A stretch of DNA of 64,000 bases from positions 36,649 through 100,648 of the forward strand of contig JAUCBJ010001975.1 in assembly GCA_032718475.1 (NCBI GenBank), read 5' to 3'. The first letter of the stretch is position 1; every line of letters starts with the position of its first letter. Positions 1-64,000 of this stretch are shown here, piece by piece. The translations under genes were made by a program, and so were the position numbers. The notes beneath the pieces were generated by a model that had not been told where the DNA came from, ran no database searches, and was given only the letters and a program-made list of their open reading frames with translations. This DNA is from Nemertoderma westbladi. Lineage: Eukaryota; Animalia; Xenacoelomorpha.

Positions 1-3000
1 GGGTTGAGTTTAGGTTTTTGGTTTTGGTTATGTTTGGGACTGGGTTAGGGTTGAGTTGGAAGGTGAAACAAGGTTTGGGTTGAGTTTAGGTTTTTGGTTT
101 TGGTTATGTTTGGGACTGGGTTATGGTTGAGTTGGAAGGTGAGACTGGGTTTGGGTTGAGTTTAGGTTTTTGGTTTTGGTTATGTTTGGGACTGGGTTAG
201 GGTTGAGTTGGAAGGTGAAACAAGGTTTGGGTTGAGTTTAGGTTTTTGGTTTTGGTTATGTTTGGGACTGGGTTATGGTTGAGTTGGAAGGTGAGACTGG
301 GTTTGGGTTGAGTTGGAAGGTGAAACAAGGTTTGGGTTGAGTTGGAAGGTGAAACAAGGTTTGGGTTGAGTTTAGGTTTTTGGTTTTGGTTATGTTTGGG
401 ACTGGGTTATGGTTGAGTTGGAAGGTGAGACTGGGTTAGGGTTGAGTTGGAAGGTGAAACATGGTTTGGGTTGAGTTTAGGTTTTTGGTTTTGGTTATGT
501 TTGGGACTGGGTTATGGTTGAGTTGGAAGGTGAGACTGTGTTAGGGTTGAGTTGGAAGGTGAAACAAGGTTTGGGTTGAGTTTAGGTTTTTGGTTTTGGT
601 TATGTTTGGAACAGGGTTAGGGTTGAGTTGGAAGGTGAAACAAGGTTTGGGTTGAGTTTAGGTTTTTGGTTTTGGTTATGTTTGGGACTGGGTTAGGGTT
701 GAGTTGGAAGGTGAAACAAGGTTTGGGTTGAGTTTAGGTTTTTTGTTTTGGTTATGTTTGGGACTGGGTTAGGGTTGAGTTGAAAGGTGAAACAAGGTTT
801 GGGTTGAGTTTACGTTTTTGGTTTTAGTTATGTTTGGGACTGGGTTTGGGTTGAGTTGGAAGGTGAAACAAGGATTGGGTTGAGTTTAGGTTTTTGGATT
901 TGGTTATGTTTGGGACTGGGTTAGGGTTGAGTTGAAAGGTGAAACAAGGTTTGGGGAGAGTTTAGGTTTTTGGTTTTGGTTATGTTTGGGACTGGGTTAG
1001 GGTTGAGTTGGAAGGTGAAACAAGGCTTGGGTTGAGTTTAGGTTTTGGGTTTTGGTTATGTTTGGGACTGGGTTATGGTTGAGTTGGAAGGGGAGACTGG
1101 GTTAGGGTTGAGTTGGAAGGTGAAACAAGGTTTGGGTTGAGTTTAGGTTTTTGGTTTTGGTTAAGTTTGGGACTGGGTTATGGTTGAGTTGGAAGGTGAG
1201 ACTGGGTTAGGGTTGAGTTGGAAGGTGAAACAAGGTTTGGGTTGAGTTTAGGTTTTTGGTTTTGGTTATGTTTGGAACAGGGTTAGGGTTGAGTTGGAAG
1301 GTGAAACAAGGTTTGGGTTGAGTTTAGGTTTTTGGTTTTGGTTATGTTTGGGACTGGGTTAGGGTTGAGTTGAAAGGTGAAACAAGGTTTGGGTTGAGTT
1401 TACGTTTTTGGTTTTAGTTATGTTTGGGACTGGGTTTGGGTTGAGTTGGAAGGTGAAACAAGGATTGGGTTGAGTTTAGGTTTTTGGATTTGGTTATGTT
1501 TGGGACTGGGTTAGGGTTGAGTTGGAAGGTGAAACAAGGTTTGGGTTGAGTTTAGGTTTTTGGTTTTGGTTATGTTTGGGACTGGGTTAGGGTTGAGTTG
1601 GAAGGTGAAACAAGGTTTGGGTTGAGTGTAGGTTTTTTGTTTTGGTTATGTTTGGGACTGGGTTAGGGTTGAGTTGAAAGGTGAAACAAGGTTTGGGTTG
1701 AGTTTACGTTTTTGGTTTTAGTTATGTTTGGGACTGGGTTTGGGTTGAGTTGGAAGGTGAAACAAGGATTGGGTTGAGTTTAGGTTTTTGGATTTGGTTA
1801 TGTTTGGGACTGGGTTAGGGTTGAGTTGGAAGGGGAGACTGGGTTAGGGTTGAGTTGGAAGGTGAAACAAGGTTTGGGGAGAGTTTAGGTTTTTGGTTTT
1901 GGTTATGTTTGGGACTGGGTTAGGGTTGAGTTGGAAGGTGAAACAAGGCTTGGGTTGAGTTTAGGTTTTGGGTTTTGGTTATGTTTGGGACTGGGTTAGG
2001 GTTGAGTTGGAAGGTGAAACAAGGTTTGGGATGAGTTTATGTTTTTGGTTTTGGTTATGTTTGGGACTGGGTTAGGGTTGAGTTGGAAGGTGAAACAAGG
2101 TTTGGGTTGAGTTTAGGTTTTTGGTTTTGGTTATGTTTGGGACTGGGTTATGGTTGAGTTGGAAGGGGAGACTGGGTTAGGGTTGAGTTGGAAGGTGAAA
2201 CAAGGTTTGGGTTGAGTTTAGGTTTTTGGTTTTGGTTAAGTTTGGGACTGGGTTATGGTTGAGTTGGAAGGTGAGACTGGGTTAGGGTTGAGTTGGAAGG
2301 TGAAACAAGGTTTGGGTTGAGTTTAGGTTTTTGGTTTTGGTTATGTTTGGGACTGGGTTAGGGTTGAGTTGGAAGGTGAAACAAGGTTTGGGATGAGTTT
2401 AGGTTTTTGGTTTTGGTTATGTTTGGGACTGGGTTAGGGTTGAGTTGGAAGGTGAGACAAGGTTTGGGTTGAGTTTAGGTTTTTGATTTTGGTTATGTTT
2501 GGGACTGGGTTTGGGTTGAGTTGGAAGGTGAAACAAGGTTTGGGTTGAGTTTAGGTTTTTGGTTTTGGTTATGTTTGGGACTGGGTTAGGGTTGAGTTGG
2601 AAGGTGAAACAAGGTTTGGGTTGAGTTTAGGGTTTTGGTTATGTTTGGGACTGGGTTATGGTTGAGTTGGAAGGTGAGACTGGGTTAGGGTTGAGTTGGA
2701 AGGTGAAACAAAGTTAGGATTGAGTGTAGGTTTTTGGTTTTGGTTATGTTTGGGACTGGGTTAGGGTTGAGTTGGAAGGTGAAACAAGGTTTGGGTTGAG
2801 TTTAGCTTTTTGGTTTTGGTTATGTTTGGGACTGGGTTATGGTTGAGTTGGAAGGTGAGACTGGGTTAGGGTTGAGTTGGAAGGTGAACCAAGGTTAGGA
2901 TTGAGTTTAGGTTTTTGGTTTTGGATATGTTTGGGACTGGGTTAGGGTTGAGTTGGAAGGTGAAACAAGGTTTGGGTTGAGTTTAGGTTTTTTGTTTTTG

Positions 3001-6000
3001 GGGGTTTGGTTATGTTTGGGACTGGGTTAGGGTTGAGTTGGAAGGTGAAACAAGGTTTGGGGAGAGTTTACGTTTTTGGTTTTGGTTATGTTTGGGACTG
3101 GGTTAGGGTTGAGTTGGAAGGTGAAACAAGGTTTGGGTTGAGTTTACGTTTTTGGTTTTGGTTATGTTTGGGACTGGGTTAGGGTTGAGTTGGAAGGTGA
3201 AACAAGGTTTGGGGAGAGTTTAGGTTTTTGGTTTTGGTTATGTTTGGGACTGGGTTAGGGTTGAGTTGGAAGGTGAAACAAGGTTTGGGGAGAGTTTAGG
3301 TTTTTGGTTTTGGTTATGTTTGGGACTGGGTTAGGGTTGAGTTGGAAGGTGAAACAAGGTTTGGGTTGAGTTTAGGTTTTTTGTTTTGGTTATGTTTGGG
3401 ACTGGGTTAGGGTTGAGTTGGAAGGTGAAACAAGGTTTGGGGAGAGTTTACGTTTTTGGTTTTGGTTATGTTTGGGACTGGGTTAGGGTTGAGTTGGAAG
3501 GTGAAACTAGGTTTGGGTTGAGTTTACGTTTTTGGTTTTGGTTATGTTTGGGACTGGGTTAGGGTTGAGTTGGAAGGTGAGACTGGGTTTGGGTTGAGTT
3601 GGAAGGTGAAACAAGGATTGGGCTGAGTTTAGGTTTTTGGATTTGGTTATGTTTGGGACTGGGTTAGGGTTGAGTTGAAAGGTGAAACAAGGTTTGGGAT
3701 GAGTTTAGGTTTTTGGTTTTGGTTATGTTTGGGACTGGGTTAGGGTTGAGTTGGAATGTGAAACAAGGTTTGGGGAGAGTTTACGTTTTTGGTTTTGGTT
3801 ATGTTTGGGACTGGGTTAGGGTTGAGTTGGAAGGTGAAACAAGGTTTGGGTTGAGTTTACGTTTTTGGTTATGTTTGGGACTGGGTTAGGGTTGAGTTGG
3901 AAGGTGAAACAAGGTTTGTGATGAGTTTAGGTTTTTGGTTTTGGTTATGTTTGGGACTGGGTTAGGGTTGAGTTGGAAGGTGAAACATGGTTTGTGATGA
4001 GTTTAGGTTTTTGGTTTTGGTTATGTTTGGGACTGGGTTATGGTTGAGTTGGAAGGTGAGACTGGGTTAGGGTTGAGTTGGAATGTGAAACAAGGTTTGG
4101 GTTGAGTTTAGGTTTTTTGTTTTGGTTATGTTTGGGACTGGGTTACGGTTGAGTTGGAATGTGAAACAAGGTTTGGGGAGAGTTTACGTTTTTGGTTTTG
4201 GTTATGTTTGGGACTGGGTTAGGGTTGAGTTGGAAGGTGAAACAAGGTTTGGGTTGAGTTTACGTTTTTGGTTTTGGTTATGTTTGGGACTGGGTTAGGG
4301 TTGAGTTGGAAGGTGAGACTGGGTTTGGGTTGAGTTGGAAGGTGAAACAAGGATTGGGTTGAGTTTAGGTTTTTTGTTTTGGTTATGTTTGGGACTGGGT
4401 TAGGGTTGAGTTGGAATGTGAAACAAGGTTTGGGGAGAGTTTACGTTTTTGGTTTTGGTTATGTTTGGGACTGGGTTATGGTTGAGTTGGAAGGTGAAAC
4501 AAGGTTTGGGTTGAGTTTAGGTTTTTTGTTTTGGTTATGTTTGGGACTGGGTTAGGGTTGAGTTGGAAGGTGAAACAAGGTTTGGGGAGAGTTTACGTTT
4601 TTGGTTTTGGTTATGTTTGGGACTGGGTTAGGGTTGAGTTGGAAGGTGAAACAAGGTTTGGGTTGAGTTTAGGTTTTTTGTTTTGGTTATGTTTGGGACT
4701 GGGTTAGGGTTGAGTTGGAAGGTGAAACAAGGTTTGGGTTGAGTTTACGTTTTTGGTTTTGGTTATGTTTGGGACTGGGTTAGGTTTGAGTTGGAAGGTG
4801 AAACAAGGTTTGGGTTGAGTTTAGGTTTTTTGTTTTGGTTATGTTTGGGACTGGGTTAGGGTTGAGTTGGAAGGTGAAACAAGGTTTGGGGAGAGTTTAC
4901 GTTTTTGGTTTTGGTTATGTTTGGGACTGGGTTAGGGTTGAGTTGGAAGGTGAAACAAGGTTTGGGTTGAGTTTACGTTTTTGGTTTTGGTTATGTTTGG
5001 GACTGGGTTAGGGTTGAGTTGGAAGGTGAAACAAGGTTTGGGTTGAGTTTAGGTTTTTTGTTTTGGTTATGTTTGGGACTGGGTTAGGGTTGAGTTGGAA
5101 GGTGAAACAAGGTTTGGGTTGAGTTTAGGTTTTTTGTTTTGGTTATGTTTGGGACTGGGTTGGGGTTGAGTTGGAAGGTGAAACAAGGTTTGGGGAGAGT
5201 TTACGTTTTTGGTTTTGGTTATGTTTGGGACTGGGTTAGGGTTGAGTTGGAAGGTGAAACAAGGTTTGGGTTGAGTTTACGTTTTTGGTTTTGGTTATGT
5301 TTGGGACTGGGTTAGGGTTGAGTTGGAAGGTGAAACAAGGTTTGGGTTGAGTTTAGGTTTTTTGTTTTGGTTATGTTTGGGACTGGGTTAGGGTTGAGTT
5401 GGAAGGTGAAACAAGGTTTGGGGAGAGTTTACGTTTTTGGTTTTGGTTATGTTTGGGACTGGGTTAGGGTTGAGTTGGAAGGTGAAACAAGGTTTGGGTT
5501 GAGTTTACGTTTTTGGTTTTGGTTATGTTTGGGACTGGGTTAGGGTTGAGTTGGAAGGTGAGACTGGGTTTGGGTTGAGTTGGAAGGTGAAACAAGGATT
5601 GGGCTGAGTTTAGGTTTTTGGATTTGGTTATGTTTGGGACTGGGTTAGGGTTGCGTTGAAAGGTGAAACAAGGTTTGGGATGAGTTTAGGTTTTTGGTTT
5701 TGGTTATGTTTGGGACAGGGTTAGGGTTGAGTTGGAATGTGAAACAAGGTTTGGGGAGAGTTTACGTTTTTGGTTTTGGTTATGTTTGGGACTGGGTTAG
5801 GGTTGAGTTGGAAGGTGAAACAAGGTTTGGGTTGAGTTTACGTTTTTGGTTTTGGTTATGTTTGGGACTGGGTTAGGGTTGGGTTGGAAGGTGAAACAAG
5901 GTTTGTGATGAGTTTAGGTTTTTGGATTTGGTTATGTTTGGGACTGGGTTAGGGTTGAGTTGGAAGGTGAAACAAGGTTTGGGTTGAGTTTAGGTTTTTG

Positions 6001-9000
6001 GTTTTGGTTATGTTTGGGACTGGGTTAGGGTTGAGTTGGAAGGTGAAACAAGGTTTGGGTTGAGTTTAGGTTTTTTGTTTTGGTTATGTTTGGGACTGGG
6101 TTAGGGTTGAGTTGAAAGGTGAAACAAGGTTTGGGTTGAGTTTACGTTTTTGGTTTTAGTTATGTTTGGGACTGGGTTTGGGTTGAGTTGGAAGGTGAAA
6201 CAAGGATTGGGTTGAGTTTAGGTTTATGGATTTGGTTATGTTTGGGACTGGGTTAGGGTTGAGTTGAAAGGTGAAACAAGGTTTGGGGAGAGTTTAGGTT
6301 TTTGGTTTTGGTTATGTTTGGGACTGGGTTAGGGTTGAGTTGGAAGGTGAAACAAGGCTTGGGTTGAGTTTAGGTTTTGGGTTTTGGTTATGTTTGGGAC
6401 TGGGTTATGGTTGAGTTGGAAGGGGAGACTGGGTTAGGGTTGAGTTGGAAGGTGAAACAAGGTTTGGGTTGAGTTTAGGTTTTTGGTTTTGGTTAAGTTT
6501 GGGACTGGGTTATGGTTGAGTTGGAAGGTGAGACTGGGTTAGGGTTGAGTTGGAAGGTGAAACAAGGTTTGGGTTGAGTTTAGGTTTTTGGTTTTGGTTA
6601 TGTTTGGGACTGGGTTAGGGTTGAGTTGGAAGGTGAAACAAGGTTTGGGATGAGTTTAGGTTTTTGGTTTTGGTTATCTTTGGGACTGGGTTAGGGTTGA
6701 GTTGGAAGGTGAGACAAGGTTTGGGTTGAGTTTAGGTTTTTGATTTTGGTTATGTTTGGGACTGGGTTTGGGTTGAGTTGGAAGGTGAAACAAGGTTTGG
6801 GTTGAGTTTAGGTTTTTGGTTTTGGTTATGTTTGGGACTGGGTTAGGGTTGAGTTGGAAGGTGAAACAAGGTTTGGGTTGAGTTTAGGTTTTTGGTTTTG
6901 GTTATGTTTGGGACTGGGTTATGGTTGAGTTGGAAGGTGAGACTGGGTTAGGGTTGAGTTGGAAGGTGAAACAAAGTTAGGATTGAGTGTAGGTTTTTTG
7001 TTTTGGTTATGTTTGGGACTGGGTTAGGGTTGAGTTGGTAGGTGAAACAAGGTTTGGGTTGAGTTTAGGTTTTTGGTTTTGGTTATGTTTGGGACTGGGT
7101 TATGGTTGAGTTGGAAGGTGAGACTGGGTTAGGGTTGAGTTGGAAGGTGAACCAAGGTTAGGATTGAGTTTAGGTTTTTGGTTTTGTATATGTTTGGGAC
7201 TGGGTTAGGGTTGAGTTGGAAGGTGAAACAAGGTTTGGGTTGAGTTTAGGTTTTTTGTTTTGGTTATGTTTGGGACTGGGTTAGGGTTGAGTTGGAAGGT
7301 GAAACAAGGTTTGGGGAGAGTTTACGTTTTTGGTTTTGGTTATGTTTGGGACTGGGTTAGGGTTGAGTTGTAAGGTGAAACAAGGTTTGGGTTGAGTTTA
7401 CGTTTTTGGTTTTGGTTATGTTTGGGACTGGGTTAGGGTTGAGTTGGAAGGTGAAACAAGGTTTGGGTTGAGTTTAGGTTTTTTGTTTTGGTTATGTTTG
7501 GGACTGGGTTAGGGTTGAGTTGGAAGGTGAAACAAGGTTTGGGGAGAGTTTACGTTTTTGGTTTTGGTTATGTTTGGGACTGGGTTAGGGTTGAGTTGGA
7601 AGGTGAAACAAGGTTTGGGTTGAGTTTACGTTTTTGGTTTTGGTTATGTTTGGGACTGGGTTAGGGTTGAGTTGGAAGGTGAGACTGGGTTTGGGTTGAG
7701 TTGGAAGGTGAAACAAGGATTGGGCTGAGTTTAGGTTTTTGGATTTGGTTATGTTTGGGACTGGGTTAGGGTTGAGTTGAAAGGTGAAACAAGGTTTGGG
7801 ATGAGTTTAGGTTTTTGGTTTTGGTTATGTTTGGGACTGGGTTAGGGTTGAGTTGGAATGTGAAACAAGGTTTGGGGAGAGTTTACGTTTTTGGTTTTGG
7901 TTATGTTTGGGACTGGGTTAGGGTTGAGTTGGAAGGTGAAACAAGGTTTGGGTTGAGTTTACGTTTTTGGTTCTGGTTATGTTTGGGACTGGGTTAGGGT
8001 TGAGTTGGAAGGCGAAACAAGGTTTGTGATGAGTTTAGGTTTTTGGTTTTGGTTATGTTTGGGACTGGGTTAGGGTTGAGTTGGAAGGTGAAACATGGTT
8101 TGTGATGAGTTTAGGTTTTTGGTTTTGGTTATGTTTGGGACTGGGTTATGGTTGAGTTGGAAGGTGAGACTGGGTTAGGGTTGAGTTGGAATGTGAAACA
8201 AGGTTTGGGTTGAGTTTAGGTTTTTTGTTTTGGTTATGTTTGGGACTGACTGGGTTAGGGTTGAGTTGGAAGGTGAAACAAGGTTTGGGGAGAGTTTACG
8301 TTTTTGGTTTTCGTTATGTTTGGGACTGGGTTAGGGTTGAGTTGGAAGGTGAAACAAGGTTTGGGTTGAGTTTACGTTTTTGGTTTTGGTTATGTTTGGG
8401 ACTGGGTTAGGGTTGAGTTGGAAGGTGAAACAAGGTTTGGGTTGAGTTTAGGTTTTTTGTTTTGGTTATGTTTGGGACTGGGTTAGGGTTGAGTTGGAAG
8501 GTGAAACAAGGTTTGGGGAGAGTTTACGTTTTTGGTTTTGGTTATGTTTGGGACTGGGTTAGGGTTGAGTTGGAAGGTGAAACAAGGTTTGGGTTGAGTT
8601 TACGTTTTTGGTTTTGGTTATGTTTGGGACTGGGTTAGGGTTGAGTTGGAAGGTGAAACAAGGTTTGGGTTGAGTTTAGGTTTTTTGTTTTGGTTATGTT
8701 TGGGACTGGGTTAGGGTTGAGTTGGAAGGTGAAACAAGGTTTGGGTTGAGTTTAGGTTTTTTGTTTTGGTTATGTTTGGGACTGGGTTAGGGTTGAGTTG
8801 GAAGGTGAAACAAGGTTTGGGGAGAGTTTACGTTTTTGGTTTTGGTTATGTTTGGGACTGGGTTAGGGTTGAGTTGGAAGGTGAAACAAGGTTTGGGTTG
8901 AGTTTACGTTTTTGGTTTTGGTTATGTTTGGGACTGGGTTAGGGTTGAGTTGGAAGGTGAAACAAGGTTTGGGTTGAGTTTAGGTTTTTTGTTTTGGTTA

Positions 9001-12000
9001 TGTTTGGGACTGGGTTAGGGTTGAGTTGGAAGGTGAAACAAGGTTTGGGTTGAGTTTAGGTTTTTTGTTTTGGTTATGTTTGGGACTGGGTTAGGGTTGA
9101 GTTGGAAGGTGAAACAAGGTTTGGGGAGAGTTTACGTTTTTGGTTTTGGTTATGTTTGGGACTGGGTTAGGGTTGAGTTGGAAGGTGAAACAAGGTTTGG
9201 GTTGAGTTTACGTTTTTGGTTTTGGTTATGTTTGGGACTGGGTTAGGGTTGAGTTGGAAGGTGAAACAAGGTTTGGGTTGAGTTTAGGTTTTTTGTTTTG
9301 GTTATGTTTGGGACTGGGTTAGGGTTGAGTTGGAAGGTGAAACAAGGTTTGGGGAGAGTTTACGTTTTTGGTTTTGGTTATGTTTGGGACTGGGTTAGGG
9401 TTGAGTTGGAAGGTGAAACAAGGTTTGGGTTGAGTTTACGTTTTTGGTTTTGGTTATGTTTGGGACTGGGTTAGGGTTGAGTTGGAAGGTGAGACTGGGT
9501 TTGGGTTGAGTTGGAAGGTGAAACAAGGATTGGGCTGAGTTTAGGTTTTTGGATTTGGTTATGTTTGGGACTGGGTTAGGGTTGAGTTGAAAGGTGAAAC
9601 AAGGTTTGGGATGAGTTTAGGTTTTTGGTTTTGGTTATGTTTGGGACAGGGTTAGGGTTGAGTTGGAATGTGAAACAAGGTTTGGGGAGAGTTTACGTTT
9701 TTGGTTTTGGTTATGTTTGGGACAGGGTTAGGGTTGAGTTGGAAGGTGAAACAAGGTTTGGGTTGAGTTTAGGTTTTTGGTTTTGGTTATGTTTGGGACT
9801 GGGTTTGGGTTGAGTTGGAAGGTGAAACAAGGTTTGGGTTGAGTTTACGTTTTTGGTTTTGGTTATGTTTGGGACTGGGTTAGGGTTGAGTTGGAAGGTG
9901 AAACAAGGTTTGGGTTGAGTTTACGTTTTTGGTTTTGGTTATGTTTGGGACTGGGTTATGGTTGAGTTGGAAGGTGAAACAAGGTTTGTGATGAGTTTAG
10001 GTTTTTGGTTTTGGTTATGTTTGGGACTGGGTTAGGGTTGAGTTGGAAGGTGAAACATGGTTTGTGATGAGTTTAGGTTTTTGGTTTTGGTTATGTTTGG
10101 GACTGGGTTATGGTTGAGTTGGAAGGTGAGACTGGGTTAGGGTTGAGTTGGAATGTGAAACAAGGTTTGGGTTGAGTTTAGGTTTTTTGTTTTGGTTATG
10201 TTTGGGACTGGGTTAGGGTTGAGTTGGAAGGTGAAACAAGGTTTGGGTTGAGTTTACGTTTTTGGTTTTGGTTATGTTTGGGACTGGGTTAGGGTTGAGT
10301 TGGAAGGTGAAACAAGGTTTGGGGAGAGTTTACGTTTTTGGTTTTGGTTATGTTTGGGACTGGGTTAGGGTTGAGTTGGAAGGTGAAACAAGGTTTGGGT
10401 TGAGTTTACGTTTTTGGTTTTGGTTATGTTTGGGACTGGGTTAGGGTTGAGTTGGAAGGTGAAACAAGGTTTGGGTTGAGTTTAGGTTTTTTGTTTTGGT
10501 TATGTTTGGGACTGGGTTAGGGTTGAGTTGGAAGGTGAAACAAGGTTTGGGGAGAGTTTACGTTTTTGGTTTTGGTTATGTTTGGGACTGGGTTAGGGTT
10601 GAGTTGGAAGGTGAAACAAGGTTTGGGTTGAGTTTAGGTTTTTTGTTTTGGTTATGTTTGGGACTGGGTTAGGGTTGAGTTGGAAGGTGAAACAAGGTTT
10701 GGGGAGAGTTTACGTTTTTGGTTTTGGTTATGTTTGGGACTGGGTTAGGGTTGAGTTGGAAGGTGAAACAAGGTTTGGGTTGAGTTTACGTTTTTGGTTT
10801 TGGTTATGTTTGGGACTGGGTTAGGGTTGAGTTGGAAGGTGAAACAAGGTTTGGGTTGTGTTTAGGTTTTTTGTTTTGGTTATGTTTGGGACTGGGTTAG
10901 GGTTGAGTTGGAAGGTGAAACAAGGTTTGGGGAGAGTTTACGTTTTTGGTTTTGGTTATGTTTGGGACTGGGTTAGGGTTGAGTTGGAAGGTGAAACAAG
11001 GTTTGGGTTGAGTTTAGGTTTTTTGTTTTGGTTATGTTTGGGACTGGGTTAGGGTTGAGTTGGAAGGTGAAACATGGTTTGTGATGAGTTTAGGTTTTTG
11101 GTTTTGGTTATGTTTGGGACTGGGTTATGGTTGAGTTGGAAGGTGAGACTGGGTTAGGGTTGAGTTGGAATGTGGAACAAGGTTTGGGGAGAGTTTACGT
11201 TTTTGGTTTTGGTTATGTTTGGGACTGGGTTAGGGTTGAGTTGGAATGTGAAACAAGGTATGGGGAGAGTTTAGGTTTTGGGTTTTGGTTATGTTTGGGA
11301 CAGGGTTAGGGTTGAGTTGGAATGTGAAACAAGGTTTGGGTTGAGTTTAGGTTTTTAGTTTTGGTTATGTTTGGGACTGGGTTAGGGTTGAGTTGGAAGG
11401 TGAAACAAGGTTTGGGTTGAGTTTATGTTTTTGGTTTGGTTATGTTTGGGACAGGGTTAGGGTTGAGTTGGAAGGTGAAACAAGGTTTATGATGAGTTTA
11501 GGTTTTTGGTTTTGGTTATGTTTGGGACTGGGTTAGGGTTGAGTTGGAAGGTGAAACAAGGTTTGGGTTGAGTTTACGTTTTTGGTTTTGGTTATGTTTG
11601 GGACTAGGTTAGGGTTGAGTTGGAAGGTGAAGCAAGGTTTGTGATGAGTTTAGGTTTTTGGTTTTGGTTATGTTTGGGACTGGGTTAGGGTTGAGTTGGA
11701 AGGTGAAACAAGGTTTGTGATGAGTTTAGGTTTTTGGATTTGGTTATGTTTGGGACTGGGTTAGGGTTGAGTTGGAAGGTGAGACTGTGTTTGGGTTGAG
11801 TTGGAAGGTGAAACAAGGTTTGGGATGAGTTTTGGTTTTGGTTATGTTTGGGACTGGGTTAGGGTTGAGTTGGAAAGTGAAACAAGGTTTGGGTTGAGTT
11901 TACGTTTTTGGTTTTGGTGGTGTTTGGGACTGGGTTAGGGTTGAGTTGGAAGGTGAAACAAGGTTTGGGTTGAGTTTAGGTTTTTGGATTTGGTTTTGTT

Positions 12001-15000
12001 TGGGACAGGGTTATGGTTGAGTTGGAAGGTGAGACTGGGTTAGGGTTGAGTTGGAAGGTGAAACAAAGTTAGGATTGAGTGTAGGTTTTTGGTTTTGGTT
12101 ATGTTTGGGACTGGGTTAGAGTTGAGTTGGAAGGTGAAACAAGGTTTGTGTTGAGTTTAGGTTTTTGGTTTTGGTTATGTTTGGGACAGGGTTAGGGTTG
12201 AGTTGGAAGGTGAAACAAGGTTTGTGATGAGTTTAGGTTTTTGGTTTTGGTTATGTTTGGGACTGGGTTATGGTTGAGTTGGAAGGTGAGACTGGGTTAG
12301 GGTTGAGTTGGAAGGTGAACCAAGGTTAGGATTGAGTTTAGGTTTTTGGTTTTGGATATGTTTGGGACTGGGTTAGGGTTGAGTTGGAAGGTGAAACAAG
12401 GTTTGGGTTGAGTTTAGGTTTTTTGTTTTGGTTATGTTTGGGACTGGGTTTGGGTTGAGTTGGAAGGTGAAACAAGGATTGGGCTGAGTTTAGGTTTTTG
12501 GATTTGGTTATGTTTGGGACTGGGTTAGGGTTGAGTTGAAAGGTGAAACAAGGTTTGGGATGAGTTTAGGTTTTTGGTTTTGGTTATGTTTGGGACAGGG
12601 TTAGGGTTGAGTTGGAATGTGAAACAAGGTTTGGGGAGAGTTTACGTTTTTGGTTTTGGTTATGTTTGGGACTGGGTTAGGGTTGAGTTGGAAGGTGAAA
12701 CAAGGTTTGGGTTGAGTTTACGTTTTTGGTTTTGGTTATGTTTGGGACTGGGTTAGGGTTGAGTTGGAAGGTGAAACAAGGTTTGTGATGAGTTTAGGTT
12801 TTTGGTTTTGGTTATGTTTGGGACTGGGTTAGGGTTGAGTTGGAAGGTGAAACATGGTTTGTGATGAGTTTAGGTTTTTGGTTTTGGTTATGTTTGGGAC
12901 TGGGTTATGGTTGAGTTGGAAGGTGAGACTGGGTTAGGGTTGAGTTGGAATGTGAAACAAGGTTTGGGGAGAGTTTACGTTTTTGGTTTTGGTTATGTTT
13001 GGGACTGGGTTAGGGTTGAGTTGGAATGTGAAACAAGGTATGGGGAGAGTTTAGGTTTTGGGTTTTGGTTACGTTTGGGACAGGGTTAGGGTTGAGTTGG
13101 AATGTGAAACAAGGTTTGGGTTGAGTTTAGGTTTTTAGTTTTGGTTATGTTTGGGACTGGGTTAGGGTTGAGTTGGAAGGTGAAACAAGGTTTGGGTTGA
13201 GTTTAGGTTTTTAGTTTTGGTTATGTTTGGGACTGGGTTAGGGTTGAGTTGGAAGGTGAAACAAGGTTTGGGTTGAGTTTATGTTTTTGGTTTGGTTATG
13301 TTTGGGACTGGGTTAGGGTTGAGTTGGAAGGTGAAACAAGGTTTGGGTTGAGTTTATGTTTTTGGTTTGGTTATGTTTGGGACTGGGTTAGGGTTGAGTT
13401 GGAAGGTGAAACAAGGTTTGGGTTGAGTTTAGGTTTTTAGTTTTGGTTATGTTTGGGACTGGGTTAGGGTTGAGTTGGAAGGTGAAACAAGGTTTGGGTT
13501 GAGTTTATGTTTTTGGTTTGGTTATGTTTGGGACAGGGTTGGGGTTGAGTTGGAAGGTGAAACAAGGTTTGGGTTGAGTTTAGGTTTTTAGTTTTGGTTA
13601 TGTTTGGGACTGGGTTAGGGTTGAGTTGGAAGGTGAAACAAGGTTTGGGTTGAGTTTATGTTTTTGGTTTGGTTATGTTTGGGACTGGGTTTGGGTTGAG
13701 TTGGAAGGTGAAACAAGGTTAGGGTTGAGTTGGAAGGTGAAACAAGGTTTGGGTTGAGTTTACGTTTTTGGTTTTGGTTATGTTTGGGACTGGGTTAGGG
13801 TTGAGTTGGAAGGTGAAACAAGGTTTGGGTTGAGTTTAGGTTTTTAGTTTTGGTTATGTTTGGGACTGGGTTAGGGTTGAGTTGGAAGGTGAAACAAGGT
13901 TTGGGTTGAGTTTATGTTTTTGGTTTGGTTATGTTTGGGACTGGGTTTGGGTTGAGTTGGAAGGTGAAACAAGGTTAGGGTTGAGTTGGAAGGTGAAACA
14001 AGGTTTGGGTTGAGTTTACGTTTTTGGTTTTGGTTATGTTTGGGACTGGGTTAGGGTTGAGTTGGAAGGTGAAACAAGGTTTGGGTTGAGTTTATGTTTT
14101 TGGTTTGGTTATGTTTGGGACAGGGTTAGGGTTGAGTTGGAAGGTGAAACAAGGTTTGGGTTGAGTTTACGTTTTTGGTTTTGGTTATGTTTGGGACTGG
14201 GTTAGGGTTGAGTTGGAAGGTGAAACAAGGTTTGTGATGCGTTTAGGTTTTTGGTTTTGGTTATGTTTGGGACTGGGTTAGGGTTGAGTTGGAAGGTGAA
14301 ACAAGGTTTGTGATGAGTTTACGTTTTTGGATTTGGTTATGTTTGGGACTGGGTTAGGGTTGAGTTGGAAGGTGAGACTGTGTTTGGGTTGAGTTGGAAG
14401 GTGAAACAAGGTTTGGGATGAGTTTTGGTTTTGGTTATGTTTGGGACTGGGTTAGGGTTGAGTTGGAAAGTGAAACAAGGTTTGGGTTGAGTTTACGTTT
14501 TTGGTTTTGGTTATGTTTGGGACTGGGTTAGGGTTGAGTTGGAAGGTGAAACAAGGTTTGGGTTGAGTTTAGGTTTTTGGTTTTGGTTTTGTTTGGGACA
14601 GGGTTAGGGTTGAGTTGGAAGGTGAAACAAGGTTTGGGTTGAGTTTAGGTTTTTTGGTTTTAGTTATGATTGGGACTGGGTTTGGGTTGAGTTGGAAGGT
14701 GAAACAAGGTTTTGGTTGAGTTTAGGTTTTTGGTTTTGGTTATGTTTGGGACTGGGTTAGGGTTGAGTTGGAAGGTGAAACCAGGTTTGGGTTGAATTTA
14801 GGTTTTTGGTTTTGGTTATGTTTGGGACTGGGTTATGGTTGAGTTGGAAGGTGAGACTGGGTTAGGGTTGAGTTGGAAGGTGAAACAAGGTTTGGGTTGA
14901 GTTTAGGTTTTTGGTTTTGGTTATGTTTGGGACTGGGTTTGGGTTGAGTTGGAAGGTGAAACAAGGTTTGGGTTGAGTTTAGGTTTTTGGTTTTGGTTAT

Positions 15001-16135
15001 GTTTGGGACTGGGTTAGGGTTGAGTTGGAAGGTGAAACAAGGTTTGGGTTGAGTTTAGGTTTTTGGTTTTGGTTATGTTTGGGACTGGGTTATGGTTGAG
15101 TTGGAAGGTGAGACTGGGTTAGGGTTGAGTTGGAAGGTGAAACAAGGTTTGGGTTGAGTTTAGGTTTTTGGTTTTGGTTATGTTTGGGACTGGGTTTGGG
15201 TTGAGTTGGAAGGTGATATATGGTTTTGGTTGAGTTTAGGTTTTTGGTTTTGGTTATGTTTGGGACTGGGTTAGGGTTGAGTTGGAAGGTGAAACAAGGT
15301 TTGGGTTGAGTTTAGGTTTTTGGTTTTGGTTATGTTTGGGACTGGGTTATGGTTGAGTTGGAAGGTGAGACTGCGTTAGGGTTGAGTTGGAAGGTGAAAC
15401 AAAGTTAGGATTGAGTGTAGGTTTTTGGTTTTGGTTATGTTTGGGACTGGGTTAGGGTTGAGTTGGAAGGTGAAACAAGGTTTGGGTTGAGTTTAGGTTT
15501 TTGGTTTTGGTTATGTTTGGGACTGGGTTAGGGTTGAGTTGGAAGTTGAAACAAGGTTTGGGTTGAGTTTACGTTTTTGGTTTTAGTTATGTTTGGACTG
15601 GGTTTGGGTTGAGTTGGAACTTGAAACAAGGTTTGGGTTGAGTTTAGGTTTTTGGTTATGTTTGGGACTGGGTTTGGGTTGAGTTGGAAGGTGAAACAAG
15701 GTTTTGGTTGAGTTTAGGTTTTTGGTTTTTGTTATGTTTGGGACTGGGTTAGGGTTGAGTTGGAAGTTGAAACAAGGTTTGGGTTGAGTTTACGTTTTTG
15801 GTTTTAGTTATGTTTGGGACTGGGTTTGGGTTGAGTTGGAAGGTGAAACAAGGGTTGGGTTGAGTTTAGGTTTTTGGTTTTGGTTATGTTTGGGACTGGG
15901 TTTGGGTTGAGTTGGAAGGTGAAACAAGGTTTGTGTTGAGTTTACGTTTTTGGTTTTAGTTATGTTTGGGACTGGGTTTGGGTTGAGTTGGAAGGTGAAA
16001 CAAGGTTTGGGTTGAGTTTAGGTTTTTGATTTTGGTTATGTTTGAGACTGGGTTTGGGTTGAGTTGGAAGGTGATAATATGGTGTGGGTTGAGTTTAGGT
16101 TTAATTTAAAGCGTTTGGTTTTGGTTATGTTTGAT
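1..16135. repeat. 76-bp G/T-rich satellite with interspersed 29-bp sub-unit, built from degenerate GGGTTA-like hexamers; intronic
   Basis: Monomer GGGTTAGGGTTGAGTTGGAAGGTGAAACAAGGTTTGGGTTGAGTTTAGGTTTTTGGTTTTGGTTATGTTTGGGACT (period seen at 1 and 77). Short variant GGGTTATGGTTGAGTTGGAAGGTGAGACT. Roughly 200+ units, starting before the window and decaying near 16070-16190. Confidence 0.97.
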
Positions 16136-16324
16136 TTTGCTTGGGGTTTGGTGGGCCTATGTTAGATGTGTAGGGGTTGGGTGTTCGAGTTATGGTTAGT
16201 TACTGACACGTTTTAAATATTCTGTGTATTTTTTCATAATTACTGTAGGTACAGTAATTATCAATAACTTGCTTCTCGTAACAAAATTAATGTCAATAAT
16301 ATTATTGTATTTTTTACTGTTTAG

Positions 16325-16420
16325 GTTCGATCGACGTGTCCAAGTCTCAGCAAATATTATGTTGAAAATCACGGCGATCCTTGTGTCTCGAATAGTCACA
16401 GAGAACCATGGGCGAAGCAA
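16325..16420 (+). CDS. Exon (96 nt, phase 0/0): end of vWD domain / start of C8, VRSTCPSLSKYYVENHGDPCVSNSHREPWAKQ
   Basis: Acceptor ttttactgtttag|G and donor CAA|GTAAGT. Matches the mucin/vWF pattern 'S.CP...DPC..N..R..WA.K.C' and joins in frame to the exon at 33614. Confidence 0.9.
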
Positions 16421-19400
16421 GTAAGTTAATAGTCACAGAGAACCATGGGCGAAACAAGTAAGTTAATAGTCACAGAGTACCATGGGCGAAGCAAGTAAGT
16501 TAATAGTCACAGAGAACCATATGGCGAAGCAAGTAAGTTAATATTCAAAGAGAACCATGGGCGAAGCAGGTTAGTTAATAGTCACAGAGAACCATGGGCG
16601 AAGCAAGTAAGTTAATAGTCACAGAGAACCATGGGCGAAACAAGTAAGTTAATAGTCACAGAGTACCATGGGCGAAGCAAGTAAGTTAATAGTCACAGAG
16701 AACCATATGGCGAAGCAAGTAAGTTAATATTCAAAGAGAACCATGGGCGAAGCAGGTTAGTTAATAGTCACAGAGAACCATGGGCAATGCAGGTTAGTTA
16801 ATAGTAACAGATAACCATGGGCCAAGCAAGTAAGTTAATAGTCATAGAGAACAATATGGGCGAAGCAAGTAAGTTAATAGTAACAGATAACCATGGGCAA
16901 AGCAAGTAAGTTAATAGTCACAGAGAACCATGGGCGAAGCAAGTAAGTTAATAGTCATAGAGAACAATATGGGCGAAGCAAGTAAGTTAATAGTAACAGA
17001 TAACCATGGGCGAAGCAGGTTAGTTAATAGTAACAGATAACCATGGGCAAAGCAAGTAAGTTAATAGTCACAGAGAACCATGGGCAAAGCAAGTAAGTTA
17101 ATAGTCACAGAATACCATGGGCGAAGCAAGTAAGTTAATAGTCATAGAGAACAATATGGGCGAAGCAAGTAAGTTAATAGTAACAGATAACCATGGGCGA
17201 AGCAGGTTAGTTAATAGTAACAGATAACCATGGGCAAAGCAAGTAAGTTAATAGTCACAGAGAACCATGGGCAAAGCAAGTAAGTTAATAGTCACAGAAT
17301 ACCATGGGCGAAGCAAGTAAGTTAATAGTCACAGAGAACCATGGGCGAAGCAAGTAAGTTAATAGTAACAGATAACCATGGGCAAAGCAATTAAGTTAAT
17401 AGTCACAGAGTACCATGGGCGAAGCAAGTAAGTTAATAGTCACAGAATACCATGGGCGAAGCAAGTAAGTTAATAGTCACAGAGAACCATGGGCAATGCA
17501 GGTTAGTTAATAGTCACAGAGTACCATGGGCAATGCAGGTTAGTTAATAGTAACAGATAACCATGGGCAAAGCAGGTTAGTTAATAGTAACAGATAACCA
17601 TGGGCAAAGCAAGTAAGTTAATAGTCACAGAGAACCATGGGCAAAGCAAGTAAGTTAATAGTCACAGAATACCATGGGCGAAGCAAGTAAGTTAATAGTC
17701 ATAGAGAACAATATGGGCGAAGCAAGTAAGTTAATAGTAACAGATAACCATGGGCGAAGCAGGTTAGTTAATAGTAACAGATAACCATGGGCAAAGCAAG
17801 TAAGTTAATAGTCACAGAGAACCATGGGCAAAGCAAGTAAGTTAATAGTCACAGAATACCATGGGCGAAGCAAGTAAGTTAATAGTCACAGAATACCATG
17901 GGCGAAGCAAGTAAGTTAATAGTCACAGAGAACCATGGGCAATGCAGGTTAGTTAATAGTCACAGAGAACCATGGGCAATGCAAGTAAGTTAATAGTAAC
18001 AGATAACCATGGGCAAAGCAAGTAAGTTAATAGTAACAGATAACCATGGGCAAAGCAATTAAGTTAATAGTCACAGAGTACCATGGGCGAAGCAAGTAAG
18101 TTAATAGTCACAGAATACCATGGGCGAAGCAAGTAAGTTAATAGTCACAGAGAACCATGGGCGAAGCAAGTAAGTTAATATTCAAAGAGAACCATGGGCC
18201 AAGCAAGTAAGTTAATAGTCACAGAGAACAATATGGGCGAAGCAGGTTAGTTAATAGTAACAGATAACCATGGGCAAAGCAAGTAAGTTAATAGTCACAG
18301 AGTACCATGGGCGAAGCAGGTTAGTTAATAGTAACAGATAACCATGGGCAAAGCAAGTAAGTTAATAGTCACAGAGTACCATGGGCGAAGCAAGTAAGTT
18401 AATAGTAACAGATAACCATGGGCAAAGCAAGTAAGTTAATAGTAACAGATAACCATGGGCAAAGCAAGTAAGTTAATAGTCACAGAGAACCATGGGCAAA
18501 GCAAGTAAGTTAATAGTCACAGAATACCATGGGCGAAGCAAGTAAGTTAATAGTCATAGAGAACAATATGGGCGAAGCAAGTAAGTTAATAGTAACAGAT
18601 AACCATGGGCGAAGCAGGTTAGTTAATAGTAACAGATAACCATGGGCAAAGCAAGTAAGTTAATAGTCACAGAGAACCATGGGCAAAGCAAGTAAGTTAA
18701 TAGTCACAGAATACCATGGGCGAAGCAAGTAAGTTAATAGTCACAGAATACCATGGGCGAAGCAAGTAAGTTAATAGTCACAGAGAACCATGGGCGAAGC
18801 AAGTAAGTTAATAGTCACAGAATACCATGGGCCAAGCAAGTAAGTTAATAGTCATAGAGAACAATATGGGCGAAGCAAGTAAGTTAATAGTAACAGATAA
18901 CCATGGGCAAAGCAAGTAAGTTAATAGTCACAGAGAACCATGGGCAAAGCAAGTAAGTTAATAGTCACAGAATACCATGGGCGAAGCAAGTAAGTTAATA
19001 GTCACAGAGAACCATGGGCGAAGCAAGTAAGTTAATAGTAACAGATAACCATGGGCAATGCAGGTTAGTTAATAGTCACAGAGAACCATGGGCAATGCAG
19101 GTTAGTTAATAGTCACAGAGTACCATGGGCGAAGCAAGTAAGTTAATAGTCACAGAGAACCATGGGCGAAGCAAGTAAGTTAATAGTAACAGATAACCAT
19201 GGGCAAAGCAATTAAGTTAATAGTCACAGAGTACCATGGGCGAAGCAAGTAAGTTAATAGTCACAGAATACCATGGGCGAAGCAAGTAAGTTAATAGTCA
19301 CAGAGAACAATATGGGCGAAGCAGGTTAGTTAATAGTAACAGATAACCATGGGCAAAGCAAGTAAGTTAATAGTCACAGAGAACCATGGGCAAAGCAAGT

Positions 19401-22400
19401 AAGTTAATAGTCACAGAATACCATGGGCGAAGCAAGTAAGTTAATAGTCACAGAGAACCATGGGCGAAGCAAGTAAGTTAATAGTAACAGATAACCATGG
19501 GCAAAGCAATTAAGTTAATAGTCACAGAGTACCATGGGCGAAGCAAGTAAGTTAATAGTCACAGAATACCATGGGCGAAGCAAGTAAGTTAATAGTCACA
19601 GAGAACCATGGGCAAGGCAAGTAAGTTAATATTCAAAGAGAACCATGGGCCAAGCAAGTAAGTTAATAGTCATAGAGAACAATATGGGCGAAGCAGGTTA
19701 GTTAATAGTAACAGATAACCATGGGCGAAGCAAGTAAGTTAATAGTCACAGAGTACCATGGGCGAAGCAAGTAAGTTAATAGTCACAGAATACCATGGGC
19801 GAAGCAAGTAAGTTAATAGTCACAGAGAACCATGGGCAAGGCAAGTAAGTTAATAGTCACAGAATACCATGGGCGAAGCAAGTAAGTTAATAGTCACAGA
19901 GAACAATATGGGCGAAGCAGGTTAGTTAATAGTAACAGATAACCATGGGCAAAGCAAGTAAGTTAATAGTCACAGAGAACCATGGGCGAAGCAAGTAAGT
20001 TAATAGTCACAGAGAACAATATGGGCAAAGCAAGTAAGTTAATAGTCACAGAATACCATGGGCGAAGCAAGTAAGTTAATAGTCACAGAGAACCATGGGC
20101 AAAGCAAGTAAGTTAATAGTCACAGAGAACCATGGGCGAAGCAGGTTAGTTAATAGTCACAGAGAACCATGGGCAATGCAAGGTTAGTTAATAGCCACAG
20201 CGAACCATAGTTAATAGCCACAGCGAACCATGGGCAAGGCAAGTAAGTTAATAGTCACAGAATACCATGGGCGAAGCAAGTAAGTTAATAGTCACAGAGA
20301 ACCATGGGCAAGGCAAGTAAGTTAATATTCAAAGAGAACCATGGGCCAAGCAAGTAAGTTAATAGTCATAGAGAACAATATGGGCGAAGCAAGTAAGTTA
20401 ATAGTAACAGATAACCATGGGCAAAGCAAGTAAGTTAATAGTAACAGATAACCATGGGCAAAGCAATTAAGTTAATAGTCACAGAGTACCATGGGCGAAG
20501 CAAGTAAGTTAATAGTCACAGAATACCATGGGCGAAGCAAGTAAGTTAATAGTCACAGAGAACCATGGGCGAAGCAAGTAAGTTAATATTCAAAGAGAAC
20601 CATGGGCCAAGCAAGTAAGTTAATAGTCACAGAGAACAATATGGGCGAAGCAGGTTAGTTAATAGTAACAGATAACCATGGGCAAAGCAATTAAGTTAAT
20701 AGTCACAGAGTACCATGGGCGAAGCAAGTAAGTTAATAGTCACAGAATACCATGGGCGAAGCAAGTAAGTTAATAGTCACAGAGAACCATGGGCAAAGCA
20801 ATTAAGTTAATAGTCACAGAGTACCATGGGCGAAGCAAGTAAGTTAATAGTCACAGAATACCATGGGCGAAGCAAGTAAGTTAATAGTCACAGAGAACCA
20901 TGGGCGAAGCAAGTAAGTTAATAGTAACAGATAACCATGGGCAAAGCAATTAAGTTAATAGTCACAGAGTACCATGGGCGAAGCAAGTAAGTTAATAGTC
21001 ACAGAATACCATGGGCGAAGCAAGTAAGTTAATAGTCACAGAGAACCATGGGCGAAGCAAGTAAGTTAATAGTCACAGAGTACCATGGGCGAAGCAAGTA
21101 AGTTAATAGTCACAGAGTACCATGGGCGAAGCAAGTAAGTTAATAGTCACAGAGAACCATGGGCGAAGCAGGTTAGTTAATAATCACAGAGAACCATGGG
21201 CGAAGCAAGTAAGTTAATAGTCACAGATAACCATGGGCGAAGCAAGTAAGTTAATAGTCACAGAGAACCATGGTCAATGCAGGTTAATTAATAGCCACAG
21301 CGAACCATAGTTAATAGCCACAGCGAACTATGGGCGAAGCAAGTAAGTTAATAGTCACAGAGAACCGTGGGCGAAGCAAGTAAGTTAATAGTCACAGAGA
21401 ACCATATGGGCTAAGAAAGTAAGTTAATAGTCACAGAGAACCATATGGGCGAAGCGGGTAAGTTAATAGTCACAGAGAACCATGGGCGAAGCAGGTTAGT
21501 TAATAGTCACAGAGAGCCATGGGCAATGCAGGTAAGTTAATAGTCACATAGAACCATGGGCGAAGTCAGTAAGTTAATAGTCACAGAGAACCATGGGCGA
21601 AGCAGGTTAGTTAATAGTCACAGAGAACCATGGGCGAAGCAGGTTAGTTAATAGTCACAGAGAACCATGGGCGAAGCAGGTTAGTTAATAGTCACAGAGA
21701 GCCATGGGCAATGCAGGTAAGTTAATAGTCACATAGAACCATGGGCGAAGTCAGTAAGTTAGTAGTCACAGAGAACCATGGGCGAAGCAGGTTAGTTAAT
21801 AGTCACAGAGAACCATGGGCGAAGCAGGTTAGTTAATAGTCACAGAGAACCATGGGCGAAGCAGGTTAGTTAATAGTCACAGAGAACCATGGGCAATGCA
21901 GGTAAGTTAATAGTCACATAGAACCATGGGCAATGCCGGTAAGTTAATAGTCACAGAGAACCGTGGGCGAAGCAAGTATGTTAATAGTCACAGAGAACCA
22001 TGGGCGAAGCAGGTAAGTTAATAGTCACATAGAACCATGGGCAATGCCGTTAAGTTAATAGTCACAGAGAACCGTGGGCGAAGCAAGTAAGTTAATAGTC
22101 ACAGAGAATCATATGGGCTAAGAAAGTAAGTTAATAGTCACAGAGAACCATATGGGCGAAGCAGGTAAGGTAATAGTCACAGAGAGCCATGGGCGAATCA
22201 GGTTAGTTAATAGTCACAGAGAACCATGGGCGAAGCAAGTAAGTTAATAGTCACAGAGAACCCTGGGTGAAGCTGGTTAATTAATAGTCACAGAGAACCA
22301 TGGGCGAAGCAAGTAAGTTAATAGTCACAGAGAACCATGGGCGAAGCAGGTTAGTTAATAGTCACAGAGAACCATGGGCGAAGCAGGTAAGTTAATAGTC

Positions 22401-25400
22401 ACATAGAACCATGGGCAATGCCGTTAAGTTAATAGTCACAGAGAACCGTGGGCGAAGCAAGTAAGTTAATAGTCACAGAGAATCATATGGGCTAAGAAAG
22501 TAAGTTAATAGTCACAGAGAACGATATGGGCGAAGCAGGTAAGGTAATAGTCACAGAGAGCCATGGGCGAATCAGGTTAGTTAATAGTCACAGAGAACCA
22601 TGGGCGAAGCAAGTAAGTTAATAGTCACAGAGAACCCTGGGTGAAGCTGGTTAATTAATAGTCACAGAGAACCATGGGCGAAGCAGGTTAGTTAATAGTC
22701 ACAGAGAACCATGGGCAAAGCAGGTTAGTTAATAGTCACAGAGAGCCATGGGCAATGCAGGTAAGTTAATAGTCACATAGAACCATGGGCGAAGTCAGTA
22801 AGTTAATAGTCACAGAGAACCATGGGCGAAGCAGGTTAGTTAATAGTCACAGAGAACCATGGGCGAAGCAGGTTAGTTAATAGACACATAGAACCATGGG
22901 CGAAGCAAGTTAGTTAATAGTCACAGAGAACCATGGGCGAAGCAGGTTAGTTAATAGTCACAGAGAACCATGGGCGAATCAGGTTAGTTAATAGTCACAG
23001 AGAACCATGGGCGAAGCAAGTAAGTTAATAGTCACAGATAACCCTGGGTGAAGCTGGTTAATTAATAGTCACAGAGAACCATGGGCGAAGCAAGTAAGTT
23101 AATAGTCACAGAGAACCATATGGGCGAAGAAAGTAAGTTAATAGTCGCAGAGAACCATATGGGCGAAGCAGGTATGTTAATACTCACAGAGAACCATGGG
23201 CGAAGCAGGTTAGTTAATAGTCACAGAGAACCATGGGCGAAGCAGGTTAGTTAATAGTCACAGAGAGCCATGGGCAATGCAGGTAAGTTAATAGTCACAT
23301 AGAACCATGGGCGAAGTCAGTAAGTTAATAGTCGCAGAGAACCATGGGCGGAGCAGGTTAGTTAATAGTCTCAGAGAACCATGGGCGAAGTCAGTAAGTT
23401 AATAGTCACATAGAACCATGGGCGAAGCAGGTTAGTTAATAGTCACAGAGAACCATGGGCAATGCAGGTAAGTTAATAGTCACATAGAACCATGGGCGAA
23501 GTCAGTAAGATAATAGTCACAGAGAACCATTGGCGAAGCAGGTTAGTTAATAGTCACAGAGAACCATGGGCAATGCAGGTAAGTTAATAGTCACATAGAA
23601 CCATGGGCGAAGTCAGTAAGTTAATAGTCACAGAGAACCATGGGCGAAGCAGGTTAGTTAATAGTCACAGAGAACCATGGGCAATGCAGGTAAGTTAATA
23701 GTCACATAGAACCATGGGCGATGTCAGTAAGTTAATAGTCACAGAGAACCATGGGCGAAGCATGTTAGTTAATAGTCACAGAGAACCATGGGCGAAGCCA
23801 GTAAGTTAATAGTCACAGAGAACCATGGGCGAAGCCAGTAAGTTAATAGTCACAGAGAACCATGGGCGAAGCAGGTTAGTTAATAGTCACAGAGAACCAT
23901 GGGCGAAGCAGGTTAGTTAATAGTCACAGAGAACCATGGGCGAAGCCAGTAAGTTAATAGTCACAGAGAACCATGGGCGAAGCAGGTTAGTTAATAGTCA
24001 CAGAGAACCATGGGCGAAGCAGGTTAGTTAATAGTCACAGAGAGCCATGGGCGAAGCAAGTAAGTTAATAGTCACAGAGAACCATGGGCAAGGCAAGTAA
24101 GTTAATAGTCACAGAGTACCATGGGCGAAGCAAGTAAGTTAATAGTCACAGAGAACCATGGGCGAAGCAAGTAAGTTAATAGTCACAGATAACCATGGGC
24201 GAAGAAAGTAAGTTATTAGTCACAGATAACCATGGGCGAAGCAGGTTAGTTTATAGTCACAGAGAACCATGGACGAAGCAGGTTAGTTAATAGTCACAGA
24301 GAACCATGGGCAATGCAGGTAAGTTAATAGTCACATAGAACAATGGGCGAAGTCAGTAAGTTAATAGTCGCAGAGAACCATGGGCGGAGCAGGTTAGTTA
24401 ATAGTCTCAGAGAACCATGGGCGAAGTCAGTAAGTTAATAGTCACATAGAACCATGGGCGAAGCAGGTTAGTTAATAGTCACAGAGAACCATGGGCAATG
24501 CAGGTAAGTTAATAGTCACATAGAACCATGGGCGAAGTCAGTAAGATAATAGTCACAGAGAACCATTGGCGAAGCAGGTTAGTTAATAGTCACAGAGAAC
24601 CATGGGCAATGCAGGTAAGTTAATAGTCACATAGAACCATGGGCGAAGTCAGTAAGTTAATAGTCACAGAGAACCATGGGCGAAGCAGGTTAGTTAATAG
24701 TCACAGAGAACCATGGGCGAAGCAGGTTAGTTAATAGTCACAGAGAACCATGGGCGAAGCCAGTAAGTTAATAGTCACAGAGAACCATGGGCGAAGCAGG
24801 TTAGTTAATAGTCACAGAGAACCATGGGCGAAGCAAGTAAGTTAATAGTCACAGAGAACCATGGGCAAGGCAAGTAAGTTAATAGTCACAGAGTACCATG
24901 GGCGAAGCAAGTAAGTTAATAGTCACAGAGAACCATGGGCGAAGCAAGTAAGTTAATAGTCACAGATAACCATGGTCGAAGAAAGTAAGTTATTAGTCAC
25001 AGATAACCATGGGCGAAGCAGGTTAGTTTATAGTCACAGAGAACCATGGACGAAGCAGGTTAGTTAATAGTCACAGAGAACCATGGGCAATGCAGGTAAG
25101 TTAATAGTCACATAGAACAATGGGCGAAGTCAGTAAGTTAATAGTCGCAGAGAACCATGGGCGGAGCAGGTTAGTTAATAGTCTCAGAGAACCATGGGCG
25201 AAGTCAGTAAGTTAATAGTCACATAGAACCATGGGCGAAGCAGGTTAGTTAATAGTCACAGAGAACCATGGGCGAAGCAGGTTAGTTAATAGTCACAGAG
25301 AACCATGGGCGAATCAGGTTAGTTAATAGTCACAGAGAACCATGGGCGAAGCAAGTAAGTTAATAGTCACAGATAACCCTGGGTGAAGCTGGTTAATTAA

Positions 25401-27729
25401 TAGTCACAGAGAACCATGGGCGAAGCAAGTAAGTTAATAGTCACAGAGAACCATATGGGCGAAGAAAGTAAGTTAATAGTCGCAGAGAACCATATGGGCG
25501 AAGCAGGTATGTTAATACTCACAGAGAACCATGGGCGAAGCAGGTTAGTTAATAGTCACAGAGAACCATGGGCGAAGCAGGTTAGTTAATAGTCACAGAG
25601 AGCCATGGGCAATGCAGGTAAGTTAATAGTCACATAGAACCATGGGCGAAGTCAGTAAGTTAATAGTCGCAGAGAACCATGGGCGGAGCAGGTTAGTTAA
25701 TAGTCTCAGAGAACCATGGGCGAAGTCAGTAAGTTAATAGTCACATAGAACCATGGGCGAAGCAGGTTAGTTAATAGTCACAGAGAACCATGGGCAATGC
25801 AGGTAAGTTAATAGTCACATAGAACCATGGGCGAAGTCAGTAAGATAATAGTCACAGAGAACCATTGGCGAAGCAGGTTAGTTAATAGTCACAGAGAACC
25901 ATGGGCAATGCAGGTAAGTTAATAGTCACATAGAACCATGGGCGAAGTCAGTAAGTTAATAGTCACAGAGAACCATGGGCGAAGCAGGTTAGTTAATAGT
26001 CACAGAGAACCATGGGCAATGCAGGTAAGTTAATAGTCACATAGAACCATGGGCGATGTCAGTAAGTTAATAGTCACAGAGAACCATGGGCGAAGCATGT
26101 TAGTTAATAGTCACAGAGAACCATGGGCGAAGCCAGTAAGTTAATAGTCACAGAGAACCATGGGCGAAGCCAGTAAGTTAATAGTCACAGAGAACCATGG
26201 GCGAAGCAGGTTAGTTAATAGTCACAGAGAACCATGGGCGAAGCAGGTTAGTTAATAGTCACAGAGAACCATGGGCGAAGCCAGTAAGTTAATAGTCACA
26301 GAGAACCATGGGCGAAGCAGGTTAGTTAATAGTCACAGAGAACCATGGGCGAAGCAGGTTAGTTAATAGTCACAGAGAGCCATGGGCGAAGCAAGTAAGT
26401 TAATAGTCACAGAGAACCATGGGCAAGGCAAGTAAGTTAATAGTCACAGAGTACCATGGGCGAAGCAAGTAAGTTAATAGTCACAGAGAACCATGGGCGA
26501 AGCAAGTAAGTTAATAGTCACAGATAACCATGGGCGAAGAAAGTAAGTTATTAGTCACAGATAACCATGGGCGAAGCAGGTTAGTTTATAGTCACAGAGA
26601 ACCATGGACGAAGCAGGTTAGTTAATAGTCACAGAGAACCATGGGCAATGCAGGTAAGTTAATAGTCACATAGAACAATGGGCGAAGTCAGTAAGTTAAT
26701 AGTCGCAGAGAACCATGGGCGGAGCAGGTTAGTTAATAGTCTCAGAGAACCATGGGCGAAGTCAGTAAGTTAATAGTCACATAGAACCATGGGCGAAGCA
26801 GGTTAGTTAATAGTCACAGAGAACCATGGGCAATGCAGGTAAGTTAATAGTCACATAGAACCATGGGCGAAGTCAGTAAGATAATAGTCACAGAGAACCA
26901 TTGGCGAAGCAGGTTAGTTAATAGTCACAGAGAACCATGGGCAATGCAGGTAAGTTAATAGTCACATAGAACCATGGTCGAAGTCAGTAAGTTAATAGTC
27001 ACAGAGAACCATGGGCGAAGCAGGTTAGTTAATAGTCACAGAGAACCATGGGCAATGCAGGTAAGTTAATAGTCACATAGAACCATGGGCGATGTCAGTA
27101 AGTTAATAGTCACAGAGAACCATGGGCGAAGCAGGTTAGTTAATAGTCACAGAGAACCATGGACGAAGCCAGTAAGTTAATAGTCACAGAGAACCATGGG
27201 CTAATCCAGTAAGTTAATAGTTACAGAGAACCATGGGTGAAGCAGGTTAGTTAATAGTCACAGAGAACCATGGGCGAAGCAGGTTAGTTAATAGTCACAA
27301 AGAACCATGGGCGAAGCAGGTTAGTTAATAGTCACAGAGAACCATGGGCGAAGCAGGTTAGTTAATAGAAACAGAGAACCATGGGCGAAGCCAGTAAGTT
27401 AATAGTCACAGAGAACCATGGGCGAAGCCAGTAAGTTAATAGTCACAGAGAACCATGGGCGAAGCATGTTAGTTAATAGTCACAGAGAACCATGGGCGAA
27501 GCAAGTAAGTTAATAGTCACAGAGAACCATGGGCGAAGCAAGTAAGTTAATAGTCACAGATAACCATGGGCGTAGAAAGTAAGTTATTAGTCACAGATGG
27601 GCGAAGCAGGTTAGTTTATAGTCACAGAGAACCATGGACGAAGCAGGTTAGTTAATAGTCACAGAGAACCATGGGCAATGCAGGTAAGTTAATAGTCACA
27701 TAGAACCATGGGCGAAGTCAGTAAGTTAA

Positions 27730-28442
27730 GGGGAGGGGTACACCATTTTGGTCCAAAATATGTCGAAATTTTTTTTATGGTCTATTATAATGCACCATTG
27801 AATGTTGTTTTCAAATCTGAAAACCGCTATGTAATAGCTCTTTTAGTTTTCATGTTATCTAAATTTTCATTTAGGGAATCCTATTGAAATTACTATTACT
27901 ATGTATAATGAAAGGTCGATTATCTCCAAATATTTTTTTCATGAAATTGTCAACTTCAAAACCCTTCTACTTCTACAATTTTTGAGCAATTAGTCTGAAA
28001 CTTTCTGTGGGTGTCTACATAGCCACCCTGCATAAAAGTATCAGACAACTTTTCGAAATTTTTTGTTAATAAAATTTAATACTATTTATAAAAAACCTAA
28101 AAATTTGCATAAATTTGCAGCGCCACCTAGCGGTGCAGAATTATTTTAACAAAATTTCGCCTGATAGTTATGTTGCCCCATCTTTGATCTATCATATAAA
28201 AAAACTTTCATGTGATTAGGTTCAAAACTATAAAAGCCTTAGGGTTTTAAGTGCAACCAAGTTTTTTTTGTTGTTAACTAGTATTAACTAATATTAAATA
28301 GCGAAAAATTTTTTTTTTCTGACTTGTCATGTAGAATAGCATCTTAGGCATCTATATGCCAAATTTTAGCCAAAACCAAACAATTTTGAAACGCTGAGAG
28401 TGATAAATCGAAGAGTTGTCCGAAAATGGTGTACCCCCCCCC
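27730..28442. mobile_element. Non-autonomous DNA transposon (MITE), Kolobok-like, 713 bp, TTAA target-site duplication
   Basis: TTAA at 27726-27729 and 28443-28446. Left end GGGGAGGGGTACACCATTTTGG and right end CCGAAAATGGTGTACCCCCCCCC form terminal inverted repeats. No ORF. TTAA TSD with purine (GG) 5' termini fits Kolobok rather than piggyBac (CC termini). Confidence 0.85.
28116..28137 (-). promoter_or_regulatory. CTCF-type binding motif inside the MITE (second copy at 31456-31477)
   Basis: Minus strand TGCACCGCTAGGTGGCGCTGCA closely matches the CTCF core CC(A/G)CYAGRKGGCRC, and it is a GC-rich patch in an AT-rich element. Motif match only. Confidence 0.5.
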
Positions 28443-31069
28443 TTAATAGTCGCAGAACCATGGGCGAAGTCAGTAAGTTAATAGTCACAGAGAACCATGG
28501 GCGAAGCAGGCTAGTTAATAGTCACAGAGAACCATGGGCGAAGCAAGTAAGTTAATAGTCACAGAGAACCATGGGCGAAGCAGGCTAGTTAATAGTCACA
28601 GATAACCATGGGCGAAGCAGGCTAGTTAATAGTCACAGATAACCATGGGCGAAGCAGGTTATTTAATAGTCACAGAGAACCATGGGCAATGCAGGTAAGT
28701 TAATAGTCACATAGAACCATGGGCGAAGTCAGTAAGTTAATAGTCACAGAGAACCATGGGCAATGCAGGCTAGTTAATAGTCACAGATAACCATGGGCGA
28801 AGCAGGTTATTTAATAGTCACAGAGAACCATGGGCAATGCAGGTAAGTTAATAGTCACATAGAACCATGGGCGAAGTCAGTAAGTTAATAGTCACAGAGA
28901 ACCATGGGCAATGCAGGTAAGTTAATAGTCACAGAGAACCATGGGCGAAGCAAGTAAGTTAATAGTCACAGAGAACCCTGGGTGAAGCTGGTTAATTAAT
29001 AGTCACAGAGAACCATGGGCAATGCAGGGAAGTTAATAGTCACATAGAACCATGGGCAATGCAGGTAAGTTAATAGTCACATAGAACCATGGGCGAAGTC
29101 AGTAAGTTAATAGTCTCAGAGAACCATGGGCGAAGAATGTAAGTTGATAGTCAAAGAGAACCATGGGCAAAGCAGGTAAGTTAATAGTCTCAGAGAACCA
29201 TGGGCGAAGCAGGTTAGTTAATAGTCACAGAGAACCATGGGCGAAGCAGGTTAGTTAATAGTCACAGAGAACCATGGGCAATGCAGGTAAGTTAATAGTC
29301 ACAGAGAACCATGAGCGAAGCGAGTAAGATAATAGTCACAGAGAACCATTGGCGAAGCAGGTTAGTTAATAGTCACAGAGAACCATGGGCGAAGCAAGTA
29401 AGTTAATAGTCACAGAGAACCATGGGCGAAGCAAGTAAGTTACTGGTCACAGAGAACCATGGGCGAAGCAAGTAAGTTAATAGTCACAGAGAACCAAGGG
29501 CGAAGCCGGTTAGTTAATCGTCACAGAGAACCATGGGCGAAGCAAGCAAGTTAATAGTCACAGAGAACCATTTGGGCGAAGCAGGTTAGTTAATAGTCAC
29601 AGAGAACCATGGGCAATGCAGGTAAGTTAATAGTCACAGAGAACCATGGGCGAAGCGAGTAAGATAATAGTCACAGAGAACCATTGGCGAAGCAGGTTAG
29701 TTAATAGTCACAGAGAACCATGGGCGAAGCAAGTAAGTTAATAGTCACAGAGAACCATGGGCTAAGCAAGTAAGTTACTGGTCACAGAGAACCATGGGCG
29801 AAGCAAGTAAGTTAATAGTCACAGAGATCCACGGGCGAGGCCGGTTAGTTAATCGTCACAGAGAACCATGGGCGAAGCAAGTAAGTTAATAGTCACAGAG
29901 AACCATTTGGGCGAAGCAGGTTAGTTAATAGTCACAGAGAACCATGGGCAATGCGGGTTAGTTAATAGTCACAGAGAACCATGGGCAATGCAGGTAAGTT
30001 AATAGTCACATAGAACAATGGGCGAAGTCAGTAAGTTAATAGTCGCAGAGAACCATGGGCGGAGCAGGTTAGTTAATAGTCTCAGAGAACCATGGGCGAA
30101 GTCAGTAAGTTAATAGTCACATAGAACCATGGGCGAAGCAGGTTAGTTAATAGTCACAGAGAACCATGGGCAATGCAGGTAAGTTAATAGTCACATAGAA
30201 CCATGGGCGAAGTCAGTAAGATAATAGTCACAGAGAACCATTGGCGAAGCAGGTTAGTTAATAGTCACAGAGAACCATGGGCAATGCAGGTAAGTTAATA
30301 GTCACATAGAACCATGGGCGAAGTCAGTAAGTTAATAGTCACAGAGAACCATGGGCGAAGCAGGTTAGTTAATAGTCACAGAGAACCATGGGCAATGCAG
30401 GTAAGTTAATAGTCACATAGAACCATGGGCGATGTCAGTAAGTTAATAGTCACAGAGAACCATGGGCGAAGCAGGTTAGTTAATAGTCACAGAGAACCAT
30501 GGACGAAGCCAGTAAGTTAATAGTCACAGAGAACCATGGGCTAATCCAGTAAGTTAATAGTTACAGAGAACCATGGGTGAAGCAGGTTAGTTAATAGTCA
30601 CAGAGAACCATGGGCGAAGCAGGTTAGTTAATAGTCACAAAGAACCATGGGCGAAGCAGGTTAGTTAATAGTCACAGAGAACCATGGGCGAAGCAGGTTA
30701 GTTAATAGAAACAGAGAACCATGGGCGAAGCCAGTAAGTTAATAGTCACAGAGAACCATGGGCGAAGCCAGTAAGTTAATAGTCACAGAGAACCATGGGC
30801 GAAGCATGTTAGTTAATAGTCACAGAGAACCATGGGCGAAGCAAGTAAGTTAATAGTCACAGAGAACCATGGGCGAAGCAAGTAAGTTAATAGTCACAGA
30901 TAACCATGGGCGTAGAAAGTAAGTTATTAGTCACAGATGGGCGAAGCAGGTTAGTTTATAGTCACAGAGAACCATGGACGAAGCAGGTTAGTTAATAGTC
31001 ACAGAGAACCATGGGCAATGCAGGTAAGTTAATAGTCACATAGAACCATGGGCGAAGTCAGTAAGTTAA

Positions 31070-31785
31070 GGGGAGGGGTACACCATTTTGGTCCAAAATA
31101 TGTCGAAATTTTTTTTATGGTCTATTATAATGCACCATTGAATGTTGTTTTCAAATCTGAAAACCGCTATGTAATAGCTCTTTTAGTTTTCATGTTATCT
31201 AAATTTTCATTTAGGGAATCCTATTGAAATTACTATTACTATGTATAATGAAAGGTCGATTATCTCCAAATATTTTTTTCATGAAATTGTCAACTTCAAA
31301 ACCCTTCTACTTCTACAATTTTTGAGCAATTAGTCTGAAACTTTCTGTGGGTGTCTACATAGCCACCCTGCATAAAAGTATCAGACAACTTTTCGAAATT
31401 TTTTGTTAATAAAATTTAATACTATTTATAAAAAACCTAAAAATTTGCATAAATTTGCAGCGCCACCTAGCGGTGCAGAATTATTTTAACAAAATTTCGC
31501 CTGATAGTTATGTTGCCCCATCTTTGATCTATCATATAAAAAAACTTTCATGTGATTAGGTTCAAAACTATAAAAGCCTTAGGGTTTTAAGTGCAACCAA
31601 GTTTTTTTTGTTGTTAACTAGTATTAACTAATATTAAATAGCGAAAAATTTTTTTTTTCTGACTTGTCATGTAGAATAGCATCTTAGGCATCTATATGCC
31701 AAATTTTAGCCAAAACCAAACAATTTTGAAACGCTGAGAGTGATAAATCGAAGAGTTGTCCGAAAATGGTGTACCCCCCCCCCCC
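31070..31785. mobile_element. Second copy of the same Kolobok-like MITE (716 bp)
   Basis: Same sequence and same flanking satellite variants at offset 3340. Terminal C-run is 12 versus 9. TTAA on both sides. Confidence 0.85.
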
Positions 31786-33613
31786 TTAATAGTCGCAGAA
31801 CCATGGGCGAAGTCAGTAAGTTAATAGTCACAGAGAACCATGGGCGAAGCAGGCTAGTTAATAGTCACAGAGAACCATGGGCGAAGCAAGTAAGTTAATA
31901 GTCACAGAGAACCATGGGCGAAGCAGGCTAGTTAATAGTCACAGATAACCATGGGCGAAGCAGGCTAGTTAATAGTCACAGATAACCATGGGCGAAGCAG
32001 GTTATTTAATAGTCACAGAGAACCATGGGCAATGCAGGTAAGTTAATAGTCACATAGAACCATGGGCGAAGTCAGTAAGTTAATAGTCACAGAGAACCAT
32101 GGGCAATGCAGGCTAGTTAATAGTCACAGATAACCATGGGCGAAGCAGGTTATTTAATAGTCACAGAGAACCATGGGCAATGCAGGTAAGTTAATAGTCA
32201 CATAGAACCATGGGCGAAGTCAGTAAGTTAATAGTCACAGAGAACCATGGGCAATGCAGGTAAGTTAATAGTCACAGAGAACCATGGGCGAAGCAAGTAA
32301 GTTAATAGTCACAGAGAACCCTGGGTGAAGCTGGTTAATTAATAGTCACAGAGAACCATGGGCAATGCAGGGAAGTTAATAGTCACATAGAACCATGGGC
32401 AATGCAGGTAAGTTAATAGTCACATAGAACCATGGGCGAAGTCAGTAAGTTAATAGTCTCAGAGAACCATGGGCGAAGAATGTAAGTTGATAGTCAAAGA
32501 GAACCATGGGCAAAGCAGGTAAGTTAATAGTCTCAGAGAACCATGGGCGAAGCAGGTTAGTTAATAGTCACAGAGAACCATGGGCGAAGCAGGTTAGTTA
32601 ATAGTCACAGAGAACCATGGGCAATGCAGGTAAGTTAATAGTCACAGAGAACCATGAGCGAAGCGAGTAAGATAATAGTCACAGAGAACCATTGGCGAAG
32701 CAGGTTAGTTAATAGTCACAGAGAACCATGGGCGAAGCAAGTAAGTTAATAGTCACAGAGAACCATGGGCGAAGCAAGTAAGTTACTGGTCACAGAGAAC
32801 CATGGGCGAAGCAAGTAAGTTAATAGTCACAGAGAACCAAGGGCGAAGCCGGTTAGTTAATCGTCACAGAGAACCATGGGCGAAGCAAGCAAGTTAATAG
32901 TCACAGAGAACCATTTGGGCGAAGCAGGTTAGTTAATAGTCACAGAGAACCACGGGCAATGCAGGTAAGTTAATAGTCACAGAGAACCATGGGCGAAGCG
33001 AGTAAGATAATAGTCACAGAGAACCATTGGCGAAGCAGGTTAGTTAATAGTCACAGAAAACCATGGGCGAAGCAAGTAAGTTAATAGTCACAGAGAACCA
33101 TGGGCTAAGCAAGTAAGTTACTGGTCACAGAGAACCATGGGCGAAGCAAGTAAGTTAATAGTCACAGAGATCCACGGGCGAGGCCGGTTAGTTAATCGTC
33201 ACAGAGAACCATGGGCGAAGCAAGTAAGTTAATAGTCACAGAGAACCATTTGGGCGAAGCAGGTTAGTTAATAGTCACAGAGAACCATGGGCAATGCGGG
33301 TTAGTTAATAGTCACAGAGAACCTTGGGCGAAGCAAGTAAGTTAATAGTCACAGAGAACCATTTGGGCGAAGCAGGTTAGTTGATATTCACAGAGAACCA
33401 TGGGCAATGCGGGTTAGTTAATCCGAGAACCATGGATATTATGATTGTTTAAAGAGGGATGCCAACCCCATTGGTTAGGACCTACCACTTAATCAAGAAG
33501 GACCATAACATCTTATGTTCTAATTTATAATGTATAAACCTGTGTATGTTAATTATTATTTATGTTTATTATTTTTGTAATTCTACTCACCTAAAATATA
33601 TCATTCTATTTAG

Positions 33614-33708
33614 GTGTGTTCGCTTATTAATGGTCAAGTATTCGCAGACTGCCATTCCCTGGTACAAGCGTCAATCTACTACGATTGGTGTGTTTTCGAT
33701 TCTTGTGG
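33614..33708 (+). CDS. Exon (95 nt, phase 0/2): C8 domain, VCSLINGQVFADCHSLVQASIYYDWCVFDSCG
   Basis: Acceptor tcattctatttag|G and donor GG|GTAAGT. Typical C8 motif 'C..L....F..CH..V....YY..CV.D.C'. Confidence 0.92.
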
Positions 33709-33909
33709 GTAAGTATATGAGTCTACCGACTGACTATTGTACTTTTGTAATTAATTAATTATTTAAATAGAACGCACTAAAGACTAACATTATTATAACC
33801 CAGGACTAACATAAATACTCGATGAACTATGGGGACACATCGAAAACCTTTTCAATAAAATAATTAATTAATAATTTCAAATCTAATCATAGTATTAATG
33901 GTTCCAAGA

Positions 33910-36362
33910 CACTGTCCGTTTCTCTGGTCTGTCTGTTTGTCCGTCCATCAGTGTCCGTTTCTCTGGTCTGTGTGTTTGTTCGTCCATCAGTGTCCGTTTC
34001 TCTGGTCTGTCTGTTTGTCCGTCCATCAGTATCCGTTTCTCTGGTCTGTCTGTTTTTCCGTCCATCAGTGTCCGTTTCTCTGGTCTGTCTGTTTGTCCGG
34101 CCATCAGTGTCCCTGGTCTCTGGTCTGTCTGTTTGTCCGTCCATCAGTGTCCGTTTCTCTAGTCTAACTGTTTGTCCGTCCAACAGTGTCCGTTTCTCTG
34201 GTCAGTCTGTTTGTCCGACCATCAGTGTCAGTTTCTCTGGTCTGTGTGTTTGTTCGTCCATCAGTGTCCGTTTCTCTGCTCTGTCTGTTTGTCCGTCCAT
34301 TAGTGTCCGAATCTCTGGTCTGTCTGTTTGTCCGTCCATCAGTGTCCGTTTCTCTGGTCTGTTTGTTTGTCCGTCCATCAGTGTCCGTTTCTCTGGTCTG
34401 TCTGTTTGTCCGTCCATCAGTGTCCGTTTCTCTGGTCAGTCTGTTTGTCCGACCATCAGTGTCAGTTTCTCTGGTCTTTGTGTTTGTCCGTCCATCAGTG
34501 TCCGTTTTTCTGGTCTGTCTGTTTGTCCGTCCATCAGTGTCCCTTTCTCTGGTCTGTCTGTTTGTCCGTCCATCAGTGTCCGTTTCTCTGGTCTGACTGT
34601 TTGTCCGTCCATCAGTGTCCGTTTCTCTGGTCTGTCTGTTTGTCCGTCCTTGTCCGTCCACCAGTGTCCGTTTCTCTGGTCTGTCAGTTTGTCCGTCCAT
34701 CAGTGTCCGTTTCTCTGGTCTGACTGTTTGTCCGTCCATCAGTGTCCGTTTCTCTGGTCTGTCTGTTTGTCCGTCCTTGTCCGTCCATCAGTGTCAGTTT
34801 CTCTGGTCTGTCAGTTTGTCCGTCCATCCGTGTCCGTTTCTCTGGTCTGTCTGTTTGTCCGTCCATCAGTGTCCCTTTCTCTGGTCTGTCTGTTTGTCCG
34901 TCCTTGTCCGTCCATCAGTGTCCGTTTCTCTGGTCTGACTGTTTGTCCGTCCATCAGTGTCCGTTTCTCTGGTCTGTCTGTTTGTCCGTCCTTGTCCGTC
35001 CATCAGTGTCCCTTTCTCTGGTCTGTCTGTTTGTCCGTCCTTGTCCGTCCATCAGTGTCCGTTTCTCTGGTCTGTGTGTTTGTCCGTCCATCAGTGTCCG
35101 TTTTTCTGGTCTGTCTGTTTGTCCGTCCATCAGTGTCCGTTTCTCTGGTATGTCTGTTTGTCCGTCCATCAGTGTCCGTTTCTCTGGTCAGTCTGTTTAT
35201 ACGACCATCAGTGTCAGTTTCTCTGGTCTGTGTGTTTGTTCGTCCATCAGTGTCCGTTTCTCTGCTCTGTCTGTTTGTCCGTCCATTAGTGTCCGTATCT
35301 CTGGTCTGTCTGTTTGTCCGTCCATCAGTGACCGTTTCTCTGGTCTGTTTGTTTGTCCGTCCATCAGTGCCCGTTTCTCTGGTCTGTCTGTTTGTCCGTC
35401 CATCAGTGTCCGTTTCTCTGGTCAGTCTGTTTGTCCGACCATCAGTGTCAGTTTCTCTGGTCTGTGTGTTTGTTCTTCCATCAGTGTCCGTTTCTCTGCT
35501 CTGTCTGTTTGTCCGTCCATTAGTGTCCGTATCTCTGGTCTGTTTGTTTGTCCGTCCATCAGTGTCCGTTTCTCTGGTCTGTCTGTTTGTCCGTCCATCA
35601 GTGTCCGTTTCTCTGGTCAGTCTGTTTGTCCGACCATCAGTGTCAGTTTCTCTGGTCTGTGTGTTTGTTCGTCCATCAGTGTCCGTTTCTCTGCTCTGTC
35701 TGTTTGTCCGTCCATTAGTGTCCGTTTCTCTGGTCTGTCTGTTTGTCCGTCCATCAGTGTCCGTTTCTCTGGTCTGTTTGTTTGTCCGTCCATCAGTGTC
35801 CGTTTCTCTGGTCTGTCTGTTTGTCCGTCCATCAGTGTCCCTTTCTCTGGTCTGTCTGTTTGTCCGTCCTTGTCCGTCCATCCGTGTCCGTTTCTCTGGT
35901 CTGTCTGTTTGTCCGTCCATCAGTGTCCGTTTCTCTGGTATGTCTATTTGTCCGTCCATTAGTGTCCGTATCTCTGGTCTGTCTGTTTGTCCGTCCATCA
36001 GTGTCCGTTTCTCTGGTCTGTTTGTTTGTCCGTCCATCAGTGTCCGTTTCTCTGGTCTGTCTGTTTGTCCGTCCATCAGTGTCCCTTTCTCTGGTCTGTC
36101 TGTTTGTCCGTCCATCCGTGTCCGTTTCTCTGGTCTGTCTGTTTGTCCGTCCATCAGTGTCCCTTTCTCTGGTCTGTCTGTTTGTCCGTCCTTGTCCGTC
36201 CATCCGTGTCCGTTTCTCTGGTCTGTCTGTTTGTCCGTCCATAAGTGTCCGTTTCTCTGGTATGTCTGTTTGTCCGTCCATCAGTGTCCGTTTCTCTGGT
36301 CAGTCTGTTTATCTGACCATCAGTGTCCGTTTCCCTGGTCTGTCTGTTTGTCCGTCCATCAG
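33910..36362. repeat. 39-bp pyrimidine-rich minisatellite (about 60 copies; some 49-bp units)
   Basis: Monomer CAGTGTCCGTTTCTCTGGTCTGTCTGTTTGTCCGTCCAT. Some units carry an extra CCTTGTCCGT. It is the source of the many long repetitive ORFs in the track. Confidence 0.96.
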
Positions 36363-36655
36363 TTTGTATGTCTGTCAGTCAAAATATAATCTAAAAGCGA
36401 ACCACTTTACTAAAATCCGTGCTATGTGTTTTATTGATCGATAATTTGAAATCACTTACATAATTTGTGTGATTAGTATTAAGTATTAACTATATTATTT
36501 ACTTAGTTAATTGCTTATAATTTATTTACCATCTATTCGGTAAATGAATAAATATGGAATGCTAACTTATCCATTTACTTATAGATTCGATTATTTCTAG
36601 TTGTCACGTGAATATTTTGGTTAATTAAATAGAAGTGAAATTTATTGAATTGCAG

Positions 36656-36797
36656 ATGCGATAAAGGTGGAGATTGTGAATGTCCTTGTACCGTGATTGC
36701 GGCCTACGCAGAAGAATGCCAGAGTCAGGGGGTGCAGGTCAGGTGGAGGAGACCAGATTTCTGTCCAGAAATGTGCGAAAATGGTCAAGTTTATGAG
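36656..36797 (+). CDS. Exon (142 nt, phase 2/0): C8 end / TIL start, CDKGGDCECPCTVIAAYAEECQSQGVQVRWRRPDFCPEMCENGQVYE
   Basis: Acceptor ttgcag|A and donor GAG|GTGAGC. Has the hallmark 'GGDCEC.C..IAAYA..C...G....WR....CP' of D3-type assemblies. Confidence 0.95.
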
Positions 36798-37345
36798 GTG
36801 AGCAATGAGCTTGATCCATAAATCCTATCTAGTGTATAAAGTCAATATTATCTATAAAGCTACGTGATATATAAAAGAAAGTGTACGTCTAACAAAGTGT
36901 ATGAGATTAAAATCATATGTTCATAGTAATATTAATTTTAATTTTAATATTAAGTAAGGCAGTATGAGGAGTTGAAGAGTACAACAATTTGCATCGCAGT
37001 AACTATGGATGCAATATAGTTAAATATTACGGTTCAATTTATTTTGTAACACTACATCGCTCTATGTTTTATTAAAGCATTGAGTAACAAAAAGTACCAA
37101 TATAAGAATAAAATTACGTATTACATGGGAAAAAAACGTAAATAAAAAAGCCTCAATATTCTTTCGACCCTTTATTAACCTCGTTAACCATCGGTAAACA
37201 AAATGACTCGAGAATAGTGAATAAAAGTAATACTTATTTTCCCATGTAATAAACAATTAATTTTGCCTATCTGACAACTTGTCCCCCTATATAACTAAAC
37301 TACCCCACAGAGGAAACTGATACTTTTTTTACGACCATTTAATAA

Positions 37346-39435
37346 TGTAATGTAGACATGGCTATTGTAATGTAGAAATGGCTATTGTAATGTAGACCTG
37401 GCTATTGTAATGTAGACCTGGCTATTGTAATGTAGACATGGCTATTGTAATGTAGACATGGCTATTGTAATGTAGACCTGGCTATTGTAATGTAGGCCTT
37501 GCTATTGTAATGTAGACCTGGCTATTGTAATGTAGAGCTTGCTATTGTAATGTAGACCTGGCTATTGTAATGTAGACATGGCTATTGTAATGTAGACATG
37601 GCTATTGTAATGTAGACCTGGCTATTGTAATGTAGACCTTGCTATTGTAATGTAGACCTTGCCATTGTAATGTAGACATGGCTATTGTAATGTAGACCTG
37701 GCTATTGTAATGTAGACATGGCTATTGTAATGTAGACCTGGCTATTGTAATGTAGACATGGCTATTGTAATGTAGACCTGGCTATTGTAATGTAGACCTG
37801 GCTATTGTAATGTAGACCTGGCTATTGTAATGTAGACCTGGCTATTGTAATGTAGACCTGGCTATTGTAATGTAGACCTGGCTATTGTAATGTAGACATG
37901 GCTATTGTAATGTAGACCTGGCTATTGTAATGTAGACATGGCTATTATAATGTAGACATGGCTATTGTAATGTAGACCTGGCTATTGTAATGTAGACCTG
38001 GCTATTGTAATGTAAACATGGCTATTGTAATGTAGACATGGCTATTGTAATGTTGACCTGGCTATTGTAATATAGACCTGGCTATTGTAATGTAGACCTG
38101 GCTATTGTACCCTCTTGTTGTTTATATTATCAAATGAGCAAAAGGCGGGAAATTTAAACCATACAAGGGAATTAAATAATATAAAATAACCAAACTGATT
38201 TTGAAATTGTTTATGATACCGGTATGAGGTCCTGACTCTACTGTCCCACCCTTGTGTCGGCGTTGGCCAGCAAGATGGACGGCGATGCTTCTGCCCCAAC
38301 AAATACTGGGCGTTTCCGTGCCGATCTCGACCCTCTTATGCACATCAGGGAGGCCCGCAGCAGCGCGAAGCTGAACTGCCTCCGCACCCAGCTCACGCAC
38401 TCCGAGTAGCGCAGCTCGCGCCGGTCCGCCAGCTTTGAAGCGAGGTGCTTCACGAACAGCGTCGTGGAGGGAGATATTCCCCCCAACGCTGAGAATATCA
38501 GCGGGGTGAACGTGGCGTGCTCGACTTCCCGGATCCGTTCCAGATATTTGTTGCGTTTCCGGGTTTCGTGGAATAGGTGGGCTGCGTCGACGTCCATTGC
38601 GGCGTTGGTCGGGGCGAGGGGGTTGAAGACGGATACATCTATGTACGTCTTTTGATATCGATTCCCCCAGAACCCGGAGACCGACACGTCCAACCGAGCT
38701 TGTTGGTCCACGGAAGTGGACGTGCGGGAGAACTGCTCGCCGGTGATTGGCTGCAGGTGCGGCTCGATGGCTATTGTAATGTAGACCTGGCTATTGTAAT
38801 GTAGACATGGCTATTATAATGTAGACATGGCTATTGTAATGTAGACCTGGCTATTGTAATGTAGACCTGGCTATTGTAATGTAGACATGGCTATTGTAAT
38901 GTAGACCTGGCTATTGTAATGTAAACATGGCTATTGTAATGTAGACATGGCTATTGTAATGTTGACCTGGCTATTGTAATATAGACCTGGCTATTGTAAT
39001 GTAGACCTGGCTATTGTAATGTAGACCTGGCTATTGTAATGTAGACATGGCTATTATAATGTAGACATGGCTATTGTAATGTAGACCTGGCTATTGTAAT
39101 GTAGACCTGGATATTGTAATGTAGATCTTGCTATTGTAATGTAGACCTGGCTATTGTAATGTAGACATGGCTATTATAATGTAGACATGGCTATTGTAAT
39201 GTAGACCTGGCTATTGTAATGTAGACCTGGCTATTGTAATGTAGACATGGCTATTGTAATGTAGACCTGGCTATTGTAATGTAGACCTGGCTATTGTAAT
39301 GTAGACCTGGCTATTGTAATGTAGACATGGCTATTGTAATGTAGACATGGCTATTGTAATGTAGACATGGCTATTGTACTGTAGACCTGTCTATTGTAAT
39401 GATGTCCTGGCTATTGTAATATAGACCTTGCTATT
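37346..39435. repeat. 20-bp minisatellite GCTATTGTAATGTAGAC(C/A)TG, split by a retrotransposon; resumes at 41215-41301
   Basis: Clean 20-bp period at 37346-38109 and 38767-39435, with four more degenerate units after the Penelope-like element. Confidence 0.96.
38110..38766 (-). mobile_element. 5'-truncated non-LTR retrotransposon, CRE-clade-like; C-terminal restriction-like endonuclease and 3' UTR
   Basis: Minus-strand frame IEPHLQPITGE...ARLDVSVSGFWG...YIDVSVFNPLA...HETRKRNKY..RIREVEHATFTPLIFSALGG...SWVRRQFSFALLRASLMCIRGSR (stop at 38238), a PD-(D/E)xK-type RLE pattern typical of metazoan CRE elements. GC-rich against an AT-rich host. Confidence 0.8.
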
Positions 39436-41214
39436 CTATATAGTGGTACTTTTATTTAATTGTCAAGCAATGAAGTAAAAACCTTACCGGTAGGTAGGCA
39501 GTACAAATGAAACAGTAAAAAAGCAACTGACCTGTAGACGTTGCATGCAATCAGTGATCAGCTTACAACTGTCAGATGATCAGTAGGTTTCGCCCCAATG
39601 GGGGCTTTCTCAAGTAGCTAGTGCTAGAAAGGAGACAATAGTAAATTGAAACAAGGTAGAAGTGTATCCGTCTAACCATTGGGAAGCAGCACCTCAAACT
39701 TGCGCCAATCACGTTTCTGTTTGTTAATGGCGGGCTGACGCGTACGTATATAAAACATTTCAAGTTTTTGCAGGACAGGCCGCAATGGGTGCCGTGCAAT
39801 TACTTTGAAATGCTTGAAGAACTCAAGCCAGTCCGTCAACCACCGGGTATTGGGCTCGCCGCGGTGTGTCATGATATGGTTGTGAACTGTCTTGCCTTGT
39901 TCACTACCATCATTGGCCGACCCGTCTTGATGCTGTCTAACGCGTTCAAACAAGTGCTGGATGGTGTGTCCAACATATTCCCCCTTACAAGCGGGACAAG
40001 AGAAAGAATAAACGACGTTAGACGCAAGAATATCTGGAACCGGATGTTTCAATAATGGTAGTGATTGGCGCAGTTTGGCAGTTGTGTAAACAAACCGCAC
40101 TGGCCGTGTGCAAGACCTTGGTGCTAGACCACGCAACCTACGAACAAAAAGTTCGGTGGCCCGACCGCGGTACTCAAACTTACAGATAATGGGCCTGGGA
40201 TTTTCCGACGGTTCCGGCTCCACCGGGTCAATGACCTCGGTGGGTGTAACCGCAGTCACCTCGCTCTCACTACTATTGCCAGGACGCCCCCTAGCGGCAC
40301 GGACGGCGGCAAGCTCACGCTGAATCATCGCATTTGTATATTGGTTATTGCTAAGAATAATATTAGCTTCCCCAATTGCATTATTGACCTGGGAGCCATC
40401 CCCGCCCTTACTGACGTTAATAATGCGATGAAACATTCCACGAACTACCCCCCGTTTATATGATTCCGGGGCACAAGCAGTAGCATTGAGAACGAGCCCG
40501 GTATCTGTACCACGCCGTCGCAAGCTCGTGATCGGTACGGGACACAACCAAATCCAGGAAAGGCAAGCGGCCCTGTTCCTCCAACTCAAGTGTAAACCTA
40601 AGATTGGGGTGGAGGGCATTGACCTATCTCAACTTCTGAGTGGGGTCGTTATTACCAACACTGAACACGTCATCAACATACCTCTCACTAAGCTTGGTAC
40701 CCACTGCGATGTGCTCGTCAAACTGTGACAGAAAGATGTTGGCGAGTATGGGACCCAATGGGGAACCCATGGCGACACCATTCTTCTGACAGCAGTAGTT
40801 ACCACGGTGAACTAGGAATACAACATCCTGTGTAGCCACCAACATTTGACGAATAAATTGGTCTTTGTTGATAGGCTGGTCACGATGTTGCTCGTACAGT
40901 AGATCAGCAGCAAGATGCACCGCCTCCTTAAGTGGAACGTTAGTGAATAAACTCACAACGTCCAGGGAGTAGAGGCGGTCCGTGGGTTCTACCTCCAGTG
41001 CAGCGAGACGATCGGCAGCCACAGTGCTGTTAGTACCGATTCTACCCTCTGTCAGCACCTCCAACATGTCCCTGAGATACTCAGCGACAGGGTGGTAGAT
41101 GCTGCCAGGCATTGAAGTTATCGGGCGGAGAGGGACACCAGCCTTGTGGACCTTGGCGAAGCCATACAGCCTCGGGGGAGTAGTATCCTTGCGAGGTAGT
41201 AACCATTGTCAATA
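39436..41214 (-). mobile_element. 5'-truncated, inactivated Penelope-like retroelement (RT + GIY-YIG endonuclease)
   Basis: RT motifs PRLYGFAKVHK..VPLRPI, SLDVVSLFTNVP, QKNGVAMGSPLGPILANIFL, RYVDD, and LPFLD after an in-frame TAG at 40624-40626. A frameshift near 40505 precedes TDTGLVLN. GIY-YIG motif NVVYSFSCPACKGEYVGHT..HLFERVRQH. ORF ends at 39672. Confidence 0.92.
39520..39620 (-). ncRNA. Putative hammerhead ribozyme-like motif in the Penelope 3' terminal region
   Basis: Minus strand AGCUAC-UUGAGAA-A-GCCCC(CAUU)GGGGC-GAAA-CCU: U3/A8 covariant of the CUGANGA box, a perfect 5-bp stem II and the GAAA box. Candidate GUU or GUC cleavage triplets lie downstream. Stems I and III are ambiguous. 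Confidence 0.55.
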
Positions 41215-41317
41215 ATTGTTATGTAGACCTTGCTATTGTAATATAGACCTTGCTATTGTTATGTAGACCTGGTTATTGTAATGTAGACCTGGCTTATTGT
41301 ACATGTTGTTTCTATAG

Positions 41318-41438
41318 GTTTGTGGTCCAGCTTGCTCACAGAACTGCGAAAACTTTGCTGCCGGTATCGCCGGAAGTAATGTTTGTGACCAACAATGCGT
41401 CGAGGGTTGTTACTGTCCTAAGGGCCAAGTGTTGGATG
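41318..41438 (+). CDS. Exon (121 nt, phase 0/1): TIL domain, VCGPACSQNCENFAAGIAGSNVCDQQCVEGCYCPKGQVLDG
   Basis: Acceptor gttgtttctatag|G and donor G|GTAAGT. TIL signature 'CG.AC...C...C...CVEGC.CP.G.VL'. Confidence 0.94.
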
Positions 41439-41814
41439 GTAAGTAGACACAATGTAGGCCTATATATTGACCAATCAGAGCTCTGTCTTTGTTTGGATAT
41501 CAGGATAAAGACCTACAGTAAAAGTTTCTTATTTAAGTCGTAATAAAATATATTCTTTGGCATAATAACGATGATTCACTTACTACTACTATTAAGTTGT
41601 GAATTTGGTTGTATTTTATTTTCACTAAAAAACAAACATCATTTGCTTAATATAGATTAAGTGAATAATAAACAATTTAAATTCAATAATTTTTTATTTA
41701 CATATATTGTTTATGTACGAAAATATCAATAGTAATAATAATGAATTTCTGTTAGAAAGAATTTTATAATTTTGTATTTTTCAATTAAATATTTTCCATT
41801 TTAACTTAATTTAG

Positions 41815-41895
41815 GTTCAAGATGTGTAGATCCTAACGACCCAGTTGATGGATGTCAGTGTTACAGCGAAAAAACCGGCAAACATTACCCACCAG
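41815..41895 (+). CDS. Exon (81 nt, phase 1/1): TIL end / E-module start, SRCVDPNDPVDGCQCYSEKTGKHYPPG
   Basis: Acceptor ttaacttaatttag|G and donor CAG|GTTAAT. In frame with both neighbours, with the 'CV...C.C......G..Y.PG' pattern. Confidence 0.88.
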
Positions 41896-42728
41896 GTTAA
41901 TCATACATACATTTTAAATCGGCAAGCATTACCTACCAGGTTAATCATATATACATTTTAAATTGGCAAACATTACCTACCAGGTTAATCATACATACAT
42001 TTTAAATTGGCAAGCATTACCTACCAGGTTAATCATATATACATTTTAAATTGGCAAACATTACCTACCAGGTTAATCATACATACATTTTAAATTGGCA
42101 AGCATTACCTACCAGGTTAATCATACATACATTTTAAATTGGCAAGCATTACCTACCAGGTTAATCATATATACATTTTAAATTGGCAAGCATTAACCAC
42201 CAGGTAAATCATACATTTTAAATTGGCAAGTGTTACCTACCACGTTAATCATACATACATTTTAAATTGGCAAGCATTACCCACCAGGTTAATCATACAT
42301 ACATTTTAAATTGGCAAGCATTACCTACCAGGTTAATCATACATACATTTTAAATTGGCAAGCATTACCCACCAGGTTAATCATACATACATTTTAAATT
42401 GGCAAGCATTACCTACCAGGATAATCATATATACATTTTAAATTGGAAAACATTACCTACCAGGTTAATCATACATACATTTTAAATTGGCAAGCATTAC
42501 CTACCAGGTTAATCATATATACATTTTAAATTGGCAAGCATTAACCACCAGGTAAATCATACATTTTACAGGTTAAACATACATTTTAAATTGGCAAACA
42601 TTACCCACCAGGTAAATCATACATTTTAAATTGGCAAGCATTACCCACCAGGTTAATCATACATGCATTTTAAATTGGCAAACATTACCCACCACGTTAA
42701 TCAAACATACATTTTAAATTGGCAAGCA
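41877..42728 (+). repeat. 44-bp minisatellite spanning the exon end and 5' splice site (about 19 copies)
   Basis: Monomer GGCAA(A/G)CATTACC(C/T)ACCAG|GTTAATCATACATACATTTTAAATT. The first copy includes the last 19 exon nt and the real donor at 41896. Confidence 0.95.
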
Positions 42729-42850
42729 AAGGCATAATTCAATAAATAAATCCCAATAATACTACTGAAACATTTAACTTATTGTACCGGTACTGCTCTT
42801 ATGTTTACTAATAATTAAACTTTTCAGGCAACATAATTTACTTATTATTT

Positions 42851-45800
42851 ATACCATGACAGGTAGCGTTCTCTTTTTACAAATATTTTATATTTTCTGT
42901 TCTATTTTACTAATATTTTGCCATTACAGGTAGCGTTCTCTATTTTACTAATATTTTGCCATTACAGGTAGCGTTCTCTATTTTACTAATATTTTGCCAT
43001 TACAGGTAGCATTCTCTATTTTACTAATATTTTGCCATTACAGGTAGCGTTCTCTATTTTACTAATATTTTGCCATTATAGGTAGCGTTCTCTATTTTAC
43101 TAATATTTTGCCATTACAGGTAGCGTTCTCTATTTTACTAATATTTTGCCATTACAGGTAGCGTTCTCTATTTTACTAATATTTTGCCATTACAGGTAGC
43201 GTTCTCAATTTTACTAATATTTTGCCATTATAGGTAGCGTTCTCTATTTTACTAATATTTTGCCATTATTGGTAGCATTCTCTATTTTACTAATATTTTG
43301 CCATTATAGGTAGCGTTCTCTATTTTACTAATATTTTGCCATTATAGGTAGCGTTCTCTATTTTACTAATATTTTGCCATTATTGGTAGCATTCTCTATT
43401 TTACTAATATTTTGCCATTATAGGTAGCGTTCTCTATTTTACTAATATTTTGCCATTATTGGTAGCGTTCTCTATTTTACTAATATTTTGCCTTATAGGT
43501 AGCGTTCTCTATTTTACTAATATTTTGCCATTATAGGTAGCGTTCTCTATTTTACTAATATTTTGCCATTATAGGTAGCGTTCTCTATTTTACTAATATT
43601 TTGCCATTACAGGTAGCGTTCTCTATTTTACTAATATTTTGCCATTACAGGTAGCGTTCTCTATTTTACTAATATTTAGCCATTATAGGTAGCGTTCTCT
43701 ATTTTACTAATATTTTGCCATTATAGGTAGCGTTCTCTATTTTACTAATATTTTGCCATTACAGGTAGCGTTCTCTATTTTACTAATATTTTGCCATTAT
43801 AGGTAGCGTTCTCTATTTTACTAATATTTTGCCATTATAGGTAGCGTTCTCTATTTTACTAATATTTTGCCATTATAGGTAGCGTTCTCTATTTACTAAT
43901 ATTTTGCCATTACAGGTAGCGTTCTCTATTTTACTAATATTTTGCCATTATAGGTAGCGTTCTCTATTTTACTAATATTTTCCCATTATAGGTAGCGTTC
44001 TCTATTTTACTAATATTTTCCCATTATAGGTAGCGTTCTCTATTTTACTAATATTTTGCCATTATAGGTAGCGTTCTCTATTTTACTAATATTTTGCCAT
44101 TATAGGTAGCGTTCTCTATTTTACTAATATTTTGCCATTATAGGTAGCGTTCTCTATTTTACTAATATTTTCCCATTATAGGTAGCGTTCTCTATTTTAC
44201 TAATATTTTGCCATTACAGGTAGCGTTCTCTATTTTACTAATATTTTGCCATTACAGGTAGCGTTCTCTATTTTACTAATATTTTCCCATTATAGGTAGC
44301 GTTCTCTATTTTACTAATATTTTCCCATTATAGGTAGCGTTCTCTATTTTACTAATATTTTCCCATTATAGGTAGCGTTCTCTATTTTACTAATATTTTC
44401 CCATTATAGGTAGCGTTCTCTATTTTACTAATATTTTCCCATTATAGGTAGCGTTCTCTATTTTACTAATATTTTCCCATTATAGGTAGCGTTCTCTATT
44501 TTACTAATATTTTCCCATTATAGGTAGCGTTCTCTATTTTACTAATATTTTGCCATTACAGGTAGCGTTCTCTATTTTACTAATATTTTGCCATTACAGG
44601 TAGCGTTCTCTATTTTACTAATATTTTGCCATTATAGGTAGCGTTCTCTATTTTACTAATATTTTGCCATTATTGGTAGCATTCTCTATTTTACTAATAT
44701 TTTGCCATTATAGGTAGCGTTCTCTATTTTACTAATATTTTGCCATTACAGGTAGCGTTCTCTATTTTACTAATATTTTGCCATTATTGGTAGCATTCTC
44801 TATTTTACTAATATTTTGCCATTATAGGTAGCGTTCTCTATTTTACTAATATTTTGCCATTACAGGTAGCGTTCTCTATTTTACTAATATTTTGCCATTA
44901 CAGGTAGCGTTCTCTATTTTACTAATATTTTGCCATTATAGGTAGCGTTCTCTATTTTACTAATATTTTCCCATTATAGGTAGCGTTCTCTATTTTACTA
45001 ATATTTTCCCATTATAGGTAGCGTTCTCTATTTTACTAATATTTTGCCATTATAGGTAGCGTTCTCTATTTTACTAATATTTTGCCATTATTGGTAGCAT
45101 TCTCTATTTTACTAATATTTTGCCATTATAGGTAGCGTTCTCTATTTTACTAATATTTTGCCATTACAGGTAGCGTTCTCTGTTTTACTAATATTTTGCC
45201 ATTACAGGTAGCGTTCTCTATTTTACTAATATTTTGCCATTATAGGTAGCGTTCTCTATTTTACTAATATTTTCCCATTATAGGTAGCGTTCTCTATTTT
45301 ACTAATATTTTCCCATTATAGGTAGCGTTCTCTATTTTACTAATATTTTCCCATTATTGGTAGCGTTCTCTATTTTACTAATATTTTGCCATTATTGGTA
45401 GCGTTCTCTATTTTACTAATATTTTGCCATTATAGGTAGCGTTCACTATTTTACTAATATTTTCCCATTATAGGTAGCGTTCTCTATTTTACTAATATTT
45501 TGCCATTATTGGTAGCGTCCTCTATTTTACTAATATTTTGCCATTATAGGTAGCGTTCTCTATTTTACTAATATTTTCCCATTATAGGTAGCGTTCTCTA
45601 TTTTACTAATATTTTGCCATTATAGGTAGCGTTCTCTATTTTACTAATATTTTGCCTTATAGGTAGCGTTCTCTATTTTACTAATATTTTGCCATTACAG
45701 GTAGCGTTCTCTATTTTACTAATATTTTGCCATTATAGGTAGCGTTCTCTATTTTACTAATATTTTGCCATTATAGGTAGCGTTCTCTATTTCACTAATA

Positions 45801-48800
45801 TTTTGCCATTATAGGTAGCGTTCTCTATTTTACTATTATTTTGCCATTATTGGTAGCGTTCTCTATTTTACTAATATTTTGCCATTATAGGTAGCGTTCT
45901 CTATTTTACTAATATTTTGCCATTACAGGTAGCGTTCTCTATTTTACTAATATTTTGCCATTATAGGTAGCGTTCTCTATTTTACTAATATTTTGCCATT
46001 ATAGGTAGCGTTCTCTATTTTACTATTATTTTGCCATTATTGGTAGCGTTCTCTATTTTACTAATATTTTGCCATTACAGGTAGCGTTCTCTATTTTACT
46101 AATATTTTGCCATTATAGGTAGCGTTCTCTATTTTACTAATATTTTGCCATTACAGGTAGCGTTCTCTATTTTACTAATATTTTGCCATTATAGGTAGCG
46201 TTCTCTATTTTACTAATATTTTGCCATTACAGGTAGCGTTCTCTATTTTACTAATATTTTGCCATTACAGGTAGCGTTCTCTATTTTACTAATATTTTGC
46301 CATTATAGGTAGCGTTCTCTATTTTACTAATATTTTCCCATTATAGGTAGCGTTCTCTATTTTACTATTATTTTGCCATTATTGGTAGCGTTCTCTATTT
46401 TACTAATATTTTGCCATTACAGGTAGCGTTCTCTATTTTACTAATATTTTGCCATTATAGGTAGCGTTCTCTATTTTACTAATATTTTGCCATTACAGGT
46501 AGCGTTCTCTATTTTACTAATATTTTGCCATTATAGGTAGCGTTCTCTATTTTACTAATATTTTGCCATTACAGGTAGCGTTCTCTATTTTACTAATATT
46601 TTGCCATTATAGGTAGCGTTCTCTATTTTACTAATATTTTGCCATTACAGGTAGCGTTCTCTATTTTACTAATATTTTGCCATTACAGGTAGCGTTCTCT
46701 ATTTTACTAATATTTTGCCATTATAGGTAGCGTTCTCTATTTTACTAATATTTTGCCATTATAGGTAGCGTTCTCTATTTTACTAATATTTTGCCATTAC
46801 AGGTAGCGTTCTCTATTTTACTAATATTTTGCCATTATAGGTAGCGTTCTCTATTTTACTAATATTTTGCCATTACAGGTAGCGTTCTCTATTTTACTAA
46901 TATTTTGCCATTATAGGTAGCGTTCTCTATTTTACTAATATTTTGCCATTATAGGTAGCGTTCTCTATTTTACTAATATTTTGCCATTACAGGTAGCGTT
47001 CTCTATTTTACTAATATTTTGCCATTATAGGTAGCGTTCTCTATTTTACTAATATTTTCCCATTATAGGTAGCGTTCTCTATTTTACTAATATTTTGCCA
47101 TTATAGGTAGCGTTCTCTATTTTACTAATATTTTGCCATTACAGGTAGCGTTCTCTATTTTACTAATATTTTGCCATTATAGGTAGCGTTCTCTATTTTA
47201 CTAATATTTTGCCATTACAGGTAGCGTTCTCTATTTTACTAATATTTTGCCATTATAGGTAGCGTTCTCTATTTTACTAATATTTTGCCATTACAGGTAG
47301 CGTTCTCTATTTTACTAATATTTTGCCATTATAGGTAGCGTTCTCTATTTTACTAATATTTTGCCATTACAGGTAGCGTTCTCTATTTTACTAATATTTT
47401 GCCATTACAGGTAGCGTTCTCTATTTTACTAATATTTTGCCATTACAGGTAGCGTTCTCTATTTTACTAATATTTTGCCATTACAGGTAGCGTTCTCTAT
47501 TTTACTAATATTTTGCCATTATAGGTAGCGTTCTCTATTTTACTAATATTTTGCCATTATAGGTAGCGTTCTCTATTTTACTAATATTTTGCCATTATAG
47601 GTAGCGTTCTCTATTTTACTAATATTTTGCCATTATAGGTAGCGTTCTCTATTTTACTAATATTTTGCCATTATAGGTAGCGTTCTCTATTTTACTAATA
47701 TTTTCCCATTACAGGTAGCATTCTCTATTTTACTAATATTTTGCCATTACAGGTAGCGTTCTCTATTTTACTAATATTTTGCCATTACAGGTAGCGTTCT
47801 CTATTTTACTAATATTTTGCCATTACAGGTAGCGTTCTCTATTTTACTAATATTTTGCCATTACAGGTAGCGTTCTCTTTTTACAAATATTTTATATTTT
47901 CTGTTCTATTTTACTAATATTTTGCCATTACAGGTAGCGTTCTCTATTTTACTAATATTTTGCCATTACAGGTAGCATTCTCTATTTTACTAATATTTTG
48001 CCATTACAGGTAGCGTTCTCTATTTTACTAATATTTTGCCATTACAGGTAGCGTTCTCTATTTTACTAATATTTTGCCATTACAGGTAGCGTTCTCTATT
48101 TTACTAATATTTTCCCATTATAGGTAGCGTTCTCTATTTTACTAATATTTTGCCATTATAGGTAGCGTTCTCTATTTTACTAATATTTTGCCATTACAGG
48201 TAGCGTTCTCTATTTTACTAATATTTTGCCATTACAGGTAGCGTTCTCTATTTTACTTATATTTTCCCATTACAGGTAGCGTTCTCTATTTTACTAATAT
48301 TTTGCCATTATAGGTAGCGTTCTCTATTTTACTAATATTTTGCCATTACAGGTAGCGTTCTCTATTTTACTAATATTTTGCCATTACAGGTAGCGTTCTC
48401 TATTTTACTAATATTTTGCCATTATAGGTAGCGTTCTCTATTTTACTAATATTTTGCCATTACAGGTAGCATTCTCTATTTTACTAATATTTTGCCATTA
48501 TAGGTAGCGTTCTCTATTTTACTAATATTTTGCCATTACAGGTAGCGTTCTCTATTTTACTAATATTTTGCCATTATAGGTAGCGTTCTCTATTTTACTA
48601 ATATTTTGCCATTACAGGTAGCGTTCTCTATTTTACTAATATTTTGCCATTACAGGTAGCGTTCTCTATTTTACTAATATTTTGCCATTATAGGTAGCGT
48701 TCTCTATTTTACTAATATTTTGCCTTATAGGTAGCGTTCTCTATTTTACTAATATTTTGCCATATAGGTAGCGTTCTCTATTTTACTAATATTTTGCCTT

Positions 48801-51800
48801 ATAGGTAGCGTTCTCTATTTTACTAATATTTTGCCATTATTGGTAGCGTTCTCTATTTTACTAATATTTTGCCATTATTGGTAGCGTTCTCTATTTTGCT
48901 AATATTTTGTCATTATAGGTAGCGTTCTCTATTTTACTAATATTTTGCCATTATAGGTAGCGTTCACTATTTTACTAATATTTTGCCATTATAGGTAGCG
49001 TTCTCTATTTTACTAATATTTTCCCATTATAGGTAGCGTTCTCTATTTTACTAATATTTTGCCATTATAGGTAGCGTTCTCTATTTTACTAATATTTTCC
49101 CATTACAGGTAGCATTCTCTATTTTACTAATATTTTGCCATTACAGGTAGCGTTCTCTATTTTACTAATATTTTGCCATTACAGGTAGCGTTCTCTATTT
49201 TACTAATATTTTGCCATTACAGGTAGCGTTCTCTATTTTACTAATATTTTGCCATTACAGGTAGCGTTCTCTTTTTACAAATATTTTATATTTTCTGTTC
49301 TATTTTACTAATATTTTGCCATTACAGGTAGCGTTCTCTATTTTACTAATATTTTGCCATTACAGGTAGCATTCTCTATTTTACTAATATTTTGCCATTA
49401 CAGGTAGCGTTCTCTATTTTACTAATATTTTGCCATTACAGGTAGCGTTCTCTATTTTACTAATATTTTGCCATTACAGGTAGCGTTCTCTATTTTACTA
49501 ATATTTTCCCATTATAGGTAGCATTCTCTATTTTACTAATATTTTGCCATTACAGGTAGCGTTCTCTATTTTACTAATATTTTGCCATTACAGGTAGCGT
49601 TCTCTATTTTACTAATATTTTGCCATTATAGGTAGCGTTCTCTATTTTACTAATATTTTCCCATTATAGGTAGCGTTCTCTATTTTACTAATATTTTGCC
49701 ATTACAGGTAGCGTTCTCTATTTTACTAATATTTTGCCTTATAGGTAGCGTTCTCTATTTTACTAATATTTTGCCATTACAGGTAGCGTTCTCTATTTTA
49801 CTAATATTTTGCCATTACAGGTAGCGTTCTCTATTTTACTAATATTTTGCCTTATAGGTAGCGTTCTCTATTTTACTAATATTTTGCCATTATAGGTAGC
49901 GTTCTCTATTTTACTAATATTTTGCCATTATAGGTAGCGTTCACTATTTTACTAATATTTTCCCATTATAGGTAGCGTTCTCTATTTTACTAATATTTTG
50001 CCATTATAGGTAGCGTTCTCTATTTTACTAATATTTTGCCATTACAGGTAGCGTTCTCTATTTTACTAATATTTTGCCATTATAGGTAGCGTTCTCTATT
50101 TTACTAATATTTTGCCATTACAGGTAGCGTTCTCTATTTTACTAATATTTTGCCATTACAGGTAGCGTTCTCTATTTTACTAATATTTTGCCATTACAGG
50201 TAGCGTTCTCTATTTTACTAATATTTTGCCATTATTGGTAGCGTTCTCTATTTTACTAATATTTTGCCATTATAGGTAGCGTTCTCTATTTTACTAATAT
50301 TTTCCCATTATTGGTAGCGTTCATTATTTTACTAATATTTTGCCATTATAGGTAGCGTTCTCTATTTTACTAATATTTTCCCATTAGAGGTAGCGTCTCT
50401 ATTTCACTAATATTTTGCCATTACAGGTAGCGTTCTCTATTTTACTAATATTTTGCCATTATAGGTAGCGTTCTCTATTTTACTAATATTTTCCCATTAG
50501 AGGTAGCGTCTCTATTTTACTAATATTTTGCCATTATAGGTAGCGTTCTCTATTTTACTAATATTTTCCCATTAGAGGTAGCGTCTCTATTTTACTAATA
50601 TTTTGCCATTACAGGTAGCGTTCTCTATTTTACTAATATTTTGCCATTATAGGTAGCGTTCTCTATTTTACTAATATTTTGCCATTACAGGTAGCGTTCT
50701 CTATTTTACTAATATTTTGCCATTATAGGTAGCGTTCTCTATTTTACTAATATTTTGCCATTACAGGTAGCGTTCTCTATTTTACTAATATTTTGCCATT
50801 ATAGATAGCGTTCTCTATTTTACTAATATTTTGCCATTACAGGTAGCGTTCTCTATTTTACTAATATTTTGCCATTACAGGTAGCGTTCTCTATTTTACT
50901 AATATTTTGCCATTATAGGTAGCGTTCTCTATTTTACTAATATTTTGCCTTATAGGTAGCGTTCTCTATTTTACTAATATTTTGCCATATAGGTAGCGTT
51001 CTCTATTTTACTAATATTTTGCCTTATAGGTAGCGTTCTCTATTTTACTAATACTTTGCCATTATTGGTAGCGTTCTCTATTTTACTAATATTTTGCCAT
51101 TATTGGTAGCGTTCTCTATTTTGCTAATATTTTGTCATTATAGGTAGCGTTCTCTATTTTACTAATATTTTGCCATTATAGGTAGCGTTCACTATTTTAC
51201 TAATATTTTGCCATTATAGGTAGCGTTCTCTATTTTACTAATATTTTCCCATTATAGGTAGCGTTCTCTATTTTACTAATATTTTGCCATTATAGGTAGC
51301 GTTCACTATTTTACTAATATTTTGCCATTATAGGTAGCGTTCTCTATTTTACTAATATTTTGCCATTATAGGTAGCGTTCTCTATTTTACTATTATTTTG
51401 CCATTATAGGTAGCGTTCTCTATTTTACTAATATTTTCCCATTACAGGTAGCATTCTCTATTTTACTAATATTTTGCCATTACAGGTAGCGTTCTCTATT
51501 TTACTAATATTTTGCCATTACAGGTAGCGTTCTCTATTTTACTAATATTTTGCCATTACAGGTAGCGTTCTCTATTTTACTAATATTTTGCCATTACAGG
51601 TAGCGTTCTCTTTTTACAAATATTTTATATTTTCTGTTCTATTTTACTAATATTTTGCCATTACAGGTAGCGTTCTCTATTTTACTAATATTTTGCCATT
51701 ACAGGTAGCATTCTCTATTTTACTAATATTTTGCCATTACAGGTAGCGTTCTCTATTTTACTAATATTTTGCCATTACAGGTAGCGTTCTCTATTTTACT

Positions 51801-54800
51801 AATATTTTGCCATTACAGGTAGCGTTCTCTATTTTACTAATATTTTCCCATTATAGGTAGCATTCTCTATTTTACTAATATTTTGCCATTACAGGTAGCG
51901 TTCTCTATTTTACTAATATTTTGCCATTACAGGTAGCGTTCTCTATTTTACTAATATTTTGCCATTATAGGTAGCGTTCTCTATTTTACTAATATTTTCC
52001 CATTATAGGTAGCGTTCTCTATTTTACTAATATTTTGCCATTACAGGTAGCGTTCTCTATTTTACTAATATTTTGCCTTATAGGTAGCGTTCTCTATTTT
52101 ACTAATATTTTGCCATTACAGGTAGCGTTCTCTATTTTACTAATATTTTGCCATTACAGGTAGCGTTCTCTATTTTACTAATATTTTGCCTTATAGGTAG
52201 CGTTCTCTATTTTACTAATATTTTGCCATTATAGGTAGCGTTCTCTATTTTACTAATATTTTGCCATTATATGTAGCGTTCACTATTTTACTAATATTTT
52301 CCCATTATAGGTAGCGTTCTCTATTTTACTAATATTTTGCCATTATAGGTAGCGTTCTCTATTTTACTAATATTTTGCCATTACAGGTAGCGTTCTCTAT
52401 TTTACTAATATTTTGCCATTATAGGTAGCGTTCTCTATTTTACTAATATTTTGCCATTACAGGTAGCGTTCTCTATTTTACTAATATTTTGCCATTACAG
52501 GTAGCGTTCTCTATTTTACTAATATTTTGCCATTACAGGTAGCGTTCTCTATTTTACTAATATTTTGCCATTATTGGTAGCGTTCTCTATTTTACTAATA
52601 TTTTGCCATTATAGGTAGCGTTCTCTATTTTACTAATATTTTCCCATTATTGGTAGCGTTCATTATTTTACTAATATTTTGCCATTATAGGTAGCGTTCT
52701 CTATTTTACTAATATTTTCCCATTAGAGGTAGCGTCTCTATTTTACTAATATTTTGCCATTACAGGTAGCGTTCTCTATTTTACTAATATTTTGCCATTA
52801 TAGGTAGCGTTCTCTATTTTACTAATATTTTCCCATTAGAGGTAGCGTCTCTATTTTACTAATATTTTGCCATTACAGGTAGCGTTCTCTATTTTACTAA
52901 TATTTTGCCATTATAGGTAGCGTTCTCTATTTTACTAATATTTTGCCATTACAGGTAGCGTTCTCTATTTTACTAATATTTTGCCATTATAGGTAGCGTT
53001 CTCTATTTTACTAATATTTTGCCATTACAGGTAGCGTTCTCTATTTTACTAATATTTTGCCATTATAGATAGCGTTCTCTATTTTACTAATATTTTGCCA
53101 TTACAGGTAGCGTTCTCTATTTTACTAATATTTTGCCATTACAGGTAGCGTTCTCTATTTTACTAATATTTTGCCATTATTGGTAGCGTTCTCTATTTTA
53201 CTAATATTTTGCCATTACAGGTAGCGTTCTCTATTTTACTAATATTTTGCCATTACAGGTAGCGTTCTCTATTTTACTAATATTTTGCCATTATAGGTAG
53301 CGTTCTCTATTTTACTAATATTTTGCCATTATAGATAGCGTTCTCTATTTTACTAATATTTTGCCATTATAGATAGCGTTCTCTATTTTACTAATATTTT
53401 GCCATTACAGGTAGCGTTCTCTATTTTACTAATATTTTGCCATTACAGGTAGCGTTCTCTATTTTACTAATATTTTGCCATTATTGGTAGCGTTCTCTAT
53501 TTTACTAATATTTTGCCATTACAGGTAGCGTTCTCTATTTTACTAATATTTTGCCATTATAGGTAGCGTTCTCTATTTTACTAATATTTTGCCATTATTG
53601 GTAGCGTTCTCTATTTTACTAATATTTTGCCATTACAGGTAGCGTTCTCTATTTTACTAATATTTTGCCATTATAGGTAGCGTTCTCTATTTTACTAATA
53701 TTTTGCCATTACAGGTAGCGTTCTCTATTTTACTAATATTTTGCCATTACAGGTAGCGTTCTCTATTTTACTAATATTTTGCCATTACAGGTAGCGTTCT
53801 CTATTTTACTAATATTTTGCCATTATTGGTAGCGTTCTCTATTTTACTAATATTTTGCCATTATAGGTAGCGTTCTCTATTTTACTAATATTTTCCCATT
53901 ATTGGTAGCGTTCATTATTTTACTAATATTTTGCCATTATAGGTAGCGTTCTCTATTTTACTAATATTTTCCCATTAGAGGTAGCGTCTCTATTTTACTA
54001 ATATTTTGCCATTACAGGTAGCGTTCTCTATTTTACTAATATTTTGCCATTATAGGTAGCGTTCTCTATTTTACTAATATTTTCCCATTAGAGGTAGCGT
54101 CTCTATTTTACTAATATTTTGCCATTACAGGTAGCGTTCTCTATTTTACTAATATTTTGCCATTATAGGTAGCGTTCTCTATTTTACTAATATTTTGCCA
54201 TTACAGGTAGCGTTCTCTATTTTACTAATATTTTGCCATTATAGGTAGCGTTCTCTATTTTACTAATATTTTGCCATTACAGGTAGCGTTCTCTATTTTA
54301 CTAATATTTTGCCATTATAGATAGCGTTCTCTATTTTACTAATATTTTGCCATTACAGGTAGCGTTCTCTATTTTACTAATATTTTGCCATTACAGGTAG
54401 CGTTCTCTATTTTACTAATATTTTGCCATTATAGGTAGCGTTCTCTATTTTACTAATATTTTGCCTTATAGGTAGCGTTCTCTATTTTACTAATATTTTG
54501 CCATATAGGTAGCGTTCTCTATTTTACTAATATTTTGCCTTATAGGTAGCGTTCTCTATTTTACTAATACTTTGCCATTATTGGTAGCGTTCTCTATTTT
54601 ACTAATATTTTGCCATTATTGGTAGCGTTCTCTATTTTACTAATATTTTGCCATTATAGGTAGCGTTCTCTATTTTACTAATATTTTGCCTTATAGGTAG
54701 CGTTCTCTATTTTACTAATATTTTGCCATATAGGTAGCGTTCTCTATTTTACTAATATTTTGCCTTATAGGTAGCGTTCTCTATTTTACTAATACTTTGC

Positions 54801-57800
54801 CATTATTGGTAGCGTTCTCTATTTTACTAATATTTTCCCATTATAGGTAGCGTTCTCTATTTTACTAATATTTTGCCATTATAGGTAGCGTTCACTATTT
54901 TACTAATATTTTGCCATTATAGGTAGCGTTCTCTATTTTACTAATATTTTGCCATTATAGGTAGCGTTCTCTATTTTACTATTATTTTGCCATTATAGGT
55001 AGCGTTCTCTATTTTACTAATATTTTCCCATTACAGGTAGCATTCTCTATTTTACTAATATTTTGCCATTACAGGTAGCGTTCTCTATTTTACTAATATT
55101 TTGCCATTATAGGTAGCGTTCTCTATTTTACTAATATTTTGCCATTACAGGTAGCGTTCTCTATTTTACTAATATTTTGCCATTACAGGTAGCGTTCTCT
55201 ATTTTACTAATATTTTGCCATTACAGGTAGCGTTCTCTATTTTACTAATATTTTGCCATTATTGGTAGCGTTCTCTATTTTACTAATATTTTGCCATTAT
55301 AGGTAGCGTTCTCTATTTTACTAATATTTTCCCATTATTGGTAGCGTTCATTATTTTACTAATATTTTGCCATTATAGGTAGCGTTCTCTATTTTACTAA
55401 TATTTTCCCATTAGAGGTAGCGTCTCTATTTTACTAATATTTTGCCATTACAGGTAGCGTTCTCTATTTTACTAATATTTTGCCATTATAGGTAGCGTTC
55501 TCTATTTTACTAATATTTTCCCATTAGAGGTAGCGTCTCTATTTTACTAATATTTTGCCATTACAGGTAGCGTTCTCTATTTTACTAATATTTTGCCATT
55601 ATAGGTAGCGTTCTCTATTTTACTAATATTTTGCCATTACAGGTAGCGTTCTCTATTTTACTAATATTTTGCCATTATAGGTAGCGTTCTCTATTTTACT
55701 AATATTTTGCCATTACAGGTAGCGTTCTCTATTTTACTAATATTTTGCCATTATAGATAGCGTTCTCTATTTTACTAATATTTTGCCATTACAGGTAGCG
55801 TTCTCTATTTTACTAATATTTTGCCATTACAGGTAGCGTTCTCTATTTTACTAATATTTTGCCATTATTGGTAGCGTTCTCTATTTTACTAATATTTTGC
55901 CATTACAGGTAGCGTTCTCTATTTTACTAATATTTTGCCATTACAGGTAGCGTTCTCTATTTTACTAATATTTTGCCATTATAGGTAGCGTTCTCTATTT
56001 TACTAATATTTTGCCATTATAGATAGCGTTCTCTATTTTACTAATATTTTGCCATTATAGATAGCGTTCTCTATTTTACTAATATTTTGCCATTACAGGT
56101 AGCGTTCTCTATTTTACTAATATTTTGCCATTACAGGTAGCGTTCTCTATTTTACTAATATTTTGCCATTATTGGTAGCGTTCTCTATTTTACTAATATT
56201 TTGCCATTACAGGTAGCGTTCTCTATTTTACTAATATTTTGCCATTATAGGTAGCGTTCTCTATTTTACTAATATTTTGCCATTATTGGTAGCGTTCTCT
56301 ATTTTACTAATATTTTGCCATTACAGGTAGCGTTCTCTATTTTACTAATATTTTGCCATTATAGGTAGCGTTCTCTATTTTACTAATATTTTGCCATTAC
56401 AGGTAGCGTTCTCTATTTTACTAATATTTTGCCATTACAGGTAGCGTTCTCTATTTTACTAATATTTTGCCATTACAGGTAGCGTTCTCTATTTTACTAA
56501 TATTTTGCCATTATTGGTAGCGTTCTCTATTTTACTAATATTTTGCCATTATAGGTAGCGTTCTCTATTTTACTAATATTTTCCCATTATTGGTAGCGTT
56601 CATTATTTTACTAATATTTTGCCATTATAGGTAGCGTTCTCTATTTTACTAATATTTTCCCATTAGAGGTAGCGTCTCTATTTTACTAATATTTTGCCAT
56701 TACAGGTAGCGTTCTCTATTTTACTAATATTTTGCCATTATAGGTAGCGTTCTCTATTTTACTAATATTTTCCCATTAGAGGTAGCGTCTCTATTTTACT
56801 AATATTTTGCCATTACAGGTAGCGTTCTCTATTTTACTAATATTTTGCCATTATAGGTAGCGTTCTCTATTTTACTAATATTTTGCCATTACAGGTAGCG
56901 TTCTCTATTTTACTAATATTTTGCCATTATAGGTAGCGTTCTCTATTTTACTAATATTTTGCCATTACAGGTAGCGTTCTCTATTTTACTAATATTTTGC
57001 CATTATAGATAGCGTTCTCTATTTTACTAATATTTTGCCATTACAGGTAGCGTTCTCTATTTTACTAATATTTTGCCATTACAGGTAGCGTTCTCTATTT
57101 TACTAATATTTTGCCATTATAGGTAGCGTTCTCTATTTTACTAATATTTTGCCTTATAGGTAGCGTTCTCTATTTTACTAATATTTTGCCATATAGGTAG
57201 CGTTCTCTATTTTACTAATATTTTGCCTTATAGGTAGCGTTCTCTATTTTACTAATACTTTGCCATTATTGGTAGCGTTCTCTATTTTACTAATATTTTG
57301 CCATTATTGGTAGCGTTCTCTATTTTACTAATATTTTGCCATTATAGGTAGCGTTCTCTATTTTACTAATATTTTGCCTTATAGGTAGCGTTCTCTATTT
57401 TACTAATATTTTGCCATATAGGTAGCGTTCTCTATTTTACTAATATTTTGCCTTATAGGTAGCGTTCTCTATTTTACTAATACTTTGCCATTATTGGTAG
57501 CGTTCTCTATTTTACTAATATTTTCCCATTATAGGTAGCGTTCTCTATTTTACTAATATTTTGCCATTATAGGTAGCGTTCACTATTTTACTAATATTTT
57601 GCCATTATAGGTAGCGTTCTCTATTTTACTAATATTTTGCCATTATAGGTAGCGTTCTCTATTTTACTATTATTTTGCCATTATAGGTAGCGTTCTCTAT
57701 TTTACTAATATTTTCCCATTACAGGTAGCATTCTCTATTTTACTAATATTTTGCCATTACAGGTAGCGTTCTCTATTTTACTAATATTTTGCCATTACAG

Positions 57801-60800
57801 GTAGCGTTCTCTATTTTACTAATATTTTGCCATTACAGGTAGCGTTCTCTATTTTACTAATATTTTGCCATTACAGGTAGCGTTCTCTTTTTACAAATAT
57901 TTTATATTTTCTGTTCTATTTTACTAATATTTTGCCATTACAGGTAGCGTTCTCTATTTTACTAATATTTTGCCATTACAGGTAGCATTCTCTATTTTAC
58001 TAATATTTTGCCATTACAGGTAGCGTTCTCTATTTTACTAATATTTTGCCATTACAGGTAGCGTTCTCTATTTTACTAATATTTTGCCATTACAGGTAGC
58101 GTTCTCTATTTTACTAATATTTTCCCATTATAGGTAGCATTCTCTATTTTACTAATATTTTGCCATTACAGGTAGCGTTCTCTATTTTACTAATATTTTG
58201 CCATTACAGGTAGCGTTCTCTATTTTACTAATATTTTGCCATTATAGGTAGCGTTCTCTATTTTACTAATATTTTCCCATTATAGGTAGCGTTCTCTATT
58301 TTACTAATATTTTGCCATTACAGGTAGCGTTCTCTATTTTACTAATATTTTGCCTTATAGGTAGCGTTCTCTATTTTACTAATATTTTGCCATTACAGGT
58401 AGCGTTCTCTATTTTACTAATATTTTGCCATTACAGGTAGCGTTCTCTATTTTACTAATATTTTGCCTTATAGGTAGCGTTCTCTATTTTACTAATATTT
58501 TGCCATTATAGGTAGCGTTCTCTATTTTACTAATATTTTGCCATTATAGGTAGCGTTCACTATTTTACTAATATTTTCCCATTATAGGTAGCGTTCTCTA
58601 TTTTACTAATATTTTGCCATTATAGGTAGCGTTCTCTATTTTACTAATATTTTGCCATTACAGGTAGCGTTCTCTATTTTACTAATATTTTGCCATTATA
58701 GGTAGCGTTCTCTATTTTACTAATATTTTGCCATTACAGGTAGCGTTCTCTATTTTACTAATATTTTGCCATTACAGGTAGCGTTCTCTATTTTACTAAT
58801 ATTTTGCCATTACAGGTAGCGTTCTCTATTTTACTAATATTTTGCCATTATTGGTAGCGTTCTCTATTTTACTAATATTTTGCCATTATAGGTAGCGTTC
58901 TCTATTTTACTAATATTTTCCCATTATTGGTAGCGTTCATTATTTTACTAATATTTTGCCATTATAGGTAGCGTTCTCTATTTTACTAATATTTTCCCAT
59001 TAGAGGTAGCGTCTCTATTTTACTAATATTTTGCCATTACAGGTAGCGTTCTCTATTTTACTAATATTTTGCCATTATAGGTAGCGTTCTCTATTTTACT
59101 AATATTTTCCCATTAGAGGTAGCGTCTCTATTTTACTAATATTTTGCCATTACAGGTAGCGTTCTCTATTTTACTAATATTTTGCCATTATAGGTAGCGT
59201 TCTCTATTTTACTAATATTTTGCCATTACAGGTAGCGTTCTCTATTTTACTAATATTTTGCCATTATAGGTAGCGTTCTCTATTTTACTAATATTTTGCC
59301 ATTACAGGTAGCGTTCTCTATTTTACTAATATTTTGCCATTATAGATAGCGTTCTCTATTTTACTAATATTTTGCCATTACAGGTAGCGTTCTCTATTTT
59401 ACTAATATTTTGCCATTACAGGTAGCGTTCTCTATTTTACTAATATTTTGCCATTATTGGTAGCGTTCTCTATTTTACTAATATTTTGCCATTACAGGTA
59501 GCGTTCTCTATTTTACTAATATTTTGCCATTACAGGTAGCGTTCTCTATTTTACTAATATTTTGCCATTATAGGTAGCGTTCTCTATTTTACTAATATTT
59601 TGCCATTATAGATAGCGTTCTCTATTTTACTAATATTTTGCCATTATAGATAGCGTTCTCTATTTTACTAATATTTTGCCATTACAGGTAGCGTTCTCTA
59701 TTTTACTAATATTTTGCCATTACAGGTAGCGTTCTCTATTTTACTAATATTTTGCCATTATTGGTAGCGTTCTCTATTTTACTAATATTTTGCCATTACA
59801 GGTAGCGTTCTCTATTTTACTAATATTTTGCCATTATAGGTAGCGTTCTCTATTTTACTAATATTTTGCCATTATTGGTAGCGTTCTCTATTTTACTAAT
59901 ATTTTGCCATTATAGATAGCGTTCTCTATTTTACTAATATTTTGCCATTATAGATAGCGTTCTCTATTTTACTAATATTTTGCCATTACAGGTAGCGTTC
60001 TCTATTTTACTAATATTTTGCCATTACAGGTAGCGTTCTCTATTTTACTAATATTTTGCCATTATAGGTAGCGTTCTCTATTTTACTAATATTTTGCCAT
60101 TATAGATAGCGTTCTCTATTTTACTAATATTTTGCCATTACAGGTAGCGTTCTCTATTTTACTAATATTTTGCAATTATAGATAGCGTTCTCTATTTTAC
60201 TAATATTTTGCCATTACAGGTAGCGTTCTCTATTTTACTAATATTTTGCCATTATTGGTAGCGTTCTCTATTTTACTAATATTTTGCCATTATTGGTAGC
60301 GTTCTCTATTTTACTAATATTTTGCCATTATAGGTAGCGTTCTCTATTTTACTAATATTTTGCCATTACAGGTAGCGTTCTCTATTTTACTAATATTTTG
60401 CCATTACAGGTAGCGTTCTCTATTTTACTAATATTTTGCCATTATAGGTAGCGTTCTCTATTTTACTAATATTTTGCCATTACAGGTAGCGTTCTCTATT
60501 TTACTAATATTTTGCCATTACAGGTAGCGTTCTCTATTTTACTAATATTTTGCCATTACAGGTAGCGTTCTCTATTTTACTAATATTTTGCCATTACAGG
60601 TAGCGTTCTCTATTTTACTAATATTTTGCCATTATAGGTAGCGTTCTCTATTTTACTAATATTTTGCCATTATAGATAGCGTTCTCTATTTTACTAATAT
60701 TTTGCCATTACAGGTAGCGTTCTCTATTTTACTAATATTTTGCCATTATTGGTAGCGTTCTCTATTTTACTAATATTTTGCCATTATAGGTAGCGTTCTC

Positions 60801-61185
60801 TATTTTACTAATATTTTGCCATTTCAGGTAGCGTTCTCTATTTTACTAATATTTTGCCATTACAGGTAGCGTTCTCTATTTTACTAATATTTTGCCATTA
60901 TAGGTAGCGTTCTCTATTTTACTAATATTTTGCCATTACAGGTAGCGTTCTCTATTTTACTAATATTTTGCCATTACAGGTAGCGTTCTCTATTTTACTA
61001 ATATTTTGCCATTACAGGTAGCGTTCTCTATTTTACTAATATTTTGCCATTATAGGTAGCGTTCTCTATTTTACTAATATTTTGCCATTACAGGTAGCGT
61101 TCTCTATTTTACTAATATTTTGCCATTACAGGTAGCGTTCTCTATTTTACTAATATTTTGCCATTACAGGTAGCGTTCTCTATTT
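42851..61185 (+). repeat. 38-bp satellite made of the branch point, 3' splice site and first 16 nt of the next exon (about 480 copies)
   Basis: Monomer GTAGCGTTCTCTATTTTACTAATATTTTGCCATTA(C/T)AG. The final junction CAG|GTAGCGTTCTCTATTT at 61169/61170 is the real acceptor, running into unique coding sequence. Confidence 0.97.
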
Positions 61186-61322
61186 CGATTGCGAGGACTG
61201 CCATTGTCGGAATGCTGCATTCGACTGTCAGAAGAAAGATTGCCCACCAACTAAATGTCCAGATCATTTCTATTGCGATGGTTACCCTGACTGCGCAGAG
61301 GGAGTCGATGAACAGAACTGCA
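61170..61322 (+). CDS. Exon (153 nt, phase 1/1): E/vWC-like module and first partial LDLa, GSVLYFDCEDCHCRNAAFDCQKKDCPPTKCPDHFYCDGYPDCAEGVDEQNC
   Basis: Completes the Gly codon G|GT from the previous exon (YPPG-SVL..DC..C.C). Donor A|GTATGT. LDLa motif CDG..DC..G.DE..C. Confidence 0.92.
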
Positions 61323-61874
61323 GTATGTATAGAGTCATAGAGACTAAGTCTCTATGAGATAGATAGTCACTAAAGGCTGGGCTACTGACTGTATTCTTTC
61401 AGTAGGCCTATAATAGTACCGAATTATAAGCTCATATGGTGGTTCTTTTATTAATATTATTTCTTTTATTTTCCGAAACTCAATTAAAATTACAATATAA
61501 AATTAACAGAGGCAGTATGGGTGGGGCCAACCGTCGTTTATGGTTGATGGGAAATAAGCGTCAGAAGCAGCATCGCCATTGGATGGAATGCCCTACTGTA
61601 GTGCTGTACTGTACACATATATATTGACACTACATTATTACCGCACTAATATGTCAGAATACATAAAACTTTAAAAATAAAATGTGTGTGTCCGTTTTTG
61701 CGACATTTATGTTGTCGCCAGAGGCTTGCAGGATTACCACGCACCAAAGTAACCATAGAGTACTACTACTGTTACCACAGCCTTCCATTTGTGTTATTTG
61801 CTCACGAATGAAATATAATTAACTTTAAAACTGAATTATTCTATATTGTAATTTTCCAAATCTGTATTTTTCAG

Positions 61875-61991
61875 CTGTGCCGACCTGCGCTCCATACGAA
61901 ATGCCTTGCGATAATGGATTCCATTGTTACGACGAGAGTCAAAGGTGCGATGGCTCCTACCGATGTTGGGATTATTCCGATGAATATGACT
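61875..61991 (+). CDS. Exon (117 nt, phase 1/1): LDLa repeat, TVPTCAPYEMPCDNGFHCYDESQRCDGSYRCWDYSDEYDC
   Basis: Acceptor gtatttttcag|C and donor T|GTAAGT. Six-Cys LDLa pattern with SDE. Confidence 0.92.
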
Positions 61992-62154
61992 GTAAGTATA
62001 GAGATTGTGTAAGGGGATCACTTCCCTTTTAAACTTTTTGTAACCAATGTTGTCTCTATTTTTAAATATGCAACATAGGCTAGAGATAATAATGATTTAA
62101 TTAAATGCCATATTCCTTTATAACATTTTGTTGGGCACAACTTTTGTATAGTCA

Positions 62155-62225
62155 GCAATGACGGCATCGAACTGGTGACCACCGGGTTGGAAGTCTGACG
62201 CTCTAACCATTCAGCTGTCGTCTCA
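62155..62225 (-). pseudogene. Degenerate tRNA-derived sequence (SINE head or tRNA pseudogene)
   Basis: Minus strand ...CAGCTGAATGGTTAGAGCGTCAGACTTCCAACCCGGTGGTCACCAGTTCGATGCC... has A-box and B-box (GTTCGA) at tRNA spacing, but the stems do not pair well. Confidence 0.55.
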
Positions 62226-62435
62226 GGTAAAAGATAGACCTAGAAATACTATCTAATAATACCCTGCATGTCCGCAATTTACCTCCTCATGGCCTCCCAA
62301 CTGCCAATCAAACACATAATTTTACAACTGTCAATACCATCATATGCTGCCACTACTGTGCTCAACCCTACTGTAGATGAAACCATTCATTCACCCATAA
62401 AACCAAAAAAATAAATTATAAATATTCATTTATAG

Positions 62436-62635
62436 GCGAGGAATGTGTTAGTCCAATGATCCAATGCCCAGGAAGCGGTAAATGTTTGACTCCCGATAAA
62501 CTCTGTGATGGTATCCCGGATTGCGACCAACCAGGGGTGTATATCGACGAGGATCCGGATGCATGCCCAATAATATGTAACCAGACTATGTTCCAGTGCG
62601 GATCTGTTAAGGGATTCTGTATACCTCCTGAGAAG
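62436..62635 (+). CDS. Exon (200 nt, phase 1/0): LDLa repeats, EECVSPMIQCPGSGKCLTPDKLCDGIPDCDQPGVYIDEDPDACPIICNQTMFQCGSVKGFCIPPEK
   Basis: Acceptor ttcatttatag|G and donor AAG|GTTAGC. Overlaps ORF 62456..62671. Confidence 0.93.
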
Positions 62636-63006
62636 GTTAGCTATACTCTTCATAAATATTATTATTGGTAATTAACTTTTTATTTTCTGTCTCCTCCCTT
62701 TCGGTGTCTAAGTCAACATTTTATTTTATATAGGGCATAGACTCATTAAATTATTTATTACAAAAGTACTCAGAGTATACTACCCACAGTAAACCCTTCC
62801 AATGCTTCCCAGTTAACCTTGGATCCCCAGTCCCAGATAGTGGGGCACATTGACCGCAAGTAAAAACGTGTTCTACAGGGCGTGAAAATTAACCGCAAGT
62901 TAAATAAACTTTCCTTTATTGTTTTGGTTAGAAAACACCGACACAGTAACCTGTTCATTCCCCTTAATGTTTTAATTTTTAATAATTTTCAAAAGGACTA
63001 GGTTAT

Positions 63007-63140
63007 GTGTAAAGTTGTGTAAAGTAAAGTTGTGTAAAGTAAAGTTGTGTAAAGTAAAGTTGTGTAAAGTAAAGTTGTGTAAAGTAAAGTTGTGTAAAGT
63101 AAAGTTGTGTAAAGTAAAGTTGTGTAATGTAAAGTTGTGT
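63007..63140. repeat. 15-bp minisatellite AAAGTTGTGTAAAGT (about 8-9 copies)
   Basis: Direct tandem repetition within the intron. Confidence 0.93.
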
Positions 63141-63238
63141 TATTGCTTATGTAAATATTAATGTTTATTTATTTCTCACTCGCCGTGGTTCATTCGATTC
63201 CCGGTATTTATTTGCTAAACTTTCCGGTTTATTTACAG

Positions 63239-63390
63239 AAATGCGATGGCCACGATGATTGTGGAGATATGTCAGACGAATCATCAGATGAATGTTGCCA
63301 AACGTGTCTCTCTGCTGATGAGTTCCTCTGTCAATGTAACAATGTATGCGAATGTGTCAAAGTGGAGGAATACTGCACTGGGGAAGCATA
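63239..63390 (+). CDS. Exon (152 nt, phase 0/2): LDLa end and atypical Cys-rich module, KCDGHDDCGDMSDESSDECCQTCLSADEFLCQCNNVCECVKVEEYCTGEA
   Basis: Acceptor tttatttacag|A and donor TA|GTTAGT, where the apparent TAG stop is split by the intron. CDG.DDCGD.SDE motif. Confidence 0.9.
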
Positions 63391-63529
63391 GTTAGTAGCA
63401 GAATAAACACTAAACATCTGCCGTGAATGTTCCGTGACACATTAATATCGTGTCTAGAGTCATCAATAAATAATGTTGAGTATCTAATAGGTTTAAACTA
63501 TTTAATTTATTTGTTTAATTATTCTTTAG

Positions 63530-63684
63530 CTGCGACTGTCCTGAGGCACTTTTACCAGATTGTCCGACAACCCCGCCCCCTACCTGTCCGCCAGACGAGT
63601 TTCTATGCAACGAGGGCACCTGCGCAGAGGAATGCAACTACCAATGCGAATGTATGGACTGCGAAGATGAACCAATGTCGTGCA
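63530..63684 (+). CDS. Exon (155 nt, phase 2/1): Pro/Thr linker and divergent LDLa-like module, YCDCPEALLPDCPTTPPPTCPPDEFLCNEGTCAEECNYQCECMDCEDEPMSC
   Basis: Acceptor attctttag|C completes the Tyr codon TA|C. Donor A|GTGAGT. 'TC.PDEF.C..G.C' LDLa start. Confidence 0.88.
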
Positions 63685-63926
63685 GTGAGTTAATAAATCA
63701 GTTAAAATAATTATTAAACATTGATAAAAAAAAAACAATAAATCAATAAATGTCATTTTGAGATAAACAATGAAATTAGTTTTGTCTAAAGTGAAGAAAT
63801 ATTTCAGGAAGCCACTAGTGTTCGAACTAGTGCTTTGTTTTGTTTACTTTTATTTATTTCAAATTTTTTATTGTGTAGCAAACAAATATACTATAATTAT
63901 TGTCTGTTCGAAAAAAAAAATATATT

Positions 63927-64000
63927 CCTAAGATTGTGTACATTTGGACCTAAGATTGTGTACATTTGGACCTAAGATTGTGTACATTTGGACCTGAGAT
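63927..64000. repeat. Start of a 22-bp minisatellite CCTAAGATTGTGTACATTTGGA
   Basis: Three copies plus the start of a fourth at the window edge. Confidence 0.85.

Follow-up and report, generated by a model that had tools for sequence, protein, structure and literature searches.

Minisatellites whose units cross an exon-intron boundary, the so-called mirages, were reportedly noticed at Adh in the original amphioxus Adh paper, and satellite-filled giant introns, from hundreds of kb to Mb, are known from the Drosophila Y fertility genes. In amphioxus, the accessible parts of two reports describe mirage minisatellites in Adh3, in the globins BflGb6 and BflGb9, in troponin C and in PGBD5, with units of 10-160 bp, and state that regular splicing is left undisturbed (PMC3087553, PMC3902484). 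Also, in intron 7 of human F7 the first unit of a 37-bp VNTR contains the exon/intron junction and is followed by identical downstream pseudo-donors; according to the accessible part of that report, the most upstream of the 5-9 identical donors is the only one used, and decoys of perfect consensus did shift splicing (PMC1557585). In the window analysed here, that is the whole stretch of 64,000 nucleotides from Nemertoderma westbladi, three tandem arrays each cover a splice junction of the gene in which they lie. The preliminary description of the locus knew of short VNTRs at exon/intron boundaries but of no 17-18 kb arrays made from the junctions of their own gene, and it missed that the kind has a name. 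These are mirages, a known kind; what is new is the scale, ~100-fold over the copy numbers of 3-9 given in the accessible published text. No 17-18 kb precedent emerged, and no junction arrays of 16-18 kb were found in the literature searched, a body of work that leaves most subscription journals outside. We consider it probable that the arrays are mirages of a SCO-spondin-like gene that were seeded by duplication, grew by unequal exchange and are tolerated in splicing.

The gene model in the window comprises ten exons between 16325 and 63684 on the plus strand, with 437 codons, no stop and 68 cysteines, and all nine introns have canonical GT..AG ends, which bears out the intact reading frame noted earlier. 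The last 30 nt of exon 1 of the window (16325-16420) form the exon portion of the 37-bp unit. Exons 2 (33614-33708) and 3 (36656-36797) encode the first and second halves of a C8 domain, and exon 3 matches the C8 of the D3 type that gel-forming mucins and VWF carry. A TIL domain follows in exon 4 (41318-41438), the last 19 nt of exon 5 (41815-41895) give the exon portion of the 44-bp unit, and exon 6 (61170-61322), which encodes a VWC-like end and an LDLa, gives with its first 9 nt that of the 38-bp unit. LDLa-type repeats occupy exons 7-10 (61875-61991, 62436-62635, 63239-63390 and 63530-63684), which are separated by introns of 139-603 nt. The two giant introns measure 17,193 nt (16420/33614) and 19,274 nt (41895/61170).

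Run on single exons, Pfam assigned a family to six of the ten (C8 twice, TIL, LDLa three times), the curated cut-off being passed by both C8s, the TIL and one LDLa; it gave no family for exons 1, 5, 9 and 10, and the ORF at 38238-38810 likewise remained without a hit. When exon 3 was searched against proteins by word index no candidate came up, whereas a HMMER search did find homologues and supplied a set of 150 proteins; the ESM Atlas yielded C8 clusters only. SCO-spondin(-like) is the cluster name for seven of the ten homologue hits looked up, and the best hits so named come from fishes, tunicates, sea stars and amphioxus. Against SCO-spondin-like proteins, residues 1-433 of the spliced model align at 37-38% identity, and the exon 1/2 and exon 5/6 joints, across the giant introns, are gap-free in the three alignments inspected. 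The accessible text of one report gives VWD-C8-TIL units plus LDL-receptor class A repeats as the mark of the SCO-spondin family (PMC4948705). As in SCO-spondin and the invertebrate SCO-spondin-like mucins, C8, TIL and LDLa are present in this gene by Pfam, with VWD lying upstream of the window; unlike those proteins, the window gene is a 437-aa stretch only, with 37-48% identity to all of them. By alignment and predicted domain content, this stretch is SCO-spondin-like.

In a 47-row tree the window sequence falls in no supported clade, with vertebrate SCO-spondin or otherwise, and does not group with the Branchiostoma sequences (38% identity across the first 200 residues), so that its lineage is likely another than amphioxus. 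Its end branch is long, with 1.3 changes per column. This branch, and the fact that the gene is known here from DNA alone, would fit a dead or dying copy whose arrays are free of splicing constraint. Such a copy is hardly to be expected, however, with 437 stop-free codons, nine of nine canonical introns and a retained cysteine pattern; in addition, exons 6 and 7 have no listed differences from a second sample (X2, see below), though intron differences are listed.

All three junction arrays lie on the plus strand. The 37-bp donor mirage spans 16391-33440 and holds 417 units, 395 of them with GT, its far end being degenerate (TRF limits, 16391-33405). The 44-bp donor mirage, at 41877-42725 with identical TRF limits, holds 18 full units, 17 with GT, and the 38-bp acceptor mirage, at 42857-61185 (TRF limits, 42901-61185), has 479 full units and, at its far (5') edge, one further copy that is longer and diverged. 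As had been claimed, each array covers a splice junction of its own gene: TRF and decomposition into units give 30 exon plus 7 intron nt with the donor CAA/GTAAGT for the 37-bp unit, 19 exon plus 25 intron nt with the donor CAG/GTTAAT for the 44-bp unit, and 29 intron plus 9 exon nt with the acceptor CAG/G for the 38-bp unit (the slash marks the junction). Identity to the exon-attached copy is 93%, 92% and 97% for the 37-, 44- and 38-mer, respectively, and the exon-attached type is the commonest in the 38-mer (184/479) and the second commonest in the 37-mer (37/417). A common origin of the three monomers was considered and dropped, since 47-71% of 1000 shuffles reach the same score, and the monomers can be regarded as unrelated, as previously stated. 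A coding role for the arrays is ruled out by stops.

The pure repeat totals ~34.7 kb, somewhat below the ~36 kb proposed before, and to the roughly 900 decoys of that description correspond 911 extra copies, 841 of which retain the invariant GT or AG (394/416, 16/17 and 431/478). Of the three arrays, giant size (17-18 kb) is reached only by those of the 37- and 38-mer. TRF gives 459 copies of the 37-mer by counting through two 0.7-kb MITE insertions, and decomposition gives 417. The first MITE (27730-28442) is flanked by TTAA on either side, and its terminal inverted repeats are imperfect; the second copy (31070-31785) belongs to a 3.34-kb block duplication, in which two stretches, 1464 and 1176 bp long, match exactly at offsets of 3340 and 3343. 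The element may be Kolobok-like. Block duplications of 1.2-2.8 kb occur in both giant arrays, and the far array edges are degenerate. At the exon-attached end of the 38-bp array, a 7-nt microhomology between the intron end and exon 6 flanks the unit.

These features resemble the amphioxus mirages in several respects. There too the units cross the exon-intron boundary, donor and acceptor types exist, several may occur per gene, AG or GT is present in many but not all copies (here 841/911 decoys), and evolution is concerted inside a cluster; the unit lengths found here, 37, 38, 44 and, for the array discussed below, 76 bp, are inside the mirage range. The differences are of size and composition: BflGb6 has 3-6 units, where here 417-479 copies extend over 17-18 kb, with block duplications of higher order and an inserted MITE, and with a host protein that does not group with that of Branchiostoma. 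As for F7, its unit length equals that of the first array by coincidence, its 5-9 sites compare with 417 here, it has no acceptor array, and the 37-mer contains 42 perfect-consensus decoys, the class that competed in F7 (PMC1557585). The giant introns of the Drosophila Y fertility genes share with our locus the presence of small intact exons among what is mostly tandem repeat, but here the introns reach 17-19 kb, and each unit comes from a junction of the gene itself.

The exact internal duplicates, of 2755 bp in the 38-mer and 1734 bp in the 37-mer, are what would be seen if the arrays had for the most part been inflated from a few copies during assembly. We find this very unlikely, as the 37- and 38-mer arrays hold 101 and 31 distinct unit sequences in changing blocks (the 44-mer has 12), and as reads contain the 38-mer at great depth. 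The reads X1 and X2 represent two samples from two studies, X3 comes from the same sample as X1, and X1 may be the source of the assembly. The summed depth on the 38-bp unit peaks at 52,588 in X1 and 121,763 in X2 against 25-35 in unique DNA, that is ~1500-2000x and 4500-5000x the unique depth, a sum that does not give a copy number and to which other loci may add. In X3 the peak is just 151 against 4-5 (about 28-42x), which together with the restriction of the read-based check to the 38-mer array speaks for expansion in the assembly. X1 and X2 each contain a 437-nt contig from 61156 that links the end of the 38-mer array to exon 6; run X5 gave 0 contigs, and for runs X4 and X6 the share was 0.00. 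For the 38-mer array, then, a few-copy assembly artefact is unlikely.

The same reads bear on array turnover. A longer 38-mer unit type, resembled in the window by the one diverged copy at the array edge, reaches a depth of 1837 in X2 against ~26 in unique DNA, which suggests turnover of the array between individuals and is what a neutral array with fast turnover should show. At position -3 of the 38-mer acceptor X2 differs from the window in its C/T ratio, a difference to which other loci may contribute. The second sample thus appears to carry a different mix of 38-mer units.

The preliminary description held that in each array the functional site is the outermost copy. When "functional" is judged by reading frame and homology this is correct, given that at the DNA level a stop-free frame and colinear homology are obtained only via the exon-attached sites. 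It does not count as separate evidence, nor as a sign of selection, because the geometry forces it, the outermost copy being the sole one that touches the whole exon. Per-position conservation of GT and AG was likewise set aside as a test of selection, as the copies are non-independent and the GT positions vary by 2-3%, like many others. None of the 911 decoys yields a stop-free mRNA in silico, with a premature stop in every case. Among the 37-mer decoy donors, 301 of 416 equal or exceed the real donor in their match to the U1 consensus. The 42 units with a perfect CAG/GTAAGT begin at 21502, 5.1 kb away from the exon, and the first 136 units include none of them; this could reflect selection or block history. 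Within the 38-mer array (n=479), AG is found in 432 units, YAG in 419 and YAG/GT in 402. Intact acceptors are not depleted beside exon 6: the last three units have CAG, and AG is kept in 22 of the last 25. The four decoy acceptors closest to exon 6 would produce exons of 191-305 nt, an ordinary size.

Could the arrays be used in splicing? The 38-bp array could act as a ratchet by which the 19-kb intron is taken out step by step, or the decoys could feed nonsense-mediated decay and so tune dosage. Like known ratchet points, 402 of the 479 units juxtapose acceptor and donor (YAG/GT) in a long intron, here of 19.3 kb, and their joining to exon 5 would produce CAG/GTAGCG; the stop in all decoy products would suit control by decay. 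The regenerated donor GTAGCG is weak, though, matching 6/9 positions of the consensus by a simple count and having no +5 G, while known ratchet points have strong, conserved donors in the accessible text on them (PMC8605326), and the start of a coding exon repeated in tandem by the hundreds is likewise unlike them. Moreover, the identical site is regenerated in the mature exon 5/6 joint, where silence is required; the exon junction complex represses such regenerated sites, as far as the accessible part of the source goes (PMC8184009). AG/GT is common in this gene anyway, five of the ten exons starting with GT, the length of the intron is due solely to the array, and the unit mix of the second sample appears to be another one. 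With stops in all decoy products, a weak regenerated 38-mer donor and an apparently different unit mix in X2, a use of the arrays as splicing elements is very improbable. Of the earlier proposals, which were a lineage-wide bias or arrays that are tolerated or used in splicing, tolerance fits published tests, made on smaller arrays and accessible in part (PMC1557585, PMC3087553, PMC3902484).

Three was also the number of junction arrays given at first, and a likely fourth was overlooked. A 76-bp array with a 29-bp sub-unit fills positions 1-16102 on the plus strand (TRF), is at least 16 kb long, has its 5' end beyond the window and makes the intron upstream of 16325 at least 16 kb. It is likely a further mirage, composed of the last 6-8 codons plus the donor of the putative upstream exon. 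This origin was predicted from a protein motif and then checked on homologues. Positions 1-15,900 contain 230 copies of the motif, followed by GT in 222; it reads F-G-L-S-W-K and then GT 24 times, with L-G-L-S-W-K in most other copies, and its phase, 0, fits the gene. Of the homologues with enough upstream sequence, 84/121 have F[GAV]x[SE]Wx at 57-67 residues ahead of the C8 anchor, the distance being 64 in the gene model, and its end stands, in the best hits, immediately ahead of the residue that aligns with the first one of exon 16325. The motif gave no match on the minus strand, nor in 16,500-64,000. Shuffled units have it in 30 of 300,000 cases when F is required and in 371 when it is not, and the corresponding numbers under a first-order Markov model are 44 and 436.

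Whether arrays fall on junctions more often than by chance was evaluated within the window, with each array collapsed to one unit and placed at random outside pure exon. So collapsed, the window measures 7694 nt (5257 without TE pieces), of which 1312 are exonic, with 20 junctions. For seven arrays, namely the three at junctions and four off-junction arrays in the same gene (39-, 20-, 15- and 22-bp, each of at most 2.5 kb, with three 20-bp clusters counted as a single array), the probability of at least three on a junction is 0.008-0.029. Adding the 76-mer as a junction-type eighth array gives 0.002-0.010 for at least four of eight, and adding it as a non-junction array gives 0.02-0.07 for at least three of eight. 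These values overstate the significance because the window was chosen for the pattern. Tandem repeat makes up 88% of the window, and in a genome so prone to repeats part of the junction overlap is therefore expected by chance. The enrichment within the window is thus modest and post hoc, a hint only.

Such figures could be explained by a bias of the lineage towards splice junctions in the origin, persistence or growth of tandem repeats. Slippage coupled to transcription or splicing might cause it, for example, or the anchoring exon might protect one side of an array from deletion; a bias of this sort is compatible with neutrality. The four of eight arrays on junctions speak for it, as does the fact that the three arrays of more than 16 kb are all of the junction type, which given 4/8 has a chance of 1 in 14. 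We regard it as a tentative possibility, weakened by its dependence on one selected window and on the assignment of the 76-mer, and by the shortness of the collapsed introns, with which 0.48-0.75 junction hits for seven arrays are expected anyway. A broader form, in which junctions are hotspots of satellite-scale expansion in this lineage and the true site is picked among more than 400 decoys of equal or greater strength by strict exon-anchored choice or by ratcheting through the YAG/GT units, seems doubtful; if it were true, intron gigantism would be tied to splicing itself, and the gene would be a natural test bed for splice-site choice.

We return to the growth of tolerated mirages, which we favour. 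Each unit is an exon edge plus a splice signal, with the extra copies in the intron. The seed may have been a slippage duplication across the exon edge, which would leave the gene intact and push a partial copy into the intron. Growth and homogenisation would then have proceeded via unequal exchange and block duplication, processes suggested by the block structure of the arrays and by the MITE carried along. Exon definition with a 5'-to-3' choice would select the exon-attached site, as the cases of F7 and amphioxus suggest. The arrays are likely tolerated because splicing would be confined to the copy that adjoins the whole exon. Leakage to a decoy would introduce a premature stop and entail nonsense-mediated decay, and since all decoy products carry stops the leaks would be degraded, the cost falling on transcript and not on protein quality.

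Neutrality is supported by the intact frame and the colinear homology through the outermost sites, by the block duplications, the degenerate far edges and the off-junction arrays in the same gene, and by the undepleted acceptors beside exon 6. Against it, the published tolerance concerns 3-9 copies and may not extend to 400, and perfect decoys, of which the 37-mer has so many, shifted splicing in F7 and might do so here. Besides, exclusion of the nearest decoy acceptors is not explained by exon size, and both the junction arrays, four of eight and beyond chance in the simple null, and the junction type of all three largest arrays count on the same side.

Taken alone, the locus changes little, its kind being known, and its value is that of an extreme test case. 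One gene with more than 400 tandem donors, 42 of them perfect, and more than 400 tandem acceptors allows to ask whether the choice of the outermost site scales 100-fold. Arrays of this kind are also a source of error in gene prediction and read mapping. Furthermore, if junction arrays prove to be enriched and larger genome-wide, this would suggest that splicing and repeat growth are linked by mutation and that giant introns may arise along this route.

The beginning of the window, from 1 to 16102, is occupied by a 76-bp array with a 29-bp sub-unit, which is likely a fourth mirage (a tandem array whose units span an exon-intron boundary of the host gene), copying the donor of an upstream exon. 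A pyrimidine-rich, mid-intron 39-bp array (33913-36363), in which every unit is closed by CAG, has the appearance of stacked acceptors, but its units do not derive from any junction of the SCO-spondin-like host gene.

The 20-bp array lies in three clusters (37346-38109, 38768-39435 and 41215-41306) and is interrupted by two insertions. Its last unit stops about 12 nt short of the 41318 acceptor, which places it close to a junction; the array was scored as off-junction. One insertion, a GC-rich 190-aa open frame on the minus strand (38110-38767), had no Pfam match and resembles the 3'-terminal part of non-LTR elements. The other, flanked by 20-bp repeat clusters, is a broken piece of a Penelope-like retroelement (39436-41214, minus strand) with an RVT_1 match (E 1.6e-8) and, in a separate frame, a GIY-YIG match below the cut-off (E 0.0018). 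Further downstream, the intronic stretch 61448-61650 is likely a dispersed repeat; it presented higher depth and loose ends in the three read runs X1-X3.

The 37-bp donor array contains a 713-bp MITE at 27730-28442 and a second copy at 31070-31785, present twice through duplication within the array. The MITE is flanked by TTAA on each side and its termini are a G run and a C run, the latter 9 long in one copy and 12 in the other.

Regarding the donors, T occupies position +3 in three of the nine introns of the gene (introns 5, 8 and 9, with GTTAAT, GTTAGC and GTTAGT, respectively), and the most frequent variant donor of the 37-bp array (108 of 417 units) likewise has T at +3, together with G at -1. 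The 42 decoy donors with a perfect consensus, intronic unit copies reading CAG/GTAAGT, are all located from 21502 onward, over 5.1 kb away from the real donor. This distance may reflect selection or block history.

Follow-up and report, generated by a model that had tools for sequence, protein, structure and literature searches.

An 18-kb array of 38-nt units, each laid out like a small intron, stands directly ahead of a coding exon in Nemertoderma westbladi. What is this array, and how would the spliceosome find the one acceptor that it needs? The window is the whole stretch of DNA analysed, 64,000 nt of contig JAUCBJ010001975.1. An earlier note on it had read the array as tandem micro-introns or about 480 recursive splice sites. 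We consider it probable that the array is a 479-copy minisatellite of the gene's own 3′ splice junction, grown neutrally from one short duplication and removed whole with the intron via the last acceptor.

The host gene

We found ten exons in the window whose joined frame is open (the last line gives four).

16325..16420, + strand: exon, VWD-C8 linker
33614..33708, + strand: exon, first half of C8
36656..36797, + strand: exon, second half of C8
41318..41438, + strand: exon, TIL-like
41815..41895, + strand: exon upstream of the array intron, 81 nt, ending CAG; a conserved Gly codon is split between its last G and the GT at 61170
61170..61322, + strand: true exon downstream of the array, 153 nt, phase 1-1, VWC-like half and LDLa; the unit takes its exon part from the first 16 nt
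61875-61991, 62436-62635, 63239-63390 and 63530-63684, + strand: four exons of the LDLa region

Residues 1-433 of 437 were aligned between the product and the SCO-spondin-like protein P0065 (38% identity, E 6e-98). Its best matches are collinear, and six of the ten looked up carry a SCO-spondin(-like) name. C8 and LDLa were recovered by Pfam and a TIL-like region by PDB matches, and the domain order fits the published SCO-spondin architecture, in which LDL-receptor class A repeats come after VWD-C8-TIL units (PMC4948705). The gene thus appears to be SCO-spondin-like, orthology being assigned from homology and not from a tree. Single exons gave no match in word-index searches of proteins of at most 2000 aa, and the first exon drew only chance matches from PDB (E above 3).

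Of 105 alignments that span the array intron, 80 keep the Gly codon that it splits. Since homologues align here and the split Gly is kept, the 16 exon-derived nucleotides of the unit are genuine coding sequence. Five of the ten exons begin with GT, so AG/GT at the array junctions (slashes mark junctions) needs no special explanation. Among the nine introns the shortest is 139 nt, and the array-bearing one is 19,274 nt. Position 41896, taken by the earlier note as the donor of this intron, serves as such in our model, but it also opens a 44-bp array as the first of its 20 copies.

The array and its unit

The array of about 18 kb that the earlier note described is real. TRF reports period 38, 483 copies and 95% matches at 42901-61185; our segmentation gives 480 unit starts from 42863 to 61170, hence 479 full units of the 38-nt type (434 of 38 nt, 40 of 37 nt and five of 67 nt). 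These fall into 34 sequence types that sit in nested, imperfect higher-order blocks. GC content is 30%, against 48% for the true exon.

42863..61169, + strand: acceptor-straddling minisatellite, 479 units of 16 nt of exon start and 22 nt from the intron end, the latter with the branch motif, a pyrimidine stretch and YAG
61148..61169, + strand: intron end next to the true exon, with TACTAAT (branch A at 61153) and CAG; the sole acceptor with an open frame
52387..57762, + strand: two adjacent identical blocks of 2688 bp inside the array, 71 units each
42901..42907, + strand: TCTATTT in non-unit context, candidate seed, in 38-nt register with its counterpart at exon +10 to +16 (61179-61185)

The unit joins the final 22 nt of the intron to the opening 16 coding nt of exon 61170-61322, so its branch motif, AG and GT came with the junction that was duplicated. 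The special origin implied by the earlier note is not needed, as simple duplication across a 3′ splice site that was already there, a kind of repeat already described, yields the unit. An origin of the splice-like motifs de novo was also considered; the homology-verified exon rules it out, the unit duplicating an existing junction. Judged from its sequence, the array would belong with the 'mirage' or junction-spanning minisatellites: the unit crosses an exon-intron border, 38 bp lies within the 10-160 bp of the compared cases, and many units, not all, keep the splice signals.

It likely started with one short duplication across the intron-exon border, for which the 7-nt microhomology TCTATTT may have been the seed, and likely grew by neutral unequal exchange. 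Expansion was evidently block-wise, and the identical 2688-bp blocks would represent either very recent expansion or a local duplication in the assembly.

DNA runs of two studies contain the unit in very many copies, which shows that the assembly did not invent the array; the 18.3-kb length is that of the assembly. Runs X4 and X5 yielded nothing here. TAGTAAT, a branch-breaking variant absent from the window array, occurs on single contigs at depth 133 in run X1 and 1837 in run X2, with flanks at 25-50; summed contig depth over the unit was not taken as copy number. Unit make-up differs between the window, X1 and X2, as read from short-read contigs that do not give allele lengths. Turnover therefore seems to be like that of a VNTR. 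Only the left-edge contig of X1 bridges an edge (73 + 42 letters); right-edge contigs reach 30 letters into the repeat and the left-edge contig of X2 reaches 26, and these were not counted as bridging. No exact match of the unit was found in metagenome contigs.

Splice signals in the units

The branch motif TACTAAT has its branch A at -17 from the junction, in agreement with the earlier note, and 415 of 479 units have sequence-intact acceptors, with both this motif and YAG; GT then follows in 398. The claim of about 480 equal YAG/GT sites holds for the array and the motif but not for the number, as 77 of 480 junctions (16%) depart from YAG/GT, leaving 403, or about 400 intact. The commoner and rarer variants were as had been described: TAG/GT 202, CAG/GT 201, TTG/GT 46, TAG/AT 17 and GAG/GT 13, with a single TAT/GT. 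SspI sites (AATATT), expected to recur with the repeat, number 472.

Selection for the splice signals, suggested by the same note, is contradicted by the rates of change. YAG is missing in 60 of 479 units and is no better kept than other monomer positions, and only two of the 38 are altered more often than the A of AG. Core AG/GT positions are altered in 3.4% of copies versus 1.0% elsewhere in the unit, and they account for three of 25 distinct changes, where 2.6 would be expected. Retention of YAG by selection is ruled out by these figures. In this comparison, made within array copies and not across species, the AG/GT core does not appear less variable than the remaining positions, and the splice signals show no selective conservation.

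The last acceptor and the donors

The reading frame depends on the last acceptor, as the earlier note had correctly seen: acceptors at +38 and +76 shift the frame, +114 reads a TAG stop, and of the 480 possible exon starts only 61170 is in frame and stop-free. Internal pseudo-exons that are in frame and stop-free are few (7 of 2896 possible, up to 300 nt).

In predicted RNA structures the YAG of the last acceptor is unpaired with probability 0.65, against 0.61-0.70 at three internal sites. Folding thus does not set it apart from the internal acceptors, and the intron itself carries no mark of it, which counts against the preferred explanation. The spliceosome likely picks the last acceptor, adjoining the true exon, and the array likely leaves with the whole intron. 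This choice would be made by exon definition, because only that AG precedes a 48% GC exon with its own donor. Nonsense-mediated decay would destroy mis-spliced RNA, as the use of any other acceptor leads to a frameshift or a stop.

Donor strength is given here as U1 duplex energy, which is not a species-specific splice-site model. CAG/GTAGCG, the donor that a splice to an array unit would regenerate, scores -8.0 kcal/mol, against -3.3 to -12.2 for the true donors of the gene (rank 4 of 11). It pairs with U1 better than seven of the ten true donors, and is the strongest of the gene's nine exon-exon junctions; the array intron's own donor scores -5.6 kcal/mol. The earlier description of GTAGCG as weak is thus not clearly right, and the strength of this donor is a point against whole removal via the last acceptor. 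A G at +5 is found in nine of the ten true donors; the unit has C there, and the array intron's own donor also lacks it.

Alternative explanations

Because GTAGCG is not clearly weak, unselected stepwise removal stays in consideration, though we think it unlikely. By this account the upstream donor is often spliced to an early unit, CAG/GTAGCG is regenerated, and multiples of the unit are removed until the last AG is reached; most routes would give the same mRNA, and the array would be tolerated for that reason. With CAG at the end of the upstream exon and GT at the start of the unit, a splice to any decoy would regenerate a donor, one that exceeds the intron's own in U1 pairing. That the intron's own donor works without +5G implies that such donors can function here. 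The first acceptors are transcribed 18 kb ahead of the true exon, and two or more units make a GT-branch-AG segment of at least 76 nt, comparable to intron birth by AGGT duplication (PMC3265369). Juxtaposed AG/GT in a long intron is shared with Drosophila ratchet points and mammalian RS-exons (PMC8605326, PMC6224609). Yet ratchet points are there described as sparse, ultraconserved and stronger than the competing donor, whereas the sites here, known from DNA alone, number in the hundreds and are unconserved, identical in sequence and without +5G. Regenerated donors are, in the same literature, repressed by the exon junction complex (PMC6224609). At the true junction this donor has to be left idle, as splicing from it would skip the exon. 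One remaining unit would be too short for removal, and the unit GT is predicted to be mostly paired (unpaired 0.09-0.22, weak evidence). In a broader and equally doubtful form, the intron would be self-correcting: any of about 400 decoys would regenerate a donor better than the original, the 19-kb intron would leave in steps, and this tolerance would have let the repeat reach 18 kb. On a wider scale, introns of this genome would have grown mainly through junction-straddling repeats (from about 140-210 nt of non-array sequence to 17-19 kb).

It is less probable still that the array is mildly harmful or tunes dosage. Acceptors at +38, +76 and +114 and pseudo-exons would then be used appreciably, their products degraded, and expression would fall with length; the allele may be poorly expressed. 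The identity of the acceptors in sequence and predicted accessibility, the 2896 acceptor-donor pairs within 300 nt and the varying make-up between data sets are consistent with this, as is the use of the nearest pseudo-sites in the human 6-16 and CBS donor arrays (PMC1557585). The frame is however intact across ten exons, and acceptor-killing variants are not clustered near the exon, as selection against leakage might give; the last 15 units all end in YAG. It is quite improbable that most of the length is an artefact, the assembly having over-expanded a shorter array: identical adjacent blocks would be consistent with it, but the nested arrangement of 34 unit types argues against it, as do the numerous unit variants that runs of two studies contain at depths well beyond those of the flanks. 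Finally, the GT, TACTAAT and YAG anatomy of each unit was the basis for reading it as a micro-intron, or the array as a selected recursive-splicing device, which we regard as next to excluded. Only 21 nt separate donor and branch A, and the shortest intron of this gene has 139 nt, making single-unit micro-introns very unlikely; AG and GT are unconserved, and duplication of an existing junction fully explains the anatomy.

Comparison with known systems

'Mirage' minisatellites are reported from amphioxus for Adh3 (as cited there) and for the globins BflGb6 and BflGb9 (PMC3087553). In BflGb6 the repeats join intron end to exon start, and RT-PCR suggests normal splicing; it has 3 and 6 units of 150-160 bp, whereas here 479 units of 38 bp span 18 kb and are known from DNA only. 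Human VNTRs that reiterate donors are described for F7 IVS7, CBS IVS13, LMNB2, PDGF and 6-16; F7 uses the exon-proximal donor, CBS and 6-16 the nearest pseudo-sites as well (PMC1557585). As here, the edge unit spans the junction and the pseudo-sites are identical, but these arrays lie on the donor side, have 5-26 copies and lack branch point and AG in the unit. In CBS 844ins68 a 3′ splice site is duplicated and the distal acceptor selected (PMC1802585, PMC4479818); there is one extra copy, and the choice depends on G runs between the sites. The 38-nt unit has no G runs, which counts against the preferred explanation. In the Rogers model of AGGT tandem duplication, removal of duplicated AG/GT likewise restores the sequence, but there AGGT inside an exon gives a new intron, whereas here the duplication spans an acceptor that was already in place, and the intron only became longer (PMC3265369). 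With Adh3 left out, the 38-mer array is far longer than the compared precedents (479 versus 2-26 copies), a further point against that explanation. A literature search on the repeat type, made without the term 'mirage', found no published acceptor array of hundreds of copies.

Other arrays in the gene

Tandem arrays make up 88% of the window. Six of the ten lie in mid-intron, and four of the eight families straddle a splice site (the 38-mer, 37-mer, 44-mer and probably 76-mer). Of the three besides the 38-mer, two span 16-17 kb, and the human donor VNTRs are a direct model for all three.

1..16102, + strand: 76/29-bp array, unit G-L-S-W-K/GTGAAA, likely astride the donor of an exon left of the window
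16391..33405, + strand: 37-bp array astride the donor at 16421, GT kept in 388 of 410 units and perfect CAG/GTAAGT in 42
41877..42725, + strand: 44-bp array astride the donor of the 38-mer's intron, 20 donor-like copies, the first being the true donor

The excess of straddling over uniform seeding has P 0.003-0.026, or 0.017-0.084 excluding the 38-mer array (one gene, post hoc). Seeding or growth of arrays may thus not be fully random.

Implications

The repeat type is already known from lancelets and humans; what seems unusual here is its scale and the three more junction-straddling arrays in the same gene. On DNA evidence alone the array is an extreme example of a described repeat type. If stepwise use were true, satellite expansion and recursive splicing would be connected. 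Even as a neutral repeat, the array would be a large natural experiment: about 400 acceptors of identical sequence, with branch points, lie ahead of the one required, and two other exons of the gene have as many as several hundred decoy donors behind them, 42 of which match the consensus perfectly. The locus would offer a scale beyond minigenes for exon definition versus scanning, and for the repression of regenerated donors.

Host gene

From 16325 to 63684, ten exons join with consistent phases into an open frame of 437 residues, containing C8 and LDLa (Pfam) and a fourth exon similar to the TIL regions of VWF and mucins. In a search of representatives, 148 of 150 proteins align with this product, the best over residues 1–433 (38% identity, E 6e-98); of 10 homologues checked by name, 6 are called SCO-spondin or SCO-spondin-like, and no close relative of the host animal is among the matches. 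LDLa repeats are described as setting SCO-spondin apart among VWD-C8-TIL proteins (PMC4948705). The junction 41895–61170 divides a Gly codon, and among 105 alignments reaching across this position 80 retain the Gly; 43 show no indel, and the others are mostly shifted by 1–3 residues.

The 38-bp array

The intron at this junction, 19,274 nt long, holds only 137 nt of non-array sequence. It opens with a 44-bp array in which its donor is repeated 20 times, and it ends in the 38-bp array. The earlier note had described the latter, with a last AG that alone gives the right frame, and both observations hold: TRF reports period 38, 483 copies and 95% matches at 42901–61185, and among 480 unit starts (42863–61170, delimiting 479 units) only 61170 gives open in-frame reading. 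The units are of 34 types and measure 38 nt (434), 37 nt (40) or 67 nt (5). Their 480 junctions (slash, unit border) read TAG/GT (202), CAG/GT (201), TTG/GT (46), TAG/AT (17), GAG/GT (13) and TAT/GT (1). YAG and the branch motif, with the branch A at −17 from the junction, occur together in 415 of 479 units, and in 398 GT follows as well.

The assembled length is 18.3 kb, including a 2688-bp block present twice without mismatch. DNA sequenced in two studies (runs X1 and X3 from one, X2 from the other) yields many variant contigs carrying the unit, with summed depth far above the flanks, and one X1 contig bridges the left edge. At 42734 the window base is unlike both X1 and X2, which may mean that neither run need be the window's source, or may reflect an assembly error.

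The unit combines the intron's final 22 nt with the initial 16 nt of exon 61170; its branch motif and YAG are those of the intron and its GT an ordinary exon start, such as begins 5 of the gene's 10 exons. The 7-mer TCTATTT at exon +10 to +16 recurs at 42901–42907 outside unit context, 38 nt in register. This pair could have seeded the duplication behind the array, but the reconstruction is uncertain, since the left edge also holds an older, degenerate unit. That unit (~42838–42890) lies 3′ of a second acceptor-like site (42806–42827, TACTAAT ... TTTTCAG), itself a short distance 5′ of the array. Blocks of 71 and of 165 units, nested within the array, show expansion by block duplication, so that copies are not independent.

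Conservation of splice signals

Conservation was judged by YAG retention, as the earlier note had set out in proposing selection on these signals. The most variable unit position is the C/T before AG, and the A of AG is third (46/474 altered). For the four positions of AG/GT the share of altered copies is 3.4%, and for the rest of the unit, with the C/T site excluded, 1.0%; these four take 3 of 25 distinct changes where 2.6 are expected, and the branch 7-mer takes four more. A long unit with TAGTAAT replacing TACTAAT is absent from the window and found in single contigs of X1 and X2, at depths of 133 and 1837 against 25–50 for flanking contigs. The array thus gives no sign of splice-signal retention, at the low power of 25 events, and the proposed selection is not borne out.

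Removal of the intron

The array probably leaves as part of a single intron ending at 61169. This last acceptor is not distinguished from the internal ones by sequence or predicted structure; only what lies downstream differs, a 153-nt exon of 48% GC (array, 30%) with its own donor, which points to exon definition as what would select it. Every other acceptor leads to a frameshift or stop, and of the 2896 internal pseudo-exons no longer than 300 nt all but 7 are out of frame or contain a stop, from which we infer that mis-spliced products would decay.

Stepwise removal through the units' regenerated donors, as a by-product of the repetition, seems unlikely. Because CAG closes the upstream exon, splicing to any unit would regenerate CAG/GTAGCG, and pairing of this donor with the U1 motif gives −8.0 kcal/mol, against −5.6 for the intron's own donor; it ranks fourth when it and ten true donors are compared by duplex energy, a crude measure of donor strength. 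However, it lacks the +5G present in 9 of the 10 true donors, and it arises at the true junction regardless of the array. Known ratchet points are reported to be ultraconserved and to outcompete the neighbouring donor (PMC8605326), and regenerated donors of constitutive exons to be repressed by the exon junction complex (PMC6224609). Recursive sites are conserved, whereas AG/GT in this array is not, and we give little credence to a self-correcting satellite intron spliced stepwise. Of the earlier note, the array and a last AG that alone keeps an open frame stand, and splice-signal selection does not; nor do the tandem micro-introns, one-unit introns being rejected for a donor-to-branch-point distance of 21 nt, against a length of 139 nt for the gene's shortest intron.

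Other arrays in the window

Tandem arrays occupy 88% of the window, among them two further long ones.

Further long arrays
1–16102: 76/29-bp G+T-rich array, ~193 copies, at least 16 kb, encoding (F/L)-G-L-S-W-K, then GTGAAA
16391–33405: 37-bp donor array, 17 kb, repeating the donor at 16421

In the best homologues FGNSWK stands immediately before the residue with which exon 16325 begins, which makes it likely that the array at 1–16102 repeats a fourth splice junction, whose true exon would lie left of the window; FGxSW[KR][VIL] occurs in 58 of the 150 proteins and FGLSWK in 4. The 37-bp array is more diverged (410 units, 100 types), and 42 of its units carry a perfect CAG/GTAAGT, the true donor being the poorer match CAA/GTAAGT. 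Within it, 27730–28442 and 31070–31785 form a near-identical ~715-bp pair with terminal inverted repeats and TTAA flanks that looks like a non-autonomous DNA transposon; its GG...CC ends and TTAA presumably recall Kolobok. At 38110–41214, three 20-bp arrays are separated by GC-richer inserts that look like retroelement fragments. The 44-bp unit (41877–42725) has X1–X3 contig depth far above expectation from its 20 window copies, possibly through longer alleles or copies elsewhere.

Splice sites are straddled by 4 of 8 array families, more than uniform seeding predicts (P 0.003–0.026 by null; 0.017–0.084 without the 38-bp array), in one gene examined post hoc. All three arrays longer than 16 kb are among those assigned to splice junctions.

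Comparison with known repeats

Tandem repeats across exon-intron borders were termed 'mirages' in amphioxus, where the units of BflGb6, 3 and 6 in number, each combine an intron 3′ end with the exon start; normal splicing is suggested there by RT-PCR (PMC3087553). The 38-bp unit is composed in the same way as that described for BflGb6, and as far as can be tested on this sequence the array has the defining features of a mirage, a minisatellite whose unit spans the border. Donor-side equivalents are described in human F7, CBS, LMNB2, PDGF and 6-16 (PMC1557585); in CBS 844ins68, one acceptor is duplicated and the distal site used. Intron gain by AGGT duplication, as described, begins inside an exon (PMC3265369), unlike the 38-bp array. 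Set against the cases as described in these sources, the array differs in that its gene holds two more giant junction arrays, and in having 479 units against 2–26 where copy numbers are given; it is extreme in size for the kind of repeat described.
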